From: Escherichia phage vB_EcoM_WFL6982 | Direction: 5' to 3' (one strand) | Length of the DNA stretch: 64,000 nucleotides | Sequence record: MK373774.1 | Part shown: piece by piece, positions 1-64,000 of the stretch | Position numbering within the stretch: position 1 is the stretch's first letter | Layout: every line of letters starts with the position of its first letter | Program-made: the position numbers and the translations under genes | The notes under the pieces: model-generated | The model's input: only the letters and a program-made list of their open reading frames with translations | Database searches by the model: none | Told to the model about the DNA's origin: nothing

Positions 1-1174
1 GATAAGGTTGAACCGGGTGAGAACGACCTTGTGGAATCACCTTGTTCTGCTCTTTAAGGCTATTAAAAATAATAGCATCCCATGTTTTAATTGGGCTAAA
101 CACAGATTGAATCTGTATCTTAGCATAATAACCCATGTCCAAGCTCAAGTTGATGAACTGACGCTTAGAATCAATTTGCAATACACGATATACGTCGATA
201 ATGTTATAAGAAATATATCGTTGGTGATTGCTTTCACGAAGCTTAGAAATAGGGCCGTCGTATTTCAGTTTGCCAACGTTCAATTCAAATTCTGAAATGT
301 AATCCAGAGAATACGACGGTTGGTTCGTGAAAGAGAACTTTTTGTAAAGGTCAATGTAATCAAGAACAGAGATACCGAACAATGTAATGATTTCACGAGA
401 ACCATACATGTTTTCGATAACTTTAACACGAGTTTTACGATGTGGTGATAAACGTTTCGCAGTAGATTCGCCAAAAATATTCTTGATTCGGTTATACACA
501 TATGGAATATCAAATGACTCAACGTTCCATCCAGTCAAAATGACAGGAGTTTTCTGTTGCCAGAAGTTGAGATATTCCATCAACAATTCTTTTTCGTTAT
601 CGAACGGCATATAAATGATTTTATCGATAATTTCGGATGGAACTTCATCGCCGCCTTGTTCTTGAAGCTTAGCCGCAATTTCGATAGACCATTCTTCTAC
701 ATTACCATATGGAGAATTCAATAGATCAAATACGTAGAACCTGTCGTCAATTGAGTCATAATGGGTGATAGCATCAATTGGATGTTTTGCTTGTGACGGC
801 TCAGGGAACCCGTCCGGAGATGTTACTTCGATGTCGAAGTTAGCCACACGAATTTTTGTATGGTCGTATTTGATTTCATAGTTATAAGTGTCAGACAAAT
901 ACGCCAATTTGAAATCGTCCATGCCAAGTGCTTCAAGTCCGATATCTTCCATGCGTTTAATCCATTGGGAGGCATCACGCATATTAGCGAACAACTTACG
1001 AGTACACGGCTTACCGTAGATATCGAAATATTTCGTAGCCTGACTTTCTGGACAATGAGCAAACAGTGATGGTTTATATTCTACTTCACGAGTACGTTCA
1101 CGGCCATTAGAATCGATGTAACGTTCAAAAATTGAATCACCAATCTGTTCAACCGTTAAGTAAAATTCTTTCAT
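1..1174 (-). CDS. 43: DNA polymerase gp43, N-terminal portion; gene runs off the window start
   Basis: Reverse-strand translation from ATG ~1174 reads MKEFYLTVEQIGDSIFERYIDSNGRERTREVEY..., collinear with T4 gp43 N-terminus; sits downstream of regA as in T4. Plus-strand track ORFs here are antisense artefacts. Confidence 0.9.
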   Translation of the reverse strand, partial: MKEFYLTVEQIGDSIFERYIDSNGRERTREVEYKPSLFAHCPESQATKYFDIYGKPCTRKLFANMRDASQWIKRMEDIGLEALGMDDFKLAYLSDTYNYEIKYDHTKIRVANFDIEVTSPDGFPEPSQAKHPIDAITHYDSIDDRFYVFDLLNSPYGNVEEWSIEIAAKLQEQGGDEVPSEIIDKIIYMPFDNEKELLMEYLNFWQQKTPVILTGWNVESFDIPYVYNRIKNIFGESTAKRLSPHRKTRVKVIENMYGSREIITLFGISVLDYIDLYKKFSFTNQPSYSLDYISEFELNVGKLKYDGPISKLRESNHQRYISYNIIDVYRVLQIDSKRQFINLSLDMGYYAKIQIQSVFSPIKTWDAIIFNSLKEQNKVIPQGRSHPVQPY

Positions 1175-1255
1175 TTAATTTCCTTTAGACGAGTTATTGT
1201 CTTTTGTTTGTTGATGAACTTATTATACTCCAAATGGGACCGAAGTCCCATTGCT

Positions 1256-1624
1256 TTAATTACCAATTGTATATTTTGCTTTCAAAGTCCAGTCATCTTT
1301 CTGTTTAAAAGAGATAACACGGAAGTTATTAGTCAGGCCAAACAGATCTTCACGAGCAGAGTCTTCAATAACAATCAATCCCCAGTCTTCAAGCAACTGA
1401 GCAATCGAATCACGTCGCTGATAGTCTTCACCATCAATATCAACCTGACGTCCGTCCATACGCAGCATTTCTTTAAAGTGGACGATGTAATATTTACCTT
1501 GCTTTTGGAGGATATGACAGGACTGATAAAGAACTTTATCCTTGTTATTAGCGATGCCCATACGGGTCAGAGTCTCTTTGACTTTCAGAAAATCTTCGGG
1601 GTTCTTCAATTTAATTTCGATCAT
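1256..1624 (-). CDS. regA: RegA translational repressor
   Basis: Track ORF 1256..1633; from internal ATG (M4) MIEIKLKNPEDFLKVKETLTRMGIANNKDK... matches T4 RegA (122 aa); start overlaps end of gene 62. Confidence 0.9.
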   Translation of the reverse strand: MIEIKLKNPEDFLKVKETLTRMGIANNKDKVLYQSCHILQKQGKYYIVHFKEMLRMDGRQVDIDGEDYQRRDSIAQLLEDWGLIVIEDSAREDLFGLTNNFRVISFKQKDDWTLKAKYTIGN

Positions 1625-1626
1625 TT

Positions 1627-2190
1627 TTACCATTCCAATGCTAATTTTTTAAATTGTTTTTGTTCTTTCACATTTTTTGTAACTTCTTTGAGAAACTCAT
1701 CAGTGACCATGGCCTTCAGTTCTTTAAGGACTATTGGCAACTTGTTATTTTTTTCAAGGAGCCGCTTATACTCGGTAGCATCATTCATGTTGATTGTGTA
1801 ATGTTTCATCAACAGTTTGATAACTAGTAACTCTGAAGTGTCTTCGACTAGTTTAGCCCATTTAGAGAATCGTCGGCCACGTGGAATTGCCGCCATCATA
1901 TAGTTGAAGTGCGCTTCATCACTTAATTCAGAACCGACTAAGTTCATCATGTAAACGGCTGGCATACATTCTGGGAACTGGGATAATGAGTTCTCAACCA
2001 TAAATTTTGAGTAGTCGACCTGAGCAATTGACATAGATTTCTTTTCATTAATAGCATTAATGATTTTAAAGAATTCATTCTCAGGTTTTTCTTTAAACAT
2101 GTCAGCACATTTTTGAATCGCATCAGCGTCATTAGACTTCCATGCAATTTGGTGCTCGTTAAGTTGGACGTCATCATCAAATAAGTTCAT
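1627..2190 (-). CDS. 62: Clamp loader small subunit gp62
   Basis: 187 aa, same length and position as T4 gp62, between gene 44 and regA. Confidence 0.85.
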
Positions 2191-2191
2191 A

Positions 2192-3154
2192 TTATTTCCA
2201 AGTCAGTTCGCAGGTCAGTTGAAGAAGCATATACATAACGTGTAATTCAATATTACTAGCTAGTCCATGAAACTTATTATTTTCGCCTGCAATTTCATAA
2301 AGCGAAATAATACTTTTACCAGGTGCAACTTTGTCATAACACTCGGAAACTAATTTATCGATGAACCATGAATAATCTGCAGCGTATTTTGGAGCTAATG
2401 CACGAAGCTGTTTGATATCTTTATTTTTCATTGCTTCTATGACATCATCTACCGTGCCACGATCATTGGTTACAATCGACAAAATACCTGCATCAAGAAC
2501 ACCTTTAGACGAGTACTGGTCTAATTGACCAATTGTACGTCGAAAGTCCGGGAAGTTCTTTTTAACCAGAGCTGCAACAACTTTCATATCAGCGATTTCG
2601 ATATTTTCGTTCTTACAGATTTCAACCATGCGATGAATCATTTTCTTCATCATTGAGATTTTATCTTCTTCGGTTGGACGTCCGAATTCGATAACTCGAC
2701 AACGACTACGTAACGGTTCGATAATTCCATCGATGTTGTTGGCAGTAATAATAATAGAACAGTTACTAGAGAATTCTTCCATGAATGTACGAAGGTGACG
2801 TTGTGATTCGGCGAGGCCACTACGGTCAAATTCATCAATAACAATAACTTTAGGCTTGCCTTCCATTGAGACTGAACGAGCGAATGCAGTTAACGGACCA
2901 CGCACAAAATCAATCTTACAATCAGAACCGTTGACGAACATCATTTCGGCATTGATATCATTACATAATGCTTTTGCTACGGTTGTTTTACCGGTACCAG
3001 GAGATGGAGAGTGTAAAATAATATGAGGAAGTTTTCCTTTAGATACTAAAGACTTGAATGTTTCATGGTCATACGCAGGCAGAATACATTCGTCAATGGA
3101 AGAAGGACGATATTTCTGTTCTAGAATGTGTTCTTTGTAATTGATAGTAATCAT
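2192..3154 (-). CDS. 44: Clamp loader large subunit gp44 (AAA+ ATPase)
   Basis: 320 aa; Walker [11 protein letters not shown], Walker B VIVIDEFD; T4 gp44-like throughout. Confidence 0.95.
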
Positions 3155-3229
3155 GTAATTTTCCTCATTATCATTAAACTGGAGGATTTCTCCTCCATAA
3201 TCGTACTACATTAAACGTAAAGCTTTGAC

Positions 3230-3916
3230 TTAGAAGTCGTGGGTAGAATCGGCTTCCATCGCAATAACATAACTTACTTGAGAGCTTTCAAACTTGGCTG
3301 CAACTTTATCACCAGCTCCCCACAACATTACTTTATAGTTACCTGGCTGGATTTTCATATTAGCCATATTGATTACGAAGTTAAAGTTGTTAGAACCATC
3401 ATAATCAGTAAGAGTCAAAGAATACTTAGGACGAGTCAAGCCAGAATCTTCAACTTTATTGTAACCGTTGATAACAATTTTACCATCTTTATTTGTAATA
3501 GCAATTGTATCAATCTGAAGACCGCGTGAAACTCGAAGCAATTGTTGAAGGTCTTCGGCTTTAATTTCAGTAATCACAGAAGCCATTGGGAATTGAATTG
3601 GCTTATTAGGAAAAACAATGGTGCTCTTGTCGGCAGCAGGCCAATAAACTGTGGAACGTGTATCTGCAATTTTAATATTGCCATCAGTATGCATTGAAAT
3701 TTCGGCATCATCAGACACTAGACTCAAAATGCTTAAGAAGCTATTCAAATCATAAAGTGCTACGTCAAAATCAATTTCATCAGAGATATTTGCTTCCGCA
3801 TAAGTGGTGCCATTAACTGCACGAGTCATAATAAATTTACCTTGACTCAGCAGAATGCCAGAGTTAATAGAGGCAAAGTTTTTCAGAATAGCGATAGTAT
3901 CTTTAGACAGTTTCAT
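3230..3916 (-). CDS. 45: Sliding clamp gp45
   Basis: From internal ATG MKLSKDTIAILKNFASINSGILL... 228 aa ending ...AMEADSTHDF, matching T4 gp45 length and termini. Confidence 0.95.
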   Translation of the reverse strand: MKLSKDTIAILKNFASINSGILLSQGKFIMTRAVNGTTYAEANISDEIDFDVALYDLNSFLSILSLVSDDAEISMHTDGNIKIADTRSTVYWPAADKSTIVFPNKPIQFPMASVITEIKAEDLQQLLRVSRGLQIDTIAITNKDGKIVINGYNKVEDSGLTRPKYSLTLTDYDGSNNFNFVINMANMKIQPGNYKVMLWGAGDKVAAKFESSQVSYVIAMEADSTHDF

Positions 3917-3958
3917 TTTATTTCCTTTCAAGACAATTCAAAGTTTATAACAAATTTA

Positions 3959-4375
3959 TTATGCAGCAACCATCTGCTTTTTAATAGCTTCAGGCAGTGA
4001 TTCAATATATTCTGGAATTTTAGAAGCAACAATTTCGCCAGCTGCAATTAGTTGTTCGTCGGCATCAACACAGTAGAAATCTTCCAGACGCTCAGAACCG
4101 TCTTTATCAAGAACGATTTTTGCGCCAGCTTCAATAGAATCTTTATAGTGCTTACGCATCAGATGAATCCACATATCAGATACATCGTTATCAATAAAAC
4201 CATAAATCATAAAACGAGTTTCTTGCGGCAAAGATTGGAGTTTTTTAGCACTTGCGTCATCACAATGCAGGACCCATGCTTTACGAACACGATTATGGTT
4301 ATGTGGGTTAGCGTCAGTACGGATAGAAGTAACTTTCAGATCAGCAGCAGTGAAACCTTTAGCAGTAGTAAACAT
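3959..4375 (-). CDS. rpbA: Putative RNA polymerase binding protein RpbA
   Basis: 138-aa ORF at the T4 rpbA position between genes 45 and 46; assignment by synteny and size only. Confidence 0.5.
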   Translation of the reverse strand: MFTTAKGFTAADLKVTSIRTDANPHNHNRVRKAWVLHCDDASAKKLQSLPQETRFMIYGFIDNDVSDMWIHLMRKHYKDSIEAGAKIVLDKDGSERLEDFYCVDADEQLIAAGEIVASKIPEYIESLPEAIKKQMVAA

Positions 4376-4387
4376 ATTATTTCTCTC

Positions 4388-4588
4388 TTATTCGTAGAAG
4401 TCGGTAACTGTCCATGCAGAATTGCGATTAGACATTATTTTATTATACTCATCTTTAAAAGCAGATTTGAGCATTTGTTCAGTAACAATATGTTCTTCAC
4501 CTGAAAACGTATTGGTCAAAACATATTTTTTAATTTCAGGGACAACGAGAAGATGTTGTCCAGTTGAATACTCCATGTTGTTCTCCAT
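4388..4588 (-). CDS. Hypothetical protein (T4 45.2 position)
   Basis: 66-aa ORF between rpbA and gene 46. Confidence 0.4.
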   Translation of the reverse strand: MENNMEYSTGQHLLVVPEIKKYVLTNTFSGEEHIVTEQMLKSAFKDEYNKIMSNRNSAWTVTDFYE

Positions 4589-4630
4589 TTAATTTGATGT
4601 GGTCATTATAACCACATCGTGTTAAAGCGT

Positions 4631-6319
4631 TTATGAAACAGTCATTACTGTAAATCGTCCAACTTTGCTCATCTGAAGATGTTGTCCATAAGCTTGTGGG
4701 TCATGGTCTCTGTGACTAATTATAAACACGTTTGCATCGGTTAGAGAGTTAAGAATTGTTGAAATAGCTTTAATACCTTCAGAATCAGTCGCGGAATCCA
4801 TGACTTCGTCCATAATTAATGTATTGATTCTAACACCAGAGACCTTTTCAGCAATATCTCGCCATGTAAACAACAACGCGATATCGATACGTGCTTTTTC
4901 ACCTTGACTAAATGAAGCATAACTGAACTCTTCACGGCCACGTGATTTTATAGATTCATTGAATTCTTCGTCAATAGAAAACACGTAATCAGCTTCCATG
5001 ATTTTAAGATAATGGTTAATCTGCTTGTTGAACAGAGGCACATATTTTTTAATGATAGCACCTTTAATACCAGAATCTTTTAACATATCTGTGATAATAC
5101 CACGATGGTATTTTTCAAGAACGATATCTGATTTTGTTTTAATGATTTTATCAAGTTCTTTTTGAAGCAAAGCTATCTCATCGGCATGGTCGATAAATTC
5201 TGCTGAGGCTTGCTCTATTGCAGCTTTAACTTTCTTAGCTTTATCAATAGTGGCAATCATTGCTTGTTTCTTGGTACGAATATCAGATGCAAGGTCCTGC
5301 TTAGTCTTAACATTAGCTCTATATTCATCAACTAGGACACTCAGATTATCTCTGTGACAGGTAAGTTGCTCGAATGAGTGATTACATTCATGAAGCTTAT
5401 CGGTAATCTTAGAGACAATAGGGTCACCCTGGTGCAATTGTGATGCACAAGTAGGACATGTGCCACCGTCATGATACATCTTAATAACTTTGTTATATGA
5501 GTCGATTTTAGATTTAATCAAGAATGCTTCTTGTCCTATCTTGTTGAATGCCTCAGTAGGGTCTTCATCAAGAACGATATTAAGTAGTCGCTCATTAGCT
5601 TCTTCGATTTCTGCTTTTAATGAACGAGCTTCTTTGGCTAGGTCGTCATACATATTCTGTAGACGCGCTACATTATCACCAGATAATTTCTTTTGACGTT
5701 CGATATTCTCGTTATAAATCTTAATTTGTTGGATAATACCATCTTTCTTGGCATCAAGAACTTGTCCCTGAGAATTAAGTTCGCGAACTTGAGACTTATT
5801 GATTTTATCCATTTCAGCGAGTGTGCCGACTTCTAAAAGGTCTTCGACAAGTTTTCTACGAGCAGGGGTGCTAAGAGCCATGAAAGGGGTATACCCTGCC
5901 GTCCCAAGCACAACGATTTGTTTAAAAGACGCGTATGACATTCCGATGCTACGTTCAAATTCTTCTTGGAAGTCACGACTGCTGGCAGATTCATCGAGAC
6001 GAACACCGTCAACGGAGATTTCGAAAATATTGGGCTTTTGGCCACGTTTAATGAAGTATTTTTTATCATCGAATTCCATCCAAAGCTCAACTAAGAGCTC
6101 TTTCTTGTTCGTGCTATTAATGATTTGTCCTTTCTTAACATCACGAAATGGTTTACCGAAAAGTCCGAAAGTAATGGCTTCTAACATCGTAGATTTACCA
6201 CCGCCATTTTTACCTGTGATTAAGGTCTTTTGGACTTTATCTAATTGGATATCGATAAAATTTTGCCCAACAGACATTATATTTTTATAACGAACACGAT
6301 TTAATTTAAATGATTTCAT
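4631..6319 (-). CDS. 46: Recombination endonuclease subunit gp46 (SbcC/Rad50-like ATPase)
   Basis: 562 aa; N-terminal Walker A GKNGGGKST, long coiled-coil middle with CPTC zinc hook, C-terminal signature/Walker B LIMDEV; T4 gp46-like. Confidence 0.95.
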   Translation of the reverse strand: MKSFKLNRVRYKNIMSVGQNFIDIQLDKVQKTLITGKNGGGKSTMLEAITFGLFGKPFRDVKKGQIINSTNKKELLVELWMEFDDKKYFIKRGQKPNIFEISVDGVRLDESASSRDFQEEFERSIGMSYASFKQIVVLGTAGYTPFMALSTPARRKLVEDLLEVGTLAEMDKINKSQVRELNSQGQVLDAKKDGIIQQIKIYNENIERQKKLSGDNVARLQNMYDDLAKEARSLKAEIEEANERLLNIVLDEDPTEAFNKIGQEAFLIKSKIDSYNKVIKMYHDGGTCPTCASQLHQGDPIVSKITDKLHECNHSFEQLTCHRDNLSVLVDEYRANVKTKQDLASDIRTKKQAMIATIDKAKKVKAAIEQASAEFIDHADEIALLQKELDKIIKTKSDIVLEKYHRGIITDMLKDSGIKGAIIKKYVPLFNKQINHYLKIMEADYVFSIDEEFNESIKSRGREEFSYASFSQGEKARIDIALLFTWRDIAEKVSGVRINTLIMDEVMDSATDSEGIKAISTILNSLTDANVFIISHRDHDPQAYGQHLQMSKVGRFTVMTVS

Positions 6320-6570
6320 ATGTATTCTCTTCGAATGAAGTCCTCTACATATTTTAACATGTCATCTCTATCAGCAAAATATTCATCTAGTTCTGCATAC
6401 ATAACAACACCTGGTGCATACTCGCAAGTAACATACATTGTTCCAAAGAAACGAGGAGTTGATTCCTCGTAATTCTCAGTCCATTCAACGATGCCAATAT
6501 AACCGTCACCAATACTAAATTCATGACGATGGATTTCATAATCAGTCTTCGTCATTATACGCATCCTCAA
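6316..6570 (-). CDS. Hypothetical protein (T4 46.1 position)
   Basis: 84-aa ORF, stop/start overlap with neighbours. Confidence 0.45.
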   Translation of the reverse strand: MRMRIMTKTDYEIHRHEFSIGDGYIGIVEWTENYEESTPRFFGTMYVTCEYAPGVVMYAELDEYFADRDDMLKYVEDFIRREYI

Positions 6571-6799
6571 TACACGCTTCAGCCATTTTAAGAATAGAGC
6601 CGGGAGTATCGTTGTCCATTATATTAAAGCTAAATTCAATAGCCCAGTCGGTGCAGACATGAACTGCTTTAACTTCATTGCCTTCAACGCGTAATGGCTC
6701 AATCCAATACTTGATGGTGTTCTCGAATCCATCATCATCTTTAACGTCTATTTCAACTTCAAGCCCGAGCCCAGCATTGTTAAATTCATCTAAAGTCAT
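6542..6799 (-). CDS. Hypothetical protein (T4 46.2 position)
   Basis: 85-aa acidic ORF; overlaps gene 47 stop. Confidence 0.45.
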   Translation of the reverse strand: MTLDEFNNAGLGLEVEIDVKDDDGFENTIKYWIEPLRVEGNEVKAVHVCTDWAIEFSFNIMDNDTPGSILKMAEACIEDAYNDED

Positions 6800-7815
6800 T
6801 GTGTTGCCTCAATATAAAGTTCGTTGGAATATTTGACCAGCGCTTCTCTGTCTTCGTCTGAGATATCTGGAATCGCGTCAATATATTCTTTAATGATATC
6901 TTGAAGTGATTTAATCTCGATTTCCTGGTCATCATCAGATTCAACACTGTTATCAACTTTAGAAACCATACGAAGAGAGTGAACTACTTTTTCAAGTTCA
7001 GATTCAAACTTAGTCAACTCTGAATCAATTTCTGATACTATAACACGTACGGCTAGATTAGTATAATCAGAATAATTGATTTTGCCTTTAAACGGATAAG
7101 TGATTCGTCGATGCCATGTTGTTTCATTTGGAATAAATTCCATACGTTCAACATCAGTGTCAAATACCCAGAATCCGCGCGGGTCGTTCTCATCGCCTGC
7201 AGTAAGGGTCCATGGTGTCCCAATATATTTGACGTTAGCAGCTTCAGAGATTGTGTGGAAGTGGCCGGACCAGACTTGTTTATAGGTCTTTAAGAAATCA
7301 GGTTCAAGCCCATGAGACTTCATTCCTTTATAGAAATAAAAGCCATTCAGTTCCCAGTGCCCAACACAATACGCTGCGGAAGAAGTCTTGATGTGCTCTA
7401 AGATTTCACCTGTATTTTCTTCACACATCCATGGAACGATATCAATCAGACATCCGTCAAAATCTACAGTAGTCGGATGCTCGTAAATAGTAAAGTTTTC
7501 AAATTGAGTTAACAATTCAGAAACAGTGTTAGGTGTTATTGTATTCTTAAACGCCATGTCATGGTTTCCTATCGTGACATGAACGTGAATGCCTGCCTTA
7601 GAAATCATATCAACGATTTCACGATTGAATTCCATTGTACGATGTGTTATTGCTTTACGGACGTCGAACCAATCACCGTATTGAATCCAAGTTTTAATCC
7701 CGTGTTTCTTAGAGTATTCAATTGCTTGTCGAATACCATCACGTTGAATATCTTGAACCCATGGGTCATCTTGTTTGACTCCGATATGGAAGTCGCCTAA
7801 GTGCAAAATTTTCAT
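6796..7815 (-). CDS. 47: Recombination endonuclease subunit gp47 (SbcD/Mre11-like phosphoesterase)
   Basis: 339 aa; N-terminal MKILHLGDFHIG metallophosphatase motif and GNHD motif; same length as T4 gp47. Confidence 0.95.
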   Translation of the reverse strand: MKILHLGDFHIGVKQDDPWVQDIQRDGIRQAIEYSKKHGIKTWIQYGDWFDVRKAITHRTMEFNREIVDMISKAGIHVHVTIGNHDMAFKNTITPNTVSELLTQFENFTIYEHPTTVDFDGCLIDIVPWMCEENTGEILEHIKTSSAAYCVGHWELNGFYFYKGMKSHGLEPDFLKTYKQVWSGHFHTISEAANVKYIGTPWTLTAGDENDPRGFWVFDTDVERMEFIPNETTWHRRITYPFKGKINYSDYTNLAVRVIVSEIDSELTKFESELEKVVHSLRMVSKVDNSVESDDDQEIEIKSLQDIIKEYIDAIPDISDEDREALVKYSNELYIEATQ

Positions 7816-7861
7816 ATTATTTCCTCATTAGTTAATTCATTCTATCATCCGTTTATAAAGC

Positions 7862-7885
7862 AAAAAAGGAACTCCGAAGAGTTCC
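7862..7885 (-). terminator. Rho-independent terminator-like hairpin (7-bp stem, UUCG loop, U-run)
   Basis: Plus strand aaaaaa-ggaactc-cgaa-gagttcc; on the minus strand the hairpin is followed by U6. Approximate coordinates. Confidence 0.6.
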
Positions 7886-8058
7886 TATCCACATAGTACA
7901 CCGTACAGAGGCTCATTTGAACTTTTAAATCGAATGGGCTTGTATGTAATAGTTCCTTCGGCTTTAGCTTTATCATAAGACTCTTTAAAACGTCTCATTC
8001 TTTCTGCTTTGCCTTTACGGATTTTATCGAAATTTTCAGAAGTCGGGATGTTCGTCAT
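7885..8058 (-). CDS. Small hypothetical protein (57 aa, basic)
   Basis: Hand-translated: ATG ~8058 preceded by GAGAGGTG SD-like sequence; reads MTNIPTSENFDKIRKGKAERMRRFKESYDKAKAEGTITYKPIRFKSSNEPLYGVLCG; below the 60-aa track cutoff. Confidence 0.35.
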   Translation of the reverse strand: MTNIPTSENFDKIRKGKAERMRRFKESYDKAKAEGTITYKPIRFKSSNEPLYGVLCG

Positions 8059-8097
8059 GCATAAGCACCTCTCAGAAAATGCCTAAATCGATTTCTC

Positions 8098-8304
8098 TCA
8101 TCGTTTCCACCATTTCTTAACTTGAAATGAATCAACCCACACGAGTTGTTTTGGGTCTGCCTTTACAATAGGCGGACAAATTTCTGTAATAGAACCGTCG
8201 TGATATTCCTTTTCAGAAATTTTAACACAAAGAGGACCACCCAATTTAACGGTGAACCCTGCGTTCAGCTTCAGACGTTTAAACTTTGTTTGAACTAGCG
8301 CCAT
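8098..8304 (-). CDS. Hypothetical protein
   Basis: Track ORF 8098..8319; internal ATG (MALVQTKFKRLK...) gives a shorter product overlapping the upstream stop. Confidence 0.4.
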   Translation of the reverse strand: MALVQTKFKRLKLNAGFTVKLGGPLCVKISEKEYHDGSITEICPPIVKADPKQLVWVDSFQVKKWWKR

Positions 8305-8602
8305 TAATGATGTCCTCAATAGCCTGACGAGTAGTAACCCACTGGATTTTAATTAACTTGTCATTATACGGTTGTCGTAGAATATCCCGAGATTTCTTAA
8401 TAGCATATTCGTAAGCTTCGAAGTTGTTTTGAATTGCTGCTTCTTGAGCATGTGCATAAAGACGGTTTAGTTCAAAACGATTCTTTTTAAGAATCTTTTC
8501 GGATTTTTTACGTGCTTCAGCTTCATTTTTCTTTTGGATTTCTTGTAGCATTTTAGCTACTGCATCTTCTGCTTCTTTATTTTCAATAATCTCGGTAGTC
8601 AT
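8279..8602 (-). CDS. Hypothetical protein (107 aa, Lys/Glu-rich helical)
   Basis: Track ORF in the gene 55 to 47 interval. Confidence 0.45.
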   Translation of the reverse strand: MTTEIIENKEAEDAVAKMLQEIQKKNEAEARKKSEKILKKNRFELNRLYAHAQEAAIQNNFEAYEYAIKKSRDILRQPYNDKLIKIQWVTTRQAIEDIINGASSNKV

Positions 8603-8603
8603 A

Positions 8604-8813
8604 TTATCTCATTAAATTAAAATAAAAACGTCCATCCTCTTCAATACAGAACTCATATTCAACTGGAGTCCCGTTTATCGAAAATGACATGTCATGTGGG
8701 TTCAAAGGGTCGATGTCAAAATTAATTTTAAATTCACGACCCAACAGTTTTACCAAATAAGGGATTGCTTCGTCAAAAGGTTCTTCTAAGTAGTTAGAGA
8801 TGTCAATTGTCAT
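8604..8813 (-). CDS. Hypothetical protein
   Basis: Track ORF 8604..8897; likely true start at internal ATG ([13 protein letters not shown]...) just past the gene 55 stop. Confidence 0.4.
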
Positions 8814-9360
8814 CCTCATATAAAAAATCCAAACTAGGCGAATCGCTAACAACTTCCTTCTTTTCAGCCCCAGGAGCTTTATAAGCGGATTCTTCATAAT
8901 GCGTCATTTTATCGTAGATGTCTTGAATAAATGTTTCATCTACCAACGCTACCATATCATCGTCATGACTGTCGTAGACATTATGAACGAAGTAACTATA
9001 TTTCTTTGCAACTTCCTTACGTTCTTTTTTGATACGTTGGACAAAAGCATTAAAACAAGCTCGAGTTATGTATGCATGTGGGTTATTGTACTTAGTTTCG
9101 TCGAAATTATGAAGTCCCTTAATAGAGGCTTCAATCCCATCTGCAATCATCTCCTGCTTCCAAGACTGGGTATATCCTGAAAAGTTGAAACGTTTGGACA
9201 GGCCTTCGGCGATAAGCATAATTGCTAAACCGATGGTATCATTCTGACGAATAATTTTGTTTGGGTCTTTATTATTTAAGAGCTCCTTTTTCCACTCGAT
9301 TATAGCGGCGAGAAGCTCTTTATTATTCACATAGTTATTTTTAGGTTTTTGTTCAGTCAT
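8803..9360 (-). CDS. 55: Late transcription sigma factor gp55
   Basis: From internal [38 protein letters not shown]... ending ...[12 protein letters not shown]; T4 gp55-like over its full length. Confidence 0.95.
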
Positions 9361-9432
9361 AAGTACCTCTTGGCTCAATTCATAGGTCTATTATATCATA
9401 ATATTTAGAGACCTATCTTAAAGCACGAGATA

Positions 9433-9702
9433 CTATCGGAGCAAACAATAAGCCTGAAACACTTTTTCCATTAAACGTTTGAACTCATGGATATCGATAT
9501 AAAGCTCAGTAAGACCGGCATTATAAAGAAAATCTAAAAAGTTCTCATGTGTTTCGTTATAGTCGCCTTCGTTTAATTGAGATACATGAGTTTCCCAAAA
9601 ACCAACACCTTTAACGAATGGAAAATACGTGACTTTCATGTATTCGTCAACATAAAATTCGCCCAGCTTTTCTTCAGTTATACTGATTCGAGTTAATTTC
9701 AT
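9433..9702 (-). CDS. Hypothetical protein (89 aa)
   Basis: Track ORF upstream of gene 55. Confidence 0.45.
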   Translation of the reverse strand: MKLTRISITEEKLGEFYVDEYMKVTYFPFVKGVGFWETHVSQLNEGDYNETHENFLDFLYNAGLTELYIDIHEFKRLMEKVFQAYCLLR

Positions 9703-9926
9703 TCTAGTTCCTTTGCTGCTTCAAGAGCAGCATCCAGCGAATCAAATTGGTCAACGAAATCAATATTCAACGCATCGTCAACCGTAGCATATAACCACCA
9801 TTGTTTGAATTCGTATTCTAGAATAAATCCAGGACCTTCAATCTGAGGAAGACCTAGACTATTTGTACCAACTTCGTAACCAGCTAGACGCAGGTCATTA
9901 ATCAAAGTTTCTGTTAATACGCTCAT
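9699..9926 (-). CDS. Hypothetical protein (75 aa, acidic)
   Basis: Track ORF; overlaps neighbours by 4 nt. Confidence 0.45.
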   Translation of the reverse strand: MSVLTETLINDLRLAGYEVGTNSLGLPQIEGPGFILEYEFKQWWLYATVDDALNIDFVDQFDSLDAALEAAKELE

Positions 9927-10255
9927 TTTACCGCCTTAACAATTTTAAGGTCAACGAATTTTTTCTTACGTTGATTTTTCATACGACGGATAGTCTTTTC
10001 AGAGATTTCATGTTTCTGATAAGCTTTAGATTCAACACCAAATGCAGCAACGTCAAATTCAGAAAGAATATATTGTACTAGAATTTCACGAATAGAATTA
10101 CGTCCAATTTTCTGGTCGTGTTTTTGCATGATTTCATAAAGACGGAATTCCCACGCATCAAGAACTTGAGGAGTAACAATATTGCCAGATTCCAGAAGAG
10201 CAACAACTTTATCGAAAGCGAAAGAATTAACTACGTTTTTGATTTTAGTAGACAT
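9923..10255 (-). CDS. Hypothetical protein
   Basis: Track ORF 9923..10285; internal ATG (MSTKIKNVVNSF...) has a GAGGAAAA SD upstream. Confidence 0.45.
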   Translation of the reverse strand: MSTKIKNVVNSFAFDKVVALLESGNIVTPQVLDAWEFRLYEIMQKHDQKIGRNSIREILVQYILSEFDVAAFGVESKAYQKHEISEKTIRRMKNQRKKKFVDLKIVKAVK

Positions 10256-10321
10256 ATTATTTTCCTCGGTTATTTTATTATCCAACGAGAGAATTATACT
10301 CTGCTCTCAAGAGTTTGTATA

Positions 10322-10561
10322 CTATTTTTTAAGCATGAAAAGCAAGTAATTTGTATCGCGTGGAGTAATATCAACACCCATATCAAAGACGCCTTTATAG
10401 ATTGGGTATTTGTTTTCGGTTGTATCGAAGCTGAAACTATTTCCATCACATCTAACAGTAATAGCATCTGTTAAAATGTCATACTCAATCCTAACAATTG
10501 AATCCCCAATTTTAACGTCGAGGTGTTTTTTGAATTTGATAAAATCTAATTCTTGGGCCAT
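10322..10561 (-). CDS. Hypothetical protein (79 aa)
   Basis: Track ORF; ATG start preceded by GAGGAAAA SD and an early-type promoter. Confidence 0.5.
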   Translation of the reverse strand: MAQELDFIKFKKHLDVKIGDSIVRIEYDILTDAITVRCDGNSFSFDTTENKYPIYKGVFDMGVDITPRDTNYLLFMLKK

Positions 10562-10581
10562 GATATTTTCCTCATTTTAAG

Positions 10582-10621
10582 ACGATAGGAAGATAATAAC
10601 ATGTCTTCCTATCGTTGTACA
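10582..10621 (-). promoter_or_regulatory. Early-type promoter inside a 12-bp perfect inverted repeat
   Basis: Minus strand: TGTACA (-35-like), arm ACGATAGGAAGA, extended -10 ATGTTATTAT, arm TCTTCCTATCGT, then SD and ATG of ORF 10322..10561. Approximate coordinates. Confidence 0.5.
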
Positions 10622-10624
10622 TTA

Positions 10625-10825
10625 TTAACCGAACTTTTTAGCGCCTTTCCAGCCTTCGTACATAACTGCACAAGTCAGTAGTACAGCGTGCTGGCATTCT
10701 TTGTATTTGTAAATCCAGAACCAGCGTAAGAAGTCTTCATCCTCAACGCCGTTGAGTTTCATATTGGCAAAGAATTCGGCACGTTCTTCACGAAGCTTTT
10801 GCGATAACATAGATTCAGGATTCAT
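10625..10825 (-). CDS. Hypothetical protein (66 aa)
   Basis: Track ORF. Confidence 0.4.
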   Translation of the reverse strand: MNPESMLSQKLREERAEFFANMKLNGVEDEDFLRWFWIYKYKECQHAVLLTCAVMYEGWKGAKKFG

Positions 10826-10956
10826 TTTGTGTTCCAGGCCCCATTTTCATCGATGAACTTAATCCAGTCATTTACAGACCATTTAGTTGTATCACCCTTT
10901 GGATTAACATTTAAAGTATATAATCCCTGCTTAAAAAGCATTCGTTTGATATTCAT
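10822..10956 (-). CDS. Small hypothetical protein
   Basis: Track ORF 10822..11049 overlaps the next ORF; an internal ATG (MNIKRMLFKQGLY...) with GAGGAAA SD would give a 44-aa product without overlap. Confidence 0.3.
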   Translation of the reverse strand: MNIKRMLFKQGLYTLNVNPKGDTTKWSVNDWIKFIDENGAWNTK

Positions 10957-10963
10957 AATTTCC

Positions 10964-11284
10964 TCAACTGTAACGATAACATTCGTTAGCTTTACGTTTG
11001 GCTTCAGTATGAGAAGTATTATAATCATACTCTTCTTTACTGTAAACATCTTTTTTCAACTTACGAACTTCTTTGCGGAGTTGTCGATTCATTTCATTCT
11101 TGACTTCAGAATCAACGCCTTTCATACGTTTCCATTTATCTGAGCGGAAAATGTTTTCAACCATGTCTTTGTGGCTAACACCGTCAGGAGCTTTACGCTT
11201 ACCAAAATAGTCGTAATCGCGAACTTTCAAATCTTTACGACGATATGTTTTACCCATAAGTACCTCAGAGGTTGATTGATACAA
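10964..11284 (-). CDS. Hypothetical basic protein (Lys/Arg-rich)
   Basis: Track ORF (TTG start as given; an internal ATG is also possible). Confidence 0.4.
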   Translation of the reverse strand: MYQSTSEVLMGKTYRRKDLKVRDYDYFGKRKAPDGVSHKDMVENIFRSDKWKRMKGVDSEVKNEMNRQLRKEVRKLKKDVYSKEEYDYNTSHTEAKRKANECYRYS

Positions 11285-11513
11285 CGCGTTTGATAAAATT
11301 CACTTCACTTACTGAAAGGTCTTTAAGACCGATTGATTCTAAACGCTGAGTAAGCGTCAACATCGGGATATAATCCCAATGAGTTTTATTTGCTTGATAA
11401 GTACGAACGCCATTAGCAATTTCAACATGCAAATCGGAAATGGTAACGAATACCAGACGCTCGTCATTAACTTTAAGGGTTAGAACAACTTTCTTTGAAT
11501 CTAAACTAATCAT
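11265..11513 (-). CDS. Hypothetical protein (82 aa)
   Basis: Track ORF. Confidence 0.4.
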   Translation of the reverse strand: MISLDSKKVVLTLKVNDERLVFVTISDLHVEIANGVRTYQANKTHWDYIPMLTLTQRLESIGLKDLSVSEVNFIKRVVSINL

Positions 11514-11854
11514 GGCTTAATTTCCTTCGCAATTGAACAGAAGATACCACGGTCACAAAGCATTTCACCAATTTCTGGATATTTGATTGAACGATACCAA
11601 ACATCCAGGCTTGAAACTCTGGTTATCTGTACGGCATTACCATTGACAGAATAGTACTGGTCAACCTTAATTTCTTTATCTTCAATTGTCATTTTGTTTT
11701 CCTCTATAGCAGATGGTTTAATCTTAACATATCTATCGAGGATGTAAACTGTTTTATGAAAATATTTTTTGATTTGAGAGGGGCACAAGGAGATAGTGAA
11801 GTGAAGATTCCAATGGATTATATTAGAAATGAGATAAAGAAGACCAGGCGGCAC
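11510..11854 (-). CDS. Hypothetical protein (114 aa)
   Basis: Track ORF upstream of the nrdH-like gene. Confidence 0.45.
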   Translation of the reverse strand: MPPGLLYLISNIIHWNLHFTISLCPSQIKKYFHKTVYILDRYVKIKPSAIEENKMTIEDKEIKVDQYYSVNGNAVQITRVSSLDVWYRSIKYPEIGEMLCDRGIFCSIAKEIKP

Positions 11855-11858
11855 CTGG

Positions 11859-12182
11859 TCAATCTTCTATGATATCAGAGTCATATCCTAATGAAATCAA
11901 GGACTTTTTAAACTCTGCAATATTCTTTTGTTTCTTATCATTTAAAAATATGACAGGATAACGAATATTAAGTGAAGTGAATCCTGCACGTTTAGCAAGA
12001 GATACGATTAAAGGACGGTCATATTCAATCTTACCATTATTAGTGAGGACTTTATAAAATGTATAAGGAGCATTGAGCTCCTTTAAAAGTTTTGTAACAG
12101 TATAACATCCTGGACAACGTCCAACTTCTTCAGGGATGCCATAAATTTCAATCTTGTTCTTTAAGTTCGAGTTTTGTTCCAC
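11859..12182 (-). CDS. nrdH: Glutaredoxin/thioredoxin-like redoxin (NrdH-like)
   Basis: C-terminal ~100 aa of track ORF 11859..12311 carries a CPGC redox motif (KIEIYGIPEEVGRCPGCY...); the long N-terminal extension overlaps the upstream ORF, so a GTG/ATT start near 12182 is assumed. Start uncertain. Confidence 0.5.
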   Translation of the reverse strand: MEQNSNLKNKIEIYGIPEEVGRCPGCYTVTKLLKELNAPYTFYKVLTNNGKIEYDRPLIVSLAKRAGFTSLNIRYPVIFLNDKKQKNIAEFKKSLISLGYDSDIIED

Positions 12183-12465
12183 GAGAAATAATTCCTTGGT
12201 AAGCCCAATAAGGAGGATTAACAGAATCCTCACCAGAGTTTTCTTCAGGAAAATAAACCTGGATAACGAAGCCGGATTCATCAAAGGTAAAATAAACCGT
12301 AGGCAGTTCACCTAACAAATCGGCACGAGCGTTGATTTCTTCGAGGTCTTGTTCACGTCCAGCCCAGAAGCTTGGGTTCAGACTACATTCATAGAAATAA
12401 TAGTCATTACCGAACATATCAAAACCATTCCAACTCTCTACTACATACCGCTCAAAACTAATCAT
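12148..12465 (-). CDS. Hypothetical protein (105 aa)
   Basis: Track ORF. Confidence 0.4.
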   Translation of the reverse strand: MISFERYVVESWNGFDMFGNDYYFYECSLNPSFWAGREQDLEEINARADLLGELPTVYFTFDESGFVIQVYFPEENSGEDSVNPPYWAYQGIISRGTKLELKEQD

Positions 12466-12467
12466 AA

Positions 12468-12683
12468 TTAAGCCTTTTTATCAAGAACAGAATTCAGTTT
12501 ATTAGTAATTTTGTCCAAACGTTCATTGAATTCGCTGGAGGATAAACCCTTTTCTGGAGAAATTAAACTAATCACGAAAAATACACCAGTAAAAGGAATA
12601 AGAAAAATAGCTCCAACTGCCATAAACAAAAAGAACGTTACAGTTGTAAGAAAATCAGCTAAACCTTTACGAAATTTGTACAT
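12468..12683 (-). CDS. Small membrane protein (71 aa)
   Basis: Hydrophobic stretch TTVTFFLFMAVGAIFLIPFTGVFFVISLI. Confidence 0.45.
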   Translation of the reverse strand: MYKFRKGLADFLTTVTFFLFMAVGAIFLIPFTGVFFVISLISPEKGLSSSEFNERLDKITNKLNSVLDKKA

Positions 12684-12797
12684 ATTTACCCTTAATTAAT
12701 TAACCAAGCATTGATAAGCACTAAACCATATTGCGAATAAAATTCTGGACCAAAATGAAAAATCATATCATTTATAGTATCCATAATGTAATTCAAT

Positions 12798-13268
12798 TTA
12801 ATCATGTTTCCACACCCCATCGGTATTTGACCAAAGTCGCTGATTATCTGATCCTCGCCACAGCTTTTTAGTCGGAAGATTTTTCTCATACTTCCCATCA
12901 ATAATAACATCAACATATTTAAGCATTTCTAGCTGTTTAATATCTTCAAACTTATATCCTGTCCACAACCAAATGCTTTTATTAGGATAAAGATTTTTTA
13001 CTGTTTGAACAATGCAATGAATAACATCTCGGTTATCAGGATAGAGAGGGTCACCTCCGGTTATAGTTAATCCTTCTATATAATCATTATTCAAACATTC
13101 AATTAATTGTTCTAGTGTCTCTCCAGTGAATGGAATACCATTTCTAGCATTCCATGTTGATTTATTATAACACCCTTCGCATTTATGCAAACAACCCGTA
13201 ACGAAAAGAACGACCCTGCAACCAGGGCCATTCACAAAATCGCAAGGATAAAATCTATCATAATTCAT
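12798..13268 (-). CDS. nrdG: Anaerobic ribonucleotide reductase activating protein NrdG (radical SAM)
   Basis: 156 aa; CxxxCxxC cluster (CLHKCEGCYNK); same length as T4 NrdG. Confidence 0.9.
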   Translation of the reverse strand: MNYDRFYPCDFVNGPGCRVVLFVTGCLHKCEGCYNKSTWNARNGIPFTGETLEQLIECLNNDYIEGLTITGGDPLYPDNRDVIHCIVQTVKNLYPNKSIWLWTGYKFEDIKQLEMLKYVDVIIDGKYEKNLPTKKLWRGSDNQRLWSNTDGVWKHD

Positions 13269-15082
13269 TGGTGTTTAACCCTATGCATGATTTCTTTATT
13301 TTTACCGAGATTAAATCCGCGTTCGTTCGGATTTCCCAAATATCCGCATGTTCTTCTTATGGTGTTCATCTTTTTAGGATCAGTTTCTCCGCAAACTGAA
13401 CAAACAAATCCGTTTTCAGTAGGAGTCATTTCATGGGTACTTCCACATGTAAAACATTTATCTACTGGCATATTAACACCAAAATAATCTAAATGTTGTG
13501 CAGCATAATCCCAGACGGCCTCAAGTCCCTTTAAATTGTTTTTCATATCTGGAAGTTCAACATAAGAAATGTGACCGCCTGTCGCAATGAAATGATACGG
13601 CGCTTCACGAGAAATCTTTTCAAACGGAGTAATATTTTCTTCTACTGAAACATGGAAACTATTAGTGTACCAGCCTTTATCGGTAACATCTTTTACACTT
13701 CCATATTTTTCTGTATCGAGTTTACAGAAGCGATAACAAAGGTTTTCAGCAGGAGTAGAATACAAGCTAAAAGCAAATCCAGTTCTTTCGGTCCACTGTT
13801 TAAGATGAGCATTCATTTTAGTTAAAATTTCTTGCCCAATATCACGACCGACAAGAATATTCAATTCGTGAATACCAATGTATCCTAAAGACACTGAACT
13901 TCTACCGTTTTTAAATAACTCAATTATATCGTCATCAGGTTTAAGGCGAACCCCGAATGCACCTTCTTGGTAAAGAATAGGAGCAACAGTCGCTTTAACT
14001 CCTTTTAAGGAACTAATTCTACACATCAAAGCTTCAAAACACAGGTCCATTCGTTCGTTAAATAGCTCAACAAATTTCTGTTCATTGAACTGTGTTCCAA
14101 TATAAGAATCTAACGCAATACGAGGAAGATTCAGTGTTACAACACCAAGATTATTACGTCCATCAAGAATTTCATTACCAGTCGAATCTTTCCATACGCT
14201 CAAGAAACTACGGCAACCCATTGGAGAAACTGGAACTGAAGAACCGGTAATAGCTTTATTATTCTTAACCGAAATAATGTCAGGATACATTCTTTTGCTT
14301 GCACATTCTAACGCAAGTTGTTTAATATCATAGTTTGGATCATCTTTATAAAGATTAACACCTTCTTCAACAAACATAACAAGTTTAGGAAAAATAGGAG
14401 TTATTCCATCACGACCAAGACCTTTAATGCGGTTTTTAAGAATTGCCTTCTGAATCATTCGTTCAGTCCAGTCAGTTCCCGTACCAAATGTAATTGTTAC
14501 AAAAGGCGTTTGTCCGTTTGAACTAAAGAGAGTATTTACTTCGTATTCATAAGCTTGGAATGCGTCATAGACATCTTTTTCTGTTTTAGATTGAGCATAA
14601 TTCAACGCATCAGCGATTTGCCATTTTTCTGCATCTTCAACATGTTTAGCGTATGTGCGTTTAACATAAGGAGAAAGAACTTTATCTACATTCGCAAATG
14701 TAGTTCCGCCATACTGGTGTGAAGCAACTTGTGCGGTAATTTGTGCCATAATTGCAGTAGCAACACCAATAGATTTAGGCGTTTCAATTTGAGCATTGCC
14801 TAATTTAAATCCATTCTCAAGCATCCCCTTTAAATCGACTAAACAGCAATTGGTAAACGGAAGAGCAGGAGAATAATCAATATCATGCATGTGAATGATT
14901 CCGCTTTCATGCGCATTCATAATAAAAGACGGGACCATATTTTTGGCAATGTGTTTAGACACAATACCAGCCATAAGGTCCCGTTGAGTTGGAAAAACAC
15001 GAGAATCTTTATTAGCATTCTCGTTCAAAAGATCTTTATTAGTTTTATAAATTAATCCTTCAATTTCTTTTTCAATTTTCAT
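13265..15082 (-). CDS. nrdD: Anaerobic ribonucleoside-triphosphate reductase NrdD
   Basis: 605 aa, C-terminal glycyl-radical motif RRTCGYLGNP and CxxC zinc site; one uninterrupted ORF. Confidence 0.95.
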   Translation of the reverse strand: MKIEKEIEGLIYKTNKDLLNENANKDSRVFPTQRDLMAGIVSKHIAKNMVPSFIMNAHESGIIHMHDIDYSPALPFTNCCLVDLKGMLENGFKLGNAQIETPKSIGVATAIMAQITAQVASHQYGGTTFANVDKVLSPYVKRTYAKHVEDAEKWQIADALNYAQSKTEKDVYDAFQAYEYEVNTLFSSNGQTPFVTITFGTGTDWTERMIQKAILKNRIKGLGRDGITPIFPKLVMFVEEGVNLYKDDPNYDIKQLALECASKRMYPDIISVKNNKAITGSSVPVSPMGCRSFLSVWKDSTGNEILDGRNNLGVVTLNLPRIALDSYIGTQFNEQKFVELFNERMDLCFEALMCRISSLKGVKATVAPILYQEGAFGVRLKPDDDIIELFKNGRSSVSLGYIGIHELNILVGRDIGQEILTKMNAHLKQWTERTGFAFSLYSTPAENLCYRFCKLDTEKYGSVKDVTDKGWYTNSFHVSVEENITPFEKISREAPYHFIATGGHISYVELPDMKNNLKGLEAVWDYAAQHLDYFGVNMPVDKCFTCGSTHEMTPTENGFVCSVCGETDPKKMNTIRRTCGYLGNPNERGFNLGKNKEIMHRVKHQ

Positions 15083-15552
15083 TTTAAACTCTTTCTAAGC
15101 TGCTTTTTGAATGAAGCTATTAATTGTGTTTTAGTATCAGATTCATTATATTCAAATCCTCTTTGAAGCATCTCGGACATCATTTCCTCTTTACCTAGTC
15201 TTGAGAACTCTTTAGTTTTGTCTGGAACAAAATTAGGATGGATATTATTATCAGAATAATCTTGTTTCAAATAAGCAAGAAGAGATTCAAGCCATTCGAG
15301 GTAGTCGACATCACGACCTTTAAGACCAGAACGGTTGAACTTATGCTTCATTTGGCCTTCTGCTGCGTTGCACAGATTACAGAGTAACCCACGAACTCTA
15401 CCTGCTTTTGGCCCGTTTAATTCGTGGTCGTGGTCAAGATGGTTACCTTGAACATCAGGGTCTAATTCACGGTGGCAAATAGGACACTTACCGTTCTGTG
15501 CATCATAAAATTTTTGTTTTTCTTCTTTGTATAATTTGCCAGATAATAACAT
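15079..15552 (-). CDS. 49: Endonuclease VII (Holliday junction resolvase)
   Basis: 157 aa MLLSGKLYKEEKQKFYDAQNGKCPICHRELDPDVQGNHLDHDHELNGPKAG... near-identical to T4 gp49. Confidence 0.95.
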   Translation of the reverse strand: MLLSGKLYKEEKQKFYDAQNGKCPICHRELDPDVQGNHLDHDHELNGPKAGRVRGLLCNLCNAAEGQMKHKFNRSGLKGRDVDYLEWLESLLAYLKQDYSDNNIHPNFVPDKTKEFSRLGKEEMMSEMLQRGFEYNESDTKTQLIASFKKQLRKSLK

Positions 15553-15606
15553 AATAAACCCTTACCATATATAGATAAGGGTATTTATAATTTAGTAAAC
15601 GTTATA

Positions 15607-15771
15607 AAAGTCTCGATGAAAACGTTTATACTGTCGAATCATTCTTTTAGTAGGACGTGTTACCGAAATGATTGAAGTCCTCATGTTCGGATTGTTTGGA
15701 GCCCCAATCATAATAAATTTCCAGGATTTTTGGCCGTTTGTTCTTTCGCCATAAAATAGTTCAGTTTTCAT
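15607..15771 (-). CDS. Small basic protein, paralog A (~54 aa)
   Basis: Hand-translated: MKTELFYGERTNGQKSWKFIMIGAPNNPNMRTSIISVTRPTKRMIRQYKRFHRDFYNVY; shares the architecture ...NG(Q/K)...W...RPTKR...KR.HR.FY with ORF 16196..16366. Approximate coordinates. Confidence 0.4.
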
Positions 15772-15780
15772 AATAAACCT

Positions 15781-16194
15781 TTAACTTAAACGTCTTTCTA
15801 AATATTCAATGTATTCCGCTGCGGCTTGCATCAGATTACCTTCATAACCGTCATTATTTTCTTGGGCGGCTAATTTAGCTAAAGCATAAGAAATACGTTC
15901 ACCTTCGAATTCGCCAAGTCCACCATCACAAACTACTTGGTCAATTTCTTCGAGTTCATCTATTGAATGGGATTCCCAGAAGCACCAAAGAGAAGTATCA
16001 CGGTCATAGATGCAAAGTTTCTCACCTGTGTTCAACATCACTTCAATAATGCCATGGTCGCCATAACCATCTTCGGTAGTAGTACCAATTACCTTGATGA
16101 TCGTATCTTTCTTTAATTCAGGAAACTTGACTTGTAGTTCTTCATCTTCTTTAACAATCTTGAACCATTTACCGCGAGTTTCAGAAATATTCAT
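15781..16194 (-). CDS. Hypothetical acidic protein
   Basis: Track ORF 15781..16332; likely start at internal ATG (MNISETRGKWFKIVKEDEELQ...), which abuts the upstream small ORF stop. Confidence 0.45.
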   Translation of the reverse strand: MNISETRGKWFKIVKEDEELQVKFPELKKDTIIKVIGTTTEDGYGDHGIIEVMLNTGEKLCIYDRDTSLWCFWESHSIDELEEIDQVVCDGGLGEFEGERISYALAKLAAQENNDGYEGNLMQAAAEYIEYLERRLS

Positions 16195-16195
16195 A

Positions 16196-16366
16196 TCAAT
16201 ATTCTCTATAAAAGTTACGATGAGAACGTTTAGCTTTGCGAAGCTGACGTTTAGTAGGACGAACTGTAAATGGTTGTCCAGAGAAAAAATTCGGATCGGT
16301 TTTAATAAGCAAATACCAATCATGCTTGCCATTTTTTAATAAACGGTACAATAATTTAACTTGCAT
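16196..16366 (-). CDS. Small basic protein, paralog B (~56 aa)
   Basis: Track ORF 16196..16393; from internal ATG MQVKLLYRLLKNGKHDWYLLIKTDPNFFSGQPFTVRPTKRQLRKAKRSHRNFYREY; SD GGAG upstream. Confidence 0.45.
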   Translation of the reverse strand: MQVKLLYRLLKNGKHDWYLLIKTDPNFFSGQPFTVRPTKRQLRKAKRSHRNFYREY

Positions 16367-16494
16367 AATAATCTCTTCCCATCTCCATATCAATTAATTC
16401 ATTTATTGAAGGTTCATCATAACACGTTTCTTCGTCGTTGTAAACTGTTTCGACGTCTGGCTCGACTGTCTCCCATCGAGCCGAATACCATGGC

Positions 16495-16851
16495 TTAACC
16501 CCGGAGTTTATTGAGCTCTTCATAATCAATCCAGGATTCTAGCCCTGACGGCAGGTCACATTCAATGTTCCACAGAAGCTCTTCAATGGCTTGCAGGCGA
16601 TTATATTCTTCAACGGTAATGGTAACCATTGGTGCAACCGGTTCTGCCTTTTTAACCATCATGTCGTTCATCAGGACGTAAAGGTCATCACGAACGACAG
16701 TGTCGTTCCAACCCCATGATTTGGCTTCGTAAGCTAATGATGAAGGGAGCACATTTAAAACTTCAATAATAGTTGGAGCATCAGGACCAAGTTCATTGGC
16801 ACAAACTTCGTATACATCCTGGAAATCTTTAAGATTTAATGAATATGTCAT
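16495..16851 (-). CDS. Hypothetical protein (118 aa)
   Basis: Track ORF. Confidence 0.45.
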   Translation of the reverse strand: MTYSLNLKDFQDVYEVCANELGPDAPTIIEVLNVLPSSLAYEAKSWGWNDTVVRDDLYVLMNDMMVKKAEPVAPMVTITVEEYNRLQAIEELLWNIECDLPSGLESWIDYEELNKLRG

Positions 16852-16869
16852 TTAAAATTTTCTCGCAGG

Positions 16870-17166
16870 TTATTGTTCTACCCATGAACAAGAGACTTCA
16901 AAATCAGGACCACCGTATTCCCAGTGATATTCACCAACAGGAATCCAGTCACCGTGCTCGTTTTCTTCATAGTCCTCAGGCTCAAGGCCAACGAATCGCC
17001 ATTGGACACCGATGATTCGATTACCCATCATTACTCGAAATTCGCCCCATGGATTATCGATAGCATACTGAATATCGTTCTTGGCACGAGAGCACATTTC
17101 TTGATATAATAAAGCTTCTAATTCACCCTGGTCATAAGGGCCAGGGAAAGTTAAATCAATACTCAT
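16870..17166 (-). CDS. Hypothetical protein (98 aa)
   Basis: Track ORF; Trp/Glu-rich. Confidence 0.45.
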   Translation of the reverse strand: MSIDLTFPGPYDQGELEALLYQEMCSRAKNDIQYAIDNPWGEFRVMMGNRIIGVQWRFVGLEPEDYEENEHGDWIPVGEYHWEYGGPDFEVSCSWVEQ

Positions 17167-17426
17167 TTAAAATATTCTCGTAGTTGGTCAAATCCACCAA
17201 TGTGACTTCCGTCAGGAGCAAACACCTGAGGCATAGTCAATCCAACTTGTGATTCACGTCCAAGCTTAACCAGAAGCTCAGTAATTTTCTCATCATCGAA
17301 CACACCTTTTTCCGGCATAACATTAATGAATTCGAATGGTTGTTTCTTAACAGTCAGCAATCGTTTCGCATTATCACAATAAATGCATTTATGAATAGTA
17401 GAGTCATACCCGTACACTTTAAACAT
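17163..17426 (-). CDS. nrdC: Thioredoxin/glutaredoxin NrdC
   Basis: From internal ATG MFKVYGYDSTIHKCIYCDNAKRLLTVKKQPFEFINVMPEKGVFDDEKI... with CxYC active site; T4 NrdC-like. Confidence 0.9.
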   Translation of the reverse strand: MFKVYGYDSTIHKCIYCDNAKRLLTVKKQPFEFINVMPEKGVFDDEKITELLVKLGRESQVGLTMPQVFAPDGSHIGGFDQLREYFK

Positions 17427-17832
17427 TATTTTTCCTTTCATCGATTAAATATGCAATGCCAAATACAATACATGTAATAAAACCTGTGATACAGATAGAA
17501 ACCAACAATACTGTACCAAAGAACCAAATCAAGTTATCTTTGGTAGTTTGTTTGATATCCATCTCACGAATTTCTATAGCTATCGTATCACCTTTATTCA
17601 GAAGCGTATAAAACGATGGCGATACACGCCTGTCAAAAACTCGTCCTTGCTCATCTTTATAGACTGCAATAAATTCTAATTTAGAATATTTTCCTGTAGA
17701 TTGGCCTGAGATTAATTCCACTACCTCCACAGGAATTACTTTAGTTTCCATGTAAGTATTCTGGCTGTTCCAAATGAATGGAATAATAGCAAAAACTAAA
17801 GCTGTGATAAAACAACGAAGGCTATATCTCAT
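17419..17832 (-). CDS. Membrane protein (137 aa)
   Basis: N- and C-terminal hydrophobic helices (ALVFAIIPFIW; IWFFGTVLLVSICITGFITCIVFGIAYLI). Confidence 0.5.
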   Translation of the reverse strand: MRYSLRCFITALVFAIIPFIWNSQNTYMETKVIPVEVVELISGQSTGKYSKLEFIAVYKDEQGRVFDRRVSPSFYTLLNKGDTIAIEIREMDIKQTTKDNLIWFFGTVLLVSICITGFITCIVFGIAYLIDERKNNV

Positions 17833-18137
17833 TATAATGTTCTCTCAAATTTGTGGAAGCATTTACGGCATTTCAATTTCAAGTTATCAGTTGTCCAGTT
17901 AACCAGTTGGACTTGGATAGTTCCACATTCCGGGCATGGATGTTTTGCTGCCGATTTAGCAGCATTTTCACGTCGTTCAACCATTTTCATTATTTCGTTC
18001 CATGCCGGAGGAACAAACTCTTCTTCACCGTGGATTTTATCTCGCTGAACAAATTCAATCTTTGAACTATCGTCAATAAACTTAACCAAGCCATGATTAG
18101 TGCTCATATCAATATCCTCTAAAAGACGTAGTTTCAT
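17832..18137 (-). CDS. Zinc-ribbon protein (101 aa)
   Basis: C-terminal CPEC ... CRKC pair. Confidence 0.45.
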   Translation of the reverse strand: MKLRLLEDIDMSTNHGLVKFIDDSSKIEFVQRDKIHGEEEFVPPAWNEIMKMVERRENAAKSAAKHPCPECGTIQVQLVNWTTDNLKLKCRKCFHKFERTL

Positions 18138-19087
18138 TATAACACCTCAATGGCATTTCGTAAACCATCCGCTTTCGCATTCAGAGCTTTTAACGATTTA
18201 GTTTGTTCTGCAATCTGGGCTTCGACTTCTTTCAGACGAGATTTGAGGTATTCACGTTCTTCAGCCATGATATCAACCTTTTCTGCTTTAGGTTCTTTAA
18301 TAAGCTTAGGTTTATACGTATTAGGGTTCTTCAGCTTAATTCGGGTACGAGAACTGTATAACATTGAACCGTTATCTTCGGATTCGTCGAACGTTTCAAC
18401 AACATCCATAGTCTCTAACAATGTAATAAGTTTATAAGACAATGAACGAACGGTTTTGTTATGCTTATTAATTTCTTCAGCTTTCATGGTACCGAGATTA
18501 CGTGAGTAGTAATAAGGAACCTGGATATCAATTGATAATGATGCGTTACCATTACCAGTTGGTTTGAATACTGCAGTAACCCAATCTTTAACATGAACTT
18601 TATTTGTACGACCATCACCGCCCGTGAATAATTTACGAGAATGTTTAAAAAGCATATTCACTTGGTTATTGAATTCACAAGCAAATTTATCAGCAAATTT
18701 AGTTTCAGGAATTGTAGATAACCAATCAGCCAAATGAGTCTTTTTAACATCGTTAATAATAGTGAATTCAACCAAATCAGTTTTAGATGTCACAGATTTA
18801 ATAAAGCTCGGTTTCATAAAGTTTTTAATGTTATCGCGAGCTACAGTAGAAGATAATAAACGAGAACGTTTGAACCATTGAAGCAACGTCCCTAATGAAT
18901 GAGAATATGCATTTTGAGTATCTTTACAGATATGATTTTCTTGGTCTGTGTATGTACCAAAATCGCGAAGAATACCACTTACTACATCTCGGTGTGGAAC
19001 ATCAAATCCTAGTGCGCCAGTAGCGCGCTGAGCATGAACGTTAGCGATAAGGCCGGCAAAGTATTCAATGTAATGTGAACGTGTCAT
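18137..19087 (-). CDS. Hypothetical protein with C-terminal coiled coil (316 aa)
   Basis: Track ORF; C-terminal heptad-like EEREYLKSRLKEVEAQIAEQTKSLKALNAKADGLRNAIEVL. Confidence 0.5.
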   Translation of the reverse strand: MTRSHYIEYFAGLIANVHAQRATGALGFDVPHRDVVSGILRDFGTYTDQENHICKDTQNAYSHSLGTLLQWFKRSRLLSSTVARDNIKNFMKPSFIKSVTSKTDLVEFTIINDVKKTHLADWLSTIPETKFADKFACEFNNQVNMLFKHSRKLFTGGDGRTNKVHVKDWVTAVFKPTGNGNASLSIDIQVPYYYSRNLGTMKAEEINKHNKTVRSLSYKLITLLETMDVVETFDESEDNGSMLYSSRTRIKLKNPNTYKPKLIKEPKAEKVDIMAEEREYLKSRLKEVEAQIAEQTKSLKALNAKADGLRNAIEVL

Positions 19088-19144
19088 AATATTTTCCTCT
19101 CGTTAAGATAAATTCATTATACTCCAACCATCCTTGGTTGTACA

Positions 19145-20140
19145 TCATTCCTTAAGAAGTTTTACTACTTGAATAAGATTAGCTCGTTCTGTTTTATTTT
19201 TACCGTTTAAGCCTGCTAATCGTGAGATTTCATCGTCAGTCTGTTGAATAGTTACATTAAGTTCGTTAATCAAAGCTTCAAAGTATTTGATTTGCTCAGC
19301 ATGTTTTGATTCAAATTTCTGAACCGGAATAACGTCTTGGTTCAGTTCATCAATAAGGTCTTTAAGAGCATCTTCTTGGTTGATATCATATTCAACTTCT
19401 TTTATTTCTTCAACGAGCTCGTCTTTATATCTAACGTCTTTTAGTCCTGGAGCTGGTCCTGAAATCTCTTCTTTAAGAGTACAAACATACCCAATACGGT
19501 ATCCAACGCCGTCTCGCTTGATATCAACTTCGTCGATAAATCCACAATGTTTAAGTCCAGAGCCGATTATGTCAAAATATCCTTGACGTCGTCCTTCAAA
19601 CGTTACACGAACTACTAAGACAGTTTTACCTGCAACCTTTTGAAGCTCACATTTATAAAAGTCAGTTGAACCTGAATAACGTGGATGAGTTTTAAAGTTC
19701 ATCTGACGATCTAGGCCCATTTGTAAGCGTGCTGTTACGGCCATAAAACGTGTTTGGTTCTCGTTAAGATGAGCAACAATCCATTTCAAAGGCATTTTAC
19801 ACTGTTCACGGCCGAACAAATCAGTACGTCCTAAATTACGCAGGATATTGTTAGAGTTAATCATCGACAGAACGTTAAGTTTATTCAGCGCGCTGAAGAT
19901 TCCATCAGCCATTGATTTCCCATAACCTTTACACGCTTTAATAAGTGCTCGCGGCAGATTAGTATAGATTTCAGACGGCATATGAAAATCAAATTTACTA
20001 ACCAGTAATTGATGAACTTGGATAGCAATTTGTTCATAATTAAGTGCTCTGCGATCGTTATGGTCTTTAAACCACACTTTAATCTGTGAAGCACATAAAC
20101 CGTTAATTTCATGTTTTACCGCATCAGATGTAATGCTCAT
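19145..20140 (-). CDS. Hypothetical protein with acidic/coiled-coil C-terminus (331 aa)
   Basis: Track ORF; no motif recognised. Confidence 0.5.
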   Translation of the reverse strand: MSITSDAVKHEINGLCASQIKVWFKDHNDRRALNYEQIAIQVHQLLVSKFDFHMPSEIYTNLPRALIKACKGYGKSMADGIFSALNKLNVLSMINSNNILRNLGRTDLFGREQCKMPLKWIVAHLNENQTRFMAVTARLQMGLDRQMNFKTHPRYSGSTDFYKCELQKVAGKTVLVVRVTFEGRRQGYFDIIGSGLKHCGFIDEVDIKRDGVGYRIGYVCTLKEEISGPAPGLKDVRYKDELVEEIKEVEYDINQEDALKDLIDELNQDVIPVQKFESKHAEQIKYFEALINELNVTIQQTDDEISRLAGLNGKNKTERANLIQVVKLLKE

Positions 20141-20202
20141 AACTATTTCCTCAGATTGAATTGGAACTCAAAACCATTATAACCCGTCCTTGGGTAAAGC
20201 GT

Positions 20203-20730
20203 TTATGCGTGAACCGTCTTTAAACGTTCTTCAAATTTCCGAAGAGTACTAATACGTTCTGCTTTCTGTTTTGTATAGTTTGCAATACGTTCTGAAGTGA
20301 GAGCGTATCGTTCGTTTACTGTTTCTTTCATGAAGTCAGGGATTTCACGAGAAGCTTTAATTTCATCAAACTTATCGAGTACTGCCTGGTCTTCAGCAAT
20401 TAAATTTTCGTACATCTCGATATCTTTCTTGATGAAGTCGATATCTTCCTGGGTTACTTTGGATAAACGAGATGCTTTATCCTTTTTGTACTGCTCGTTA
20501 GTTTCACGAGACCAGAATAATGTACGTTTTTTGTTAGTGTTTTTGTAGACTTCCACAATTCCAACTGAATCGATGATAACAATCCAATTCCAGCGAGATT
20601 TGAAAATCTGACCTCCGTCCACGGTAATCTCGTTACCATAAGCAACGTCATTAAAGAACTTGCTTTGTGCTTCAGATTTAAATTTACCGTCGTTATAATT
20701 TACCAGGTTGAAAATATCTTTAGCGTTCAT
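20203..20730 (-). CDS. Hypothetical protein (175 aa)
   Basis: Track ORF; ATG start with GGAGGT SD directly downstream of an early promoter. Confidence 0.5.
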   Translation of the reverse strand: MNAKDIFNLVNYNDGKFKSEAQSKFFNDVAYGNEITVDGGQIFKSRWNWIVIIDSVGIVEVYKNTNKKRTLFWSRETNEQYKKDKASRLSKVTQEDIDFIKKDIEMYENLIAEDQAVLDKFDEIKASREIPDFMKETVNERYALTSERIANYTKQKAERISTLRKFEERLKTVHA

Positions 20731-20757
20731 GTTTTACCTCCAGTAGTTGATAGGTCT

Positions 20758-20786
20758 ATAATAACATAACCATAGACCTTGTAAAC
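20758..20786 (-). promoter_or_regulatory. T4 early-type promoter (GTTTAC -35, TGnTATTAT extended -10, 17-bp spacer)
   Basis: Minus strand GTTTACA-AGGTCTATGGTTATGT-TATTAT-AGACCTATC; spacer arm AGGTCTA is complementary to TAGACCT after the -10. Approximate coordinates. Confidence 0.55.
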
Positions 20787-20788
20787 AA

Positions 20789-21076
20789 CTAAAAGAAACT
20801 TTTTTCGGTATTTTTTCCACTGAACCAAACAGACTTCGGGATTTTTTGTAATTTTTCAGATTTAAGTTTCTCTTCCTGTTCTTTCTTATATACACCCTTG
20901 TCGTACTGGAGCATCTCTATGGCATTCTTTTGCAAACGATCTAAGGTAATTAAGGCTTTAGTTTTTCCTTTCAAGGAAGAGTCCTGGCGAACCTCCTCGC
21001 TATATTGCATAGTAGAACTAACCATACGATGAGCATAGAGTTCGACTGCGGCTTTAATTTTTTGCGTAAAATCCAT
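20789..21076 (-). CDS. Hypothetical protein (95 aa)
   Basis: Track ORF; an overlapping alternative-frame ORF 20971..21177 also exists. Confidence 0.35.
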   Translation of the reverse strand: MDFTQKIKAAVELYAHRMVSSTMQYSEEVRQDSSLKGKTKALITLDRLQKNAIEMLQYDKGVYKKEQEEKLKSEKLQKIPKSVWFSGKNTEKSFF

Positions 21077-21214
21077 AACATATCCTCTTTGATTTGTACA
21101 TCATTATTTTTAAATATTTCTATGCCCTCAGTAGGTTCCTGGTGTCCTTCTTTGAGGTAAACCATATGATTATTCATCTTTATGGCTTTTGTTACCTCAG
21201 AACTTCCTATAAGC

Positions 21215-22195
21215 TTATTTCAGTAAAGTAACTTCCGAGATTTCCTCCCAACCATCTTTATCAGTTGAAATAAAATCTGCTACATAAAGAGCCGTACGTA
21301 ATGATACATTGCGAAGACGAGATACGTTAGCCTTCATCCAGGACAATGCTTTGTACGTTTCTGCATCCGTCAGGCCACGTTTCTGCATCATGTCAGTAGA
21401 TAATATTACATCTTCAACTCGGACCATAATCTCTTCATTAGAGTGTACTCCAAGGTCGAGATACACTGAACGAGATACTAAAGCTTGAAGGTGTGGAGCA
21501 AGTTTCGAACCACGTTCTAACTCTTTATCGATATCAACGTTTGTAATGAAAACGATAGTACCTTCAAACTCAAATTCTTTATCAATACCCTTATCCTCGA
21601 GATAAGATGACGCAGTGCTCCAACAAACTTTGCGTTTATCTCCGGTATCTAATGCTGCTTTAAGAAGGTTCAGGATGTCCATATCTGAGAATACGTCAAC
21701 GTCATCGATTAAGAGAACGCTGTCTGCATCACGGTTGAGCCAAAGTTGTTCGTAAAGGCCAATACCAGAGATTTTACCATTAATGCTTTTGTATTTGATG
21801 AAACCATTATCATTAGCATTATTAAGTGCTTTATCCAGAGAATATGTCTTACCAATACCGGCTGCACCTGAAATAATGAGTGAACGAATTTTGCCATCGA
21901 TAATACCATTCGTCATCATGTTCATTACTTTAAAGCGTTTGTTGATACGAGTTTTCATATCTTCAGTGCTTTCAACAACTGCAACCGGTGACGTCTCAAC
22001 TCCTTCCATTATGATGTCTGATTTGAAGACCCATACTCCACGTTCAGAACCATCAATCATAACGAAAATTTTACCATCACCTAAGTGGGAACATTCAGGA
22101 TTAAGCTTTACCGGGAACCAGGTCTTTGTGGCAACATAAGAACCAGAGATTTCGTTATTACGATAGATACCTTTTTTGATTTGAACGTTGAACAT
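21215..22195 (-). CDS. P-loop NTPase (AAA-like) with ~100-aa N-terminal domain
   Basis: Track ORF 21215..22207 (TTG); ATG at M5 with GGAGAA SD. Walker A GAAGIGKT, Walker B VLLIDDVD. Confidence 0.6.
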   Translation of the reverse strand: MFNVQIKKGIYRNNEISGSYVATKTWFPVKLNPECSHLGDGKIFVMIDGSERGVWVFKSDIIMEGVETSPVAVVESTEDMKTRINKRFKVMNMMTNGIIDGKIRSLIISGAAGIGKTYSLDKALNNANDNGFIKYKSINGKISGIGLYEQLWLNRDADSVLLIDDVDVFSDMDILNLLKAALDTGDKRKVCWSTASSYLEDKGIDKEFEFEGTIVFITNVDIDKELERGSKLAPHLQALVSRSVYLDLGVHSNEEIMVRVEDVILSTDMMQKRGLTDAETYKALSWMKANVSRLRNVSLRTALYVADFISTDKDGWEEISEVTLLK

Positions 22196-22234
22196 TTTAT
22201 TCTCCAAATTTACTCATTTCGTTTCGATAGGTCT

Positions 22235-22263
22235 ATAATAACATGTTTAAAGCAAAAGTAAAC
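22235..22263 (-). promoter_or_regulatory. T4 early-type promoter
   Basis: Minus strand GTTTAC, 17-bp spacer, TGTTATTAT-AGACCTATCG, upstream of the ATPase gene. Approximate coordinates. Confidence 0.55.
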
Positions 22264-22265
22264 AA

Positions 22266-22484
22266 TTATTTGCGACGAGATTTTTTGGTAAGAGGTTGAA
22301 AGAACACTGCTTTACCGGCTGGGGTTAAGGTGACTCGTAATGCATTACCGATTCCCAAGGATGCTTTAACCAGACCTTTAGATTTCAGTTCACCGAATGC
22401 TTGACGTTGGTCTGCATCACGAGTGTTAACCATAAGACCTTTATCACCTGCTTCACGAATCATTTCTAACATTTTTGTTTTCAT
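22266..22484 (-). CDS. Small hypothetical protein (72 aa), possibly nucleic-acid binding
   Basis: Track ORF; GAGGAG SD; basic C-terminus. Confidence 0.45.
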   Translation of the reverse strand: MKTKMLEMIREAGDKGLMVNTRDADQRQAFGELKSKGLVKASLGIGNALRVTLTPAGKAVFFQPLTKKSRRK

Positions 22485-22514
22485 TTTGTTTTCTCCTCTT
22501 GTTTTGATAAGTCT

Positions 22515-22543
22515 ATAATAACATATCCTAAAAGCATGTACAC
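22515..22543 (-). promoter_or_regulatory. Early-type promoter variant (GTGTAC -35-like, TATTAT -10)
   Basis: Minus strand GTGTAC, 17 bp, TATTATAGACTTATCAAAAC, upstream of ORF 22266..22484. Approximate coordinates. Confidence 0.4.
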
Positions 22544-22571
22544 TACTTTTTAAAAATATTTTGACCCCCTA

Positions 22572-22589
22572 AAGGGCCTGAAGGCCCTT
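22572..22589 (-). other. Stable hairpin (7-bp GC-rich stem, tetraloop) just downstream of the nucleotidyltransferase gene
   Basis: Plus strand aagggcc-tgaa-ggccctt; no U-run, so more likely an mRNA 3'-end stability or processing element than an intrinsic terminator. Confidence 0.45.
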
Positions 22590-22590
22590 A

Positions 22591-23580
22591 TCATTTATAG
22601 TACGAATTGTGGTTTTCTAAGTAGACTTGCTCAAGGAAGTCATCCCAGAAACTCATATCTACTTTTTGTTGCATACCGTTCTTAGCAGCTTGTTCTGCTG
22701 CATGTTCAACTTGGTCAACGATATCTTCTAGGAATTCTTGTACAGTTTTAAACGTATGTTTACCAAGCTTAACATCGAGAATAAATGGAGCATCCTGAAG
22801 TGGGTAAACCAGGTCGCCGGTTTTGTAAATTTCCAATAATTGAAGTCCACCACGACATGCATGACTCAATGCTTTCCAGTCAATACCTTCGTTGGCTTCT
22901 GCCTTACGAGCACGTTCGCCATAGTTCTCTTCCAGTTTAACCAGGATGGCATTGAACTCTTTATTGGTTAACGTATCTTGGAATTTACGGTCTAACAGAT
23001 TATAGAATGTTTGCATACCTGTTTTCTCGTTTTCGGTTTCAACCCACGAAGCAAATTCACCTACAGGCAGAACATTCTTCATATGTGATAAACGAATTAC
23101 TGCACCATTATCAAAGTATTGTCCCCATTCATTAGAACGTTTAAGGGCTTGACGAAGAACAGCCAGTCGAGAACCCTTGACACCGTATTTAGAAGCTTGC
23201 TTACGGACATACCCTAAATAAGATTTCATGTTAGTGGTATAGAAACGAGACCTGTTATCTTGAATATACTTCCATACATCAGGCAAATCAGATTTAACTA
23301 CTAGACTTTGTGGAGTGTGAAGCATGTCTAATGCGACGGTTTCACCGTCCACAGCTAGTTTAAAGAAATATTTGAGACTATACAACTCATGGTCCACGTC
23401 GTCTTTTGTGTTCTTAGAAGATGTGTTATTCGTGTTCTTGCTCATGTGTTCTTTAACGTTACCGGTCAAGATATCACGAGCATGAGGGACATAAATTTCT
23501 TTAAAATCGACGTCAGATTCAGGAGTAGACGTTCCATAAAGGTGGCTACCAAAGTAGCCTTTCATAATTGTTTTCATCAT
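22591..23580 (-). CDS. Nucleotidyltransferase-fold protein (329 aa)
   Basis: N-terminal GYFGSHLYGTSTPESDVDF fits the Pol-beta/minimal NTase signature hG[GS]x9-13 Dh[DE]h; helical C-terminal region; start overlaps the upstream membrane ORF stop. Confidence 0.55.
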   Translation of the reverse strand: MMKTIMKGYFGSHLYGTSTPESDVDFKEIYVPHARDILTGNVKEHMSKNTNNTSSKNTKDDVDHELYSLKYFFKLAVDGETVALDMLHTPQSLVVKSDLPDVWKYIQDNRSRFYTTNMKSYLGYVRKQASKYGVKGSRLAVLRQALKRSNEWGQYFDNGAVIRLSHMKNVLPVGEFASWVETENEKTGMQTFYNLLDRKFQDTLTNKEFNAILVKLEENYGERARKAEANEGIDWKALSHACRGGLQLLEIYKTGDLVYPLQDAPFILDVKLGKHTFKTVQEFLEDIVDQVEHAAEQAAKNGMQQKVDMSFWDDFLEQVYLENHNSYYK

Positions 23581-24050
23581 TTAGCCTTATATTCAAGAGT
23601 AGGACAGACTTTTTCTTTACGAGCTTTAAGGTATTCGCCTATTAATGATTTCTTACGTTCAATAGGCCCAAGTCCATTTTTAATTCGTTCTTGGTTTTGC
23701 GCAATGAGCTCAATTTCTTTATAATATTTTCTGTCGTTATATTTGTCTAACAACCAAGACGGACCAATTATCAATCCGGCAGAAATAAAAGCCATGACTG
23801 CTACCATTAAAATGCCTACACCAATTGAGGCCGGAACTAATGTCCATAGACTGCTAAAAACAAAGAATTTAGTTAAAATTTCATGGCCAACGATTGTGAC
23901 TGCTGCTAAAATCGCAAATCCAATAATTGAAACAGACAATACCGGAATTAACGTTTTCCAAAAATAAGCACACAACGTTTTCGGGCGATTCCATGTACTA
24001 TTGAACGCGGCATAAATTTTAAAGTGCCAAGAGTTTTCATTGATAATCAT
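23577..24050 (-). CDS. Membrane protein (157 aa, two or more TM helices)
   Basis: LIPVLSVSIIGFAILAAVTIVG and GVGILMVAVMAFISAGLIIG hydrophobic helices; 4-nt overlap with the downstream NTase gene. Confidence 0.5.
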   Translation of the reverse strand: MIINENSWHFKIYAAFNSTWNRPKTLCAYFWKTLIPVLSVSIIGFAILAAVTIVGHEILTKFFVFSSLWTLVPASIGVGILMVAVMAFISAGLIIGPSWLLDKYNDRKYYKEIELIAQNQERIKNGLGPIERKKSLIGEYLKARKEKVCPTLEYKAK

Positions 24051-24059
24051 AATAATTCC

Positions 24060-24593
24060 TTATTTCAAAGTCGGGATAATAGAATCAAGATAAGCTTTAA
24101 GAGCAACTGCTTCATCTTTGTCTAATGTAACGATATGTTGACGAAGGTCATCAATTTGACGAATAACTACGACATCACCATCTTCATAAGAAGGATTAAC
24201 GCCTAGGACTGTTGTATAGTCAGGGCGGTCCTGATTTGTAATAAAAGCATTACGGCATTTAGCCCATTGAAGTTTGGCCTTTTTGGCTGTTTCAGATTCC
24301 ATTAATTCTTTCACCTTAGTGACGAATGTTTTCCAATTATTAATAGAAAAACATTCGTCTTCAGTTTCGATATTGGCCGCGTTGTAAAGACCCGGATAAA
24401 AACGAACTTGGAGGTCTTCACCAATGTTAATTACCTCTCGACGACGTCCAGACGGATTGAGTTTCAAAATCTTGTCCAGTTCCATAGGAAGAATAGTAGC
24501 AGCATCATCTTCTTGTGTCAGAACATACACATAACCACGTTTTTCGATACATAAATCACCGAACAACTCGGTTGTTTCAATTACAGTTTTCAT
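24060..24593 (-). CDS. Hypothetical protein (177 aa)
   Basis: Track ORF 24060..24605 (TTG); ATG at M5 MKTVIETTELF... Confidence 0.5.
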   Translation of the reverse strand: MKTVIETTELFGDLCIEKRGYVYVLTQEDDAATILPMELDKILKLNPSGRRREVINIGEDLQVRFYPGLYNAANIETEDECFSINNWKTFVTKVKELMESETAKKAKLQWAKCRNAFITNQDRPDYTTVLGVNPSYEDGDVVVIRQIDDLRQHIVTLDKDEAVALKAYLDSIIPTLK

Positions 24594-24595
24594 AT

Positions 24596-24774
24596 TATTC
24601 ACCAATTAAAGTTTCAACAAAATTCACCAAAGCATTCTGGCAAGCGTCAACCTGATTTTCATAAAAATCTCCGTTATCATTTACCGCATGATAAGCTACA
24701 TCATTCAAATCTGAATCAGCTTCACGTAAGTCACGGATAAGGTCCATCAATTTATTAGCTTGTTCACGGGTCAT
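24596..24774 (-). CDS. Small hypothetical acidic protein (~59 aa)
   Basis: Hand-translated MTREQANKLMDLIRDLREADSDLNDVAYHAVNDNGDFYENQVDACQNALVNFVETLIGE; stop overlaps the next start. Approximate coordinates. Confidence 0.35.
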
Positions 24775-24909
24775 TTTACCATACTCGTTTCAATAAGATT
24801 CACTATGCCGTTTACCATGTTATAAGTAAACATCGGATAATTGTATTGTACCACAACATAAGCGATAAGCAAAAGTTTCATTTTGTTCTCCGTTTGTTTT
24901 GATAGGACT

Positions 24910-24939
24910 ACTATAACATAGTCCTACCAAGATGTAAAC
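24910..24939 (-). promoter_or_regulatory. T4 early-type promoter with flanking 8-bp inverted repeat
   Basis: Minus strand GTTTACATCTTGG-TAGGACTA-TGTTATAG-TAGTCCTA-TCAAAAC. Approximate coordinates. Confidence 0.5.
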
Positions 24940-25175
24940 TACCGATTGTGTTTTAAATGTTGATAAAGTTCTTCAACTTGTTTTGGGTCCAAAACAATTA
25001 GGTCATTTTCTTGACGAAGATAAATCCATCCCTTATCCCCAGGACCATTTTTACAAAACATCACCGTCGTCATATCATCATCTTCAGCGCTTTCAGGTAA
25101 AAGTTCAAGTACACCGTCTTCAGATTTTCCAGTATAATCGTAAAGCATAATATCCTCACATAATCTCGTTAACAT
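24939..25175 (-). CDS. Hypothetical protein (78 aa)
   Basis: Track ORF. Confidence 0.45.
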   Translation of the reverse strand: MLTRLCEDIMLYDYTGKSEDGVLELLPESAEDDDMTTVMFCKNGPGDKGWIYLRQENDLIVLDPKQVEELYQHLKHNR

Positions 25176-25335
25176 ACATTTGCAATTCGGTGTGGGCTTC
25201 GGCCATCTTTTTCATAGCTCTGTTAATGTCGATGTCTCCATCTTCGCAACCATGAGCATTTTCCCAATCAGATACCGCATTAGCGTACTCTTCAATCAAA
25301 AACATTAACTTAGAAATTTTTTCTTTACGTGACAT
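25156..25335 (-). CDS. Hypothetical protein (~59 aa)
   Basis: Track ORF 25156..25404; internal ATG (MSRKEKISKLMFLIEEY...) has GAGGAGAA SD directly downstream of an early promoter. Confidence 0.45.
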   Translation of the reverse strand: MSRKEKISKLMFLIEEYANAVSDWENAHGCEDGDIDINRAMKKMAEAHTELQMYVNEIM

Positions 25336-25362
25336 AACGTTCTCCTCTAGTAAGTAAGGTTT

Positions 25363-25391
25363 ACTATAACACAACCTGAGGAGAAGTAAAC
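25363..25391 (-). promoter_or_regulatory. T4 early-type promoter (GTTTAC, 17 bp, TGTTATAGTA)
   Basis: Spacer segment TTCTCCTC is complementary to the downstream SD GAGGAGAA. Approximate coordinates. Confidence 0.55.
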
Positions 25392-25436
25392 TGATAGATG
25401 CCAAAAAGCCCCAACCATAAGGAAGGGGCTAGTAAA

Positions 25437-25886
25437 TTAGATAGATGTAGGCTCTAATTTTATTTTCATGAACTCGGCAAATTGTCTGGCAGTTTTTATG
25501 CCTTGTTCATGACATTCAAATGCATCATCACAGGGGCTATTTTTGTAATGCTTTGCCATATACTTATAGAATTTTTCAGAATTCTCGACATTTTGAATTT
25601 CAAACAAAGTATATACGTTTTTAATCCCTGATTCCATAAAGTTATCAAAATATGGGTCGGTATATGCAGTACCAACGATAGGAGTTGTTGCTGCAAAAAA
25701 CCCCAGCATCGCCTTAACATCTGTGAGGTATTTTTCCAGCTTGCGCTTGCGTGTATAATCAGCTTTAGAACCAGTTTGACGGATATCCTCGTTTAAATGA
25801 GAAATAGAATGTCCTAATTCTCTTCGGATTTCATCCAATTGGGTTACAGTAAGATTACGAAGTTGTCTTTCGTTTAATTGCTGCAT
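25437..25886 (-). CDS. rI: Lysis inhibition regulator rI-like protein
   Basis: C-terminal ~90 aa (...[69 protein letters not shown]) resembles T4 RI; the ORF has a ~59-aa in-frame N-terminal extension, so the true start may be internal. Confidence 0.6.
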
Positions 25887-25913
25887 ATATACCTCTTGGT
25901 TAGATATTAGTAT

Positions 25914-26495
25914 TTATAACAACCCTGTCAAATCATTCCAATGCTTCCGGCATAATGACACGTATCTATCGGTATCACCAATTTCAATTTGACTGCCATC
26001 TGTAATTGGAAGTCCGTCTTCCGTGACTCTAGCTACCATTGTGGCCTTTTTACCACAATGACAGACGCCTTTAAGTTCAACAAGCTTATCGGCAATAGCC
26101 ATTAATGCTTGAGAACCTTCAAATAGATTACCTTTAAAATCTGTTCGTAGTCCATATGCCATTACCGGCACATTGTATACGTCAACAATACGACTAAGTT
26201 GATACACCTTTTCAGTAGTTAAGAACTGAGCTTCGTCAACAAATACGCAGTGAATATCCTTTTGTGCTGCAGCCCATTTATAAAATTCAAAGATATCCAT
26301 GTCTTTTGTAATTATATTGGCGTCCTGACGAATACCAATACGAGAGACTATTTCACCTTTTGAATCGCGAGTATCAATAGCCGGTTTAAGAACTAATACA
26401 CCCATGCCACGTTCTTTATAGTTATGTGCGGCAGTAAGTAATGAAGCAGACTTACCAGCGTTCATAGCGGCATATGTAAAAATTAAACTAGCCAT
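25914..26495 (-). CDS. tk: Thymidine kinase
   Basis: 193 aa; P-loop YAAMNAGKS, CxxC...C zinc site (VCHCGKKAT ... CRKH); T4 Tk length. Confidence 0.95.
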   Translation of the reverse strand: MASLIFTYAAMNAGKSASLLTAAHNYKERGMGVLVLKPAIDTRDSKGEIVSRIGIRQDANIITKDMDIFEFYKWAAAQKDIHCVFVDEAQFLTTEKVYQLSRIVDVYNVPVMAYGLRTDFKGNLFEGSQALMAIADKLVELKGVCHCGKKATMVARVTEDGLPITDGSQIEIGDTDRYVSLCRKHWNDLTGLL

Positions 26496-26504
26496 AAGAG
26501 TCCT

Positions 26505-26687
26505 TTATAGTGAATTCACGTAGTCAATGAGTTCTTGTTCTTTCCTGTCAAATGATTCCATCAATGCGTGATATTCTTCGTCCGTCAAAGGAGCATATTC
26601 ATCATACGCATTGGTGGCTGATTGTTCATCCAATAGGTCATGGATAAGTTCGAATAGTTTAGCTTTCTCTTCTTTAGTCAATTTCAT
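26505..26687 (-). CDS. Small hypothetical acidic protein (60 aa)
   Basis: Track ORF. Confidence 0.45.
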   Translation of the reverse strand: MKLTKEEKAKLFELIHDLLDEQSATNAYDEYAPLTDEEYHALMESFDRKEQELIDYVNSL

Positions 26688-27178
26688 TTAGGTTCCCAAT
26701 CAACAATCACAATTTCTAGTTTAGTGGAATATGTATCTAAAATCTCTTCGATGACGTCCCAGTTTCCACCGCCAATACCTGCACCAATTCTTGGCATATA
26801 AATTACAGGCTTTGTTATCTTATTCTTTCCGAATTCATTTAATTCTATTATACAATTCATTAAAGCAGAGTACTCAAAATTAGGTCCCGGCTCAAACTGT
26901 GTATAAAGATTAAAGCAATAAGCTTTATGGGTCTTAAAATATTTTTCATAAACCGAATAAGTCCCGAGTTTAGACTTGTCTCCGAATTCGGTTTGAAGTT
27001 TATCGGCTTCTAAAATTTTTGGATAAGCCTTTGCTAATTGGCCTGCTACACCGGCGCCCATTGTATGAAAACAATTACACCCATGAGCAATATTATTACC
27101 TTTAGAAAACAGGGCGACAATATCGCCCTTGATATAGTTTTTAATCACTTGCTGCAAGTCCTCTATTATAAGAGTCAA
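26684..27178 (-). CDS. Macro domain protein, TARG1/OARD1 (Poa1p)-like ADP-ribose processing enzyme
   Basis: GDIVALFSKGNNIAHGCNCFHTMGAGVAGQ and YMPRIGAGIGGGNWDVIEEIL blocks parallel human TARG1 (AHCISEDCRMGAGIA; SMPRIGCGLDRLQW). Starts with TTG; overlaps upstream gene end by ~38 nt. Confidence 0.6.
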   Translation of the reverse strand: MTLIIEDLQQVIKNYIKGDIVALFSKGNNIAHGCNCFHTMGAGVAGQLAKAYPKILEADKLQTEFGDKSKLGTYSVYEKYFKTHKAYCFNLYTQFEPGPNFEYSALMNCIIELNEFGKNKITKPVIYMPRIGAGIGGGNWDVIEEILDTYSTKLEIVIVDWEPK

Positions 27179-27488
27179 CTAGACGGTCCACCATAGAATT
27201 GCATGCTGCCTTATCTTTAGGTTCCGCCACCGAGCATTCTAATATTTGCCATTTTTTATAGTATCTTTTAATTAAGGTAGACGCCTTGAACCTACTAGAC
27301 GCCCCGTCTTTTTCTCCGTCTTTATACGCGTATAACAATTTTTGTGAAAAATCTACTTTACACTCTTGACTTTTACCACAATAATCAGACGCCGTTCTGT
27401 TTGTATACTCCGTTACATCAGTATATGTAGTATTAGCAAGAGCGTTAAATGAAACCAAGCTAACTATTAAAGCCAACATTTTGGTCAT
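27141..27488 (-). CDS. Secreted or periplasmic small protein (signal peptide)
   Basis: N-terminal MTKMLALIVSLVSFNALA-NTT signal-peptide-like sequence; four Cys. Confidence 0.5.
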   Translation of the reverse strand: MTKMLALIVSLVSFNALANTTYTDVTEYTNRTASDYCGKSQECKVDFSQKLLYAYKDGEKDGASSRFKASTLIKRYYKKWQILECSVAEPKDKAACNSMVDRLVDSYNRGLAASD

Positions 27489-28027
27489 TCTTTTATTTCC
27501 AGTAGTTTATTTGATTTAAGGTAATTAGCCTTTTCTAGGACTTCAGAAGCATATTTACTTCCGGCACTTGTCTTCCATCCCGCATTATATGAGGATATAG
27601 CTTTTCTTATATCCCCGTTATGTATATTTAACCAATAAGAAAATTCGATATAAGCCCATCTGGCTGAATTAGACCGCTTAGATAGCATTTTCTTAATTTG
27701 GGCATCAGTCATATTATAACCAAGCTGGTTAATTCTTGCCCTCATTGTCGGTAGATAATTTTGGAACATTCCATACGCATGGTGACCTTTCTTATCTTTA
27801 AGATTAATACCGGCAGATGATTCCTGCCATAGTATTGCGGCCATTATGTATCCAAGTCCTTTCTTATGCATATTTTCATGCGTTTTAAATTTTCCATCCT
27901 TAGAAAACTGTTCCCCAAACTGATAAGCATAATTCAAGTTATCGAGTTGGACATTACTAAAAGTATGCTCGGAGCTATGTGCTGATAATGAAAGAGCAAA
28001 TAGACCAGCGAGTAGTGCTTTTCTCAT
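27485..28027 (-). CDS. Secreted lytic transglycosylase-like protein (SLT domain)
   Basis: Signal peptide MRKALLAGLFALSLSAHS; AILWQESS ... YGMFQ resembles the SLT catalytic motif. Confidence 0.55.
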   Translation of the reverse strand: MRKALLAGLFALSLSAHSSEHTFSNVQLDNLNYAYQFGEQFSKDGKFKTHENMHKKGLGYIMAAILWQESSAGINLKDKKGHHAYGMFQNYLPTMRARINQLGYNMTDAQIKKMLSKRSNSARWAYIEFSYWLNIHNGDIRKAISSYNAGWKTSAGSKYASEVLEKANYLKSNKLLEIKE

Positions 28028-28035
28028 GTTTACCT

Positions 28036-28494
28036 CTAGATTTTAATCACTGCTTTAGAAGCTTTTCCTGGTAGTCGTTTATTGTTAATAATAGCCATTC
28101 TGCATTGAAGAGTCTTCATTTTGAATGCCGGATTTTCGCGACAAACTGTAAGTCCTAACCAAAGATTTCCGTCAGTTATTTCTAAACGGCCCGGGCGATA
28201 TTCGACACCTTCGACAAAATCTTCATCAACATCTGGACGTGCCGGCATTGATAAAAATTCTGCAACTTCTTTAACATGATTTTTTACTTTATGAAATAAT
28301 TCAAAAACGTAATTCTCATCTATTTCTCTCTGGATGGCACGATCTAAGAGATGTTGAGAATACTTGATATGAAAGCCTGGTAGTCCAAGAGACTTTGCAG
28401 CATCTTTTATACCGGCATTTATTTTGCGGAACTCCGTTTCAAAGATTCGACGGAGTTTATTACGGCGGATAAAAACGTCTGAATTGATAGTCAT
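28036..28494 (-). CDS. regB: RegB endoribonuclease
   Basis: 152 aa MTINSDVFIRRNKLRRIFETEFRKINAGIKDAAKSLGLPGFHIKYSQHLLDRAIQREIDENYVFELFHK...; T4 RegB-like end to end. Confidence 0.9.
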   Translation of the reverse strand: MTINSDVFIRRNKLRRIFETEFRKINAGIKDAAKSLGLPGFHIKYSQHLLDRAIQREIDENYVFELFHKVKNHVKEVAEFLSMPARPDVDEDFVEGVEYRPGRLEITDGNLWLGLTVCRENPAFKMKTLQCRMAIINNKRLPGKASKAVIKI

Positions 28495-28522
28495 TTTGAT
28501 TTCTCCTCTAGTTGACAGGTCT

Positions 28523-28551
28523 ATAGTAACACAACTAGAGGAGAAGTAAAC
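28523..28551 (-). promoter_or_regulatory. T4 early-type promoter inside a 14-bp perfect inverted repeat (regB promoter)
   Basis: Minus strand GTTTAC-TTCTCCTCTAGTTG-TGTTACTATAGACCTGT-CAACTAGAGGAGAA-ATCAAA-ATG; the right arm is also the SD. Approximate coordinates. Confidence 0.55.
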
Positions 28552-28850
28552 TACTCTTTGAAAGGAATTAACTTTTTAACTGCTTTAGATACTTCGTCAC
28601 GAACCTGGTGGAAGTTCTTGAGCTGTTCAAGGCGTTGTTCGTAATACGCAATCTCATCTTCTTCAAGACAATCGTCAGCGTCTTCTTTCAGATATGCCTT
28701 GTACTCATTAAAGAGGGCCCATAGGCGATTCTCAAAGTCATCAAGGCTTTGAATTTTCTTGTGCTTCGGAACAAGGCCAAAAGGATTGCTTTCAGTTATG
28801 CGTCTAGATGCTTCATAATGAGTTCCAAAGCCTGATAGGATTTGAGCCAT
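28551..28850 (-). CDS. Hypothetical protein (99 aa)
   Basis: Track ORF in the T4 vs.x position. Confidence 0.45.
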
Positions 28851-29119
28851 TAGTATTTTTCCTCAGGTCGAAATACTGCACGACAGGCCCACATGCTGGC
28901 TTCTTTTAGATGTTGCTTAGCATACTTAAGAGCCTGCACTGCATCCATATCTTCTTTGGTTTGTTGCTCTGTTTCGTTTTCTTTCAAGATATATGCTTCT
29001 TCAATCAGAGCATCAAACAACAATCCAAGACGGACTTCTGCATCTTTAATAGCGTTCACTTTACCGATTTTATCATCGGTATGCGGCTTGTAGCCTTTGA
29101 TGTCTTCAATCGACATAAG
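28850..29119 (-). CDS. Hypothetical helical protein (~89 aa)
   Basis: Track ORF 28850..29284; probable start at internal ATG ([18 protein letters not shown]...). Confidence 0.4.
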
Positions 29120-29330
29120 GAATTTCCTCATCGGTGGCAAGGTCATATTCGACCAATTGGATAGGCTCATTAATACCATATCCACGTACAGTGATATCAG
29201 TTGCCGGATAGTTTCCAGTAATATCACCCATTCTAAATGCTTCAATGAATGATTGCTCGCCTGAGCAACTAAACCAGGCGGCAAAACATTTTAAAACATC
29301 TTCAGACCCTTCTATAATCAATTTAGCCAT
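29106..29330 (-). CDS. Hypothetical protein (74 aa)
   Basis: Track ORF. Confidence 0.45.
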   Translation of the reverse strand: MAKLIIEGSEDVLKCFAAWFSCSGEQSFIEAFRMGDITGNYPATDITVRGYGINEPIQLVEYDLATDEEIPYVD

Positions 29331-29692
29331 TATAGACTCTCAGTAAAGGTACGAGCGATAACGTCACGCTGCTGTCCCGGAGTCAGAGAGTTAAAGCGAA
29401 CTGCATAACCGGATACACGGATGGTCAACTGCGGATATTTTTCTGGATGCTTAACTGCATCTTCCAGAGTTTCACGACGCAGAACATTAACGTTCAGGTG
29501 TTGACCACCTTCAATTTTAACTTTAGGTTGATGTTCAATTTCAATTTCACGGGCATTCAAACCGTAGAAAATTTCCGGGTCTACAATAGCGTCTTCTTTA
29601 AAAGTCTTAGAGACAATAATCCGGGCTTGAGTACCGTCTTCAAAATAAATAGTGCCTTTATGTGCACCTTCAAGAATTTGATATGCTTTCAT
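29330..29692 (-). CDS. Autonomous glycyl-radical cofactor (GrcA/YfiD-like)
   Basis: C-terminal [59 protein letters not shown] is near-identical to E. coli GrcA including the RVSGYAV glycyl-radical site. Confidence 0.85.
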
Positions 29693-29698
29693 ATAACC

Positions 29699-30007
29699 TC
29701 AATTAGAAAATAAATTTATCCAAGATTTTTCTTTAATCAAAAATGGGTCGGAATTAAACGCCATTAAACTTTGAGTGATTAATCCCTTAAATGGCCCATC
29801 AATAAATTCCATTTTGAAATGCGGAATACTAGTCATCAACCGTGCATTAGGAGCAGTACAAAGAACCTGCTGCCCTGCGAACGGACCTTTAGTCAAACGG
29901 TATCGTTTAGGTTTAAAATGGTAAATCTCGTAATTTTTTACAAGGGCCCTTTTATTGCATACTGGGCTGTTATAACAATATTCAAAAACTTCAATAGTGG
30001 TCATCAT
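29699..30007 (-). CDS. Hypothetical protein (102 aa)
   Basis: Track ORF. Confidence 0.45.
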   Translation of the reverse strand: MMTTIEVFEYCYNSPVCNKRALVKNYEIYHFKPKRYRLTKGPFAGQQVLCTAPNARLMTSIPHFKMEFIDGPFKGLITQSLMAFNSDPFLIKEKSWINLFSN

Positions 30008-30543
30008 TGCATTCCAATCACAAAAAATTGAGGACGAGCATTACCGCCGATGCAATATTTGCTTTTGCAACAGTGTTGGACTGTTTTAATATGTACATTG
30101 TAAATCTTATCCATATCAGGAGCTTTAATAGGCTCGTCAATTATATACAGAATACGAGAAAGCGTTAATCCACGGAATTTAGAACCTTCATTGCCAATAA
30201 AACTACGAACAGAATCAGTAAATAAACGGAATCGAATATCGTCGCTAGAATAACGAGAAAATTCTTTTTCAATGTTGCCGGCAGAAATTTTAGCATAAGC
30301 CGAAGTATTAGAAAGAACAATAACTGTTCCACCATCATACAGCCAATTAACAGCAAAATTAGTTACTGCGGTCGATTTACCTGATTGTCTGCCACCGTCT
30401 AAACGAAGTGTACAGTACTGCTTGAGTACGTCTTCAAATGGTGGGACATAACCATTCTTACAAATTTCTTCTACTCTAGCATCAGAATGGTGTGTAAAAG
30501 CATTCATCAGGGATAGATAAGGACCAGTTAAAAATGTTCTCAT
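30004..30543 (-). CDS. Small P-loop NTPase (~179 aa)
   Basis: Track ORF 30004..30579; ATG at M13 (MRTFLTGPY...). Walker A GGRQSGKST, Walker B-like ILYIIDEP. Confidence 0.5.
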   Translation of the reverse strand: MRTFLTGPYLSLMNAFTHHSDARVEEICKNGYVPPFEDVLKQYCTLRLDGGRQSGKSTAVTNFAVNWLYDGGTVIVLSNTSAYAKISAGNIEKEFSRYSSDDIRFRLFTDSVRSFIGNEGSKFRGLTLSRILYIIDEPIKAPDMDKIYNVHIKTVQHCCKSKYCIGGNARPQFFVIGMQ

Positions 30544-30715
30544 ATTATTTCTCTTAAGGTTTGGACCATTCCGTGGCACATGTTAGGTCCTTCGACTCGC
30601 TATGTAAACCCATTACCGCATTGCGCTCGACCTTATTACAGGTTGGAAAAGGTACATCACTCAGAGGACTCGACGTTCATGAGGAGAGGTTGCGTTTCCC
30701 TTTATTAGGCAAGAA

Positions 30716-31045
30716 TTATACTCTAGGCTTTTGAGCTTGTTTGGTATTGGATTCCCATGCGGCTTTGGTAATTTTGTTAGCGGCATAACCAAAGGCATTA
30801 GATAGAACACCTTTAGAGTTGAATACATCCAATCCAATAAGTACACCGGCTGTGTTAAATTTAGGAGCAAAGTACGCATTAGTTTTAGAAAGAACTTTTT
30901 TCAATTCAGGGTCTTGAACCAAGCCATCAAAAACGCCTTTACTATTTACTTTGTATGTTACTTTGGGATTTTTACCTTCTTCGATAGCAGCTTTCTGTTC
31001 CGCAGATAATGTAACTTCAGTGATAAACTCCTGATATGTTTTCAT
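30716..31045 (-). CDS. Internal protein (capsid-targeted, IPII/IPIII-like)
   Basis: N-terminus MKTYQEFITEV matches the T4 capsid targeting sequence; small, Lys-rich. Confidence 0.6.
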   Translation of the reverse strand: MKTYQEFITEVTLSAEQKAAIEEGKNPKVTYKVNSKGVFDGLVQDPELKKVLSKTNAYFAPKFNTAGVLIGLDVFNSKGVLSNAFGYAANKITKAAWESNTKQAQKPRV

Positions 31046-31075
31046 TTTTGTTTCCTTGTTTGTTTTGATAGAGTA

Positions 31076-31105
31076 ATTATACCATATTAATACTTAAGCG
31101 TAAAC
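31076..31105 (-). promoter_or_regulatory. T4 early-type promoter (GTTTAC, 18 bp, TATAAT)
   Basis: Minus strand GTTTACGCTTAAGTATTAATATGG-TATAAT-TACTCTATCAAAAC upstream of the internal protein gene. Approximate coordinates. Confidence 0.5.
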
Positions 31106-31108
31106 AAT

Positions 31109-31363
31109 TTAAGCTTTACCGCCAGAAATAATTCCGAAGTTGTTAAAATCATATCCAATATCGTCAACATCTACTTTAGGACTTGCTACAACATAAGCAA
31201 TTTCACTACGTTTTGCATAGGTGTTGATTTCTTTACCATCGCCACCTAAGAAAGAATACCCATTACGTTTTAATGAGCCAAAGTCTTCCGCATCACCAAT
31301 GAAAGCTTTAACTTTAAATTTGGGGTCTTTGGCATCTGCTTCAATGATAAATTCTTGATACAT
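31109..31363 (-). CDS. Internal protein-like (CTS-like N-terminus)
   Basis: N-terminus MYQEFIIEA resembles the capsid targeting sequence; 84 aa. Confidence 0.45.
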   Translation of the reverse strand: MYQEFIIEADAKDPKFKVKAFIGDAEDFGSLKRNGYSFLGGDGKEINTYAKRSEIAYVVASPKVDVDDIGYDFNNFGIISGGKA

Positions 31364-31375
31364 TTTCGTTTTTCC

Positions 31376-31789
31376 TTAGTAAATTGATTTACCATAGTAT
31401 TTGTACCAAGTCGGACGTTGAGCAATTTTTTCATCTAAGCGTGCTTGACTTATCGCAATGGACGCTTCGGACGGGACGTAATTATTACGAAATTCGGCAG
31501 GGATGTCGGAAATATCCTGGACAGTCGTGTCCTTGATTTTGAAACCACGTTTCAAGCATTCAGCGATTAGCTCGTTTTGACGTAAACGTAAAAATTCGAG
31601 TTTGTCGTAAAAGAATGTTACGTGACCTGTGCCTAAGATAAATGTTGGAGAGATTTTAAAATCCTTTACACGTTTACCGTTTTGAACATGTTTACGGACT
31701 GCACCAAATACGCGTGGTAATTCACGATACTCAGCCATAAGATGTTGGTCGGCCAGTTCAGAAACAAGTGTTAAATTGATACGGGTCAT
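31376..31789 (-). CDS. denV: Endonuclease V (pyrimidine dimer DNA glycosylase)
   Basis: From internal [70 protein letters not shown]..., near-identical to T4 endonuclease V. Confidence 0.95.
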
Positions 31790-31847
31790 AATTTCCTCCA
31801 AGTAGTTGATGAATGTATAGTATCAAAACCCTTGGAGGAAGTAAACA

Positions 31848-32129
31848 CTATTTTTCTGAAGCGCCTGAAATATATTTTTCAAGACGTTGTTTCATCAGCG
31901 AGCCGTTCTTAGCGATTTCTTCTGGTTTATCGCACATACGCAACAAGGCTTCAAGCTTAGCGATATCGCTGGTACGTTCAAATTTGCGAGTATCTATCTT
32001 ACTAGCAAGTTCAGAAATACGTGCTAATAGACTTTCAGCTTCAACCAAAGCTGCACCTAGCTTAGTTGCAAATGTGTCAGTAGCTTCGTTAAGAATAGAT
32101 TCTGATAAAAATTCACTATATGTTTTCAT
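31848..32129 (-). CDS. Internal protein (capsid-targeted)
   Basis: From internal [19 protein letters not shown]... (CTS-like); overlaps the lysozyme stop. Confidence 0.5.
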
Positions 32130-32614
32130 ATATACGCTTTCCAAGTTCCTGTTTTAAATGTTGAGATTACGCGTTTCGCGCGATTAGGTGTCTGACGATA
32201 CCATTTAGATTGGGCTAGATTTACTGCCGCTTCATCCCAACGTTTCTGTTGAAGCATACGAAGAGAATTAGTAAAACCGGCGACTCCTGCTACACCCATT
32301 TGGAAGACCATATTGACCAATGCACACCGACGAACTGCATCTAAAGAATCATATACCGGTTTAAGTTTAGCATTACCCAAGATTCCGCGGACGGCTTTAT
32401 CAACGTCTTCATTAAATAGCTTTTCAGCCTCATCAAGGGTAATTGTACCGTTGCATTTACGACCGATCATTCTGTCAAGTTCAGCTTTAGCTACGGCTAA
32501 AGACGGGTTCTTTGTTACTAAATGGCCTATGCCAATAGTCCAAAAGCCTTCGGTGTCTTTGTATAAAGTCAGTCTAAGACCTTCGTCATTACGAAGCATT
32601 TCAAATATATTCAT
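32126..32614 (-). CDS. e: Lysozyme (endolysin e)
   Basis: From internal [82 protein letters not shown]...; unmistakably T4 lysozyme. Confidence 0.97.
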
Positions 32615-32648
32615 AATACCTCCCACGTTTATAGGAGGTATTTATTAC

Positions 32649-33077
32649 TTATAGGAGTGTAGTGAGCACCTTATATAATGATTTGCCCATTACATATTCC
32701 CATTGAGAAGGTTTAATTAAAGCGAATGCATCAAATTCAGGAATCTGTCGTCCGTCTGGGAATGTATGATAGGAATTACAAACACTGTTTCTGAATTGCT
32801 CGTGCTCTACAGGGATGGTATATAGGAACAGATGAATATTCTTATTGTCTGAGTAATGATGTTCACCTAGGTCTTTCAGGAAGGCAGGGTCATATTGTGT
32901 AAACCCAGTTTCTTCTTCGCATTCACGAAGAGCTTCAAGGCCACACATAGGCTCGATACCAGTAATGTGAACTTGATTAATCTGATACTCTACATCTTCT
33001 AACTGAGCGAAAACATAACGACGTTCTGCTGCACAACCAGGTTTAGCTTTACCGAAACGTTTATTCAAAGTAGTCAT
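32649..33077 (-). CDS. nudE: Nudix hydrolase NudE-like
   Basis: Track ORF 32649..33095 (GTG); ATG at M7 with GGAGAT SD. Nudix-box-like REcEEETGF; T4 e.1 position. Confidence 0.6.
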   Translation of the reverse strand: MTTLNKRFGKAKPGCAAERRYVFAQLEDVEYQINQVHITGIEPMCGLEALRECEEETGFTQYDPAFLKDLGEHHYSDNKNIHLFLYTIPVEHEQFRNSVCNSYHTFPDGRQIPEFDAFALIKPSQWEYVMGKSLYKVLTTLL

Positions 33078-33115
33078 TTTTATATCTCCATTCACTCATT
33101 TGTTTTGATAGGTCT

Positions 33116-33145
33116 ATAGTATCAACAACTACAGACCTTGTAAAC
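33116..33145 (-). promoter_or_regulatory. T4 early-type promoter
   Basis: Minus strand GTTTACA-AGGTCTGTAGTTGTTGA-TACTAT-AGACCTATCAAAAC; AGGTCT/AGACCT arms flank the -10. Approximate coordinates. Confidence 0.5.
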
Positions 33146-33157
33146 TGTTTTGTGAAA

Positions 33158-34114
33158 TTATTTGAAAGGTTTTACCATATGAAAGTTTTGTTTGAAACGC
33201 TTGACGTAATCGTCGTGTCCTAAGCTTTGGTACATACTTACTACTTTGCTATAATTTTCCCAAGCGAACTCACGGAACCATCCTGATGTGATTGATGTAC
33301 AGACCTTTTCAAGGGCCATCATAAAACTATCACGTGGATGGATTTTAAAGTCGTTAGGAATCTGTGAACGTTCAAGAGCTAATACACAAGCTTCTTCATA
33401 TACACCGGCTAATTTAACCATTTCTGGTAATGATTCGAACTTCTCGCGTGATGTCATAACTTCTGAGCCTTCTTTCATATAAAACTTATAAGCAGGCTGG
33501 TCAGTTAGTGCAATGGCTTCATGGATAGTATCATGGTCATACGTATAGATGTCATCTTTAAAGAACGCACTTTTAGAAGTGTCAAGAACTGGGTGAGCAT
33601 AATTCAAGGTTTCTTTCTGGCGTTTCAGCATAATTTCAGTAAGTTCATCGTTCAGTGTAACACCTTTACCACGAAGATACTGAATATGGTTCATAGTCTT
33701 TAAAAAGAATGGATTATTTTTCTTGAAACGATGAGACATCTTAATTGCAAGACATATCTCAGGAGTTGCCCAGTAAAACCCGTTCAAACGGTCTTTAGTC
33801 AAATTTTTCTTGGCGTATTTTAAAAGGTCATAAGAAGACGTGAAATCTTCAGGAGTGAGTTCACCGACTAATTCACGGACATTAGTGATTGCCGGAACAA
33901 TATATGCTTCAAAATGAGTTTCGCGTCCATTATGGAAGCATTTGAAAACTTGGACATCAGGGTTATCTTGGTGAACATATACACCCATCATTTGATTTTT
34001 GAATGTATTCCAAGAACCTTGGTCCGCAATAAAGTCCCAATCACTATTTTTAATAGCGCTAGAATCAATAAGACCGTGATAGTGAAGTGCACGAGAACCA
34101 ATAACTAACATCAT
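33158..34114 (-). CDS. Hypothetical protein (318 aa), weak nucleotidyltransferase-like N-terminal motif
   Basis: N-terminal LVIGSRALHYHGLIDSSAIKNSDWDF loosely resembles a GS...DxD NTase signature with atypical spacing; otherwise unrecognised. Confidence 0.45.
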   Translation of the reverse strand: MMLVIGSRALHYHGLIDSSAIKNSDWDFIADQGSWNTFKNQMMGVYVHQDNPDVQVFKCFHNGRETHFEAYIVPAITNVRELVGELTPEDFTSSYDLLKYAKKNLTKDRLNGFYWATPEICLAIKMSHRFKKNNPFFLKTMNHIQYLRGKGVTLNDELTEIMLKRQKETLNYAHPVLDTSKSAFFKDDIYTYDHDTIHEAIALTDQPAYKFYMKEGSEVMTSREKFESLPEMVKLAGVYEEACVLALERSQIPNDFKIHPRDSFMMALEKVCTSITSGWFREFAWENYSKVVSMYQSLGHDDYVKRFKQNFHMVKPFK

Positions 34115-34142
34115 AATATTTTCCTCGGATTAATTCATTAAC

Positions 34143-34394
34143 TTAAATTTCACGACATGCGATATTATATTCATCCCAGAGGTCATCATGTGAAGCCTCT
34201 ACCAATGGAACGATTGTACCGTTTATGTCTTCATTATAAGGGCAAATTGTACAGTGCGCATCTTCGAATCGGATGCCTTTGTGTTCAGATTTTTTATAAC
34301 GCATATCGAATATCTTTGCAAACTTTTCACGAGTAATGGTTTTACCAACCACTTTGGTTCCGATACTTTCGTAATAAATCATTGTGGACTCCAT
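34143..34394 (-). CDS. Hypothetical protein (83 aa)
   Basis: Track ORF; ATG start downstream of an early promoter. Confidence 0.45.
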   Translation of the reverse strand: MESTMIYYESIGTKVVGKTITREKFAKIFDMRYKKSEHKGIRFEDAHCTICPYNEDINGTIVPLVEASHDDLWDEYNIACREI

Positions 34395-34410
34395 TTGGTT
34401 TGATAGGACT

Positions 34411-34440
34411 ACTATAACATAGCCCTATCTTGTTGTAAAC
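34411..34440 (-). promoter_or_regulatory. T4 early-type promoter with 10-bp inverted repeat
   Basis: Minus strand GTTTACAACAA-GATAGGGCTA-TGTTATAG-TAGTCCTATC-AAACC. Approximate coordinates. Confidence 0.5.
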
Positions 34441-34444
34441 TGTT

Positions 34445-34642
34445 TTAGCAAGAATAACTAGATGATACCCAGCCTTGAACAGTGATACTATTGTGGGATA
34501 ATGAGATCGCGTCCTGGAGATTCAGACCTGCGTTATCTTCAATCCATAATGTAACTTCTTCGCGTTCTTCTGTTGCAATTTGGAACAGGTTTTCCAGAGC
34601 AGCTACTGTCGTACGTACAGCACAATCTAATTCACGAGACAT
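34445..34642 (-). CDS. Small protein, member 3 of the WVxSSxxC family (65 aa)
   Basis: Ends ...ITVQGWVSSSYSC; AAGGAAACAAT-ATG ribosome-site spacing shared with the two upstream paralogs. Confidence 0.5.
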   Translation of the reverse strand: MSRELDCAVRTTVAALENLFQIATEEREEVTLWIEDNAGLNLQDAISLSHNSITVQGWVSSSYSC

Positions 34643-34651
34643 ATTGTTTCC

Positions 34652-34924
34652 TTAGCAAGTGTGAGAAGATGCGACCCAACCACCAGTTTCGAGGCTCAGG
34701 TTGTAGTCGTATTGGTAAACGTCAGCCCATTCAGCATAGCCGTTTTTTGTACAACGTTCAAGATCGGCTTTAAGATGTCCGGGTGAATGATAGGTTCCAC
34801 CCATACCATAAGCTGGATACAAGACGAATGTTGTGTTTTGTTTATCAGCAATTTCTTTGGCAGCCTCAATAGCTGCATAAATTTTTGCTACAGCTTCAGC
34901 CAGTTCGGTTTGTTCTTTAGACAT
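34652..34924 (-). CDS. Small protein, member 2 of the WVxSSxxC family (90 aa)
   Basis: Ends ...ETGGWVASSHTC; shares a YGxGxTYxxPG block with member 1. Confidence 0.5.
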   Translation of the reverse strand: MSKEQTELAEAVAKIYAAIEAAKEIADKQNTTFVLYPAYGMGGTYHSPGHLKADLERCTKNGYAEWADVYQYDYNLSLETGGWVASSHTC

Positions 34925-34933
34925 AATGATTCC

Positions 34934-35239
34934 TTAGCACAACGCAGAAGACGAAACCCAAGCACCTTCAGTAATAACGTAACCATTACCTTCACGCTTA
35001 ACATCGCCACCATTATTTTCAATTTCATCTTTCATCCACTGGGATACGATTTCACCCTTAGGATAATAAGTACGACCGCTACCATAATCACCTACAGAAA
35101 ATGATACGGCATATTGGTCTGCGATCTTTGTTGCTTCTTCTTCGATACGTTCAGCTTGATTCAGAAGTTTATAAATTGCATCTGAAGCGGATTTGGCATC
35201 ATTAAACTCTGGTACTTTAATTTCAATAATCTTACTCAT
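34934..35239 (-). CDS. Small protein, member 1 of the WVxSSxxC family (101 aa)
   Basis: Ends ...TEGAWVSSSALC; start overlaps the upstream membrane ORF stop. Confidence 0.5.
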   Translation of the reverse strand: MSKIIEIKVPEFNDAKSASDAIYKLLNQAERIEEEATKIADQYAVSFSVGDYGSGRTYYPKGEIVSQWMKDEIENNGGDVKREGNGYVITEGAWVSSSALC

Positions 35240-35595
35240 TTTCTACATTCCTTAATAAAGTTTTCGATTGTTTCATTTTCACGTCTAGCTAGGAGTTCAT
35301 TATAACTAATCATTTGAGAAGCGTAAACCTTTTTATTTTTCTTGTTATGGTTTATAAAATCGTAGTAAAAATAGACTACAGTACAAAAGGATGCGATGGA
35401 TGCAAAGGCTTGGGTATACCGTAAGTCCTGCCATTGGTCTGTGAATCCACCAGTGTTCCCTATAAATCCTAACACAACGCCATCAATAAGAAATCCAACT
35501 AATCCAAAGGCAAATCCCATGCCGGCGCTCATGATAAAAATTAAAATATTCTCACCAAGAGAAGGCCATACGGTTAAGAGTTGAGGCTTTTGCAT
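35236..35595 (-). CDS. Membrane protein (119 aa)
   Basis: Hydrophobic helices ILIFIMSAGMGFAFGLVGFLIDGVVLGFIG and AFASIASFCTVVYFYY. Confidence 0.5.
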   Translation of the reverse strand: MQKPQLLTVWPSLGENILIFIMSAGMGFAFGLVGFLIDGVVLGFIGNTGGFTDQWQDLRYTQAFASIASFCTVVYFYYDFINHNKKNKKVYASQMISYNELLARRENETIENFIKECRK

Positions 35596-35933
35596 CTTAT
35601 TTCCTTAACGAATTCCATAGCTTCTTCATATTCATACTTTTTAACAGCTTCATCATACTGAGCTTGGGCTTTTGCGCACTGAACTTTCCACTCGCGAACT
35701 CGAGCTCTGTGATGACGGCCTTGGTGCCAATATCCTGCCCAATTAATAGGCATTAATAAAAATGGTACAATAAGTGGGGCGACGAACATTAATGAAAATG
35801 CTGCATCAGACGATATAACTTTACTAGAATCTAAAACAGCTCCTATAATCATAAAGATTAAAAATGCTAAAGCTAAAATAGGGCCAAATAGTACTTCGTT
35901 TGGGATTAATTTACGTTTGTATTCGTATGCCAA
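35574..35933 (-). CDS. Membrane protein (up to 119 aa; start uncertain)
   Basis: Track ORF begins with TTG inside the U-run of the upstream terminator; first in-frame ATG is at residue 28 with no SD. Hydrophobic helices and a basic HQGRHHRARVREWK segment. Confidence 0.4.
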   Translation of the reverse strand: MAYEYKRKLIPNEVLFGPILALAFLIFMIIGAVLDSSKVISSDAAFSLMFVAPLIVPFLLMPINWAGYWHQGRHHRARVREWKVQCAKAQAQYDEAVKKYEYEEAMEFVKEIRCKSLNS

Positions 35934-35959
35934 AAAGCCCCAACCTTTCGGAAGGGGCT
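35931..35959 (-). terminator. Rho-independent terminator (GC-rich stem, GNRA loop, U5)
   Basis: Minus strand AGCCCC-TT-CC-GAAA-GG-TT-GGGGCT followed by TTTTTG, ~50 nt downstream of the tRNA-like element. Approximate coordinates. Confidence 0.6.
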
Positions 35960-36010
35960 ATGCCTTGCGGCAACCTTGTCGGGGTTCCACCTGCTAAGGC
36001 AAGTGTTTGT

Positions 36011-36102
36011 ACGAAACGCCGGGATTTGAACCCGGTTATTAAGTAGTTGACGCTACTCAATATTTTTAAAAGGCCATATCTCGACCATATCCGAACGTTC
36101 CG
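36011..36102 (-). ncRNA. tRNA-like RNA element (canonical T-arm and 7-bp acceptor stem, no canonical anticodon arm)
   Basis: Minus strand has T-arm CCGGG-TTCAAAT-CCCGG, then 3' acceptor CGTTTCG pairing with 5' CGGAACG 92 nt upstream; the interior cannot be folded into a standard D/anticodon cloverleaf. Approximate coordinates. Confidence 0.4.
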
Positions 36103-36270
36103 TCAAAAACGCTACTCGGCTTACGGCAAAGATATTTCCTCGAATCGATAATTCTGTGCGCCGTTTCTGCTGTGATGTAAGGGGATATTAACAAATCGTA
36201 AAGATTTATTAAGACCAGTCCTTACTCAGGGAACATCAGTCCGACGACTTACCGGTAGCGACCCGGCTTC

Positions 36271-36666
36271 TTATTTTGACATATCATCAATTTGCTCTCG
36301 ACGCCGACGCCATAGATTAATCGCTTCATTAACACATTCGGCGTTTGGTATATGACGGCAATAATATAATGATTCGCGTTTCTGGAACCGATGTTGCAAC
36401 GGGATTTCGTTTAAAAGGTCTTTACGGTCAAAGTATTCAAAACTAGTTAACCCAGAACGATTTTTAAGAAACTTCCAATGTCCGAATTCATTTTGAAAAT
36501 AGACATAATCAGCATGCTGATACAGCGAATTAATTAACCTATCGGAAATAACTGTTTCACGTTCGTTAAAATAAAATGTTAAGTCATGAACTACCAGATA
36601 AATATTGCCTTTCATATTTTCCTCACTTAAAGTTGGTGCCTCTAGAAAGATTTGAACTCTCACCAT
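36271..36666 (-). CDS. Hypothetical protein (131 aa)
   Basis: Track ORF; start may be the internal ATG (MKGNIYLVVHDL...). Confidence 0.45.
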   Translation of the reverse strand: MVRVQIFLEAPTLSEENMKGNIYLVVHDLTFYFNERETVISDRLINSLYQHADYVYFQNEFGHWKFLKNRSGLTSFEYFDRKDLLNEIPLQHRFQKRESLYYCRHIPNAECVNEAINLWRRRREQIDDMSK

Positions 36667-36694
36667 TAACCTTAGAATGATTATATGCTATCCA

Positions 36695-37366
36695 TTACAC
36701 TATAGAGGCAATTAAATTATTTACAATATCTTCTTTATAAACTTCAGCATAATGAAGTTCATATATTTCCCATCCTAATGATTTTATAATATCATGGCGT
36801 TCTTTATAATAAGGGGCCAAAATCTTTTTCTTAGGATTGGAGTAATGTTGGTTTCCATTAACTTCAATAATAATCTTTTTATCTATTAAAGCAATATCCG
36901 TGCAATACGCTCGGTTTTTAACCGGTTGGTATTCTTCAATAAATGAAATTCCATTTTCTATTAATTTAGATTTCAAAAATTCACAAGGCACAGATTTAAA
37001 TTTTGTATTTTTCTTCCAAGGATGTTTATCGGGGTTTTCATTCAACCATTTTTTCCGAGCATTAGATATTTTTATTCTAGCTTCCTCAGAGTGTTCTCTA
37101 CCTAATGAAGCGGCTGACAATTTTTGTCTAGTCTCTTCCGAAATTACTACAGGAACACCAGTCTTTTTAGATACAACATACTGGTTTAAATTACCTGAAG
37201 CTATACGTGCTTTATTCATTGCTGCAATGGCTGATTTAGAACTTTCTTTATACAATTCCAATTTAGGGTTGGATTTACACCATCTAGTGTGGTTAGCCAT
37301 CCATCCTTTAGGTTTATTAGAAATATCAAATTCCATATTACAATGTTTACAAATGCTCATTACCAA
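36695..37366 (-). CDS. Putative endonuclease: N-terminal zinc ribbon plus C-terminal DUF559/Vsr-like nuclease domain
   Basis: N-terminal CKHC...HTRWC; C-terminal DIALIDKKIIIEVNGNQHY...RHDIIKSLGWEIYEL fits the D...EhxG.QH...R...GW pattern of DUF559-type nucleases. Lies next to the tRNA genes. Confidence 0.45.
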   Translation of the reverse strand: MVMSICKHCNMEFDISNKPKGWMANHTRWCKSNPKLELYKESSKSAIAAMNKARIASGNLNQYVVSKKTGVPVVISEETRQKLSAASLGREHSEEARIKISNARKKWLNENPDKHPWKKNTKFKSVPCEFLKSKLIENGISFIEEYQPVKNRAYCTDIALIDKKIIIEVNGNQHYSNPKKKILAPYYKERHDIIKSLGWEIYELHYAEVYKEDIVNNLIASIV

Positions 37367-37434
37367 TTATCTCCTATAAAATATAGGAGTATTTATTATT
37401 TGGATAGAGCACTTAATTTACTTCGTTTAAATTA

Positions 37435-37506
37435 CTGGCGCACTTGGACTCGAACCAAGATAAAGGAGTTAACAGCTCCCCGTAATAACCTTTATACGAT
37501 GCACCA
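37435..37506 (-). tRNA. tRNA-Asn (anticodon GTT)
   Basis: Hand-folded cloverleaf: acceptor TGGTGCA/TGCGCCA, anticodon stem GGGAG/CTCCT with loop CTGTTAA, T-arm CTTGG-TTCGAGT-CCAAG; no encoded CCA. Approximate coordinates. Confidence 0.7.
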
Positions 37507-37512
37507 TTTGTT

Positions 37513-37587
37513 TGGTGACCCTGGCTGGTTTCGATCCAGCTACCTATCAGTTATGAGCTGACAGCTCTCCCATTGAGCTACAGGGCC
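37513..37587 (-). tRNA. tRNA with CAT anticodon (Met, or Ile if lysidine-modified)
   Basis: Hand-folded: acceptor GGCCCTG/CAGGGTC, D-arm GCTC-AATGGGA-GAGC, anticodon stem GTCAG/CTGAT with loop CTCATAA, T-arm GCTGG-ATCGAAA-CCAGC, encoded CCA. Approximate coordinates. Confidence 0.75.
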
Positions 37588-37666
37588 TAAATAACTTTCT
37601 ATTATGAAAGGCACTTTAGAGCACCTTTGGTAATAGAGGGTATGAATTAATAATAACACATAATTC

Positions 37667-38182
37667 TTAAAGCAAATCAATCATTTTAACAGTTGGCAAA
37701 ACGATTTCTTCTTCAATATAAGCAAATTCAACACATTCAACTACACGCAAGAAATCATAATCATAATATTCAGAAGCATGACCAAGAATATCAATGAGAC
37801 CTTCTGATACTAAATATCCATTCTCATGGAACAGGTCAAATACACGCGATTCGTCTTCTTCAGATTTATTACCAAGGTCGACTTCAATATCAAAGACCTT
37901 TTTAATGAATTCTGGATAAAGCTGGTCTGAGAACAATCCTTCAACCAAGTATTCATAGATTAAAAGCGAACAATCACTGAATAGTGTATTACCACAGTAA
38001 TGTTCAGCTTTAGTGCTAGAATGACGACTCTTAAATTTCTTCAAGAGATATTTAAACTGTTGGAGCTCATGCTCTTCCACTTCAAACAATGTTTTGGTTT
38101 TATAGTTGTCACCATCATTTTCATAGGTAGTGACATCAATTACGTAACCCTTAGGAATTGTACTGCCTAAACAAATATTCAT
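37667..38182 (-). CDS. Hypothetical acidic protein (171 aa)
   Basis: Track ORF. Confidence 0.45.
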   Translation of the reverse strand: MNICLGSTIPKGYVIDVTTYENDGDNYKTKTLFEVEEHELQQFKYLLKKFKSRHSSTKAEHYCGNTLFSDCSLLIYEYLVEGLFSDQLYPEFIKKVFDIEVDLGNKSEEDESRVFDLFHENGYLVSEGLIDILGHASEYYDYDFLRVVECVEFAYIEEEIVLPTVKMIDLL

Positions 38183-38186
38183 TTAC

Positions 38187-38477
38187 TCACCGTACCATAT
38201 TAATGTAATTATATTCAATGCAACGTAATTTCAAAGGATTCTTGAAAATATCATATTCAAGAGGACCTTTTTCTGTTTCAATAAAGAAATCAAAGTTCAC
38301 ACTATTAAATTTGCGGTCTTCCCAAAGTAATTTAACCTGTGAAGATGAACGGTCGACGTAAACCTTTTCAACTTCAAAGTGGGTCAAAATACCATAGTAA
38401 TCGACTAGTGCTTTAGCTGCAGCTCGGTCGCTTTCATATCCATTCTCAACGGATTTTACCTTAGCATAAAGAATCAT
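38187..38477 (-). CDS. Hypothetical protein (96 aa)
   Basis: Track ORF. Confidence 0.45.
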   Translation of the reverse strand: MILYAKVKSVENGYESDRAAAKALVDYYGILTHFEVEKVYVDRSSSQVKLLWEDRKFNSVNFDFFIETEKGPLEYDIFKNPLKLRCIEYNYINMVR

Positions 38478-38860
38478 GAATGTTCCACCATTTCAAAGGT
38501 ATGAGCATCAACAATATGATACCAGTCAAAATTTTCTTCTGCGTTTTTATAAATTTCGCGAAGAGCTTCAACAGTTTTTCCTGTAGCAACAAGGTCGTCA
38601 ATACCGCCAAGAGGATAACAGTCACCAGCAAACAGAAGGAAATTAATAGTTTCTGTAGGTTCTGTAGGTTCTGGATGCAGAACACCATTATCATCTACTA
38701 CTTCAAAGAATGTGTAAGAAGGAGTACAAGTTTTAATCCAGGCCCATGCTTGAGCTGCTGAATCAAACGGATTACGGAATAAACGACAATCCGGGTCTTT
38801 AGAAGGATTTGCTTCAAAATCCGCATATATGTGATATTTCATTTTACTCACCTTTTGCAA
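38474..38860 (-). CDS. Hypothetical protein (128 aa) with short PTE repeat
   Basis: Track ORF; contains HPEPTEPTET encoded by a 9-bp tandem DNA repeat near 38640-38665. Confidence 0.45.
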   Translation of the reverse strand: MQKVSKMKYHIYADFEANPSKDPDCRLFRNPFDSAAQAWAWIKTCTPSYTFFEVVDDNGVLHPEPTEPTETINFLLFAGDCYPLGGIDDLVATGKTVEALREIYKNAEENFDWYHIVDAHTFEMVEHS

Positions 38861-39029
38861 TTTTATCCATAACGATAGCGATTAAGCCGATTAGAAATGC
38901 TACTACCAATGAGATAGAGTTTTCAGTTGTTGTCAGTAGTCCACAAATGAATCCTACAAACATCGAAAAACTAAAAGCCATTGAAGCAATTACTACAGCA
39001 ACATTACGAATCAGTTCAGCGCGTTTCAT
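38844..39029 (-). CDS. Small membrane protein (~61 aa)
   Basis: Track ORF 38844..39041; second ATG has a TGGAGAA SD. Single TM helix VAVVIASMAFSFSMFVGFICGLL. Confidence 0.45.
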   Translation of the reverse strand: MKRAELIRNVAVVIASMAFSFSMFVGFICGLLTTTENSISLVVAFLIGLIAIVMDKIAKGE

Positions 39030-39065
39030 TTTATTCTCCATTTACTCATTTGATTTGATAGGACT

Positions 39066-39095
39066 ACTATAACATAGTCCTATCAGCATGTAAAC
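39066..39095 (-). promoter_or_regulatory. T4 early-type promoter centred in a 10-bp perfect inverted repeat
   Basis: Minus strand GTTTACATGCT-GATAGGACTA-TGTTATAG-TAGTCCTATC-AAATCAAA, directly after the ipI-like stop. Approximate coordinates. Confidence 0.55.
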
Positions 39096-39098
39096 TAC

Positions 39099-39386
39099 TT
39101 ACAGAAGAGTTTTTGCAATAATTTTAAGCTGAGCTACAGAAATATGCTTAGCTTTAAACAGTGCAGTCTCTTCGGCCGGAGAGATAACAATAGTAGCGCC
39201 GTCTTTCTTAGCAGACCATCCATCCCCTAAGTAAACAGTACCTTTTACTTCTTCGCCGTCAACCAGGCTAATCATTGGTTTACCCTCACGTCCTTTATTT
39301 GCTTTAATAACTTCGGAAGTAAGGGTTGCTTCGGTCAGAGTAGAAACGTTAGCAAAAGGTGATATAAATTCTTTATAGGATTTCAT
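39099..39386 (-). CDS. Internal protein (capsid-targeted, IPI-like position)
   Basis: N-terminus MKSYKEFISPFANVSTLTEATLTSE (CTS-like); 95 aa; adjacent to 57B as ipI is in T4. Confidence 0.55.
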   Translation of the reverse strand: MKSYKEFISPFANVSTLTEATLTSEVIKANKGREGKPMISLVDGEEVKGTVYLGDGWSAKKDGATIVISPAEETALFKAKHISVAQLKIIAKTLL

Positions 39387-39420
39387 TTTATTTCCTTGAG
39401 GTTATTTATTTGATAGGATG

Positions 39421-39450
39421 ATAGTATCACACCATCATCCTTATGTAAAC
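39421..39450 (-). promoter_or_regulatory. T4 early-type promoter (GTTTAC, 18 bp, TACTAT) with GGATGA/TCATCC arms
   Basis: Minus strand GTTTACATAA-GGATGATGG-TGTGATACTA-TCATCCTATCA upstream of the ipI-like gene. Approximate coordinates. Confidence 0.5.
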
Positions 39451-39463
39451 TGTTTTGTGAAAA

Positions 39464-40149
<686 letters not shown>

Positions 40150-40153
40150 TTTA

Positions 40154-40888
40154 TTACCTTAAGATTGTTTCAATTTTAGAATAAAGCTCTTCTAAAGAGC
40201 CGTCGTTTGTAATAACTAAATCGCCTTCTTCAATAGGCAACCCAGCTTCTGTAATATGTTTATCGGTGGATTCCGTACCAGAGCGAACCACATGAATAAC
40301 TGTAGCACCCATCGCTCTAGCGGTTTCCATTTCATGGACTTGGCGTGTATCGGTCACAACGTAGTAATCGAAATCACTTCCAATATAATCCATATAGTTT
40401 AATGCAAAAAGCTTAACCCAATACATACGGTCAAATAAATTAACGACAACATCCGTACCGAGGGCTTGCATAAGACGGCGGATCGACCACGTGTCGTTGA
40501 TATTATTTATAGCTTCACGCAGGGCTTCGTACGGTTTAATATCTAGATATGAGTATCCACCTTCTAGTGATGATAATACGTTAACACCATTAATTGGCAG
40601 GTATTGTCGTTGTAAATAAATTAGCGTTTCTTCCATTAATTCAATAACATCCAATTTATTGAGATTTAATGGTGTTTCACGGTCGTATCCAATGCCTTCA
40701 AAGTATTCATATTTCAACTCGGTGAATACATCAGGGTTTTCGGCATGTTTACGCTCCCAAGCTATTGCTAGAGCGTCTTTAATTGGATATGCTAATTGAT
40801 ATTTTACGGATTTAAAGTTTGAATTGATGTAATCAGCAGTGGTGTCTTTACCACTACGTTTGATGCCGCTTAAAAAGATTAGCTCCAT
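40154..40888 (-). CDS. 1: Deoxynucleoside monophosphate kinase gp1
   Basis: 244 aa; P-loop LSGIKRSGKDTTA; T4 gp1-like throughout (...ITNDGSLEELYSKIETILR). Confidence 0.95.
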   Translation of the reverse strand: MELIFLSGIKRSGKDTTADYINSNFKSVKYQLAYPIKDALAIAWERKHAENPDVFTELKYEYFEGIGYDRETPLNLNKLDVIELMEETLIYLQRQYLPINGVNVLSSLEGGYSYLDIKPYEALREAINNINDTWSIRRLMQALGTDVVVNLFDRMYWVKLFALNYMDYIGSDFDYYVVTDTRQVHEMETARAMGATVIHVVRSGTESTDKHITEAGLPIEEGDLVITNDGSLEELYSKIETILR

Positions 40889-40941
40889 AGGTTTTCCTCA
40901 TATAATTTATGAGTGATTATAACATACGGAGCTAGAAGCGA

Positions 40942-41526
40942 TTAACGCAAGGAAGGGTGACTAGAAATGGATTTAGATTCGGCAGCTTGACGTGGTTGTT
41001 GAGATACAATGACTTCACCGTCTTTTTCTATCGTCATATACGCGTAATGAATAGTTGCTACGCAAGTAACGGCAGGGTCAGAATCTTCAGTGTAACTAAA
41101 TTCAATTTCGCTCAGATCGGAAATCCATGGTTTATAGAAATTTGCCGTCAAAACTACTTCTGTTTTATTGTTGTTTAAAATGTGCAAAGTAACAAACTCA
41201 GGACCATCGGCATGGGCTGTATTATGACCAGTTATATAGTTATTAGTGCTGAGCATCCATTTATACATGTTCATCCAGGACGTCATGTCTTCATCAACTA
41301 TAAATCGTACAATAAAAGGGTCATATTCAAATGTAGTGCCTGCGCGCATTGCACGTCCTAACCCCATTGTGCCAGTCACAGTTTCAACAACAGGAATTCT
41401 CACACCTGGCAGTGGAGCCGTTTGGGCATTGAGCACAAAACCTGAAGTTCGTGTACTATCTGGGATATCCACAACAAAGTTTGTTATATTTGTTTGGTTA
41501 AAAATCTGTCTCGCTGGACGAGTCAT
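40942..41526 (-). CDS. 3: Tail tube terminator / sheath stabiliser gp3
   Basis: Track ORF 40942..41532; position between genes 1 and 2 as in T4. Confidence 0.8.
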   Translation of the reverse strand: MTRPARQIFNQTNITNFVVDIPDSTRTSGFVLNAQTAPLPGVRIPVVETVTGTMGLGRAMRAGTTFEYDPFIVRFIVDEDMTSWMNMYKWMLSTNNYITGHNTAHADGPEFVTLHILNNNKTEVVLTANFYKPWISDLSEIEFSYTEDSDPAVTCVATIHYAYMTIEKDGEVIVSQQPRQAAESKSISSHPSLR

Positions 41527-41628
41527 AAGCACCTCAAAAACGCTTTAATAAAAATGCAGTATAATGGTTTTAGGTCTCTTCCATTAATCTGGTTCAACAG
41601 AATATCAGAAGAACGGAAGAGAATAGAA

Positions 41629-42450
41629 TTAAGATTTCCAAACAGTATTCGCAGAGAAACGTTTTCCTTTTGACATAAACTGCTGAGTAGGTAACATGAT
41701 TATGTTAGCCCAGTCTTTAGGAGCTATTTCTGTTATTGTTCCTCTAATGTGGCCTGGCAGGTATGCTTTAATCATTTTGTCAGCACCTTGAAATCCTTTC
41801 ACCTTGCTCCAGTCTATCTTCAACTTTGTGTTATTAGTAATAGTAGTTGTGCTAGCATATTGCTTCAGCAATTCTTCAAGAAACTGTTGACGTGCTTTAG
41901 GTGGGATATAGTGCAAGTTTAACCCGTACATCAAATTATGTTTACCTAATCCTAAATAAATAATCAAAGGATATCGGTCCCAATACGGCAGAGTATCTTT
42001 ATGTTTAGCATCATACACGTAAGTATAAATTTTGCCTGGCGTAGGCTTGACTACTTTATGACCTTTTACACTTTTCTTAATTGTTTCAACAAACCACTTA
42101 GATGATTTGTTGTTTACTGCTGCGCCTTCATTTCTAATCTTTTCTCGTATTGAACTGCGAAACGAGTTTATCATCAGAAGTTGACGTTCTTGCTTATTGA
42201 GTTTATTTTTAGGTTTAGATTCAAGCGTTTCAATTTTCTGTGCAGTCTTAATAGATGATGCATATCTAGACATTGCAGATGTAAACGACGAGTATTTTAT
42301 TCCTTTTGATTCTGCAAATGCTTTTGCAGTGATTCCTTTCTCTTTAGCTTTCTTGTATTCTAATCCTATCTCAATCCATTTTCTTTCATTCATAGACTGA
42401 GCAATCTTAGGGGCTTGTACGCCTTCAGATATAATTTGGAATATGCTCAT
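41629..42450 (-). CDS. 2: DNA end protector gp2
   Basis: 273 aa, basic; T4 gp2 length and position. Confidence 0.85.
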
Positions 42451-42452
42451 AA

Positions 42453-42902
42453 TTACCCCTTGTATCCGAGTTTTCTAAGACCGTCTTCGGTTAGAACTCG
42501 AAATTTTATATTTCTCTTTTCTGCGACAGCAGAAGCAGCTTTCCATTTATCACAGTTCACAGACCACACGTAGATCTCGTTCATATAACGTTTCTTTGCT
42601 GCAGTCGTAAGATTCGCCGGTTTAATAGGTGGCTGAGTTTCTTTCTTTGGTTTTATTTCTACAAAAAACTCTTGACCTGATGCATCTTTCATCCATATGT
42701 CCATATAGTATCGACGTTTCTTACCTTCGGCATTACAAAAATATGGAATTACTGCTGTTTCACTACCCCATGCAATAATTTCTGGATTTTTATCCAACCA
42801 TTCGAAAAAGAATTTTTCCCAGTTTGAACGATACGTTATTTTGGTATGGTCTCCACGGTATTTTTTTAAATTTTTTGGGACCCATTTACCAGAGTAGGCC
42901 AT
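42453..42902 (-). CDS. 4: Head completion protein gp4
   Basis: Track ORF 42453..43046; internal [24 protein letters not shown]... gives 150 aa as in T4 gp4, with a late promoter just upstream. Confidence 0.85.
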
Positions 42903-42913
42903 GTTGTCCTCCT

Positions 42914-42921
42914 TATAAATA
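42914..42921 (+). promoter_or_regulatory. Late promoter TATAAATA for gene 53
   Basis: Exact TATAAATA ~43 nt upstream of gene 53; divergent from the gene 4 late promoter. Confidence 0.6.
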
Positions 42922-42928
42922 GTATTAT

Positions 42929-42936
42929 TATTTATA
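42929..42936 (-). promoter_or_regulatory. Late promoter TATAAATA (minus strand) for gene 4
   Basis: Plus-strand tatttata is the reverse complement of the T4 late consensus; ~27 nt upstream of the gene 4 ATG. Approximate coordinates. Confidence 0.6.
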
Positions 42937-42963
42937 CCAATTTCATATTGGAAGGAGACTATC

Positions 42964-43539
42964 TTGTTATTTACATTCTTCGACCCAATAGGATATAGTG
43001 CTAAAACCATTAATAAGAATGCACCTACTATTCCTATGACAGACATATTTCGTAACTATAAAGAGTACTTTAAGCGTGTTGCTGCCAATTATAGATTACG
43101 TTCTTATTATATTAAAGGCTCTCCACGTCCTGAAGAACTAGCGAATATCATTTATGGCAACCCTCAATTATACTGGGTTCTTTTGATGTGCAACGATAAC
43201 TACGACCCGTATTATGGTTGGATTACATCTCAGGAAGCAGCGTATCAAGCTTCTATTCAGAAATATGCAAATGCAGGCGGCGACCAAATTCTTTATCATA
43301 TTAATGAAAATCGTGAGAAATTTTACAACTTAGTTTCATATCCAGATGAGCCATTAGTATGGTATGATAAAGGCGATAAAGCTCGTAAGTATCCGCAATA
43401 TAAAGGACCTTTAGCTGCAGTAGATACTTATGAAGCGGCAGTATTAGATAATGAAAAACTTCGTAAAATAAAAATTGTTGCAAAAGAAGATATAAACTCG
43501 TTTATCACAGATTTGATTCGTGAGATGGAGATTGCATAA
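42964..43539 (+). CDS. 53: Baseplate wedge protein gp53
   Basis: 191 aa MLFTFFDPIGY...; T4 gp53-like; start codon appears to be TTG after an AGGAGA SD. Confidence 0.9.
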   Translation: MLFTFFDPIGYSAKTINKNAPTIPMTDIFRNYKEYFKRVAANYRLRSYYIKGSPRPEELANIIYGNPQLYWVLLMCNDNYDPYYGWITSQEAAYQASIQKYANAGGDQILYHINENREKFYNLVSYPDEPLVWYDKGDKARKYPQYKGPLAAVDTYEAAVLDNEKLRKIKIVAKEDINSFITDLIREMEIA

Positions 43540-45272
43540 TGGAAATGATTAGTAGTAGCCTTAATTGGTTTGTGGGTGTTGTTGAAGACAGAATGGACCC
43601 ATTGAAACAAGGGCGTGTTCGAGTACGAGTCGTAGGCCTGCATCCAGCACAGAGAGCACAAGGTGATGTACAAGGTATTCCTACAGAAAAACTTCCATGG
43701 ATGACTGTTATTCAACCTATTACGTCTGCATCAATGTCGGGTATTGGCGGATCTGTTACAGGCCCTGTTGAAGGAACTCGAGTATATGGTCATTTCTTAG
43801 ACAAATGGAAAACAAACGGTATTGTACTCGGTACGTATGGCGGAATTGTACGTGAAAAACCTAATAGACTAGAAGGTTTTTCCGACCCGACAGGTCAGTA
43901 TCCGCGACGTTTAGGTAATGATACGAACGTATTAAACCAAGGTGGTGAAGCTGGTTATTATTCGAACTCTAACGTAATTCAAGATAACAACTTAGATTAT
44001 GGTATAAACCCAGATGATACAGATTTAGCAAATATTCCAGAAGATGATGACCCTAATTTTACAATAACAGAAATGTTACGTCGTGACGAAGGTCTTCGTG
44101 ATAAAGTGTATTGGGACCATCTCGGGTATCCTACAGTAGGTATTGGACACCTTATCGTAATGGAAAAGACCCGAGATATGTCTCGAATTAATAAATTGTT
44201 ATCTGATCAAGTAGGGCGTGAAGTAACAGGAAATCCGGGAACTATTACATTAGAAGAAGCAACAGCGTTATTTGAGAAAGACCTTGCTAAGATGCAGAAA
44301 GACATTCGTTCTAATTCTAAAGTAGGTCCTGTTTATGCTAAAATGAACAGATCTCGCCAAATGGCATTAGAAAACATGTGCTTCCAAATGGGCGTTGGTG
44401 GCGTAGCAAAATTCAATACTATGCTTAACGCAATGGCCGCAGGTGATTGGAAAACTGCATACAAATCTGGGCGCGATTCATTATGGTTCCAACAGACTAA
44501 AGGACGCGCTTCACGTGTAACAACAATTATTTTAACCGGTAACATGGAATCATACGGTGTTCCTGTTAAAACACCGCCTTCACCAGGAGTTGGTGCTGAT
44601 TTAGTTACTAGAAATACCGATCCAGAAGACCCGGCTGGTCCTCCTGTTCCATTAGATTCACGTATCCTTTTTAAAGAACCGGAATCAAGTTATCGTGGTG
44701 AGTATCCATACGTTCATGCTATGGAAACAGAAAGTGGTCATATCCAAGAATTTGATGACACTCCAGGTAATGAACGTTATCGCTTAGTTCATCCAACAGG
44801 GTCATATGAGGAAGTTTCTCCATCCGGCCGTCGTACTCGTAAAACTGTAGAAGACCTTTTTGACATCACTAATGGTGATGGGAACTTCTTGATTTCTGGC
44901 GATAAGCTTGTTAACGTTGGTGCTAATGAAATATACTATAACATGGCAGACCGCCTCCATCAAATAGACGGCAATGACACAATCTTTATTCGTGGTAACC
45001 AAGCTAAAACTGTTGAAGGCGATGGAACTCTTTACGTTAAGGGTAATATCAAAATAGTTGTTGACGGAAATGCAGATATTCTTGTTAAAGGCGATGCTAA
45101 AACTCAGGTAGAAGGGAATCATGATTACACCGTCAACGGAAACGTTAAATGGACTGTTAATGGTAATGTTGATATGACTGTTGCCGGGGATTGGGCAGAA
45201 ACAATGTCTACAATGAGCTCAGTAGCTTCAGGACAATACACCGTTGACGGATCTCGTATTGATATTGGGTAA
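43539..45272 (+). CDS. 5: Baseplate hub and tail lysozyme gp5
   Basis: 577 aa; N-terminal OB domain, central T4-lysozyme-like domain (DEGLRDKVYWDHLGYPTVGIGHL), C-terminal beta-helix VxGxxxxx repeats. Confidence 0.95.
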   Translation: MEMISSSLNWFVGVVEDRMDPLKQGRVRVRVVGLHPAQRAQGDVQGIPTEKLPWMTVIQPITSASMSGIGGSVTGPVEGTRVYGHFLDKWKTNGIVLGTYGGIVREKPNRLEGFSDPTGQYPRRLGNDTNVLNQGGEAGYYSNSNVIQDNNLDYGINPDDTDLANIPEDDDPNFTITEMLRRDEGLRDKVYWDHLGYPTVGIGHLIVMEKTRDMSRINKLLSDQVGREVTGNPGTITLEEATALFEKDLAKMQKDIRSNSKVGPVYAKMNRSRQMALENMCFQMGVGGVAKFNTMLNAMAAGDWKTAYKSGRDSLWFQQTKGRASRVTTIILTGNMESYGVPVKTPPSPGVGADLVTRNTDPEDPAGPPVPLDSRILFKEPESSYRGEYPYVHAMETESGHIQEFDDTPGNERYRLVHPTGSYEEVSPSGRRTRKTVEDLFDITNGDGNFLISGDKLVNVGANEIYYNMADRLHQIDGNDTIFIRGNQAKTVEGDGTLYVKGNIKIVVDGNADILVKGDAKTQVEGNHDYTVNGNVKWTVNGNVDMTVAGDWAETMSTMSSVASGQYTVDGSRIDIG

Positions 45273-45275
45273 TAT

Positions 45276-45791
45276 ATGGCACAAATACTTCCTTTAAATA
45301 CCGACTTAGGAGAAGACATGGAAGGGGCGTCTATTGACGTCCTTTTTACTCCGCAGTTAGAAACAACCGAAACTTTAGTGTCAATAAATATAACAGATTA
45401 TGAACCGACACAAGGCATTACGGTAGATGGCAATCGTTTATATGGAACATATGAAAGTGTGTTTAGCTTTTCTTCAGATGCATTGAAATACCGATTAAAT
45501 GATGATTTTGAAACCGCATCTTCATGGGATGATTTACCAAAAGATGAATCCACACAGTTATATTTGTGGAGAGCTCCTCAGAATCTTCGTAAAGTGTTTA
45601 GTTATACGGTTGAAATGATTTATAACTACCAAGAAGAAAGTTCATCAGGCGGTTCTAGAAGTGACTCTGGTACAGAACCTCCACCGGCTCCAGTACAAAA
45701 AACTCTTACTAAGGTTTATACAAAAACTATAGTAGGAAATTGGAGCAAATGGGCTCAACAATTACGAAACTATGTTTATGCGAGGCCATAA
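45276..45791 (+). CDS. 5.1: Hypothetical protein gp5.1-like
   Basis: 171-aa ORF between genes 5 and 5.4. Confidence 0.6.
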
Positions 45792-45793
45792 AA

Positions 45794-46087
45794 ATGTCTG
45801 GATTAAGTTACGACAAGTGCGTTACAGCAGGTCATGAAGCATGGCCTCCTACTGTAATAAATGCTTCACAATCTAAAGTGTTCACCGGCGGTATTCCTGT
45901 TCTTGTGGCAGGAGACCAAATAACACCTCATACAGAAATTAAAAAACCATACGAGACTCATGGAGGTGTTACTGAACCTCGTACATCTAAAGTATACGTC
46001 ACCGGTAAAAAGGCCGTTCAAATGGCTGACCCAATTTCATGCGGGGATACTGTTTCTCAGGCCTCGTCAAAAGTCTTTATAAAATAG
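45794..46087 (+). CDS. 5.4: PAAR-repeat spike tip protein gp5.4
   Basis: Track ORF 45740..46087; internal [52 protein letters not shown]... gives 97 aa matching T4 gp5.4. Confidence 0.85.
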
Positions 46088-46095
46088 GAATTAAA

Positions 46096-48066
46096 ATGGC
46101 AAACACTCCTGTAAATTATCAATTAACCCGAACAGCGAATGCTATTCCCGAGATTTTTATCGGGGGCACATTTGCCGAAATCAAACAGAACATTATCGAA
46201 TGGCTTAATGGGCAGAATGAATTTCTTGATTATGATTTTGAAGGTTCACGCTTAAACGTATTGTGTGACCTTTTAGCATATAATACTCTTTATATCCAAC
46301 AGTTCAGTAATAGTGCAGTGTATGAAAGCTTTATGCGTACTGCTAACTTGCGCAGTTCCGTTGTACAAGCGGCTCAGGATAATGGATATCTGCCTGCATC
46401 TAAATCAGCAGCACAAACAGAAATTATGCTCACATGTACGGATGCATTAAATAGAAACTATATCACTATTCCACGTGGTACTCGTTTCCTGGCGTATGCT
46501 AAAGGTACTTCTGTAAATCCATATAACTTTGTTTCCACCGAAGACGTCATTGTAGTTAAAGACAAAAATAATCAATATTTCCCACGTCTTAGGTTAGCTC
46601 AGGGACGTATTGTTCGTACTGAATTAATATTTGATAAATTAAAACCTATCATTATTCGTGATAAGAACATCGACCGTAATTTGGTTAAATTGTATGTTGA
46701 CGGAGCAGAATGGATTAACTGGACTCGCAAATCGATGGTTCATGCTGGTTCTACTTCAACCATTTATTATATGCGAGAAACTGTTGACGGGAACACTGAA
46801 TTTTATTTTGGTGAAGGTGAAATCTCTATTAACACATCAGAAGGTGCTTTAACATCCAACTACATTGGTGGCCTTAAACCTGTCCAGGGTTCTAAAATCG
46901 TAATTGAATATATTTCTACTAATGGTGCTGAAGCAAATGGTGCAGTAGGATTCTCTTATGCTGATACATTAGCTAATATCACAGTTATTGGAATTAATGA
47001 AAACCCAAGTAATAACCCTGACTTCGTTGGTGCGGATGGCGGTGGCGACCCTGAAGATATTGAACGTATCCGTGAATTAGGTACAATTAAACGTGAAACT
47101 CAACAACGATGTGTGACTGCGACCGATTACGACACATTCGTCTCTGAACGATTTGGTTCTATTATTCAAGCGGTTCAGACATTTACGGATTCATCTAAGC
47201 CTGGGTACGCATTTATTGCTGCTAAACCTAAGTCTGGGTTATATTTGACTTCCGTCCAACGAGATGATATTAAAAATTATCTTAATGAGTATAACTTAGG
47301 GACGATAACTCCTGTTGTTATTTCTCCTGATTATTTGTTTATTAAAATGAATATTCGCGTTACGTATGCATTGAACAAATTACAGGAATCTGAACAATGG
47401 TTAGAAGGCCAAATTATTAATAAAATCGACCGTTATTATATTGAAGACGTGGAAATTTTTAACTCGTCATTCGCAAAATCTAAAATGTTAACGTATGTCG
47501 ATGACGCAGATATTTCTATCATTGGTTCGTCTGCGACTATTCAAATGGTTCGCGAGGTACAGAACTTCTACAAAACACCTGAAACATGTATTAAATACAA
47601 TAACCAGATTAAAGATAGAACATTAGAATCTAACGTGTTTTCATTTGATAGTTTACGCGTTGACCCTGAAACAGAAGCTACTATTAAATACGACGTTCGC
47701 ATTGTAGGTTCAGATAGAAATGACCGTGGCATTGGACAAGTTATCATTGGTCCGTTTGCAGATGGCGACGTTATAGAAAATGCTTATATTCAACCATATA
47801 CTGGTGACGATTTTAATAAACTTCATGTTACGGACGGAAGAAACAAATATTACTCTATAGGTGAAGTAAATTATCCGGCTGATTCAATTTATTGGAATAT
47901 AGCTAAAATTGATTTAACTTCTGATAGGTTTGAAGTTCAAACTATTGAACTCTATTCAGACCCAGCTGATGATGTTATCTTTACTAAAGACGGGTCGTTA
48001 ATTGTATTTGAAAATGACTTACGTCCGCAATATTTAACCATAGATTTGGAGCCTATTTCACAATGA
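46096..48066 (+). CDS. 6: Baseplate wedge protein gp6
   Basis: Track ORF 46039..48066; internal ATG MANTPVNYQLTRTANAIPEIFIGG... gives ~656 aa. Confidence 0.9.
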   Translation: MANTPVNYQLTRTANAIPEIFIGGTFAEIKQNIIEWLNGQNEFLDYDFEGSRLNVLCDLLAYNTLYIQQFSNSAVYESFMRTANLRSSVVQAAQDNGYLPASKSAAQTEIMLTCTDALNRNYITIPRGTRFLAYAKGTSVNPYNFVSTEDVIVVKDKNNQYFPRLRLAQGRIVRTELIFDKLKPIIIRDKNIDRNLVKLYVDGAEWINWTRKSMVHAGSTSTIYYMRETVDGNTEFYFGEGEISINTSEGALTSNYIGGLKPVQGSKIVIEYISTNGAEANGAVGFSYADTLANITVIGINENPSNNPDFVGADGGGDPEDIERIRELGTIKRETQQRCVTATDYDTFVSERFGSIIQAVQTFTDSSKPGYAFIAAKPKSGLYLTSVQRDDIKNYLNEYNLGTITPVVISPDYLFIKMNIRVTYALNKLQESEQWLEGQIINKIDRYYIEDVEIFNSSFAKSKMLTYVDDADISIIGSSATIQMVREVQNFYKTPETCIKYNNQIKDRTLESNVFSFDSLRVDPETEATIKYDVRIVGSDRNDRGIGQVIIGPFADGDVIENAYIQPYTGDDFNKLHVTDGRNKYYSIGEVNYPADSIYWNIAKIDLTSDRFEVQTIELYSDPADDVIFTKDGSLIVFENDLRPQYLTIDLEPISQ

Positions 48067-51000
48067 CAGTAAAAGCGCCAGCAGTCACGAGTCTCAGATT
48101 ATCTAAATTGTCCGCAAACCAAGTTCAAATTCGCTGGGATGAGGTTGGCGCTAATTTCTACTATTTTGTGGAAATAGCTGAGACCAAAACAGCTAACGGG
48201 GAAGTAATTCCACGTAATAGCTATAGATGGACTAATTTAGGATATACCGCTGATAACAATTTCTTTGAGTCTGGTTTAAATTCATTAACAACATATATGA
48301 TGCGTGTGGCTACAGCAGCGGAGGGATTTGAGCAGTCTGATTGGAGATACACCGAAGAGTTTGAAACATTTGAAATAAACGCTTACACATTCCAACATAT
48401 GATTGAAATGCAATTAGCTAATGAGTTTATTTCTGAAAAATTTACAAAAAATAATACAAACTACGTTGATTTTAATAATGACACGATCATGGCAGCACTG
48501 ATGAGCGAGTCGTTCCAATTTAGTCCTGCATACACCGATGTGTCGTCGATTAGAAATTTTATAATTGGTGAAAATCAGTATCATGAAATCCAGGGGCATA
48601 TCCAGGACGTATGTAAAGATATAAATCGAGTATATCTAATGGAATCTGAAGGAATTCTTTACCTTTTTGAAAGATTCCAACCTATTGTAAAAGTGTCTAA
48701 TGATAAAGGCCAAACATGGAAAGCTGTTAAATTGCTTAATGACCGTGTAGGATATCCACTTTCACGAACTGTATATTACCAATCAGAATATACGACGTAT
48801 TTGCTCGGCTATGATAAGATTTTTTATGGGCGTAAATCATCCGATATTCGTTGGTCTGCTGATGATGTTCGTTTCAGTTCACAAGATGTAACATTTGCTA
48901 AAATCGGGGACCGATTAAATTTAGGTTTTGATGTAGAGATTTTCGGCACATACGCGTCATTACCAGGAAACGTATCACGTATTGCAGAAGCTATTACTTG
49001 TAATGATGACTATGTTTATATTGCGGCCAGAGATAAAGTTCGCTTCGTTAAAACCAGTAACGCTCCTATTGATTCAGATCCATTATCTCCGACCTATTCC
49101 GAACGGTTGTTTGAACCTGAGACGTTTACAATAACAGGCAACCCTAAAGCAGTTTGTTATAAAATGGATTCTGTTGGTGGAAGAATATTCGCTCTTATTA
49201 TTGGTGAAGTCGAAAACGTTAATGACGACCCAAGAACAAAGCCTATTTTGGATTCCGTTGATAAAGGTGTATACGTTTTAGACCATGACGCTGGAACATT
49301 TAAAAGGATATTTGGTAATACCGAAGAAGAACGCCGTCGTATAGAACCGGCTTTCACCAATATGTCTACTGATGGTGTTGAGCTTTATATCTCTTCTAGT
49401 AATTTTAAATTTTTAGAATCTGATATTGTTGACGACCCAGAAACGCAATCTAAGTATGGACTTTTAGAAGCAGTTAAGTATGAATATCCTAGAGAATGGC
49501 TCGCAGATAAACATTACCATATGATGATTTTCGCATCAAACGAAGAAAGTAATTGGGAAACTTTTTCACCAACTCCTATGCAGTATTATGCAGAACCTTT
49601 CTTTAGTTATTCTAGAAAATCAGGCACACGTTCTTGGATTAATAACTCTGATAGAGCGGTAGTGATTTATTCTGATTTGCTTTACACAAAGGTAGTGGAA
49701 AGCCACCCTAGCACTTCACCTGATCGTAAAGTTCATGAATACTGGAATGACGGCGATTGTAAGATTGTTATGCCGAATATAGAATTCACTGGATTTAAAA
49801 AATACGCATCTGGTATGTTGTTTTATAAATCATCAGGTGAAATAATTTCATATTACGATTTTAGTTATCGTGTTAGAGATAACGTTTCTATAATTTGGAA
49901 GCCCACTAACGTATTCTTGACCGCCTCATTACAAAACCAAGAAAAAGAAACTTCTTGGGTTCCTGTTGAAGAGACAGGTCTATCTGACCCGGATTTACGC
50001 CCATTACTCACTACAATGATGCCAGAGTCTTATCTGTTGGATAATACAAACTTTGAAGCATTTTGTGAAGCGTATATTCAATATCTTTCTGATGGATACG
50101 GGACTCATTATAATAACTTATTGAATTTGATTAAAAATAAATACCCGCGAGAAGAACACGCATGGGAATATCTTTGGTCTGAAATTTATAAACGGAACAT
50201 TTATTTGAATGCTGAGAAACGTGATTTAGTTTCTAGGTTCTTTGAGTCCAGAAGTTACGATTTTTATTCTACTAAAGGAACTGAAGCGTCGTATAAGTTT
50301 TTGTTTAAAGTTCTTTATAACGAAGACGTTGAAGTGGAAATTGAGTCATCTGCTGGAACAGAGTACGATATCATAATTCAATCTGATTCTATAAGTGAAG
50401 ATTTGGTTGGACAAACTATATACACCGCTACAGGTAGATGTAATGTTACATATTTAGAAAGAAGCTATTCTAAAGGTAAATTACAATGGACTGTGACTAT
50501 TCATAACCTTTTAGGTAGGCTTTTAGTCGGTCAAGAAGTAAAAGCCGAAAGACTAGCAGATTTTGAAGGTGAAATAGTTCGCGGTATTAAAGGTAAAGAA
50601 CTTGCCCAAAACACTATCGATTATTTTAATCGTGGTAGAGCTTATTACGTCATGAAAATAAAGTCAAATCTTCCATCCTCTCGTTGGAAATCTGACGTAC
50701 TACGTTTTGTACATCCGGTAGGATTTGGATTTATTGCAATAACCTTATTAACAATGTTTATTAATACAGGATTAACGCTTAAACATGTTGAAACTATTAT
50801 TAATAAATATAAAAATTATAAGTGGGATTCCGGACTGCCTACGGAATATGCAGACCGAGTCGCTCGTTTAGACCCTCAAGGTAATGTGGAATTCAATCCT
50901 GTTACAGGTGAAGTAATTTATGATGCTGGTCCTTATGCTGGTATCGAATACCCTTTACCTGCAAATTATAACGAAGAAAATGATAACTCTATTTTCCAAG

Positions 51001-51161
51001 GACAATTACCGTCCGAACGACGCAAGCCAATGAGCCCATTATTTGATGCATCAGGTACAACGTTCTCTAGATTTAGAGAGCTTGTTAATGAAAGATTGTT
51101 AGATAACGTGGGAAATCCTAGAGACCCGATTAATCCACCACAGGTTAAATTAGATGAATGA
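48063..51161 (+). CDS. 7: Baseplate wedge protein gp7
   Basis: 1032 aa, identical length to T4 gp7. Confidence 0.9.
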   Translation: MTVKAPAVTSLRLSKLSANQVQIRWDEVGANFYYFVEIAETKTANGEVIPRNSYRWTNLGYTADNNFFESGLNSLTTYMMRVATAAEGFEQSDWRYTEEFETFEINAYTFQHMIEMQLANEFISEKFTKNNTNYVDFNNDTIMAALMSESFQFSPAYTDVSSIRNFIIGENQYHEIQGHIQDVCKDINRVYLMESEGILYLFERFQPIVKVSNDKGQTWKAVKLLNDRVGYPLSRTVYYQSEYTTYLLGYDKIFYGRKSSDIRWSADDVRFSSQDVTFAKIGDRLNLGFDVEIFGTYASLPGNVSRIAEAITCNDDYVYIAARDKVRFVKTSNAPIDSDPLSPTYSERLFEPETFTITGNPKAVCYKMDSVGGRIFALIIGEVENVNDDPRTKPILDSVDKGVYVLDHDAGTFKRIFGNTEEERRRIEPAFTNMSTDGVELYISSSNFKFLESDIVDDPETQSKYGLLEAVKYEYPREWLADKHYHMMIFASNEESNWETFSPTPMQYYAEPFFSYSRKSGTRSWINNSDRAVVIYSDLLYTKVVESHPSTSPDRKVHEYWNDGDCKIVMPNIEFTGFKKYASGMLFYKSSGEIISYYDFSYRVRDNVSIIWKPTNVFLTASLQNQEKETSWVPVEETGLSDPDLRPLLTTMMPESYLLDNTNFEAFCEAYIQYLSDGYGTHYNNLLNLIKNKYPREEHAWEYLWSEIYKRNIYLNAEKRDLVSRFFESRSYDFYSTKGTEASYKFLFKVLYNEDVEVEIESSAGTEYDIIIQSDSISEDLVGQTIYTATGRCNVTYLERSYSKGKLQWTVTIHNLLGRLLVGQEVKAERLADFEGEIVRGIKGKELAQNTIDYFNRGRAYYVMKIKSNLPSSRWKSDVLRFVHPVGFGFIAITLLTMFINTGLTLKHVETIINKYKNYKWDSGLPTEYADRVARLDPQGNVEFNPVTGEVIYDAGPYAGIEYPLPANYNEENDNSIFQGQLPSERRKPMSPLFDASGTTFSRFRELVNERLLDNVGNPRDPINPPQVKLDE

Positions 51162-52158
51162 TTCAAGTGTTGTCTATCGTTCGATAGTTACTTCAAAATT
51201 TAGAACTGAAAAAATGTTGAATTTCTACAATTCAATAGGTGATGGTGATAATAAAAACACCATCTTTATAACGTTTGGTCGGTCTGAACCATGGGCTGCT
51301 AATGAAAATGAGGTGGGCTTCGCCCCGCCGTATCCAACAGACTCGGTTTTAGGCGTAACAGATATGTGGACTAACATGATGGGTTTAGTTAAAGTTATCC
51401 CATCTATGTTAGACTCGGTTATTCCTAGACGTGACTGGGGAGATATTCGTTATCCGGACCCTTATACATTCAAAATAAATGATATAGTCGTATGTAATAC
51501 AGCCCCTTATAATGCTACTGAAGTCGGTGCCGGATGGTTAGTATATCGTTGCGTAGATGTTCCTGATGTTGGGATGTGTTCTATTGAGTCTCTCGACAAC
51601 AAAGAAGAATGTCTTAAATTAGGTGGTAAATGGACTCCGTCTGTTAGGTCTTTAACCCCTCCTGAAGGCCGTGGAGATGCTGAAGGGATTATCGAAGTTG
51701 GTGATGGATATATATGGGAGTATCTTTATGAGATTCCACCTGATGTGTCTATAAACCGATGTACTAATGAATATATAGTCGTTCCATGGCCGGAAGAAGT
51801 TAAAGAAGACCCTGCTCGTTGGGGATATGAAAACAATCTAACCTGGCAACAAGATGATTTTGGCCTTGTGTATAGAGTTAAAGCAAACATAATTCGTTTT
51901 AAAGCCTATTTAGACTCAGTTTATTTCCCTAATGCAGCACTGCCTGGTAATAAAGGATTTAGACAAATTTCTATTATCACAAACCCGTTGGAAGCTAAAC
52001 TCCGTCCTAATGACCCTAATATAAAAGCTGAAAAGGATTATTATGACCCCAGAGATTTACAGCGTCATTCTGGTGAAATGATTTATATGGAAAACCGTCC
52101 ACCTATTATTATGGCAATGGACCAAACCGAAGAGATCAATATTTTGTTTATGTTCTAA
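51154..52158 (+). CDS. 8: Baseplate wedge protein gp8
   Basis: 334 aa, T4 gp8 length and position. Confidence 0.9.
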   Translation: MNDSSVVYRSIVTSKFRTEKMLNFYNSIGDGDNKNTIFITFGRSEPWAANENEVGFAPPYPTDSVLGVTDMWTNMMGLVKVIPSMLDSVIPRRDWGDIRYPDPYTFKINDIVVCNTAPYNATEVGAGWLVYRCVDVPDVGMCSIESLDNKEECLKLGGKWTPSVRSLTPPEGRGDAEGIIEVGDGYIWEYLYEIPPDVSINRCTNEYIVVPWPEEVKEDPARWGYENNLTWQQDDFGLVYRVKANIIRFKAYLDSVYFPNAALPGNKGFRQISIITNPLEAKLRPNDPNIKAEKDYYDPRDLQRHSGEMIYMENRPPIIMAMDQTEEINILFMF

Positions 52159-52162
52159 TTTA

Positions 52163-52183
52163 GGGAGACTTCGGTCTCCCTTT
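52163..52183 (+). terminator. Hairpin (7-bp stem, UUCG loop) with short U-run after gene 8
   Basis: gggagac-ttcg-gtctccc-ttt. Approximate coordinates. Confidence 0.5.
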
Positions 52184-52187
52184 CGTG

Positions 52188-52195
52188 TATAAATA
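52188..52195 (+). promoter_or_regulatory. Late promoter TATAAATA for gene 9
   Basis: Exact TATAAATA ~26 nt upstream of the gene 9 ATG. Approximate coordinates. Confidence 0.6.
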
Positions 52196-52220
52196 GTATA
52201 AACTATTAAGGATTAGCCAC

Positions 52221-53084
52221 ATGTATATTCAAACTCCAAAACAATTGATTGACGTTGGCGAAATTGGTAACGCTTCTACAGGCGATATCCTTTTTGACGG
52301 CGGTGTTAAAATAAACAATGATATAAATGCTATTTACAATGCGTTTGGTGATCAACGAAAAATGGCAACTGCTAATGGGACAGGACCAAATGGACAAATA
52401 ATCCATGCCACTGGATACTACCAAAAAGGAGGTCCTACTGATTATTTCACCCCTGTTCCAGTAGGAAGTAGACACGACATAGATGCTTCTACCGGTGGTG
52501 TTATTGTTACTGTTGCTAGAGGTGAACTCGGCGATTCCGTGGAATTTATAAATTCAAACGGATCAATTTCGGTAAACAACCCATTAAGTATCCAAGCATT
52601 AGATTCTATTAAAGGTGTTGCAGGTAATTTAGTTATAACCACACCTTATACTAAAGTTACTCTTCGTTGTATTTCTTCTGGTGCAGGCGGTTCAATATGG
52701 GATTATTCTACAGAAAGTATGTTTAGTCATACCGAAATTCCTGTAGACGGGACATGGAATATTATTTCAGACTATGTCAATATTCCTCTATTTTATAAAA
52801 CTGAATATAATGCTGCTAAACTTTTGGTTACATGCCAATCTGCCAACGGCAGAAAAATTAAATCATGTGAAATAAATATTCTAATAGATACAATTAATTC
52901 AAGAGTTATTTCAACCGAATACGCCGTGATGCGCGTTGGTAATGATAACGAAGAAGATGAAATTGCGAATATTAGTTTTTCGATAATTAACAATTTTGCC
53001 ACTATGACAGTTTCTTCACATATAAATGGTCTTCGAGTGGCAGCTAAAGTTATTTCAACTCAGAAAATTAGGGTCGCTCAATAA
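52221..53084 (+). CDS. 9: Baseplate protein gp9 (long tail fibre socket)
   Basis: 287 aa, T4 gp9 length and position. Confidence 0.9.
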   Translation: MYIQTPKQLIDVGEIGNASTGDILFDGGVKINNDINAIYNAFGDQRKMATANGTGPNGQIIHATGYYQKGGPTDYFTPVPVGSRHDIDASTGGVIVTVARGELGDSVEFINSNGSISVNNPLSIQALDSIKGVAGNLVITTPYTKVTLRCISSGAGGSIWDYSTESMFSHTEIPVDGTWNIISDYVNIPLFYKTEYNAAKLLVTCQSANGRKIKSCEINILIDTINSRVISTEYAVMRVGNDNEEDEIANISFSIINNFATMTVSSHINGLRVAAKVISTQKIRVAQ

Positions 53085-54898
53085 TGAAACAAAATATTAA
53101 AATTGGGAACGTCGTTGATGACGGACAAGGCGATTACCTTCGTCGTGGTGGTGCAAAAATTAATGAAAACTTTGATGAGTTGTATTACGAATTAGGCGAT
53201 GGCGAAGTTCCATATTCCGCTGGTGCCTGGAAAACATACCATTCTTCAGATGGACTTAATTTAGCTGCTGAATGGGGTAAATCATACGCAATTGATACTT
53301 CAACAGGGCGTGTTTCTATAAATTTACCTAAAGGAACAGTGGAAGATTATAATAAAGTAATTAGAGCCCGTGATGTATTCGCCACATGGAATATTAACCC
53401 TGTAACATTAATTGCTGCCGGCGGTGATACTATTAAAGGTTCTTCTAGCCCAGTAGAAATCAATGTGCAGTTTTCAGACTTAGAATTAGTTTACTGTTCT
53501 CCTGGGCGCTGGGAATACGTTAAAAATAAACAAATAGACAAAATTACTAGTTCTGATATTAGTAGTGTAGCTCGTAAAGAATTTTTAGTCGAAGTTCAAG
53601 GTCAAACTGATTTTCTTGATGTATTTGGGCCTGTTTCTTATAATGTGAATAATATCCGTGTAAAACATCGTGGTAACGAATTATACTACGGTGACGTGTT
53701 CAGTGACAATAGTGACTTTGGTTCTCCAGGAGCTAATCCTGGCGAAATCGTTGCATTAGATGGTAAAAACATCCGTTTAAGACAACCATGTAATATCGGC
53801 GACACCGTACAAATTGAAACCTTTTTAGATGGGATTACACAATTACGTAGTTCTTATTCTCGCCGCCAAATACGTATTTTAGATTCGAAATTAACAACCC
53901 GTCCTTCCTTAGAAGGAAGTGTATATGTCGCGGATTTGTCAACTTTGAAATCTATTCCTTTTTCGGCATTTGGAGTTAATCCTTCAGAACCGGTCAATAC
54001 CAATTCTTTAGAAGTTCGTTTTAACGGTATTCTTCAAGAATTAGCTGGTACTGTTGGTTTACCTATGTTCAGATGTGAAGGTGCTGATGCAGAAACTTCT
54101 ACCGAGTGTTCAGCTTTAGGTGGGACTTGGGTTACATCTAACACCGATTATTCTATTGAATATGATGATAACGATGCAACTATTGCACGTGCTTTAGTCT
54201 TTGACCGTAAGTTTGAAGACCAAGACATTATTGATATTACATGGTTTAATAACGATTTAGGCACTTTATTAAGTATCGATGACATTTTAGATACAACTGA
54301 TGAAAGGTATGTCGCACAAGGTGCAGCCGTAAATGTGACCGGCGATGTGGCTTTGACCGATTTCAATAATATCGGATGGCCTAATGTAGAATCTGTTCCT
54401 GCATATAGCAGGGAATTCTCGTCTATTGCAAATATTTTTAACACCATTTACCCTGTCGGTACTATTTACGAAAATGCAGTGAACCCTAATAACCCAGCCA
54501 CGTATTTAGGATTTGGCTCTTGGAAATTATGGGGACAAGGAAAAGTATTAGTTGGATGGAACGACGATATTAGCGATCCTAATTTTGCATTAAATAATAA
54601 CGACCTTGATTCTAGCGGGAATCCTACACATACCGCCGGTGGAACAGTCGGAACAACGTCTAACACACTAACTAATTCTGATTTACCTCCTACTCAAACT
54701 GACGAGAAAGTTCTTATTTCCGATGAGAACGGTACAATTATTATTGGTGGTTGTCAATACGACCCTGATGCAGAAGGTCCTATATACACCAAATACCGTG
54801 AAGGCCACGCCACAACGAATAGTACACACATACCGCCTCAAGCCGTAAATAATATTCAACCGTCAATTACCGTATACCGTTGGGTAAGGATTGCATAA
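53084..54898 (+). CDS. 10: Baseplate wedge protein gp10
   Basis: 604 aa, T4 gp10 length and position. Confidence 0.9.
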
Positions 54899-55557
54899 TG
54901 ACCATACTTAATACTAAAGCGGGAGTAATATCCCGCGAAGCAGATTTTTTAGGATTTAGAAAAAATCCTACTCAAATTGATATTTTAAACAACCAAGGTG
55001 TAGGTTCTGTAACCATTTCTCAATTGGCAAAAGGATTCTACGATGATAACGTAGAATCTGCAATAAACGATGTTCATAATATTGCTAGAGCAGATGTAGG
55101 AACAGTTACAATTAACACCTCAGGTGTATCTCCTGAAGGAACTTCACAGGTAGATTATTGGACCTTTAGTGGAAGTGTAACTGACCCTAGTTTGCCCGAT
55201 GGAAGCCCTGTTATTGTAAAAGTTTACGGGCTTCCTGTTAATGCTACTGTAGGTATGACAGCCGACGAATTTGTTGTACAATTACGTACTACTCTCCGGA
55301 ATGCGATTTCCGACCAATTGGCTATTGCAGAGTATAAAGATGACCCTACTGTTGGGACTAAATTACAAATAACATATTTAGATAACCAAAGACACGTACT
55401 CCCAACGTATTCCTCTTATGGTATCACGGTTTCTCAAGAAATAGTGTCTCAGGCTAAGTCTGGGTACGGTACTTGGAATTTACTAGGTGCGCAAACCATT
55501 ACTCTTGACAACCATATTTCACCTACAACCTTTTATTATTTTGTGAGAACCGCATGA
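54898..55557 (+). CDS. 11: Baseplate wedge / short tail fibre attachment protein gp11
   Basis: Track ORF 54880..55557; internal [29 protein letters not shown]... gives 219 aa as in T4 gp11. Confidence 0.9.
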
Positions 55558-57104
55558 GTAATAATACATATCAACACGTTTCGAACGAATCGGTATATGT
55601 TGAATTTGACCCGGTAGGGTCAAATTTTGATAGTTCAATAACCAATGTCCAGGCAGCCTTAGCCTCAATTAGCGCATATGGTGTTAAAGGTGTTCCGGAC
55701 GCAAGTGAAACAGAAAAAGGTGTAATTCAATTAGCGACGGAACAAGAAGTTCTTGACGGTTTTAATAGTACTAAGGCCGTTACACCTGCCACATTAAATG
55801 CAAGACTTCAGTATCCGAATGCATCAGAAACACAATACGGCGTAACTAAATATGCAACACAAGAGGAGGCCATTGCTGGCACTTTAGACACTGTTTCTAT
55901 TACTCCGCTTAAATTAAACCAAACTATTGATAACACGTTCTCTACTCGTTATTCAACAGAAACAACTAACGGTGTTATTAAAATTGCATCTCAAACCGCT
56001 GCACTTGCCGGGTCTGATGACACCACGGCAATGACTCCGCTTAAAACGCAACAATTAGCAATAAAATTAATTTCTCAAATAGCTCCTAATAACGACCCGG
56101 CTTCAGAATCTATTACCGGTGTTGTGCGTTTAGCTACGGTGGCTCAAACACGTCAAGGAACTCTTCGCGAAGGATATGCAATTTCCCCGTATACCTTTAT
56201 GAATTCTGTTGCAACGCAAGAATATAAAGGTGTTATACGTCTAGGAACACAAGCGGAAATTAATAGTAATTTAGGGGATGTTGCAGTAACAGGTGAAACG
56301 CTAAATGGTAGAGGAGCTACCGGTTCTATACGTGGAGTCGTTAAATTAACGACGCAGGCTGGTATTGCCCCTGAAGGCGATAGCTCCGGAGCATTAGCAT
56401 GGAACGCAGATGTAATTAATACACGCGGTGGACAAACTATTAATGGTTCTTTAAATTTAGATCACCTCACAGCAAATGGAATTTGGTCGCGTGGCGGAAT
56501 GTGGAAAAACGGTGACCAGCCAGTTGCAACAGAGAGATATGCATCTGAACGTGTTCCTGTTGGAACAATTCAAATGTTCGCAGGTGATAGCGCTCCTCCA
56601 GGTTGGGTTTTATGTCATGGTGGGACCATTTCTGGAGACCAATTTCCGGACTATCGAAATGTGGTTGGAACAAGATTTGGCGGTGATTGGAATAATCCTG
56701 GAATTCCGGATATGCGCGGCCTTTTTGTTAGAGGAGCTGGTACTGGCAGTCATATTTTAAATAATCGTGGCCAAGACGGCTATGGAAAGGATAGATTAGG
56801 TGTAGGATGTGACGGCATGCATGTTGGCGGTGTCCAAGCACAGCAAATGTCATATCATAAACACGCTGGTGGATGGGGCGAACTTCAACGTCATGAGGCA
56901 CCATTCGGAGCATCCGTATATCAAGGTTATTTGGGTACTAGAAAATATTCCGACTGGGACAATGCTTCATACTTCACCAATGATGGATTTGAATTAGGTG
57001 GACCGAGAGATGCCCTTGGTACACTTAATCGTGAAGGACTTATCGGATATGAGACTCGTCCATGGAATATATCTTTAAATTATATTATTAAAGTCCATTA
57101 CTAA
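55554..57104 (+). CDS. 12: Short tail fibre gp12
   Basis: 516 aa; repetitive beta-helical N-terminal half; T4 gp12 position. Confidence 0.9.
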
Positions 57105-57113
57105 GGGTAAAAA

Positions 57114-58556
57114 ATGATCGAATTAAAAAGTCTACCATATGTTGATGGCCCTCCTGACGAGGGTCAAAAACGTTTAAACTGGATTAAAAATTCAGAAGAA
57201 ATAACTGGTGCTGACACGTTATATGGTTCTGAAGGAGTAATGAACCGTCCAATAACAGAAGTTCAACGAAATGTGGAAACAATTAACGATAATGTTAAGA
57301 CTATCGCAGAATCTTTAGATACCGCTAATGCCGATATTGCCACAATTAAAGGTATCTTGGATGTTTCTGGTGACGTAGATGCTTTAGCACAAATTGGACA
57401 TAACACTGATGATATTGAAGTATTAAAACACACTGTAAATTCACACAGTGTTGATATTTTAAACACTGAAGAAAAACTAGATGATACTATTGCTAATATC
57501 GGAGTAGTTAATCCAGAAACAGATTCGGTGTATCGTACGGTGCGTAACGACCTTCTTTGGATTAAAACCGAATTAGGGCAATATACTGGACAAGATATTA
57601 ATGGAGTCCCGACCGAAGGTAATGAAAGCACCGGGATGAAACGACGTATTATTACTAACAGCTCAGTGTTGGTTGACCAAGGCGTTCGTTTAACCGAGTT
57701 GGAAAATAAATTTGCCGATTCTGATGTTGGGGCTCTGACAACTGAAGTTGAAAACCTCCGCCAAGAAATGGGTCCTAGACCATCGTTAACAGTACCGGTT
57801 TACACTCGTTTATCTGGTATTGATTCATCCATTTCTATCCAAACCAGAGATATTGCGGCATTAAAAGATTTTGTTGGATATCCTAATTCAACCGCTATTA
57901 AAACTCAAGTCGAGGCCAATCGTCTTTCTATATCAACAATAAATTCAGACATTAACTCGCCTGGTGGTATTAAACCACGTTTGACAACGTTAGAAACTAC
58001 TATAGGCTCTCCAGATTTACCGACTACTCTTCAGGGTAAGATCAAATTAAATACCGATTCCATTTCAGGTATTAACACAGTTTTAGGTGTTGATTCTTCT
58101 AGTGGTTTACGTTTTAACGTAGCATGGCTTAATCAGGTGGTTGGCGTTGATTCAAATGGTGGACAACCTGAACCGGCTGGTTCACTTTTATATAGGACTC
58201 GTATTCTTGAAACTGGTGTTACTGACCTAGGCAATAACATTCAAAACGTTCAAACCGAATTGGGAACTAATTCGTCCGGTATTAAAGGACAAGTGACTAG
58301 TTTAAATAAACTTATAAGCGGCACTAACCCAAACGGTCAAACCATAGAAGAACGTGGTATATTGCCAACAGTTAAAAACCATGACACGACAATTACGGAT
58401 TTAACTACGCGTGTTACCACTTTGGAAACAGACCTTGCTGCAGCAGAAGCAGAAATTCAAGCCCTTAAAGAGGCCGGATATATCGAAGACGCTCCTTCAG
58501 ACGGTAAATTCTATGTTCGTAAAGATGGTGCTTGGGTTGAACTTCCTACAGCTTAA
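57114..58556 (+). CDS. wac: Fibritin (whisker antigen control, wac)
   Basis: 480 aa coiled-coil protein ending in the foldon GYIEDAPSDGKFYVRKDGAWVELPTA. Confidence 0.95.
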   Translation: MIELKSLPYVDGPPDEGQKRLNWIKNSEEITGADTLYGSEGVMNRPITEVQRNVETINDNVKTIAESLDTANADIATIKGILDVSGDVDALAQIGHNTDDIEVLKHTVNSHSVDILNTEEKLDDTIANIGVVNPETDSVYRTVRNDLLWIKTELGQYTGQDINGVPTEGNESTGMKRRIITNSSVLVDQGVRLTELENKFADSDVGALTTEVENLRQEMGPRPSLTVPVYTRLSGIDSSISIQTRDIAALKDFVGYPNSTAIKTQVEANRLSISTINSDINSPGGIKPRLTTLETTIGSPDLPTTLQGKIKLNTDSISGINTVLGVDSSSGLRFNVAWLNQVVGVDSNGGQPEPAGSLLYRTRILETGVTDLGNNIQNVQTELGTNSSGIKGQVTSLNKLISGTNPNGQTIEERGILPTVKNHDTTITDLTTRVTTLETDLAAAEAEIQALKEAGYIEDAPSDGKFYVRKDGAWVELPTA

Positions 58557-58561
58557 TGAAA

Positions 58562-58577
58562 AGGGCCTTCGGGCCCT
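58562..58577 (+). other. Intercistronic hairpin (6-bp stem, UUCG loop) between wac and gene 13
   Basis: agggcc-ttcg-ggccct; same stem sequence as the hairpin near 22572. Approximate coordinates. Confidence 0.5.
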
Positions 58578-58588
58578 AAAGGATTTAT

Positions 58589-59515
58589 ATGTCAGGTTAT
58601 AATGCACAAAACCCTAAAGAATTAAAGGATGTAATATTACGTCGTTTAGGCGCTCCTATTGTAAATGTTGAATTAACTACAGACCAAATTTATGATTGTA
58701 TTTCACGGGCGTTAGAACTTTATGGTGAATATCATTTTGACGGATTGAATAAAGGTTTTCACGTATTTTTTGTTGATGACGAAGAAAAATACCGTCACGG
58801 CGTATTTGATATGCGCGGTTCTAATGTATTTGCTGTAACAAGAATTATAAGAACAAACGTTGGCTCTATTACTTCAATGGATGGTAATGCAACTTATCCT
58901 TGGTTCACTGATTTCCTTTTAGGAATGGCAGGTGTTTCTGGTGGTATGGGTAGTAATTGTGGTAAATTCTACGGTCCGAACGCTTTTGGTGCCGACCTCG
59001 GGTATTATTCTCAATTAGTATCTTATATGGGTATGCTTCAAGATATGATTGCTCCTCTTCCAGATTTTTGGTTTAACTCTGCAAACGAGCAATTAAAAGT
59101 AATGGGTAACTTTAGACAGAAAGATGTCATTATCGTTGAATCGTATGTTCGCTCTTATATCGAGACCCATAAGATGGTAGGAAATACAGTAGGGTACGGT
59201 CAGGTCGGTCCTCGTGATTCATGGTCTATTTCTGAACGTTATGATAATCCAGACCATAATTTGGTAGGACGTCGAGTTGGTGAAGATCCTGCAACCAAAC
59301 AAGGCGCATATAACAACCGCTGGGTTAAAGATTATGCAACTGCATTAGCTAAAGAGCTTAATGGACAAATTCTTGCTAAACATCAAGGTATGATGTTACC
59401 GGGTGGCGTCACTGTTGATGGTGTTCGATTAATTGAAGAAGCTCGTTTAGAGAAGGAAGCTTTACGAGAAGAGTTATATTTACTGGACCCTCCTGCAGGT
59501 ATTTTGGTAGGTTAA
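58589..59515 (+). CDS. 13: Neck protein gp13
   Basis: 308 aa, T4 gp13 length and position. Confidence 0.9.
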
Positions 59516-59516
59516 T

Positions 59517-60281
59517 ATGGCAACTTATGATAAAAATCTTTTCGCCAAGCTAGAAAATCGTGGTGGGTATTCTCAGACAAATGAGACCGAAATCCTCAAT
59601 CCATTTGTCAATTTTAATAACTATGAGAATAGTCAGACATTAGCCGATGTTCTAGTGGCAGAAAGCATACAGATGCGCGGTATTGAGTGTTTTTATGTTC
59701 CACGTGAATATGTTGCCGTGGACCTTATCTTTGGTGAGGACCTTAAAAATAAATTTACTAAAGCATGGAAATTTGCTGCATATCTGAACTCTTTTGAAGG
59801 TTATGAAGGAGCGAAATCGTTCTTCAGCAACTTCGGAATGCAAGTTCAAGACGAAGTTACATTATCTATTAACCCGGGTCTTTTCAAACACCAGGTCAAC
59901 AATCAGGAGCCCAAGGAAGGTGATTTAATATACTTCCCAATGGATAACAGTTTGTTTGAGATTAACTGGGTTGAACCATATGACCCATTCTATCAAGTAG
60001 GTAAAAATGCGATTCGTAAAATTACTGCAGGCAAGTTTATTTACTCTGGCGAAGAAATCAATCCGGTGCTTCAGAAAAATGAAGGTATCAATATACCTGA
60101 ATTTAGTGACTTGGAACTTAACCCTGTTAGAAATCTTGACGGTATCCATGACATTAATATCGATGAATATTCTGAAGTTGAGCAAATCAATTCAGAGGCA
60201 AGTGAATACGTTGAACCGTACGTAGTAGTTAACAACCGTGGTAGACAAAATTCACCATTTGACGATGGGTTTATGAATTAA
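59517..60281 (+). CDS. 14: Neck protein gp14
   Basis: 254 aa, T4 gp14 length and position. Confidence 0.9.
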
Positions 60282-60330
60282 TAAATAGATAAGATAAAGC
60301 AAACACCGGTCGAAAGGCCGGTTAGGAGAA

Positions 60331-61155
60331 ATGATGTTTGGCTATTTTTACAACTCGTCGTTCAGGCGATATATCACAATGATGGGCGATTTGTTTTCAA
60401 ATATCCAAGTTAACCGTCAATTGTCTACAGGCAATAAATTAATTAGAGTTCCTATTACGTATGCATCTAAAGAGCACTTTATGATGAAACTTAATAAATG
60501 GACCTCTATAAACTCACAAGAAGATGTGGCTAAAGTCGAAACTATTCTACCACGTATAAATCTCCAAATGGTAGATTTCGTTTATAACCCAACGTTTAAA
60601 ACGAATATATTGAATAACTCTCTTTTGAGTAAATCGACTAAGGATATTGTAGATCAATACAACCCATCACCAATTAAAATGATTTTTGAACTGAGCATCT
60701 TTACTCGTTATGAAGATGATATGTTCCAAATCGTTGAGCAAATTATTCCATATTTTCAGCCGCATTTTAATACGACTATGATTGAGCAATATGGGCAGGA
60801 TATTCCATTTGAAAGGGATATTAAAGTCGTATGGATGGCAGCAGCAATGGATGAACAAATAGACGGTGATAATTTATCTCGTCGACGTTTAGAGTGGTCA
60901 TTAACATTTGAAGTAAATGGATGGATGTATCCTCCGGTAGGCGCAGCAGAAGGCCTTATTAAAACGACTTATCTTGATTTTCATGCTAATGAACGAGACC
61001 TTCAAACAGCCGCCCGCGTTTTTGAATCAGTTGATACAGAAATTAAACCGAGAGACGTTGAAGCACAAGATTGGAATGGTGAAGTTGAACAAACTTATAC
61101 TCATGATATTCCAATCCCTACTCCACCAACCCCTCCTGGTCCTAGAAAACAATAA
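60331..61155 (+). CDS. 15: Tail completion / sheath terminator gp15
   Basis: 274 aa (M)MFGYFYNSSFRRYITMMGDLFSNIQ...; T4 gp15-like. Confidence 0.9.
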   Translation: MMFGYFYNSSFRRYITMMGDLFSNIQVNRQLSTGNKLIRVPITYASKEHFMMKLNKWTSINSQEDVAKVETILPRINLQMVDFVYNPTFKTNILNNSLLSKSTKDIVDQYNPSPIKMIFELSIFTRYEDDMFQIVEQIIPYFQPHFNTTMIEQYGQDIPFERDIKVVWMAAAMDEQIDGDNLSRRRLEWSLTFEVNGWMYPPVGAAEGLIKTTYLDFHANERDLQTAARVFESVDTEIKPRDVEAQDWNGEVEQTYTHDIPIPTPPTPPGPRKQ

Positions 61156-63481
<2,326 letters not shown>

Positions 63482-63508
63482 AAATAAAGCAAATTAAGAG
63501 GAATTAAA

Positions 63509-64000
63509 ATGGCACTTCTCTCTCCGGGCGTTGAGCTCAAAGAAACTACCGTACAGAGTACGGTAGTTAATAACTCCACTGGTACTGCTGCCCTGGCTGG
63601 AAAATTCCAATGGGGGCCGGCATTCCAGATTAAACAAATCACTGATGAAGTTGCATTAGTTGATATGTTTGGTACTCCTAATACGGATACAGCAGATTAT
63701 TTCATGTCTGCTATGAACTTCCTTCAATATGGTAATGACCTTCGTGTTGTACGCGCAGTTGATCGTGATACTGCTAAGAACTCATCTCCTGTGGCAGGAA
63801 ACATTAATTTTACTATTTCTTCGGCTGGCACCAACTACAGAGTCGGTGATAAAGTTGTAGTTAAATATTCTACAGATATTATCGAACCAGACGGTGAAGT
63901 TACTTCAGTTGATTCTGACGGTAAAATTTTGAATATCTTTATTCCTTCAGGTAAAATTATCGCTAAAGCGAAAGAAATCGGCGAATATCCTGAATTAGGT
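63509..64000 (+). CDS. 18: Tail sheath protein gp18, N-terminal part; gene continues beyond window end
   Basis: MALLSPGVELKETTVQSTVVNNSTGTAALAGKFQWGPAFQIKQITDEV... matches the T4 gp18 N-terminus; no stop before the window end. Confidence 0.9.
   Translation, partial: MALLSPGVELKETTVQSTVVNNSTGTAALAGKFQWGPAFQIKQITDEVALVDMFGTPNTDTADYFMSAMNFLQYGNDLRVVRAVDRDTAKNSSPVAGNINFTISSAGTNYRVGDKVVVKYSTDIIEPDGEVTSVDSDGKILNIFIPSGKIIAKAKEIGEYPELG

Follow-up and report, generated by a model that had tools for sequence, protein, structure and literature searches.

Complementarity across the -10 box of T4-type early promoters, and a possible role for the resulting hairpins in read-through RNA

In phage T4, longer transcripts that carry genes e, soc, 49 or I-TevI fold into a hairpin that silences the gene, 100-fold in the case of e, and has its 5' arm ahead of an internal late promoter; GGAG is protected from RegB by RNA structure (PMC3014915). 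Stem-loops associated with early promoters have been the subject of one experiment, in RB49/phi1, which was interpreted as transcription termination (Arbiol 2010). The same paper lists stem-loops that overlap the -35 and -10 boxes, or lie between them, as the commonest PeSL subclasses, and reports that one of these brought lacZ expression down to the same extent as rrnB T1. For RB69, 57 early promoters have been predicted, with C noted at -3 to -1 (Nolan 2006, PMC1524935).

The window analysed here, a stretch of 64,000 nucleotides, comes from an RB69-like T-even phage, Escherichia phage vB_EcoM_WFK (Mosigvirus), whose promoter set is labelled WFK. Its sites are sigma-70-dependent T4-type early promoters that occupy the ~60-nt gaps separating co-directional early genes and are built from a UP-like A-tract, GTTTAC, a 17-18 bp spacer, TGn, TAnnnT, and a discriminator plus initial-transcript core, CTATCAA. 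Scanned across the window, GTTTAC-N14/15-TGN-TAYWRT has 13 matches against 0.04 expected, 12 of them minus-strand matches within 18136-39450, and GTTTAC-N17/18-TAYWRT has 15 against 0.51, as the original prediction of a T4 early-promoter layout had led us to expect. The -10 form given in that prediction, TAT(A/T)(A/G)T, misses 4 of the 12 minus-strand matches, which have TACTAT. The conserved downstream element is likewise real (joined to the -10 as TAYWRT-NNN-YYTATCRAA it has 8 matches against 0.03 expected, and CCTATCAAAAC with at most one mismatch has 8 against 1.9), but it is present at about half of the ~16 window promoters, so its attribution to most of them was somewhat overstated. Because the CTATCAA core, common to T4 too, is present with or without a dyad, we regard it as belonging to the promoter or leader, with the spacer adapting to it, and not as part of the dyad motif.

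In roughly 30-50% of early promoters, the otherwise free spacer is selected to complement what follows the -10. Of 35 WFK promoters, 8 have a perfect repeat at shuffle p<=0.01 where 0.35 would be expected, so the shuffled-sequence control proposed for the inverted repeats gives no support to chance. Among 99 non-redundant promoters, drawn from WFK, T4 and at least four further lineages, 29 pass the same threshold against spacer shuffles (1 expected), as do 48 of 249 in a larger set (2.5 expected), and 8 of 16 window promoters fold at z<=-3 relative to dinucleotide shuffles. Scores of at least 8 are reached by 22% of spacers with their own partners and by 2.1% with swapped partners, scores of at least 10 by 10.8% and 0.4%; the arms are thus particular to each promoter, with no shared operator, as had been supposed. 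In 45 of the 249 promoters, compared with 9.8+-3 in shuffles, anti-Shine-Dalgarno words fall within the 10 nt that open the spacer.

The dyads are of two geometric classes. Type A arms (8-14 bp, loops of 6-12 nt, centre near -10 to -12) close around the -10 and leave the Shine-Dalgarno sequence (SD) uncovered. In type B, roughly one third of dyads, an anti-SD run (TTCTCC...) straight after GTTTAC pairs with the SD of the downstream gene (regB, denV and others) over loops that span 15-30 nt. The earlier picture of one class centred on the -10 therefore fits type A and fails for type B, as at regB, where the right arm begins 8 nt after the -10. The dyad-bearing sites of the window are as follows, with z for folding.

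39415..39450, minus strand: early promoter of the ipI homologue; -35 39450-39445, -10 TACTAT 39426-39421; z = -3.13
39441-39415, minus strand: its type A hairpin, core AGGATGAT/ATCATCCT
39056..39095, minus strand: early promoter of the trna.4 homologue; -10 TATAGT 39071-39066; z = -3.93
39085-39056, minus strand: its type A hairpin, TGATAGGACTA/TAGTCCTATCA, 11 bp, exact, shuffle p=0.000
34402..34440, minus strand: early promoter of an RB69ORF135c-like gene; -10 34416-34411; z = -3.54; cassette copy, repeat families D3/D4
34429-34402, minus strand: its type A hairpin, GATAGGgCTA/TAGtCCTATC, one G.U, not exact
33110..33145, minus strand: early promoter upstream of nudE; -10 TACTAT 33121-33116; z = -3.27
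33138-33110, minus strand: its type A hairpin, GGTCTgTAG/CTAtAGACC, one G.U
31793..31846, minus strand: denV early promoter with type B hairpin; -10 31822-31817; 10 bp, shuffle p=0.000; z = -4.10
28501..28551, minus strand: regB early promoter with type B hairpin; -35 28551-28546, -10 TACTAT 28528-28523; z = -4.93
25337..25391, minus strand: early promoter of the mobD.2a homologue; -10 TATAGT 25368-25363; z = -1.53; repeat D17
24899..24939, minus strand: early promoter of a 36-aa mobD.2-like ORF; -10 24915-24910; z = -4.64
24930-24899, minus strand: its type A hairpin, TTGGTAGGACTA/TAGTCCTATCAA, one G.U
20752..20786, minus strand: nrdC.8 early promoter with type A hairpin; -10 TATTAT 20763-20758; AGGTCTAT/ATAGACCT, 8 bp, p=0.016; z = -1.94
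11700..11749, minus strand: early promoter with imperfect type B pairing, TCCTCgATAG/CTATaGAGGA; -10 TAAGAT 11726-11721; z = -1.86
10582..10622, minus strand: promoter-like site; weak -35 ATGTAC, extended -10 TGT TATTAT 10598-10593; z = -3.87
10582-10615, minus strand: its type A hairpin, ACGATAGGAAGA/TCTTCCTATCGT, 12 bp, exact

Five window promoters (31081, 22520, 22240, 18141 and 10298) have no dyad, among them these four.

31076..31105, minus strand: dyad-free early promoter; downstream element TACTCTATCAAAAC; z = -0.48
22515..22589, minus strand: dyad-free early promoter; GTGTAC, -10 22520-22515; z = -0.38
22235..22263, minus strand: nrdC.10 early promoter, dyad-free; downstream element AGACCTATCGAAAC; z = +1.02
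18136..18165, minus strand: dyad-free early promoter within the annotated 5' end of the nrdC.2 homologue; z = +0.66

The claim that the spacer is the exact complement of the sequence following the -10 holds at the trna.4 site, at the 10582 site and at regB (TTCTCCTCTAGTTG/CAACTAGAGGAGAA, 14 bp), while the 34411 site carries one G.T. The right arm at regB is, as predicted, an SD bearing GGAG, the motif that RegB cleaves; there the upstream ORF also ends on a stop codon that takes in the G of GTTTAC. At denV, TTCCTCCAAG straight after GTTTAC pairs with the SD CTTGGAGGAA, 3 nt 5' of the ATG; the mobD.2a homologue has a weaker type B pairing, TTCTCCTC/GAGGAGAA (8 bp, p=0.004), together with AGGTT/AACCT.

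Orthologous promoters retain the helix with differing arms at denV, mobD.2, trna.4, ipI and nrdC.8 (WFK against T4) and at regB in six lineages. The T4 ipI promoter has TGATGAGGTA/TACCTCATCA, trna.4 has ATAGGGT/ACCCTAT in T4 and AGGGTTAT/ATAACCCT in L029, and the T4 mobD.2 promoter has an unrelated 14-bp helix, AGTTGACAAGATTA/TAATCTTGTCAACT. The SD pairing of denV is kept with other arms in T4 (TCTCCTGTAG/CTACAGGAGA) and L028 (TTCTCCTGTAGATG/CATCTACAGGAGAA), and the same gene can switch between types A and B from one lineage to another: nrdC.8 uses type B in T4 (GTTCCTC/GAGGAAC) and in L026 (CTGTTCCTC/GAGGAACAG). Across the regB lineages both sides changed in 13 of 15 pairs, and covariation stands at 0.631; shuffles give 0.272, with 0 of 500 reaching the observed value, and slid partners give 0.12-0.23. 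The alignment behind these figures is biased towards structure, since right arms were anchored on their own helix and the loop was replaced. Among close variants, stem positions change at a rate of 3.1% compared with 9.5% at free neighbouring positions (Fisher 9e-5), and the stems are under purifying selection; 8 stem substitutions, representing 5 distinct events, lead to G.U and 1 to A.C. Because the dyad is missing from half of the promoters, and is gained as well as lost among orthologues, it is not essential.

It is very improbable that the dyads are functionless, whether produced by chance in AT-rich DNA, by self-complementarity of the consensus, or by templated (quasi-palindrome) mutation perfecting imperfect repeats. 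Quasi-palindrome correction is among the mutational processes known in T4, the inner stem consists partly of consensus bases (CTAT..ATAG, and the U.G from TG and TATAGT), and the absence of the dyad from half of promoters and its loss in orthologues would also be in keeping with such an origin. The controls nevertheless largely refute it: spacer shuffles, the partner-swap control and dinucleotide shuffles rule out chance, the partner swap rules out consensus complementarity, and templated mutation would not put the 3' arm on the SD, enrich anti-SD words straight after the -35, or favour G.U over A.C. Wobble pairs, strand asymmetry and substitution patterns also point to RNA over DNA as the level of action. 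The sense RNA of type A hairpins is stabler than the antisense in 19 of 20 cases (p=2e-4), an asymmetry absent in dyad-free promoters; it comes partly from a U.G closing pair that joins the TG belonging to the extended -10 with the G in TATAGT, and so is tied to the promoter consensus. In the larger set, interior mismatches (8 G.T, 4 A.C, 6 other) show no significant skew. We consider it improbable that a promoter switch operates on DNA, by cruciform extrusion or by a protein recognising structure or symmetry, although type A arms and loops are of a size compatible with extrusion in supercoiled AT-rich DNA, and such a switch could contribute to early-promoter shut-off, which is described as not understood (PMC3014915, PMC2988021), or could provide endonuclease VII cleavage or recombination sites. 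The variation of arms among promoters leaves no room for a sequence-specific operator, the T4 regB stem contains two G.U pairs, which on the opposite strand would read A.C, and the long loops of type B make poor cruciform substrates, yet the same gene swaps A for B across lineages; the cruciform suggested originally is thus not borne out.

The window promoters are of the PeSL cassette kind, a resemblance closer than first supposed; stem-loops overlapping the promoter boxes or lying between them were already listed by Arbiol 2010. It is possible, though we think it unlikely, that the stem-loop terminates or attenuates incoming transcription, with RNA polymerase and not ribosomes or RNases as its target, and that the cassette is mainly a homology patch for ORF shuffling. 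The reported effect on lacZ fits this reading, as does a 63-bp cassette common to three window promoters at 78-84% identity; the trna.4 promoter is one copy of this repeated ~63 bp unit (families D3/D4). Among 10 indel junctions against RB69, 5 have an edge no more than 30 bp from a promoter cassette, as do 2-3 of 8 against ATK47, with cassette footprints covering about 6% of the region; these include an RB69 junction at 33139 at the nudE-upstream promoter, junctions with both phages (31049/31056) at the dyad-free promoter 31076..31105, and the Ip7 insertion of ATK47 exactly at the trna.4 cassette (39071). The suggestion of modular exchange points is thus partly supported, the remaining half of the junctions lying elsewhere. 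The T4 denV cassette also drives regB in L047, and an ipIII-type cassette drives denV in L023. However, type A hairpins are not canonical terminators: the tails after the hairpins are A-rich and T-poor (1.7 T and 4.0 A per 8 nt, with 4 or more T after 3 of the 30 type A hairpins and none of the 18 of type B), stems are ~40% GC, and true terminator hairpins with T-runs sit separately, upstream of some promoters. Moreover, type B arms are specifically an SD and its complement, a specificity for which termination has no use; direct repeats can recombine homologously without any inverted repeat, and recombination leaves the covariation of cassette-specific arms unexplained. Termination or attenuation overlaps in part with our preferred reading, both acting on read-through RNA, and the two are not exclusive for type A.

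In that preferred reading, which we judge somewhat probable, the hairpins exist only in read-through RNA, where type B masks the SD. From the consensus and Nolan's numbering, the predicted start is the A of ATCAA, between the arms or within the 3' arm, so that RNA begun at a gene's own promoter would form no hairpin. Promoters with an upstream terminator carry a dyad in 1 of 20 cases, compared with 47 of 229 without one, a difference that is not significant (p=0.14). The single case is the mobD.2a homologue, with a terminator-like hairpin directly upstream (25398-25431); the dyad-free promoter at 22520-22515 follows an annotated terminator (terminator-like hairpin 22563-22589) in the classical terminator-then-promoter order, and regB has no hairpin in L035 and L052, where an intrinsic terminator lies directly upstream.

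For type B, the computed mean unpaired probability from SD to AUG falls from 0.76 in the own transcript to 0.29 in read-through RNA; for type A the corresponding values are 0.71 and 0.59. Because type A hardly alters SD accessibility, a translational mechanism is limited to type B, roughly one third of dyads. Type A may instead compact or insulate the untranslated promoter-bearing gap in read-through RNA, with RNase E, 3' exonucleases after RegB cleavage and Rho loading as candidate targets of insulation, or it may attenuate read-through. For type B, an alternative is coupled translation: with the upstream stop codon 0-13 nt ahead of the -35, a ribosome terminating there could melt the stem base. 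Under SD masking, the arrangement would be like that of T4 e, soc, 49 and I-TevI, except that the promoters here are early and those are late. The ribosome site would be base-paired in read-through mRNA, the pairing would probably also shield GGAG from RegB, which cuts only single strands, and a type B gene would be translated freely only off its own immediate-early transcript.

From 10.5 to 39.5 kb the window is a minus-strand array of small early genes, running from gene 55 and the nrdC region through tk, vs, regB, denV, e, nudE and the tRNA cluster to ipI and 57B (gene names taken from the RB69, ATK47 and T4 annotations). Positions 24000-40000 match Escherichia phage vB_EcoM_WFK (MK373775.1; WFK), an RB69-like T-even phage of the genus Mosigvirus, at 100% by megablast, and record coordinates equal window coordinates plus 32000. 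Scanning the window with the T4-type early-promoter pattern GTTTAC-N14/15-TGN-TAYWRT gave 13 matches where 0.04 are expected (12 lie on the minus strand, at 18136-39450), and dropping the TG requirement gave 15 (0.51 expected). Because a generic sigma-70 scan of the window for TTGACA/TATAAT was not enriched (69 vs 65 expected), the enrichment belongs specifically to the T4-type pattern. The sites have GTTTAC, a 17-18 bp spacer, TGn and a TAnnnT -10, along with an A-rich UP-like region (the WFK consensus is A/T-rich from -62 to -37, with 'aAaaAAata' immediately 5' of GTTTAC), and 20-50 nt downstream of all of them lie the Shine-Dalgarno sequence (SD) and ATG of minus-strand genes, including ipI, trna.4, nudE, denV, regB, mobD.2a, nrdC.8, nrdC.10 and others. 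The T4 regB promoter, an orthologue, is described as a typical early promoter (PMC3014915). More generally, GTTTAC, the 17-18 bp spacer, TGn, upstream A-tracts and, in RB69, a C-rich -3 to -1 are shared with the T4 and RB69 early promoters of Wilkens and Rueger, of the Miller 2003 consensus (via PMC2988021) and of the RB69 predictions of Nolan 2006 (PMC1524935), as far as these are given in the accessible texts.

The sole plus-strand match, GTTTAC-N14-TGC-TACTGT at 55222-55250 in the late-gene region, is probably a chance or non-functional one. At 18107-18165 the 5' end annotated for WFK_00091 (nrdC.2 homologue, start at 18137) encloses a perfect early promoter, GTTTAC-N18-TATAAT including TG; because an SD and an in-frame ATG come next, the ATG at about 18107, that start probably makes the gene 10 codons too long.

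Sixteen window promoters were folded as RNA from -35 to ATG and compared with dinucleotide shuffles, and 11/16 carry a helix that has its 5' arm between the promoter boxes.

Folding of early promoters in the window (window positions)
39426, 39071, 34416, 33121, 31822, 28528, 24915, 10598: z at or below -3 (8/16)
25368, 20763, 11726: z of -1.5 to -2 (3/16)
31081, 22520, 22240, 18141, 10298: unstructured (5/16)

Two dyad geometries emerged from a scan of WFK record positions 1-96000 and 120001-164590. In type A the 3' part of the spacer contains the 5' arm, a loop of 6-18 nt holds the -10, and the 3' arm begins between the last two -10 bases and about +4; these hairpins average -16 kcal/mol and leave the SD outside. 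In type B the 5' arm begins 0-1 nt after GTTTAC with an anti-Shine-Dalgarno run (TTCTCC..., TTCCTCC...), the loop is 15-30 nt (mean 22), and the 3' arm includes the SD (GGAG or GAGG) and ends 3-9 nt before the ATG. Such spacer-SD pairing is seen in about a third of the helices.

Helices at early promoters of WFK and T4 (5' arm/3' arm)
WFK, type A, examples: TGATAGGACTA/TAGTCCTATCA, ACGATAGGAAGA/TCTTCCTATCGT, AGGATGAT/ATCATCCT, AGGTCTAT/ATAGACCT
WFK regB, type B: TTCTCCTCTAGTTG/CAACTAGAGGAGAA
WFK denV, type B: TTCCTCCAAG/CTTGGAGGAA
WFK mobD.2a homologue, type B: TTCTCCTC/GAGGAGAA
WFK record position 7405, beyond the window, type B: 13 bp
WFK record position 20330, beyond the window, type B: 14 bp
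T4 ipII, type A: TCCTAGAATTGTGA/TCACAATTCTAGGA, 14 bp
T4 mobD.2, type A: AGTTGACAAGATTA/TAATCTTGTCAACT, 14 bp
T4 ipI, type A: TGATGAGGTA/TACCTCATCA
T4 e.7, type A: 10 bp
T4 denV, type B: TCTCCTGTAG/CTACAGGAGA
T4 regB, type B: TTTTCCTCTTGACTG/CAGTTAAGAGGAGAA
T4 nrdC.8, type B: GTTCCTC/GAGGAAC

Every inverted repeat quoted in the original prediction was found, but the copy at 34411, described as exact, contains one G.T, and the regB dyad is not centred on the -10 as had been proposed, since its right arm begins 8 nt past it. A third geometry occurs at the T4 nrdC.10 early promoter (-10 at record 55360 of T4 RefSeq NC_000866, L036; also L031, 19536), where a perfect 14-nt palindrome, CATAAAGCTTTATG, lies wholly within the spacer; the WFK orthologue at window 22240 is without a helix. 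The T4 RefSeq record also has an ambiguous N in the 5' arm of the e.7 hairpin (record ~70350, ATAGGCTNAT/ATGAGCCTAT), at which the pairing predicts C.

The dyads are real and highly non-random. In a set of 99 non-redundant promoter-to-ATG segments, drawn from WFK, from T4 52-76 kb and from 20-kb regB neighbourhoods in IMG/VR that represent at least four further lineages (a metagenome scan with a RegB alignment gave 16 loci), the best spacer/downstream helix was compared with spacer shuffles. The embedding of these promoters in dyad symmetry, as originally predicted, stands far above chance: p<=0.01 in 29/99 promoters, 1 being expected, and p<=0.05 in 41/99, 5 being expected. A larger and noisier set of 249 promoters, among the matches listed in IMG/VR and diluted by chance matches in unrelated contigs, gave p<=0.01 in 48 (2.5 expected). 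Among the same matches listed, 22% of spacers score at least 8 with their true partner and 2.1% with a swapped downstream region, and scores of at least 10 are reached by 10.8% and 0.4%, respectively; because swapped partners rarely pair, the complementarity is promoter-specific and does not come from a shared consensus. Anti-SD words occupy the first 10 spacer nt in 45/249 promoters (among the matches listed), compared with 9.8 +- 3 after shuffling.

Because T4 reference early promoters have them too, the dyads are not peculiar to the window. When orthologous promoters are grouped by homology of the downstream protein, pairing is retained while the arm sequences are replaced at regB in six lineages, at denV in three to four, and between WFK and T4 at mobD.2, trna.4 and ipI. 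The class itself can differ among lineages for one gene: nrdC.8 is type A in WFK and type B in T4, and regB varies likewise (GGGCCAT/ATGGCCC in L016, L017 and L048-50, phage sequences of the promoter comparison). Because MAFFT on whole upstream regions misaligned the 3' arms, regB pairs were counted in a gap-free construct of nine sequences (left block, GAAA, right block); with each sequence anchored on its own helix, so that the construct leans towards structure, both sides have changed in 13/15 pairs, and covariation in this helix-anchored construct is 0.631 compared with 0.272 +- 0.042 for column shuffles (0/500 reach it) and 0.12-0.23 for slid partners. Near-identical variants, which are phylogenetically non-independent, differ at 3.1% of stem positions and 9.5% of unconstrained neighbours (Fisher p = 9e-5), and the stem changes among close variants comprise eight G.U (5 distinct events), one A.C and one broken pair.

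Several results favour sense-strand RNA as the acting form. The preference for G.U among close-variant stem substitutions is one; the T4 regB helix also contains two G.U pairs that would be A.C on the opposite strand, and the type B loops of 15-30 nt are unsuited to cruciforms. Type A hairpins are more stable as sense than as antisense RNA in 19/20 cases (mean -3.0 kcal/mol, Wilcoxon p = 2e-4), part of this asymmetry being the U.G closing pair of consensus bases, and no such asymmetry was seen in dyad-less promoters. Interior mismatches are too few to decide in the 99-promoter set (G.T 3, A.C 0) and indecisive alone among the matches listed in the set of 249 (G.T 8, A.C 4, other 6).

Which RNA could fold depends on where transcription starts. 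Just 3' of the -10, WFK promoters have the consensus AgaCcTATCaAaaa and T4-type promoters a..aCTATCAAcTac. A conserved downstream element had been said to follow most of the promoters; the element is real (TAYWRT-NNN-YYTATCRAA, fused to the -10, 8 matches in the window vs 0.03 expected), but it follows only about half. Its CTATCAA core is seen in promoters both with and without a dyad, and because it is dyad-independent we take it to be a discriminator or initial-transcript feature of T-even early promoters. Nolan 2006 (PMC1524935) numbered the T as -7 and placed C at -3 to -1 in RB69; consensus and numbering together predict that +1 is the A of ATCAA, which follows the -10 by 7 nt. The predicted +1 is always downstream of the hairpin 5' arm, so the transcript started at the early promoter itself cannot fold the hairpin, which would be possible only in read-through RNA arriving from co-directional upstream genes.

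For type B the computed consequence is large: the mean unpaired probability of SD..AUG is 0.29 in read-through RNA and 0.76 in the promoter's own transcript, as against 0.59 and 0.71 for type A, so that the SD and AUG are paired in the long transcript of type B alone. Type B may thus represent translation control of the kind described for T4 e, soc, 49 and I-TevI, in which the ribosome site is masked by a hairpin in long transcripts, while the short RNA made from an internal late promoter can be translated (PMC3014915). As in those genes, the SD/AUG is paired with upstream sequence in the long RNA, the promoter starts transcription 3' of or inside the 5' arm, the computed accessibilities match, the short transcript, given the predicted +1, lacks the 5' arm, and the pairing is conserved through different arms (at regB in six lineages, at denV in three or four). 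Unlike in those genes, the internal promoter is a sigma-70 early rather than a gp55 late one, and because it is early the timing would be reversed, with the message open to translation at once but masked later or on read-through; the -35/-10 spacer itself serves as the 5' arm; and many genes would be concerned (regB, denV, nrdC.8 and others). The PMC3014915 review of T4 has no early-promoter example of promoter-inside-hairpin control, and the literature on SD-sequestering hairpins embedded in early promoters yielded only e, soc, 49, I-Tev, mobE and segB, although Miller 2003 or Repoila 1994 may show individual hairpins, for example at ipII/ipIII.

Translational coupling through an inhibitory intercistronic hairpin is a general mechanism of bacterial and phage operons. 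The type B elements resemble such hairpins: the upstream ORF ends 0-13 nt 5' of the -35 (at regB and at 24939 its TAG shares the G of GTTTAC), and anti-SD:SD pairing forms the foot of the stem, so that a terminating ribosome could open it and free the SD. Coupling instead of full silencing is therefore possible. Unlike coupling hairpins, that of WFK holds a promoter, from which a second, hairpin-free mRNA would arise. RNA structure shields GGAG from RegB, which cuts its own SD (PMC3014915); because structure protects GGAG, read-through copies of regB would be shielded from the enzyme by the hairpin. The most distant two of the regB lineages (L035, L052) lack the hairpin and have an intrinsic terminator directly upstream. 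Among the matches listed, a dyad is present in 1/20 promoters with an upstream terminator vs 47/229 without (p = 0.14), an association in the predicted direction that is not significant. It is possible, though on balance doubtful, that the early-promoter spacer of T-even phages, T4 included, is a riboregulator, an arm antisense to its own leader or SD that serves as a general means of discriminating transcripts by origin: the mRNA from the gene's own promoter would be open, translated and RegB-sensitive, and that started upstream would be folded, masked or only coupled, and RegB-resistant. Such a layer could help to account for many early proteins ceasing to be made within minutes despite continued read-through and middle-mode transcription of their genes.

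Type A, with its SD outside the hairpin, may have another role. Stem GC is 0.40-0.44 (about 40% in type A), the tails are A-rich and T-poor (1.7 T in 8 nt), and four or more T in the 8-nt tail occur in 3/30 type A and 3/48 hairpins overall. Since the tails are T-poor and GC is about 40%, type A hairpins are not canonical intrinsic terminators, and the signature of a G+C-rich hairpin with a U-tract is absent from the 48 dyad hairpins examined. They could instead compact an untranslated, promoter-bearing gap against RNase E or Rho, stand as a 3' barrier once RegB has cut the next SD, protect the 5' end after processing, or act in non-canonical attenuation. We rejected the operator of a dimeric repressor, as there is no shared palindromic half-site and the arms are promoter-specific (scores of at least 8 in 2.1% of swapped vs 22% of own pairs, among the matches listed); RNase III sites, which would need stems longer than these 8-14 bp; a hairpin for sigma-dependent pause release, whose 3' arm would not yet have left the RNA:DNA hybrid of the paused complex; and a terminator on the antisense strand, as neither strand has a T-run. 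Rfam covariance models run against the window reached the gathering score for three tRNAs only, with no matching family.

Terminator-like sites do occur in the window separately from the dyads, at 22563-22589 and 25398-25431, and the classical arrangement of terminator followed by promoter is found at 22563-22543 and 25431-25386. The 34-nt G/C-rich minus-strand hairpin with a T-run at 25398-25431, directly upstream of the promoter at 25391, has a 91% identical copy at 35927-35960 (TAGCCCCTTCC..GGGGCTTTTTGGCAT), and the pair looks like a repeated intrinsic terminator.

The original prediction also likened these elements to the promoter-early stem-loop (PeSL) cassettes defined in RB49 and phi1 by Arbiol et al. 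2010 (PMC2839356), who took the stem-loop to terminate or attenuate transcription and the cassette to be a module for recombination; further PeSLs, in T4/PST and KVP40/nt-1, were added by Comeau et al. 2014 (PMC4122927), the IP-locus elements of Repoila et al. 1994 count among the PeSL-like precedents as cited in these two papers, and the PeSL concept includes inter-cassette recombination that yields mini-circles. Type A elements fall within the structural definition of a PeSL. Like PeSLs, the elements are composites, about 60-70 bp long, that separate small early genes in hyperplastic regions. From 5' to 3' they comprise the upstream stop codon amid AT-rich sequence, a strong early promoter with a stem-loop between or over its boxes, and the SD and ATG; they are repeated within the genome and perhaps associated with indel boundaries between close relatives. 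Unlike the G/C-rich stems of RB49 and phi1, which cut downstream expression, the WFK stems are AT-rich and cassette-specific and have no U-tracts; a third of the helices join spacer and SD, a pairing that neither PeSL paper describes, the 2010 paper being silent on translation and ribosomes (PMC2839356); and the 2014 paper places the T4/PST stem-loops just upstream of the promoter (PMC4122927).

That the elements could mark points of modular exchange is a suggestion that accounts for part of what we see. Repeat families D1-D5 (4-8 copies) lie at 20.7-39.5 kb, in the small-ORF region from nrdC to 57B, and a 63-bp cassette is common to the promoters at 24915, 34416 and 39071 (78-84% identity). 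Indel junctions with an edge within 30 bp of a cassette number 5/10 against RB69 and 2-3/8 against ATK47, compared with a cassette footprint of about 6% per edge, an enrichment from counts that are small and include events shared between the two comparisons. In ATK47 the 39071 cassette is the exact insertion site of an additional Ip7 gene, and the annotation of that phage records a 43-bp direct repeat flanking IP genes. Cassettes have also moved between genes: regB of L047 (2379-2478) carries the T4 denV cassette (L036 record ~65390), SD helix included, and denV of L023 carries an ipIII-type cassette, GAATTGTGA/TCACAATT. Repetition, movement and proximity to half of the RB69 junctions thus lend the exchange idea partial support; it does not account for the lasting complementarity of arms that differ between cassettes.

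Other differences from RB69 and ATK47 lie in the same array. The first ~30 nt of WFK_00118 and WFK_00119 (31016-31048 and 31340-31372) are direct repeats, 80% identical, and they bound a 290-bp unit that consists of one small ORF and the promoter at 31081. WFK has this unit, ATK47 lacks it and RB69 shows a different arrangement, a pattern that would fit deletion or duplication between the repeats. At 36637-37542, beside tRNA-Asn in the tRNA cluster, a minus-strand 221-aa ORF (36695-37360) has weak DUF559/RAP matches and a NUMOD3 motif, because of which it looks like a homing endonuclease; this segment of ~0.9 kb is absent from RB69 and ATK47, and T4 has segB at the equivalent place.

The promoters themselves and the cassette concept are already known; T4 early promoters and their cassettes are textbook material, in which the spacer is seen as filler and the stem-loops as terminators or recombination patches. 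The accessible accounts of early promoters in T4 and RB69 give the spacer no informative role and stop at the start site, and they discuss neither spacer-leader complementarity nor the CTATCAA core at +1. What appears to be new, within the accessible literature, is a spacer apparently under selection to pair with the leader, a putative SD-masking class at early promoters (regB, denV, nrdC.8 and others) with compensatory change across T-even lineages including T4, and evidence that favours RNA over DNA. Taken together, covariation, purifying selection and the existence of an SD-specific class indicate that the spacer is selected to pair with the leader or SD.

If so, regB, denV and other early genes would carry a previously undescribed post-transcriptional control, and a swapped cassette would bring its SD-masking helix along, as where L047 regB has the T4 denV cassette, which would explain why promoter, leader and SD move as one module. 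In genome annotation and phage engineering, removal or exchange of an early promoter may mask or unmask the downstream ribosome site without that being intended. Immediate-early as opposed to read-through expression, and sensitivity to RegB, would gain a simple cis-encoded explanation.

Follow-up and report, generated by a model that had tools for sequence, protein, structure and literature searches.

The segment lies within a 64,000-nucleotide stretch of Escherichia phage vB_EcoM_WFL6982 (MK373774.1), here called the window, which by sequence comparison is 100% identical to MK373775.1 (Escherichia phage vB_EcoM_WFK, a Mosigvirus). It holds four open reading frames (ORFs), all on the minus strand, for a membrane protein, a nucleotidyltransferase (NTase), a 72-aa protein and an ATPase. 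These had been singled out in a first-pass annotation of the DNA, and the ORFs, their motifs, the start/stop overlap and the two early-type promoters that it described are all in place. The features, in the direction of transcription, are:

24910..24938, minus strand: early-type promoter-like site TTTACA-N17-TATAGT (10/12), in the four-copy promoter repeat family D1
24060..24593, minus strand: MobD.1 / y05I homolog (Pfam), upstream gene of the same probable unit as the membrane gene and the NTase
23577..24050, minus strand: 157-aa membrane protein (hydrophobic segments, phrog_944)
22591..23580, minus strand: Pol-beta NTase, assigned as the T4 NrdC.11 ortholog (PF10127, phrog_388)
22563..22589, minus strand: terminator-like hairpin GGGCCTTCAGGCCC with a T-rich tail, immediately 3' of the NTase stop codon
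22515..22542, minus strand: early-type promoter-like site TGTACA-N16-TATTAT, before the 72-aa ORF
22266..22484, minus strand: 72-aa basic protein (phrog_6001)
22235..22262, minus strand: early-type promoter-like site TTTACT-N16-TATTAT (minus-strand reading GTTTAC), before the ATPase
21215..22195, minus strand: AAA+ ATPase, T4 NrdC.10 ortholog, 326 aa from its ATG

The gene order is tk ... mobD.1 - membrane gene - nrdC.11 - small ORF - nrdC.10 - nrdC.9 ..., and the segment sits in the variable early region of this T4-like genome. The four ORFs are real genes, since tblastn finds relatives in many phage records (1518 for the NTase, 1311 for the ATPase, 1092 for the membrane protein and 137 for the 72-aa ORF). 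Upstream of them, the MobD.1 homolog matches the Pfam families T4_y05I_N (2.7e-37) and T4_y05I_C (2.4e-19) and is 44% identical to T4 mobD.1. Rfam and tRNA scans of the flagged segment gave no match. The nrdC.11-mobD.3 block can be deleted from T4.

Because of the terminator-like hairpin, a GC stem and T-run annotated in MK373775 as a putative terminator, and of the separate early promoters, the segment divides into at least three separate transcription units. It is best read as something other than one functional module. The promoter-like site at 24910..24938 probably starts transcription of mobD.1, the membrane gene and the NTase as one unit, while the 72-aa ORF and the ATPase each sit behind an early-type promoter of their own (22542-22515 and 22262-22235), as had been proposed. 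Overall, promoter-like sites are no more numerous here than chance predicts (15, against a shuffled expectation of 14.5); the two sites at 22515..22542 and 22235..22262 have in common a 24-nt block, found in two copies in the window where none is expected by chance, and this block is part of a four-copy early-promoter repeat.

The NTase is a protein of 329 aa that begins MMKTIMKGYFGSHLYGTSTPESDVDF; the GenBank start is one codon later, giving 328 aa. GenBank records often label these genes "thioredoxin", which is wrong. The NTase is 77% identical to T4 NrdC.11 (NP_049709) and occupies the same place in both phages, between mobD.1 and nrdC.10; the ATPase is 78% identical to T4 NrdC.10 (NP_049708), again at the same position. 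Orthology to nrdC.11 and nrdC.10 follows from this 77-78% identity and the common gene order, so that the 329-aa protein is, on sequence grounds, the T4 NrdC.11 ortholog. The first-pass annotation had named, as evidence against its own proposal, that these might be conserved T4 ORFs with unrelated known roles. Conserved T4 ORFs they are (nrdC.10 and nrdC.11), and a different predicted role has been published for only one of them.

To which family does the NTase belong? Residues 7-137 match PF10127 (RlaP) at 8.4e-13 and 49 bits, the Pfam gathering cut-off being 23 bits, and the protein matches phrog_388 at 1e-125. Of the protein, the Pfam match takes in only the 130 residues at the N-terminus (profile positions 23-144 of 249), and the C-terminal half, with a beta-hairpin insert at 176-200, is clade-specific. 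Started from the window NTase, a homolog search brought back nothing below 98% identity, and the deeper set was gathered from the Cr30 homolog; PF10127 is present in all 240 of the 240 homologs among the matches listed. The Pol-beta motifs hG[GS], DxD and a third acidic residue are all present, and across 123 sequences, a set at 33-40% identity, G10, D22 and D24 are invariant, S11 is found in 122, position 62 is D or E in every sequence and position 64 is E or D in 122. The AlphaFold model (pLDDT 91.6) has a beta/alpha NTase domain followed by helices at 205-323. The description of this ORF as a Pol-beta NTase with a helical domain is thus borne out: it is a Pol-beta nucleotidyltransferase with an intact active site and a member of RlaP. 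Other searches added little. Single-sequence and profile searches of a PDB copy that does not hold the solved PfRlaP structure found nothing for the NTase, and a scan of five proteins against NCBIfam yielded no credible family, the two matches that it did give being below threshold and at chance level.

The membrane protein, described before as a two-helix protein whose gene overlaps the NTase start by 4 nt, fits that description. The overlap, in ...AAATGATGAAA, is 4 nt with the first ATG of the NTase and 1 nt with the second. Two long hydrophobic segments (about residues 29-60 and 62-102) predict an inner-membrane two-helix hairpin of an uncharacterised family (phrog_944, 5e-52; RB69 ORF104c type), and both ends are probably cytoplasmic because both are basic. 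Among 27 homologs, C27, Y29 and C149 are invariant and W8, H9 and K147 nearly so. No Pfam or PDB relative was found, each member giving chance-level matches against Pfam.

Does this protein work with the NTase? In Tevenvirinae its gene is translationally coupled to the NTase and the abutting arrangement is kept in 13 loci, which could mark a real partnership, one in which an RlaP-type NTase works physically with the membrane protein, so that repair is tethered or regulated at the inner membrane, with the ATPase unrelated. Consistent with this are the coupling itself, the position of the membrane gene upstream of and on the same strand as the NTase in 44 of the 48 loci that have both, and the strong conservation of the family, with invariant Cys/Tyr motifs at both cytoplasmic ends. 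However, of 79 viral contigs that carry the NTase, 48 have the membrane gene within 10 kb, 38 the ATPase and 55 the unrelated thymidine kinase gene, tk, so that these genes are linked to the NTase no more strongly than tk is. Only 13 of the 79 have the membrane gene abutting the NTase; in most loci, one to three ORFs lie between them, with gaps of 350-1840 bp. T4 has swapped the membrane gene for the mobD homing endonuclease at that position yet kept the NTase, and no such partner accompanies the RlaPs of bacteria or of distant phages. A physical partnership of this kind is therefore rather unlikely. The membrane gene also stands alone in ICP1 and an Erwinia jumbo phage, as does the NTase in Cr30, phiN3 and Vibrio D483.

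The NTase and the membrane protein, possibly with the ATPase, had originally been put forward as a possible nucleotide-signalling or protein-AMPylating module, for host takeover or superinfection exclusion. Such a module would resemble CBASS or Hailong. In Hailong, the HalB NTase works with a membrane channel, HalA, and the NTase product controls a membrane effector. The overlapping stop and start, the abutting genes in the 13 related loci and the fold of the NTase can all be read this way, since the best PDB folds found for the model by Foldseek are the kanamycin NTase ANT(4') and HalB (for HalB, probability 1.0, TM 0.49 by target length, E = 9e-3). The kanamycin NTase was indeed one of the families suggested for comparison, but the HalB match is no better than that to kanamycin NTase, at 9-14% identity (10-14% for HalB), and the membrane-family profile found neither HalA nor any other channel in the PDB (best E about 1). 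The other suggested families did not appear. PADLOC defence models match none of the proteins; CD-NTase, CBASS cyclase (cGAS/DncV-like) and Fic structures are absent from the 50 best Foldseek PDB matches; AbiEii and MenT toxin NTases have no PADLOC or Pfam match and none is in the top 50 folds; and there is no Fic Pfam match, the NTase fold being Pol-beta. A Hailong pair, with a HalB-like NTase and a HalA-like effector in one operon, was not found either, as the pairing is lost in T4 and distant phages: the membrane gene is missing from T4 and most distant NTase loci, and in ICP1 it has no NTase nearby. With an NTase of the RlaP family, whose relatives sit in RNA-repair operons, a signalling or AMPylating module is very improbable, and that part of the first reading is not upheld.

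A variant that combines these ideas would make the Tevenvirinae membrane protein, with its invariant Cys/Tyr and near-invariant Trp-His at the cytoplasmic ends, a true RlaP partner, in keeping with the translational coupling, that localises or gates RNA-end tailing at the inner membrane, or a membrane effector under the control of the NTase product, as a phage-borne analogue of Hailong, with NrdC.10 maybe as a third component. This we regard as decidedly improbable.

The ATPase, called a P-loop ATPase from the start, is one: it carries SGAAGIGKT and VLLIDDVD and the full set of AAA+ features (Walker A, Walker B, sensor 1, arginine finger, sensor 2, and an alpha/beta core with a helical lid), arranged as an N-terminal beta domain (about residues 1-64), the AAA+ core and the lid. 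It belongs to the phrog_1250 AAA+ family, and Nolan et al. 2006 had already remarked on the AAA motif of NrdC.10. The protein probably works as an oligomeric AAA+ motor; nucleic acid as its target is a guess. Its P-loop region gives weak matches to phrog_168 (3e-4) and, in a PDB profile search, to RFC4/ORC1 (E = 2e-3 to 9e-3), and the ranking of folds is flat, taking in MCM, MoxR, sigma-54 activators, dynein, DnaA, ORC and RFC. The RefSeq labels "helicase loader" and "clamp loader" for this family stem from weak P-loop similarity. The deeper homolog search was run from the Sharanji homolog. The family is essentially phage-only, since a scan of bacterial genomes with a 7-sequence alignment gave only 5 loci, 4 of them on short contigs of metagenome-assembled genomes.

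An ATPase serving the NTase was considered and rejected: the gene is preceded by a separate promoter, Vibrio and jumbo phages carry it without the NTase, and in some relatives the 72-aa ORF replaces it. In Vibrio D484 and D524 it stands alone beside replication and nucleotide-metabolism genes, and in the jumbo phages Sharanji and Deifobo it stands alone in unannotated surroundings. The 72-aa ORF (phrog_6001, 7e-43) is present in 5 of the 79 NTase loci and absent from T4, and is a sporadic, shuffled accessory gene. Outside close relatives, both the membrane protein and the ATPase part from the NTase, and the suggestion that these genes function together is not supported. What this analysis adds is mainly negative: the membrane protein, the small ORF and the ATPase are not to be taken for parts of one module.

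What, then, does the NTase do? For the RlaP family, both PMC7824862 and PMC12776372 cite Burroughs & Aravind 2016, and T4 NrdC.11 has been named as a member, in cluster 5 (PMC12776372; Carruthers, Fatma & Huang 2025 preprint). Two Pseudomonas RlaPs, from P. fluorescens and P. aeruginosa, add 1-2 NMP to RNA 3'-OH ends, are inactive on DNA or protein and prefer Mn2+ (PMC12776372). By family membership, the NTase is predicted to do likewise, adding 1-2 nucleotides to RNA 3'-OH ends. The 3'-OH product suits the 5'-phosphate ligases of the Pnk/Rnl pathway, as reasoned in PMC12776372, whose authors themselves call the repair role "potential", and in jumbo phages the presence of RlaP mirrors that of RNA ligase (Iyer et al. 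2021). A role in repair and anti-defence has been predicted in published work (Burroughs & Aravind 2016; Iyer et al. 2021; Carruthers et al. 2025).

Instead of repairing tRNAs trimmed by anticodon nucleases, the NTase could act on RNA 3' ends in other ways, by mending the CCA ends of tRNAs or by tailing host or phage transcripts and so altering their stability. Bacterial RlaPs label rRNA, whole tRNAs and tRNA fragments with little NTP specificity (PMC12776372), the C-terminal domain of the T4 clade is unlike that of the characterised clade, and in T4-like phages the gene lies apart from the repair genes: the WFK genome encodes a polynucleotide kinase and two RNA ligases (Rnl1, Rnl2), distant from the NTase gene, and in neither WFK nor T4 is that gene adjacent to pseT, rnlA or rnlB. 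On the other hand, RlaP favours the 3' end of the 5' tRNA half in a cleaved-tRNA mimic (PMC12776372), and relatives are found in Hen1-Pnkp, RtcB and RNA-ligase contexts. The closest bacterial relative found, which is plasmid-borne in Asticcacaulis (37% identity over 287 residues, E = 9e-61), sits in a Hen1 - Pnkp - NTase - second RlaP operon; in Deferribacter, RlaP is 2.6 kb from RtcB; the NrdC.11 homolog of phiN3 is flanked by two RNA ligase genes; one viral contig (L086) has RlaP - HD - RNA ligase, with a kinase further along; and one homolog (P0162) is fused to an HD_4 domain. A role of this other kind is accordingly unlikely, if not negligibly so.

The best explanation of the whole, and a fairly probable one, is tRNA repair by an RlaP-type NrdC.11, with the other three genes as independent neighbours. 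This explanation is based on family membership, the conserved active site, the repair context of the relatives and the fact that the same phage has genes for Pnk, Rnl1 and Rnl2; what we infer is the substrate of the NTase, how many nucleotides it adds and the biological target (RloC-type nucleases). A host anticodon nuclease or other ribotoxin would cut a tRNA and trim at least one nucleotide from the cut end. The phage polynucleotide kinase/phosphatase would then turn the 2',3'-cyclic phosphate end into a 3'-OH, to which the GS...DxD...D/ExE site of the NTase would add one or two nucleotides without a template. Finally, phage Rnl1 or Rnl2, which join a 5'-phosphate to a 3'-OH, would seal the break, restoring a fraction of functional tRNA.

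Why would such a step be of use? RloC-type anticodon nucleases remove a nucleotide after cutting, and this trimming should defeat classical kinase-plus-ligase repair. If NrdC.11 does put the lost nucleotides back, it would give T4-like phages a means of countering RloC-type nucleases, and the oldest known RNA-repair pathway would gain a third enzymatic step. An anti-defence role of the NTase via tRNA repair is plausible, and to this extent the earlier suggestion of a counter-defence function in a lytic phage survives, although not in the form of an NTase-membrane module.

How does the WFK NTase compare with known systems? With ANT(4') and HalB it shares the minimal Pol-beta NTase fold and a helical C-terminal domain, but identity is only 9-14%, with E about 1e-3 to 1e-2 and TM 0.3-0.5, nothing points to an aminoglycoside or oligo-dA function, and there is no HalA-like partner. 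T4 NrdC.11 and RlaP are closer, having the same GS, DxD and acidic third motif, in the model an NTase domain followed by a helical domain, and relatives in repair operons. However, the Pfam profile aligns with the N-terminal half alone, no ligase gene is adjacent in this phage, and unlike the characterised RlaPs, which are from Pseudomonas and fall in cluster 1a, the WFK protein, of predicted activity, is in the phage-rich cluster 5. The T4 PseT kinase/phosphatase and Rnl1 counter the PrrC anticodon nuclease, and this classical repair rejoins ends that were cleanly cut. Genes for Pnk, Rnl1 and Rnl2 occur in the same phage lineage; the putative NTase step would come on top of the classical T4 steps and be required only after a loss of nucleotides.

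The flagged segment matches MK373775.1 (Escherichia phage vB_EcoM_WFK, Mosigvirus, Straboviridae) at 100% identity, a window coordinate being the MK373775.1 coordinate minus 32000, and the minus strand carries every one of its genes. The four ORFs on which the first-pass annotation had focused are all found where it placed them:

21215-22195, minus strand: 326-aa ATPase, ortholog of T4 NrdC.10
22266-22484, minus strand: 72-aa basic protein
22591-23580, minus strand: 329-aa nucleotidyltransferase (NTase), ortholog of T4 NrdC.11, with GYFGSHLYGTSTPESDVDF at its N-terminus
23577-24050, minus strand: 157-aa membrane protein

The features ascribed to them are likewise present: the NTase signature near the N-terminus, the Walker A (GAAGIGKT) and Walker B (VLLIDDVD) motifs of the ATPase, two long hydrophobic segments in the proposed two-helix membrane protein, an overlap of the membrane gene stop with the NTase start (within ATGATGA), and early-type promoter sites upstream of both the 72-aa ORF and the ATPase. 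These are real genes, with tblastn hits to 1518 phage records for the NTase, 1311 for the ATPase, 1092 for the membrane protein and 137 for the 72-aa ORF.

It is close to certain that the NTase belongs to the RlaP family. Its score for Pfam PF10127 ("RlaP, RNA repair pathway DNA polymerase beta family") is 49 bits, where the gathering threshold is 23, and it also hits phrog_388 ("nucleotidyltransferase") at 1e-125. In an alignment of 123 homologs with 33-40% identity, G10, D22 and D24 are invariant, S11 is found in 122, and an acidic residue occupies position 62 in all and position 64 in 122; such conservation means that selection acts on the active site. In the AlphaFold model, which is of high confidence (pLDDT 91.6), the NTase domain is N-terminal and of beta/alpha type, residues 176-200 form an inserted beta-hairpin, and the C-terminal domain is long and helical. 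The top Foldseek matches in the PDB are all NTase folds: Hailong HalB, kanamycin NTase ANT(4') and a "nucleotidyltransferase-like" protein from structural genomics (probabilities 0.95-1.0, with weak E-values and 9-14% identity). The fold originally proposed is right. The further suggestion that the NTase follows the logic of nucleotide-signalling defence or of protein-AMPylating effectors does not hold: the best 50 PDB matches include no CD-NTase, cGAS, AbiEii/MenT or Fic structure, and PADLOC returned no match.

What would an RlaP do for a phage? Burroughs and Aravind, who took the family name from an association with RNA ligase genes, predicted that these enzymes replace nucleotides lost at damaged RNA ends, with ligation following (as relayed in PMC7824862). 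A preprint of December 2025 describes the RlaPs of P. fluorescens and P. aeruginosa, which extend RNA 3'-OH ends by one or two NMPs, work best with Mn2+ and are inactive on DNA and on protein; offered a mimic of a cleaved tRNA they favor its 5' half, and they partly rescue aminoacylation of a tRNA lacking one anticodon-loop nucleotide (PMC12776372). The RlaP assignment of nrdC.11 is already published there, T4 NrdC.11 being named explicitly as a member of cluster 5.

The genomic surroundings of NTase relatives point in the same direction. In the plasmid collection the top hit is an Asticcacaulis protein (37% identity over 287 residues, E = 9e-61), encoded by the third gene in an operon of Hen1, Pnkp, the NTase and a second RlaP. 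Hen1-Pnkp operons are the classical bacterial RNA-repair system. (The two tandem paralogs of this operon, on plasmid pASDW145_1 at 1077-6790 of locus L099, differ in form: one is long and T4-type, its Pfam match restricted to the N-terminal half, and the other is a canonical full-length PF10127 protein with 236 bits.) RlaP and RtcB genes are 2.6 kb apart on a Deferribacter megaplasmid, RNA ligase genes lie on both sides of the NrdC.11 homolog in Sinorhizobium phage phiN3, and on L086, a viral contig of environmental origin, an HD phosphohydrolase and an RNA ligase come after the homolog, with a kinase further on. A 495-aa metagenomic homolog (P0162) has an HD_4 (PF13328) phosphohydrolase domain fused to its RlaP domain, which fits joint end-healing and end-tailing. 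WFK itself encodes one polynucleotide kinase and two RNA ligases, away from the NTase.

Restoration of nucleotides at RNA 3' ends is the best-supported mechanism for the NTase, and the predicted repair role in the phage is likely. Following the argument of the preprint, RlaP would leave a 3'-OH end, and phage ligases join a 5'-phosphate to a 3'-OH; the products would feed the phage kinase-ligase repair pathway.

Do the neighboring genes form a module with the NTase, as first proposed? The evidence says that they do not work together, or at least not necessarily. A terminator-like hairpin 3' of the NTase and two promoters split the segment into separate transcription units. These early-type promoters, ahead of the 72-aa ORF and the ATPase (-35 GTTTAC or TGTACA, 16-nt spacer, TATTAT), share a 24-nt block not predicted by chance, and both are members of a promoter repeat with four copies of about 40 nt (TATTATAGACCTATCAAAAC... 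on the minus strand) within a 4-kb stretch, one ahead of each transcription unit:

20729-20768, minus strand: early-promoter block copy
22206-22245, minus strand: early-promoter block copy
22486-22525, minus strand: early-promoter block copy
24881-24920, minus strand: early-promoter block copy

In T4-type genomes, promoter/stem-loop cassettes are thought to shuffle small ORFs, and the repeated block looks like one of these. Two copies bracket the sporadic 72-aa ORF (phrog_6001), an arrangement that fits cassette-like shuffling; in phage JS98 this ORF is about 12 kb from the NTase locus.

In distant phages the neighbors separate. Cr30, phiN3 and Vibrio phage D483 have the NTase with neither the membrane gene nor the ATPase beside it, four phages have the ATPase without the NTase (two jumbo phages, Vibrio D484, where ribonucleotide reductase and topoisomerase genes flank it, and Vibrio D524, where it lies between dUTPase/clamp-loader genes and a helicase gene), and ICP1 and one Erwinia jumbo phage have the membrane gene alone. 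Of 79 IMG/VR loci with the NTase, 48 have the membrane gene within 10 kb, 38 the ATPase and 55 the unrelated tk, used as a control; where the NTase was <60% identical, the corresponding counts were 9, 5 and 14 of 38. This pattern is the inherited gene order of a variable region, not a selected module. A possible counter-defence role survives from the proposed takeover, superinfection-exclusion or anti-defence module, but the module logic does not.

A partnership between the NTase and the membrane protein is a minority view, kept alive by one feature, the translational coupling in Tevenvirinae. Only 13 loci, which are all close relatives, have the membrane gene adjoining the NTase; in the remainder 350-1840 bp of other ORFs separate the two. 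The protein belongs to phrog_944, and no relatives were found in Pfam or the PDB. The 27 homologs compared share an N-terminal NSWH...LCxYFW and a C-terminal KAxKxKxCP motif on either side of the two transmembrane helices, with C27, Y29 and C149 invariant. This uncharacterized family, whose gene is coupled to that of the NTase in T-even-like phages, is the sole remaining lead. (In D483, a 159-aa ORF overlapping the start of the NrdC.11 homolog, at 5508-5987 of locus L005, is not a membrane protein and has a P-loop-like GAPASGKN motif.)

The order in WFK is tk, an rI.1/rI-like ORF, small ORFs, mobD.1 (Pfam T4_y05I_N/C), the membrane gene, nrdC.11, the 72-aa ORF, nrdC.10, nrdC.9 and nrdC.8, and local tblastn finds the same in T4 except in two places. 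T4 has no 72-aa ORF, and the HNH homing endonuclease mobD (NC_000866, 56429-57208) sits exactly where WFK has the membrane gene (window 23577-24050). The membrane gene is present at this site in WFK, RB69-like and many Tequatrovirus phages, which suggests that in T4 it was displaced through mobD insertion. A 149-aa ORF (window 25437-25886, minus strand) aligns in one frame with T4 rI.1 (residues 1-59) and rI (residues 60-145), which in T4 are separated by two stop codons and the start of rI; it is either an rI.1-rI fusion or rI with an internal start at Met60. A macro-domain protein (T4 Tk.4 homolog, window 26684-27148), about 3 kb upstream of the NTase, and three tRNA genes (Arg-TCT, Asn-GTT and Met-CAT, window 36634-37587) could be relevant to RNA or ADP-ribose conflict biology. 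Many GenBank phage records label NrdC.10, NrdC.11 and adjoining ORFs "thioredoxin"; Pfam scans found no thioredoxin domain in any of these proteins, and the label seems to have been carried over from gene names of the form "nrdC.x".

The ATPase is 78% identical to its ortholog T4 NrdC.10, an ORF whose AAA motif has been recognized since 2006. RefSeq calls it a "helicase loader" or "clamp loader", names that are unsubstantiated. Profile matches to RFC4 and ORC1 stop at their P-loop. The family is almost exclusive to phages: among 185,579 species genomes of bacteria and archaea only five loci turned up, four of them on short contigs from metagenome-assembled genomes. The model (pLDDT 94.4) has an AAA+ core with a lid, preceded by a small beta domain at the N-terminus, and the positions under conservation are consistent with Walker A, a DD-type Walker B, sensor 1 (N219), an arginine finger (R242) in an SRS/SRC motif and sensor 2 (R295/R300). 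At residues 164-165, the Walker B Asp-Asp (LLIDDVD) is invariant in place of the usual Asp-Glu, as in DnaA, and the SRS of the arginine-finger region is replaced in Pseudomonas phage Deifobo by SRC, reminiscent of the SRC motif of clamp loaders.

What the first reader, a model, noticed from the sequence alone, without database searches (positions are those of the whole stretch)
26684..27178. TARG1/OARD1-like macro domain enzyme in the tk-regB early operon
The 164-aa ORF shows the two signature blocks of the Poa1p/TARG1 macro subfamily: GDIVALFSKGNNIAHGCNCFHTMGAGVAGQ and YMPRIGAGIGGGNWDVIEEIL, against human TARG1 AHCISEDCRMGAGIA and SMPRIGCGLDRLQW. TARG1-type macrodomains remove ADP-ribose from proteins and nucleic acids, and the antitoxin of DarTG is of this type. 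A phage copy could reverse ADP-ribosylation-based host defence, or edit the phage's own ADP-ribosyltransferase marks. I do not recall a macro domain at this position in T4. The gene has a TTG start and overlaps the upstream secreted-protein gene by ~38 nt, an unusual arrangement in itself.
Basis: partly seen in the sequence, partly recalled or inferred. Interest (0 to 1): 0.65.

Follow-up and report, generated by a model that had tools for sequence, protein, structure and literature searches.

The report
Known phage macrodomain gene tk.4 (AdfM)
The ORF is a genuine ADP-ribose-removing macrodomain enzyme, but it is the ordinary, already annotated ortholog of phage T4 gene tk.4, which a 2025 preprint showed protects T4 from the bacterial DarTG2 DNA-ADP-ribosylating defence.

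Summary

It is not new. GenBank already calls it "macro domain protein". RB69 Tk.4 is 152/154 identical and T4 Tk.4 is 83% identical, in the same regB-vs.1-vs-tk.4-tk position. A bioRxiv preprint (10.1101/2025.11.20.689424) renamed T4 tk.4 adfM, because its knockout sensitises T4 to DarTG2.

The TTG start and 38-nt overlap come from reading the longest possible ORF. The supported start is GTG at 27148, giving 154 aa and an 8-nt overlap with vs.

One refinement emerged. The TARG1 catalytic dyad is absent: Lys84 is replaced by an almost invariant Gln, and Asp125 by Gly. This is the active-site type of Streptomyces SCO6735, which hydrolyses thymidine-linked ADP-ribose on DNA.

Most likely function: removal of DarT2-installed ADP-ribose from phage DNA. 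Verdict: correct identification, already known, low interest.

The parts
26684..27148 (-). tk.4/adfM ortholog: macrodomain protein, 154 aa, GTG start, TGA stop
27149..27178 (-).
   Evidence: In-frame stops in this stretch in T4 and in a 98%-identical relative, and homologues start at the GTG/ATG position.
27159..27163 (-). Shine-Dalgarno-like GAGGA, 10 nt upstream of the GTG start
   Evidence: Read from the sequence. The same GAGGA precedes the T4 tk.4 ATG.
27041..27085 (-). HGCNCFHTMGAGVAG: His22, Asn25 and the first glycine-rich ADP-ribose-binding loop
   Evidence: Coordinates checked. N25 is present in 74/74 and H22 in 71/74 IMG/VR homologues. It aligns with SCO6735 Asn27 via Bt_1257 HICND (PMC9411070).
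26897..26911 (-). NLYTQ: end of the central beta-strand; Gln84 occupies the position of TARG1 Lys84 / DarG Lys80 / SCO6735 Gln85
   Evidence: MAFFT-add, hhalign and hmmsearch all align Q84 with TARG1 K84 and the Bt_1257 Gln. Q is present in 73/74 homologues.
26759..26794 (-). PRIGAGIGGGNW: second glycine-rich (phosphate-binding) loop; Gly126 replaces TARG1 Asp125
   Evidence: Position 126 is Gly or Ala in all 74 homologues, never Asp.
27141..27488 (-). vs (valyl-tRNA synthetase modifier), upstream gene; its stop overlaps the GTG start by 8 nt
   Evidence: PHROG 1256, 3e-35; RB69 annotation; junction GTGATTAA.
26505..26687 (-). tk.2 (60 aa, DUF7438), downstream gene; its ATG overlaps the macro stop (ATGA)
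   Evidence: Pfam DUF7438; RB69 tk.2 annotation; junction AAATGAAA.
25914..26495 (-). tk thymidine kinase (synteny anchor)
   Evidence: Pfam TK, 7e-57.
27485..28027 (-). vs.1 (SLT-like, signal-peptide-like N-terminus) (synteny anchor)
   Evidence: PHROG 600. Weak SLT hit, 18.8 bits, below cut-off.
28036..28494 (-). regB endoribonuclease (synteny anchor)
   Evidence: Pfam REGB_T4, 3.5e-69.

Best explanation
The gene at 26684..27148 (minus strand) is the Mosigvirus ortholog of T4 tk.4, recently named adfM (anti-DarT factor macrodomain). It encodes a stand-alone 154-aa macrodomain of the TARG1/ALC1-like class.

Proposed mechanism: when a host DarTG2 system is triggered, DarT2 ADP-ribosylates thymidines in single-stranded phage DNA and blocks replication. 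The phage enzyme binds the ADP-ribose in the cleft formed by its two glycine-rich loops. It then hydrolyses the thymidine-ribose N-glycosidic bond, releasing ADP-ribose and restoring replicable DNA.

The active site is of the SCO6735/Bt_1257 type: Gln84, held by Asn25, stands in place of the catalytic Lys of DarG and TARG1, and there is no Asp125 equivalent. Catalysis is therefore probably lysine-independent, with Gln positioning the distal ribose and a water molecule doing the chemistry.

The protein lacks DarG's C-terminal DarT-binding domain, so it should act mainly by erasing the mark.

Shown here: fold, class, orthology, synteny, start codon and active-site residues. Taken from the literature: the anti-DarTG2 phenotype of T4 tk.4, and the DNA-thymidine hydrolase activity of Gln-type SCO6735. 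Inferred: that this protein has that enzymatic activity and phenotype.
For: Orthology: the window is 100% identical to phage WFK over the 2.6 kb compared. RB69 Tk.4 is 152/154 identical and T4 Tk.4 is 128/155 identical. The gene order regB-vs.1-vs-macro-...-tk holds in T4, RB69, teqhad, phiR1-RT and a Jiaodavirus and in 40 of 80 IMG/VR loci.

Active site: Q84 aligns with TARG1 K84 and the Bt_1257 Gln by three methods. Q84 is present in 73/74 and N25 in 74/74 homologues. PMC9411070 shows SCO6735 Gln85 is equivalent to DarG K80 / TARG1 K84, that Q85A and N27S abolish or nearly abolish dT-ADPr hydrolysis, and that SCO6735 rescues DarT toxicity.

Function: in a transposon screen, T4 tk.4 was the single significant hit on a DarTG2 host. 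A clean knockout was sensitised to DarTG2 (bioRxiv 10.1101/2025.11.20.689424). T4 lacking adfA and adfN stays DarTG2-resistant, which had predicted such a factor (PMC11825919). A distantly related phage macrodomain, PhiKZ gp104, removes DarT2 ADP-ribose from DNA in vitro (PMC13309987).
Against: No experiment exists on this phage's protein. The T4 evidence is genetic, from a preprint, and the T4 enzyme's activity on DNA has not been shown biochemically in what I could read. The catalytic Lys used by DarG is absent, so the mechanism rests on analogy with SCO6735. SCO6735 and Bt_1257 have a longer 'mobile loop' after the Gln that was proposed to aid DNA processing. Here the loop is short: 8 residues against 14 in Bt_1257. 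Sequence and fold similarity to Poa1p, an ADP-ribose-1''-phosphate phosphatase, is about as strong as to DarG, so other substrates are not excluded.
Confidence: 0.75

Rival explanations
1. It is a Poa1p-like small-molecule enzyme: an ADP-ribose-1''-phosphate phosphatase or O-acetyl-ADP-ribose deacetylase. It would clear soluble ADP-ribose derivatives (RNA-repair or sirtuin by-products) rather than de-modify DNA.
Against: These names are transferred annotations, not tests. The only phenotype known for the ortholog is DarTG2 sensitivity. From established T4 biology (my own knowledge, not tested here), T4 RNA repair uses Pnkp and Rnl1, not the Tpt1/KptA route that yields Appr1p. This activity could coexist with DNA de-ADP-ribosylation.
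Confidence: 0.1
2. It reverses ADP-ribosylation of proteins or RNA. The marks could be the phage's own (Alt, ModA, ModB, including RNAylation) or those of host toxins such as CmdT.
For: TARG1 and SCO6735 also remove Glu/Asp-linked protein ADP-ribose, and TARG1 acts on phosphate-linked RNA/DNA ADP-ribose (PMC9411070; PMC11833690). T-even phages carry three ADP-ribosyltransferases (my own knowledge).
Against: Alt, ModA and ModB make arginine N-glycosidic linkages, which macrodomains of this class are not known to cleave (my own knowledge, not tested). According to the results section of PMC11833690, SCO6735 was inactive on 5'-phosphate-linked and on 2'-OH RNA ADP-ribose, although that paper's discussion describes it as active on RNA phosphate ends. 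T-even phages are sensitive to CmdTAC despite carrying tk.4 (abstract of PMC11618068). No screen linked tk.4 to anything other than DarTG2.
Confidence: 0.08
3. It neutralises DarT2 mainly without catalysis, either by binding the toxin (interaction-inhibition) or by binding ADP-ribosylated DNA.
For: Catalytically dead SCO6735, DarG and TARG1 macrodomains still inhibit DarT in vitro (PMC9411070).
Against: All residues needed for hydrolysis in the Gln-type enzyme are almost invariant across homologues down to 36% identity, which argues for selection on catalysis. The DarT-binding C-domain of DarG is missing.
Confidence: 0.05

Closest known systems
T4 Tk.4 = AdfM (anti-DarT factor macrodomain), and RB69 Tk.4
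   Same: Ortholog. It is 83% identical to T4 Tk.4 and 152/154 identical to RB69 Tk.4. Length, genomic slot between vs and tk, strand, and coupled start at the vs stop are all the same.
   Different: GTG instead of ATG start. The overlap with vs is 8 nt rather than 4 nt. Only tk.2 lies between it and tk, whereas T4 has tk.1-tk.3. GIGGG here against GIGKG in T4 in the second loop.
Streptomyces coelicolor SCO6735 and Bacteroides Bt_1257 (Gln-type ALC1-like macrodomains)
   Different: The loop after the Gln is short here (8 residues, as in TARG1) and lacks the roughly 5-6-residue extension that characterises the SCO6735/Bt_1257 subclass. Sequence identity is only 26-31%.
DarG antitoxin of DarTG2 (Thermus aquaticus, M. 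tuberculosis, Thermosipho africanus)
   Different: No C-terminal DarT-binding domain and no adjacent darT. The catalytic Lys80 is replaced by Gln. The score of 31.8 bits is far below the NCBIfam cut-off of 250.
Human TARG1/OARD1
   Different: Lys84 is replaced by Gln and Asp125 by Gly, so the Lys/Asp dyad mechanism cannot apply.
Yeast Poa1p (ADP-ribose-1''-phosphate phosphatase)
   Different: Poa1p has about 20 extra residues. Its activity on a soluble phosphate ester has not been shown for phage members.
PhiKZ gp104, also named AdfM
   Same: A stand-alone phage macrodomain that counters DarTG2. Removal of DarT2 ADP-ribose from DNA was shown in vitro (PMC13309987).
   Different: Only distantly related: BLASTP finds a 23-residue local match, and hhalign gives 96% with 21% identity. 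It has a TK motif, apparently Lys-type, though the alignment there is uncertain. It is imported into the phage nucleus. This looks like an independent acquisition that shares a name.

Membership tests
Macro domain superfamily (Pfam PF01661) | Profile match above the curated gathering score | tested here: met
   28.2 bits against a cut-off of 22, covering profile positions 2-117 of 118.
Macro domain superfamily (Pfam PF01661) | Alpha/beta/alpha macro fold | tested here: met
Macro domain superfamily (Pfam PF01661) | Two glycine-rich ADP-ribose/phosphate-binding loops | tested here: met
   MGAGVAG and IGAGIGGG are present. G33, G122 and G124 are invariant in homologues.
TARG1/ALC1-like macrodomain class | Nearest structural and sequence neighbours are class members, clearly separated from MacroD, viral and PARG types | tested here: met
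TARG1 proper (OARD1 orthologs) | Catalytic Lys84/Asp125 dyad | tested here: not met
   Gln84 and Gly126 occupy the aligned positions by MAFFT, hhalign and hmmsearch.
DarG antitoxin (NCBIfam NF048014 equivalog) | Full-length match above the curated cut-off, including the C-terminal DarT-binding domain | tested here: not met
   31.8 bits against a cut-off of 250. Only model positions 4-148 of 338 are matched, and the protein is 154 aa.
DarG antitoxin (NCBIfam NF048014 equivalog) | Encoded next to a darT toxin gene | tested here: not met
   The neighbours are vs and tk.2.
DarG antitoxin (NCBIfam NF048014 equivalog) | Catalytic Lys80 | tested here: not met
   Gln occupies the position equivalent to TARG1 K84, which PMC9411070 equates with DarG K80.
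SCO6735/Bt_1257 subclass of ALC1-like macrodomains | Gln in place of the catalytic Lys, positioned by a conserved Asn | tested here: met
   Q84 and N25 align with the Bt_1257 Gln and Asn. They are conserved in 73/74 and 74/74 homologues.
SCO6735/Bt_1257 subclass of ALC1-like macrodomains | Mobile loop about 5 residues longer than in DarG/TARG1 | tested here: not met
   There are 8 residues between Q84 and Y93, as in TARG1. Bt_1257 has 14. 62 of 74 homologues have 8 and 12 have 11.
Tk.4/AdfM orthologous group of Tevenvirinae | High full-length identity to T4 and RB69 Tk.4 | tested here: met
   128/155 identical to T4 Tk.4 and 152/154 to RB69 Tk.4.
Tk.4/AdfM orthologous group of Tevenvirinae | Conserved position regB-vs.1-vs-tk.4-...-tk on one strand | tested here: met
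Tk.4/AdfM orthologous group of Tevenvirinae | Required for growth on DarTG2-carrying hosts | not testable with these tools
   Shown only for T4, in bioRxiv 10.1101/2025.11.20.689424.
Poa1p-type ADP-ribose-1''-phosphate phosphatase | Phosphatase activity on Appr1p | not testable with these tools
   Only similarity is available. His22 and Thr29 align with Poa1p His23 and Ser30.

The most novel reading that the evidence does not exclude
T-even AdfM (Tk.4) may be a third active-site and loop combination within the ALC1-like class. It has the lysine-free, Gln/Asn-based catalytic centre of SCO6735 on the short-loop scaffold of DarG/TARG1. If so, phages would counter DarT2 with a hydrolase that is mechanistically distinct from the host antitoxin, and which might accept further ADP-ribose linkages. 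The AdfM text I could read (the T4 preprint and the PhiKZ paper) does not discuss this residue difference.
Probability: 0.4. Interest if true: 0.3.

Novelty: already known. Interest (0 to 1): 0.12.

Why it matters
Phage macrodomains that erase DNA ADP-ribosylation explain why T-even phages resist DarTG2, and they matter for predicting phage host range. That point has already been made for T4 tk.4, and this gene is its near-identical ortholog, so the window adds no new biology. Two small items are useful. First, the family carries Gln, not Lys, at the catalytic position, which gives specific mutants to test. Second, several GenBank records truncate the gene to 126 aa, removing essential residues.

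Tried and rejected
1. TTG start at 27178 with a 38-nt overlap: rejected on comparative grounds.

2. A functional intrinsic terminator or attenuator at the hairpin 27111..27129 inside the 5' end of the gene. It is annotated as a 'terminator' in phage NBG1. The hairpin is real (-13 kcal/mol) and identical in T4. Against 300 synonymous recodings of the same peptide it is not exceptional in this window (z -1.0; 19% of recodings are as stable). It is absent from many homologues. I left it as an aside.

3. Promoter scan of 25800..29800: 10 sigma-70-like sites against 12.6 expected, so nothing usable.

4. Orthology with PhiKZ AdfM (gp104): rejected. The relationship is only remote homology.

5. Direct residue-level alignment to DarG or SCO6735 sequences could not be obtained, because the PDB tool prints only the top five alignments. 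The equivalence to DarG K80 and SCO6735 Q85 is therefore made through TARG1 and Bt_1257 plus the structure-based alignment described in PMC9411070.

6. The LeRoux 2022 DarTG paper is not held in the library, so RB69's behaviour on DarTG2 could not be checked.

Full report
**What is there.**
The ORF reported at 26684..27178 is on the minus strand. It lies in a run of same-strand genes. These are regB (28036..28494; Pfam REGB_T4 3.5e-69), vs.1 (27485..28027), vs (27141..27488; PHROG 'valyl tRNA synthetase modifier' 3e-35), the ORF itself, a 60-aa DUF7438 ORF (26505..26687) and tk (25914..26495; Pfam TK 7e-57). The stretch 25900..28500 is 100% identical to Escherichia phage vB_EcoM_WFK (MK373775.1), a Mosigvirus of the Tevenvirinae. 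In that record the gene is already annotated 'macro domain protein' (WFK_00108).

**Checking the observation.**
Both quoted motif blocks are present verbatim. The macrodomain assignment is robust.
- Pfam Macro scores 28.2 bits against a gathering score of 22.
- phmmer against PDB finds Bt_1257 (1.8e-10), Poa1p (1.4e-08), SCO6735 (6.7e-05), TARG1 (about 8e-04) and DarG (1.2e-03).
- A profile of 75 homologues raises these to 1.7e-17, 1.2e-13, 1.6e-14, 2e-15 and 1.4e-13 respectively. The next family, coronavirus Mac1, is at 7e-04.
- An AlphaFold2 model built on that alignment has mean pLDDT 95.8 and pTM 0.91.
- Foldseek returns the same set of top hits.

**Start codon.**
The 164-aa reading from TTG 27178 is simply the longest ORF. 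Several lines of evidence point to GTG 27148, which gives 154 aa.
- GenBank annotates GTG 27148 in WFK and in RB69.
- Database homologues are about 150-157 aa and begin MIxKxIKGD.
- In T4 an in-frame TAG immediately precedes the ATG that aligns with this GTG.
- A 98%-identical IMG/VR relative has an in-frame TAG one codon upstream of its GTG.
- Nineteen distinct upstream sequences from the homologues examined have no open codon before the start.
- A GAGGA lies 10 nt upstream of the GTG, as it does in T4.

The overlap with vs is therefore 8 nt (GTGATTAA), and the stop overlaps the next start as ATGA. These are ordinary coupled junctions for T4-type gene clusters.

**It is tk.4.**
T4 carries a gene in exactly this slot, between vs and tk.3: tk.4, 155 aa, 128/155 identical. 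RB69, the type Mosigvirus, has the same tk - tk.2 - tk.4 - vs - vs.1 - regB order as the window, and its Tk.4 is 152/154 identical. The same arrangement recurs in phage teqhad (Tequatrovirus), phiR1-RT (Tegunavirus) and a Jiaodavirus. It also appears in 40 of 80 IMG/VR loci, while the other 40 lie in other phage backgrounds. tblastn finds homologues in 2,800 phage records. A survey of viral NAD/ADP-ribose systems reports macro domains in 41% of myoviruses (PMC9503650).

**What is known about the ortholog.**
A November 2025 preprint used transposon sequencing in T4 (HIDEN-SEQ, 10.1101/2025.11.20.689424). It found tk.4 as the single significant hit on a DarTG2-expressing host. A clean knockout was sensitised to DarTG2, and the authors noted similarity to the M. 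tuberculosis DarG macrodomain. They renamed the gene adfM and proposed enzymatic removal of ADP-ribose from DNA. Earlier work had shown that T4 lacking adfA and adfN stays DarTG2-resistant, and had predicted a further factor (PMC11825919). Independently, the PhiKZ macrodomain gp104 was also named AdfM. It was shown in vitro to remove DarT2-installed ADP-ribose from DNA (PMC13309987). That protein is only remotely related to the one here: BLASTP finds a 23-residue local match, and hhalign gives 96% probability with 21% identity.

**Active site.**
Three alignment methods were used: MAFFT addition to the family alignment, hhalign and hmmsearch of the family profile. All three place Gln84 of the phage protein (154-aa numbering, motif NLYTQ) opposite TARG1 Lys84 and opposite the Gln of Bt_1257 (NMIGQ). 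TARG1 Asp125 is opposite Gly126. According to PMC9411070:
- SCO6735 Gln85 is structurally equivalent to DarG Lys80 and TARG1 Lys84.
- Q85A abolishes, and N27S nearly abolishes, hydrolysis of thymidine-linked ADP-ribose.
- SCO6735 counteracts DarT toxicity in E. coli co-expression, and the paper reports protection in S. coelicolor.

The phage protein has the matching Asn (Asn25, in HGCNC). Across 74 IMG/VR homologues, Asn25 is invariant, Gln84 is present in 73 (one has Lys), and position 126 is always Gly or Ala. The loop following the Gln is short, with 8 residues as in TARG1. Bt_1257 has 14, and the extended 'mobile loop' is described as characteristic of the SCO6735/Bt_1257 subclass. The protein thus combines a SCO6735-type catalytic centre with a TARG1/DarG-type loop. 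It is not TARG1-like in its catalytic dyad.

The protein is also not a DarG. The NCBIfam DarG equivalog scores 31.8 bits against a cut-off of 250 and covers only the macro part, positions 4-148 of 338. There is no darT neighbour.

**Mechanism.**
The best-supported model is that this early-expressed, stand-alone macrodomain hydrolyses the N-glycosidic bond between thymidine and ADP-ribose on single-stranded phage DNA modified by DarT2, which restores replication. Gln84, held by Asn25, would position the distal ribose, and water rather than a lysine would do the chemistry.
- Shown here: orthology, fold, class and residues.
- Taken from the literature: the T4 phenotype and the SCO6735 enzymology.
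- Inferred: the activity of this particular protein.

The rival explanations are a Poa1p-like phosphatase or OAADPr deacetylase, reversal of protein or RNA ADP-ribosylation (including the phage's own Alt/Mod marks), and non-catalytic DarT inhibition. None is excluded by computation, but none has positive evidence beyond transferred names or class-level precedent.

**Side observations.**
A hairpin followed by a U-run sits 17 nt into the coding sequence at 27129..27111. It is identical in T4 and teqhad. A different-sequence hairpin occupies the same codons in rV5-like phages. Some annotators call it a terminator and truncate the gene to 126 aa. Against synonymous recodings it is unremarkable in this window (z -1.0) but stronger in the rV5-like genes (z -2.8 to -3.6). 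Most Mosigvirus genomes carry two extra small ORFs (about 207-213 nt each, 415 bp in all) between tk.2 and tk.4 that WFK and RB69 lack. Vs and Vs.1 both have signal-peptide-like N-termini, in T4 too.

**Verdict.**
However, the gene is a well-conserved, already annotated and recently characterised member of the T-even early gene set. The 'unusual' start and overlap come from reading the longest ORF. Novelty: already known. Interest: low.

Noticed in passing
window 27111..27129 (minus strand), inside the 5' end of the macro CDS: An 8-bp hairpin (AGGGCGAT-ATT-GTCGCCCT, -13 kcal/mol) followed by GTTTTCT, 17 nt after the GTG start. It is identical in T4 tk.4 and in teqhad (58% protein identity). 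A different-sequence hairpin lies at the same G-D-L-I-S-L-F codons in rV5-like phages. It is not exceptional against synonymous recoding here (z -1.0), but it is in the rV5-like genes (z -2.8 to -3.6). A possible attenuator after vs; unresolved.
   Followed up: partly
L003 1397-1777 and L004 1397-1777 (phages NicPhage and NBG1); equivalent to window 26684..27064: Some GenBank records start the macro gene at the internal Met, giving 126 aa, and NBG1 labels the hairpin 'terminator'. This truncation removes the first beta-strand, His22 and Asn25, and is almost certainly a mis-annotation.
   Followed up: yes
window about 26687 (junction tk.2 / macro gene); L003 985-1400: Most Mosigvirus genomes carry two extra small ORFs (about 207-213 nt each, 415 bp in all) between tk.2 and tk.4. 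WFK, this window and RB69 lack them, and T4 has tk.1-tk.3 there. This looks like a small-ORF indel hotspot.
   Followed up: partly
window 27141..27488 (vs) and 27485..28027 (vs.1), minus strand; L002 2157-2504 (T4 vs): Vs, annotated as a modifier of the cytoplasmic valyl-tRNA synthetase, begins with a classic signal-peptide-like sequence: MTKMLALIVSLVSFNALA here and MTKILVLCIGLISFSASASA in T4. It also has four conserved Cys. Vs.1 begins MRKALLAGLFALSLSAHS and has a weak SLT transglycosylase match (18.8 bits, below cut-off). An exported Vs would sit oddly with its textbook function. The HIDEN-SEQ preprint finds vs conditionally important in minimal medium.
   Followed up: no
IMG/VR homologues L009-L088 (alignment): One of 74 phage homologues has Lys instead of Gln at the catalytic position 84, a natural Q-to-K variant that could inform the mechanism. 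Twelve homologues have an 11-residue rather than 8-residue loop after it.
   Followed up: no
literature (PMC13309987 and bioRxiv 10.1101/2025.11.20.689424): Two groups independently gave the name AdfM to two only remotely related phage macrodomains, T4 Tk.4 and PhiKZ gp104. The PhiKZ protein appears to keep a TK (Lys-type) motif, whereas the T-even one has TQ.
   Followed up: partly

Follow-up and report, generated by a model that had tools for sequence, protein, structure and literature searches.

Four small open reading frames (ORFs) in the window, the 64,000-nucleotide stretch of coliphage DNA analysed here, probably encode T-even internal proteins (Ip class) and occupy the two ip loci already known to be hyperplastic, e-denV-vs.8 and 57B-tRNA, in a Mosigvirus. 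Escherichia phage vB_EcoM_WFK (Mosigvirus; hereafter WFK) matches the whole window at 100% identity and is ~98% identical to RB69; the source phage is an RB69-like coliphage of this genus. Injected anti-restriction cargo of the Ip type is a real and already well-described class, and the concept is not new; the general idea is said to have been in print since 1994. A sequence-only reading of this DNA had described the four ORFs as a fast-evolving injected anti-restriction cargo, in agreement with the published view (PMC3012670, PMC12373910), in which T-even Ips are diverse defence proteins with the capsid targeting sequence (CTS) alone in common (PMC3012670).

Tagged ORFs and the packaging machinery

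A six-frame scan of the window yielded 664 ATG-initiated readings of at least 40 aa, exactly four of which begin with a CTS-like sequence, against a chance expectation of 0.03 on average (100 shuffled windows). These are ipA (30716-31045), ipB (31109-31363), ipC (31848-32129) and ipI (39099-39386), the same ORFs, with the same N-termini, to which the sequence-only reading had assigned the T4 CTS or a close variant; all are encoded on the minus strand, a detail absent from that reading, and all four proteins are small (8-10.7 kDa). Residues 4 and 7 of the CTS serve targeting and residues 8 and 10 processing, with gp21 cleaving after L/I-x-E (PMC9026906). A protease site after the CTS-like segment, on which the earlier proposal had staked its case, is present in every one of the four proteins as a gp21-type L/I-x-E motif at the tag end, namely ITE10 in ipA, IIE8 in ipB, LSE10 (plus LNE15) in ipC and LTE19 in ipI. 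Among 69 CTS ORFs from denV-anchored loci, collected with a search pattern that did not set positions 8 and 10, position 8 is I, L or M without exception (69/69) and position 10 is E in 67. The prohead core proteins gp21, gp22, gp67 and gp68 are encoded in the source genome outside the window (WFK 99751-101899), with matches to Peptidase_S77 (gp21; 3e-107), T4_CASP (2e-89) and GP67 (3e-20), and gp21 is ~89% identical to Tequatrovirus gp21.

Past the tag the bodies are mutually unrelated, as had been proposed: BLASTP similarity is limited to the first ~10-25 residues, and hhalign comparisons among eight families of bodies stripped of their tags gave probabilities of at most 4.5%, which rules out remote homology among the bodies. 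Together with named reference proteins, the bodies from denV-anchored loci fall into 17 unrelated families. The proteins also differ in predicted charge, mature ipA (pI 9.7) and mature IPI (IPI*; pI 9.0) being basic and mature ipB (pI 5.2) and ipC (pI 6.3) acidic to neutral, the latter two in contrast to T4 IPI-III, whose classical biochemical picture is of small, basic, abundant and DNA-binding proteins (PMC9026906). A PDB sequence search with ipA, ipB and ipC gave no match, nor did an NCBIfam profile search. Because homologue collection for structure prediction returned near-identical sequences only, no deep alignments were available; more distant homologues came from tblastn of phage records and, for ipA, from an exhaustive search that added one cluster. 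The resulting models of ipA and ipC gave no functional clue: the single-sequence model of ipA is unusable (pLDDT 49), and the single-sequence AF2 model of ipC consists of three generic helices (pLDDT 72, pTM 0.36). Literature searches turned up neither a Mosigvirus virion proteome nor N-terminal sequences of Mosigvirus Ips, and gave no matches for the RB69 ORF names; ip genes are not discussed in Petrov 2010.

The IPI ortholog, the Ip5 homologue and the ipA family

The 95-aa product of ipI (39099-39386, minus strand) is, by its sequence, an ortholog of T4 IPI. Its tag begins MKSYKEFIS, and cleavage at LTE19 would release a propeptide of 19 residues (MKSYKEFISPFANVSTLTE) and leave a mature IPI* of 76 aa. 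The protein matches the Pfam profile IPI_T4 (PF11634) with an E-value of 1.4e-50 and 169.6 bits (cut-off 25), residues 20-95 corresponding to profile positions 1-76, and PDB 2JUB (76 aa) aligns to the same residues (E 6e-42), beginning exactly past LTE19. It is 87% identical to T4 IPI and 97.9% identical to RB69 IpI, and is named 'putative nuclease inhibitor' in the WFK record. The sequence-only reading had placed this gene beside Acb1, and the neighbour indeed matches Pfam Acb1 (7e-59); this 57B/Acb1 gene (39464-39919, minus strand), encoding an anti-CBASS phosphodiesterase, is a conserved upstream neighbour that marks the second ip locus, the T4 order being 57B-ipI. An early-type promoter-like site (39415-39450, minus strand) has its GTTTAC 64 nt upstream of the ipI ATG, an arrangement that mirrors T4 ipI. 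Like T4 IPI, ipI has a 19-residue propeptide and an x-T-E cut and adjoins 57B/Acb1, and the mature parts (76 aa) differ by four substitutions; the propeptides, however, are distinct (MKSYKEFISPFANVSTLTE in ipI, MKTFKEFTSTTTPVSTITE in T4 IPI), and the DNA sugar is arabinose in the phage of ipI but glucose in T4. RB69 IPI has been reported to protect RB69 from GmrSD (PMC6024577), and by analogy with this near-identical protein ipI would be a GmrSD inhibitor.

The 93-aa protein encoded by ipC (31848-32129, minus strand) is, on the strength of its alignments, a homologue of Ip5. It shares 47.6% identity over 84 aa with T2/RB32 Ip5 (tblastn, E 2e-15), the reciprocal Ip5 match in the window scores 3.8e-20, and ipC matches PHROG 3499 'internal head protein' at 2e-46; the RB32 record reads 'Ip5 similar to RB69ORF127c', and RefSeq names RB69p127 'internal head protein'. 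The ATG of ipC overlaps the stop codon of the lysozyme gene e (ATGA). Its 10-residue tag is canonical, with candidate cuts after E10 (LSE) and E15 (LNE), and the extra internal L/I-x-E motifs LVE30 and ISE40 are possible cut sites. Like the Ip5 of T2, T6, RB32 and related Tequatroviruses, ipC has a CTS, is small and is predicted to be helical. Ip5 adjoins 57B, but ipC lies between denV and e, at the alternative ip locus, and is translationally coupled to e; its tag, with E at position 10, is of the short kind seen in IPII and IPIII, whereas the propeptide of RB32 Ip5 is longer and IPI-like (MKTFKEFATKTTITE). Members of the Ip5 and Ip7 families are found at one ip locus in some phages and at the other in others. 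Repoila et al. in 1994 reportedly described a polymorphic ipI locus with an Ip4-Ip13 series that includes Ip5. No homologue of Ip7, Ip9, Ip4, IPII or IPIII was found in the window by tblastn.

Going by the labels of its records, ipA is the only family among the four that still has no internal-protein label in databases. The gene (30716-31045, minus strand) encodes 109 aa with a canonical tag, MKTYQEFITE, and a predicted cut after E10 (ITE) that would yield a mature protein of 99 aa. Of the 90 phage records in which it occurs, not one calls it an internal protein: nearly all carry the label 'hypothetical protein', a few are unannotated and one reads 'RNA polymerase ADP-ribosylase'; the matching PHROG 3966 (7e-32) is likewise described as 'unknown function'. 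An exhaustive search recovered two genuine clusters among 1.84 billion representatives. The range of ipA is confined to Mosigvirus and Dhakavirus-type phages, and its only distant relative, WG01 ORF115 (36% identity), keeps the tag MKTYQQFITES. Upstream of ipA lies a T4-early-type promoter-like site (31076-31104, minus strand; GTTTACG-17-TATAAT with TG, 10/12 in a consensus scan), whose sequence is identical to the promoter ahead of RB69 ORF124c. The GC-richer spacer of 172 nt downstream of ipA (30544-30715) was considered as a structured RNA or gene remnant and rejected (fold z-score +1.39; no Rfam match at E<=1).

The denV locus and cassette exchange

Apart from ipI, the tagged genes are grouped around denV (31376-31789, minus strand), which encodes endonuclease V, a pyrimidine-dimer glycosylase (Pfam Pyr_excise 1e-14; PHROG 1183 1e-62), and is annotated in both WFK and RB69. 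denV is a conserved anchor between two ip cassette slots and is itself not cargo. The gene order here is e - ip - denV - ip - ip - vs.8, with one ip gene upstream and two downstream of denV, whereas T4 has both upstream (e - ipIII - ipII - denV - vs.8). The placing of denV between ip genes, which the sequence-only reading had singled out, is confirmed for this phage but is not unusual, being common in non-Tequatrovirus relatives. We compared 37 Tevenvirinae-like denV loci, i.e., the window and 36 IMG/VR loci, and in 31 of them one to four CTS genes flank denV on one or both sides; the arrangement is therefore normal outside T4 itself. All CTS ORFs are co-oriented with denV, and no CTS ORF was found near denV in distant denV loci (0/44). 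In WG01, CGG4-1, UPEC01, PhAPEC2, RB32 and 30 IMG/VR loci these slots are filled by other ip cassettes.

The denV cluster has in common with T4 IPII and IPIII the e-denV locus, the 10-residue CTS and I-x-E cut, the early-type promoter architecture and the size class of IPII. The bodies of ipA, ipB and ipC, however, have no homology to T4 IPI, IPII or IPIII; the alignment to these proteins suggested earlier bears out kinship for ipI and not for these three. The GTTTAC architecture stands 57-83 nt upstream of T4 ipI, ipII, ipIII and denV and of ipI and denV in the window. No perfect late promoter (TATAAATA) is present near the ip genes of the window; since T4's own ip genes likewise have none within the 130 nt upstream, this result is uninformative.

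The CTS-coding DNA is itself repeated. In the denV cluster, the three 30-mers that encode the CTS form the top direct-repeat family in the region (D1, 73-80% identity), with copy 1 in ipA (31016-31045), copy 2 in ipB (31340-31369; 80% identity to copy 1) and copy 3 in ipC (32100-32129; 73% identity to copy 1), all on the minus strand. Copy 1 contains a recombination junction: upstream of about ATGAAAAC the sequence corresponds to the RB69 125c-124c spacer, and downstream of it to RB69 ORF123c. RB69 has 42-nt repeats at spacings of 324 and 341 bp, and the 341-bp cassette holding ORF124c is absent here, the crossover lying inside the CTS-coding repeat. We propose that cassettes would be exchanged in this way, the shared Shine-Dalgarno (SD) and CTS-coding sequence acting as a portable recombination site. 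Such an arrangement resembles anti-CRISPR and anti-defence hotspots, where unrelated small proteins are swapped in a fixed slot between conserved genes, an analogy drawn explicitly in PMC12373910. Unlike in those hotspots, the cassettes here share an N-terminal tag whose coding DNA is itself the recombination site, and because the shared tag is functional the inhibitor would be pre-loaded in the virion and not expressed after entry.

Proposed role of the internal proteins

By analogy with T4, the CTS of about 10 residues would bind the gp22/gp67/gp68 scaffolding core, and the protein would therefore be built into the prohead; the gp21 protease would then cut past L/I-x-E at the tag end, and the mature Ip of 8-11 kDa would remain alongside the DNA in the head until the next infection, when it would be injected and would neutralise a host enzyme that cuts the incoming sugar-modified DNA. 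For IPI*, presence in the virion in processed form is supported by the T4/RB69 literature and by PDB 2JUB; from their tags we infer that ipA, ipB and ipC would each be packaged. A comparable fate is described for the ejection proteins of phiKZ-like and SPN3US-like giant phages, which are head-internal, cut by a gp21-related protease past a short x-x-E and ejected (PMC9026906); those proteins, however, use the motif S/A-x-E, are much larger, have no MKTYQEFI-type tag and are not homologous to these Ips.

As to what the injected proteins would act on, the earlier statement that the targets are unknown is outdated for the T4 paradigm, in which the target of IPI is known and those of Ip2 and Ip3 were found in 2025. 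Each of T4 Ip1, Ip2 and Ip3 blocks a different GmrSD enzyme (PMC12373910), IPII/IPIII (Ip2/Ip3) being inhibitors of the ECOR21 and ECOR17 GmrSD variants. Given this precedent, ipA, ipB and ipC most likely have an anti-restriction role, directed at further GmrSD variants or at different enzymes able to recognise DNA with arabinosylated cytosine. Mosigvirus DNA carries arabinosyl-5-hydroxycytosine, an arabosyl-type modification and not glucosyl-hmC (PMC13390438, PMC13326640), and this arabinosylated DNA is cleaved by enzymes of the GmrSD family (PMC6024577, PMC13390438).

It is possible, though less probable, that ipA, ipB and ipC are packaged and injected but have targets beyond the GmrSD-family type IV enzymes, candidates being nucleases of other kinds that recognise arabinosylated or hypermodified DNA, BREX-like systems, further first-response defences, or functions of the host. 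The arabosyl-type modification itself would fit such targets, as would the restriction of the ipA family to Mosigvirus and Dhakavirus-type phages and the mutually unrelated body folds. When Silas et al. tried ten ip genes against five additional GmrSD systems, no new pairing emerged, which leaves the generalisation that all Ips target GmrSD unproven. However, all three T4 Ips with known targets inhibit GmrSD variants, arabinosylated DNA is open to GmrSD-family enzymes and IPI is kept in RB69, and the Ip5 family is also present in glucosylating Tequatroviruses.

The condition of ipB raises the further question of whether every copy works. ipB (31109-31363, minus strand) encodes 84 aa with a truncated tag, MYQEFIIE, and a predicted cut after E8 (IIE). 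It matches PHROG 2667 'internal head protein' (3e-19), occurs in 217 phage records and is 98% identical to RB69ORF125c, which RefSeq names 'internal head protein'. The start read earlier, MYQEFIIEA, is present but is a derived form: DNA alignment places an ACG (31367-31369, minus strand) at the ancestral start, which is ATG in RB69 and PhAPEC2 (MKMYQEF...; MKMYQEFIIEA in RB69), and the tag therefore has no Met-Lys here. A 76-mer of the ACG region matches 173 records, the only full-length 100% match being WFK itself. Relatives of ipB in other genera have the canonical starts MKTYQEFITES or MKTYEEFITES. PhAPEC2 has an internally deleted ipB of 38 aa, and database relatives show internal deletions and frameshifts; together with the lost ATG, these argue that ipB may be decaying, and the loss of its ancestral start may entail weak expression or poor targeting. 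RB69's own Ip5-like gene, moreover, has a CTS scrambled by a compensated frameshift. Nevertheless, we consider it unlikely that one or more copies, ipB especially, are non-functional remnants, whose tag DNA would persist only as a recombination scar and whose product would be either not made or not loaded: the ipB ORF is intact over its 84 aa, its in-frame ATG lies 9 nt past an AAGGA Shine-Dalgarno-like motif, its tag is partly canonical in retaining Y, E, F and I-x-E, many Mosigviruses share its body at 93-100% identity, and ipA and ipC have canonical tags.

That some of the proteins are mainly structural or assembly parts of the prohead core, or DNA-condensing counter-ions with no anti-defence role, is highly improbable: a T4 IPIII mutant does assemble heads at half the rate with more polyheads, T4 Ips are abundant, basic and DNA-binding (PMC9026906) and mature ipA is basic, but close relatives readily gain, lose and replace cassettes, neither ipB nor ipC is basic, and T4 IPIII, the paradigm of this role, is a GmrSD inhibitor in the cytoplasm without its CTS.

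We offer as a rather doubtful suggestion that the ipA family, and possibly ipB, could be injected inhibitors of a defence that specifically senses arabinosyl-5-hydroxycytosine DNA, whether a GmrSD subtype or another nuclease class. Mosigviruses differ from T4-type phages in their DNA sugar, arabinose, and in an Ip set that is partly different. If the suggestion is true, the repertoire of arabinosylating phages has diversified against other host enzymes than that of the glucosylating T-evens. The window is in any case a clean natural example of repertoire turnover, in which a cassette was lost or gained by recombination within the tag-coding repeat. Host immunity meets the injected internal proteins before any other phage molecule, and Mosigviruses, which are isolated widely, are under consideration for therapy; once ipA, ipB and the Ip5-like protein were matched to their targets, the map of inhibitors and enzymes would grow and host range would be easier to predict.

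Four tagged genes and the head machinery

The 2.2-kb internal-protein (ip) region of the window is 100% identical to that of vB_EcoM_WFK (MK373775.1; Mosigvirus, sewage, Germany), in which 32001-96000 is the counterpart of the window, and ~98% identical to RB69 and many RB69-like phages. The ip genes, denV (31376-31789) and the neighbours discussed here all lie on the minus strand. A six-frame scan of all ATG-initiated readings with 40 codons or more (664 in the window) yielded a start resembling the T4 capsid-targeting sequence (CTS) in exactly four, against a mean of 0.03 expected by chance (100 shuffled windows), and these are the ORFs, with the N-termini, that the sequence-only reading had described: ipA (30716-31045), ipB (31109-31363), ipC (31848-32129) and ipI (39099-39386). 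In the DNA, the three 30-mers that encode the tags around denV make up the strongest direct-repeat family of the region. In T4, targeting depends on tag residues 4 and 7 and processing on residues 8 and 10, and the prohead protease gp21 cuts after L/I-x-E (PMC9026906). This motif closes the tag in all four proteins (ITE10 in ipA, IIE8 in ipB, LSE10 and LNE15 in ipC, LTE19 in ipI), and the protease site expected behind a CTS-like segment is present throughout. The gp67, gp68, gp21 and gp22 genes lie in the WFK genome just beyond the window, gp21 matching Peptidase_S77 (3e-107) and the gp22 scaffold matching T4_CASP (2e-89). Since these prohead core genes are present and gp21 is ~89% identical to Tequatrovirus proteases, the T4 rules likely apply to this phage too. 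BLASTP likeness among the four proteins, and to T4 IPI, IPII and IPIII, does not extend past the first 10-25 residues, and profile-profile comparison of eight tag-removed body families gave a probability of at most 4.5%, bearing out the claim that the bodies are unrelated to one another.

Family relations of the four proteins

By homology, ipI is an ortholog of T4 internal protein I, with 87% identity to T4 IPI and 97.9% to RB69 IpI. Its residues 20-95 match Pfam IPI_T4 (1.4e-50) and align with the 76-residue chain of PDB 2JUB, so the solved mature protein starts exactly after the predicted cut. Upstream lies 57B/Acb1 (Pfam 7e-59), confirming the Acb1 neighbour proposed earlier and matching the T4 order, in which 57B also adjoins ipI upstream. 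The literature on T4 and RB69 IPI has established that this kind of protein is packaged, processed and injected and inhibits GmrSD, and RB69 IPI is reported to prevent GmrSD restriction of RB69 (PMC6024577). The window holds only three tRNA genes (36637-36709, 37435-37506 and 37516-37587, minus), whereas T4 has eight; a 223-aa ORF between them (36695-37366, minus), which shares a few bases at its 3' end with the first tRNA, has a weak homing-endonuclease PHROG match (1.6e-5) and calls to mind segB, which lies within the tRNA cluster of T4. Three tandem small ORFs (34445-34642, 34652-34924 and 34934-35239, minus; 65, 90 and 101 aa) share a C-terminal motif (...GWVSSSYSC, ...GWVASSHTC and ...AWVSSSALC), have matches in PHROGs 4882 and 899 (each 'unknown function'), and appear to be paralogs forming a small family whose C-terminal Cys is conserved.

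ipC can be assigned to the Ip5 family: it is ~48% identical to T2 and RB32 Ip5 and matches PHROG 3499 'internal head protein' (2e-46), the RB32 GenBank note describes Ip5 as similar to RB69ORF127c, and the RB69 ortholog is annotated as an internal head protein in RefSeq. The ipC ATG and the stop codon of lysozyme gene e overlap (ATGA, 32126-32129), which implies that the two are translationally coupled, whereas 87 nt with a promoter separate e and ipIII in T4. RB69 ORF127c (2072-2353 of the RB69 locus extract L001, compared with window 32060-32160) has a divergent N-terminus, MKTYMNFYQNLS..., in which tag residues 5-12 are scrambled by a compensated -1/+1 frameshift, a 1-nt deletion followed by a 1-nt insertion 21 nt downstream; the Ip5-like tag is intact in the window, WFK and PhAPEC2. 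Possibly the protein from this RB69 copy is not packaged; alternatively, the RB69 record may contain sequencing errors.

ipB, which starts 12 nt past the denV stop, matches PHROG 2667 'internal head protein', is present in ~217 phage records and is 98% identical to RB69ORF125c, likewise an internal head protein in RefSeq. Where RB69 and PhAPEC2 keep the ancestral ATG start of this gene (MKMYQEF...), the window has ACG; translation must therefore begin at the next in-frame ATG, 9 nt downstream of an AAGGA motif, yielding a tag without Met-Lys. Among 173 records, the 76-mer at this start has a full-length identical match in WFK alone. Among family members from other phages and from metagenomes, including PhAPEC2 (2995-3111 of its locus extract, L007) and proteins P0005, P0006, P0009 and P0011, there are internal deletions (forms of 38 and 65 aa) or frameshifts, which suggests that the family is dispensable and repeatedly decaying in some lineages.

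ipA is the only one of the four without database recognition as an internal protein: it matches PHROG 3966, 'unknown function', and none of 90 matching phage records carries an internal-protein label. When 1.84 billion representatives were searched exhaustively with phmmer, just two clusters proved genuine: one is the Mosigvirus form, the other a Dhakavirus-type form of 119 aa. The distant homologue WG01 ORF115, at 36% identity, still begins MKTYQQFITE-S, good evidence that function constrains the tag in the ipA family as well. Between ipA and vs.8 lies a 172-nt non-coding stretch (30544-30715, minus), visibly GC-richer than its surroundings, whereas just 26 nt separate denV and vs.8 in T4; it has no significant RNA structure (z +1.39), no Rfam match and a weak promoter-like site for vs.8 (TTTACA-17-TAACAT).

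Cassette exchange around denV

A survey anchored on denV retrieved 80 IMG/VR loci, 36 of which form with the window a set of 37 Tevenvirinae-like loci. In 31 of these, one to four CTS ORFs occur on one or both sides of denV, always co-oriented with it; the 44 distant denV loci contain none. Although the search pattern left positions 8 and 10 unconstrained, all 69 MK-initiated CTS ORFs have I, L or M at position 8, and 67 have E at position 10. The 70 locus proteins and named reference Ips group into 17 unrelated body families. WG01, CGG4-1, UPEC01, PhAPEC2 and RB69 each carry a different cassette mix before and after denV, and the cassettes in annotated genomes are IpIII-like, Ip4-like, ORF124c-like and others. 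The earlier remark that denV sits between ip genes thus holds for the window but marks no special feature, since the survey and annotated genomes make this arrangement the norm outside Tequatrovirus. The ip families also move between the two ip loci; Ip5 and Ip7 adjoin 57B in RB32 and denV in other phages.

RB69 carries an additional CTS gene, ORF124c, between its ipB and ipA orthologs, and its segments coding for Shine-Dalgarno and CTS form direct repeats of 42 nt at spacings of 324 and 341 bp. The stretch of the window that begins at the end of ipB, takes in the promoter and Shine-Dalgarno and runs up to ATGAAAAC is identical to the RB69 spacer before ORF124c; beyond ATGAAAAC the window matches RB69 ORF123c. 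The 341-bp cassette difference therefore amounts to one recombination event with its crossover inside the tag-coding repeat, and as a result ipA lies behind the early-type promoter (predicted, GTTTACG-17-TATAAT) that precedes ORF124c in RB69. Like T4 ipI, ipII, ipIII and denV, the ipA, ipI and denV genes of the window have predicted T4-early-type GTTTAC...TATAAT promoters ~60 nt upstream; no perfect late promoter was found near the window ip genes, and T4 ip genes likewise lack one in the upstream 130 nt. ORF124c itself (L001 3156-3428, 90 aa) appears C-terminally truncated relative to a 104-aa Gaprivervirus homologue (UPEC01 extract L006, 2667-2981), and past its stop the DNA has kept a resemblance to the sequence that encodes the homologue's C-terminus (...GNKLYDA...).

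Function and likely targets

The tag, cut site, machinery, locus membership, family relations and recombination junction can all be read at the sequence level. From these we infer that ipA, ipB and ipC are packaged and injected; more tentatively, they may counter restriction, by the precedent of T4 Ip1, Ip2 and Ip3, each of which blocks a different GmrSD variant (PMC12373910). The authors of that study propose that all proteins of both Ip loci target GmrSD variants, but the ten ip genes that they tried against five further GmrSD systems yielded no new pairs (PMC12373910). Descriptions of the ip class, its hyperplastic loci and the logic of a shared tag go back to Repoila et al. 1994 (cited in PMC3012670 and PMC12373910). 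Database annotation already recognises ipI, ipC and ipB, three of the four genes, and the ipA family is newly added to a known class; the reading of the window is correct, yet ordinary to a specialist. According to the literature, Mosigvirus DNA is arabinosylated and is cut by GmrSD-family enzymes, so the selective pressure exists, and the ip targets of arabinosylated phages may differ from those of glucosylating phages.
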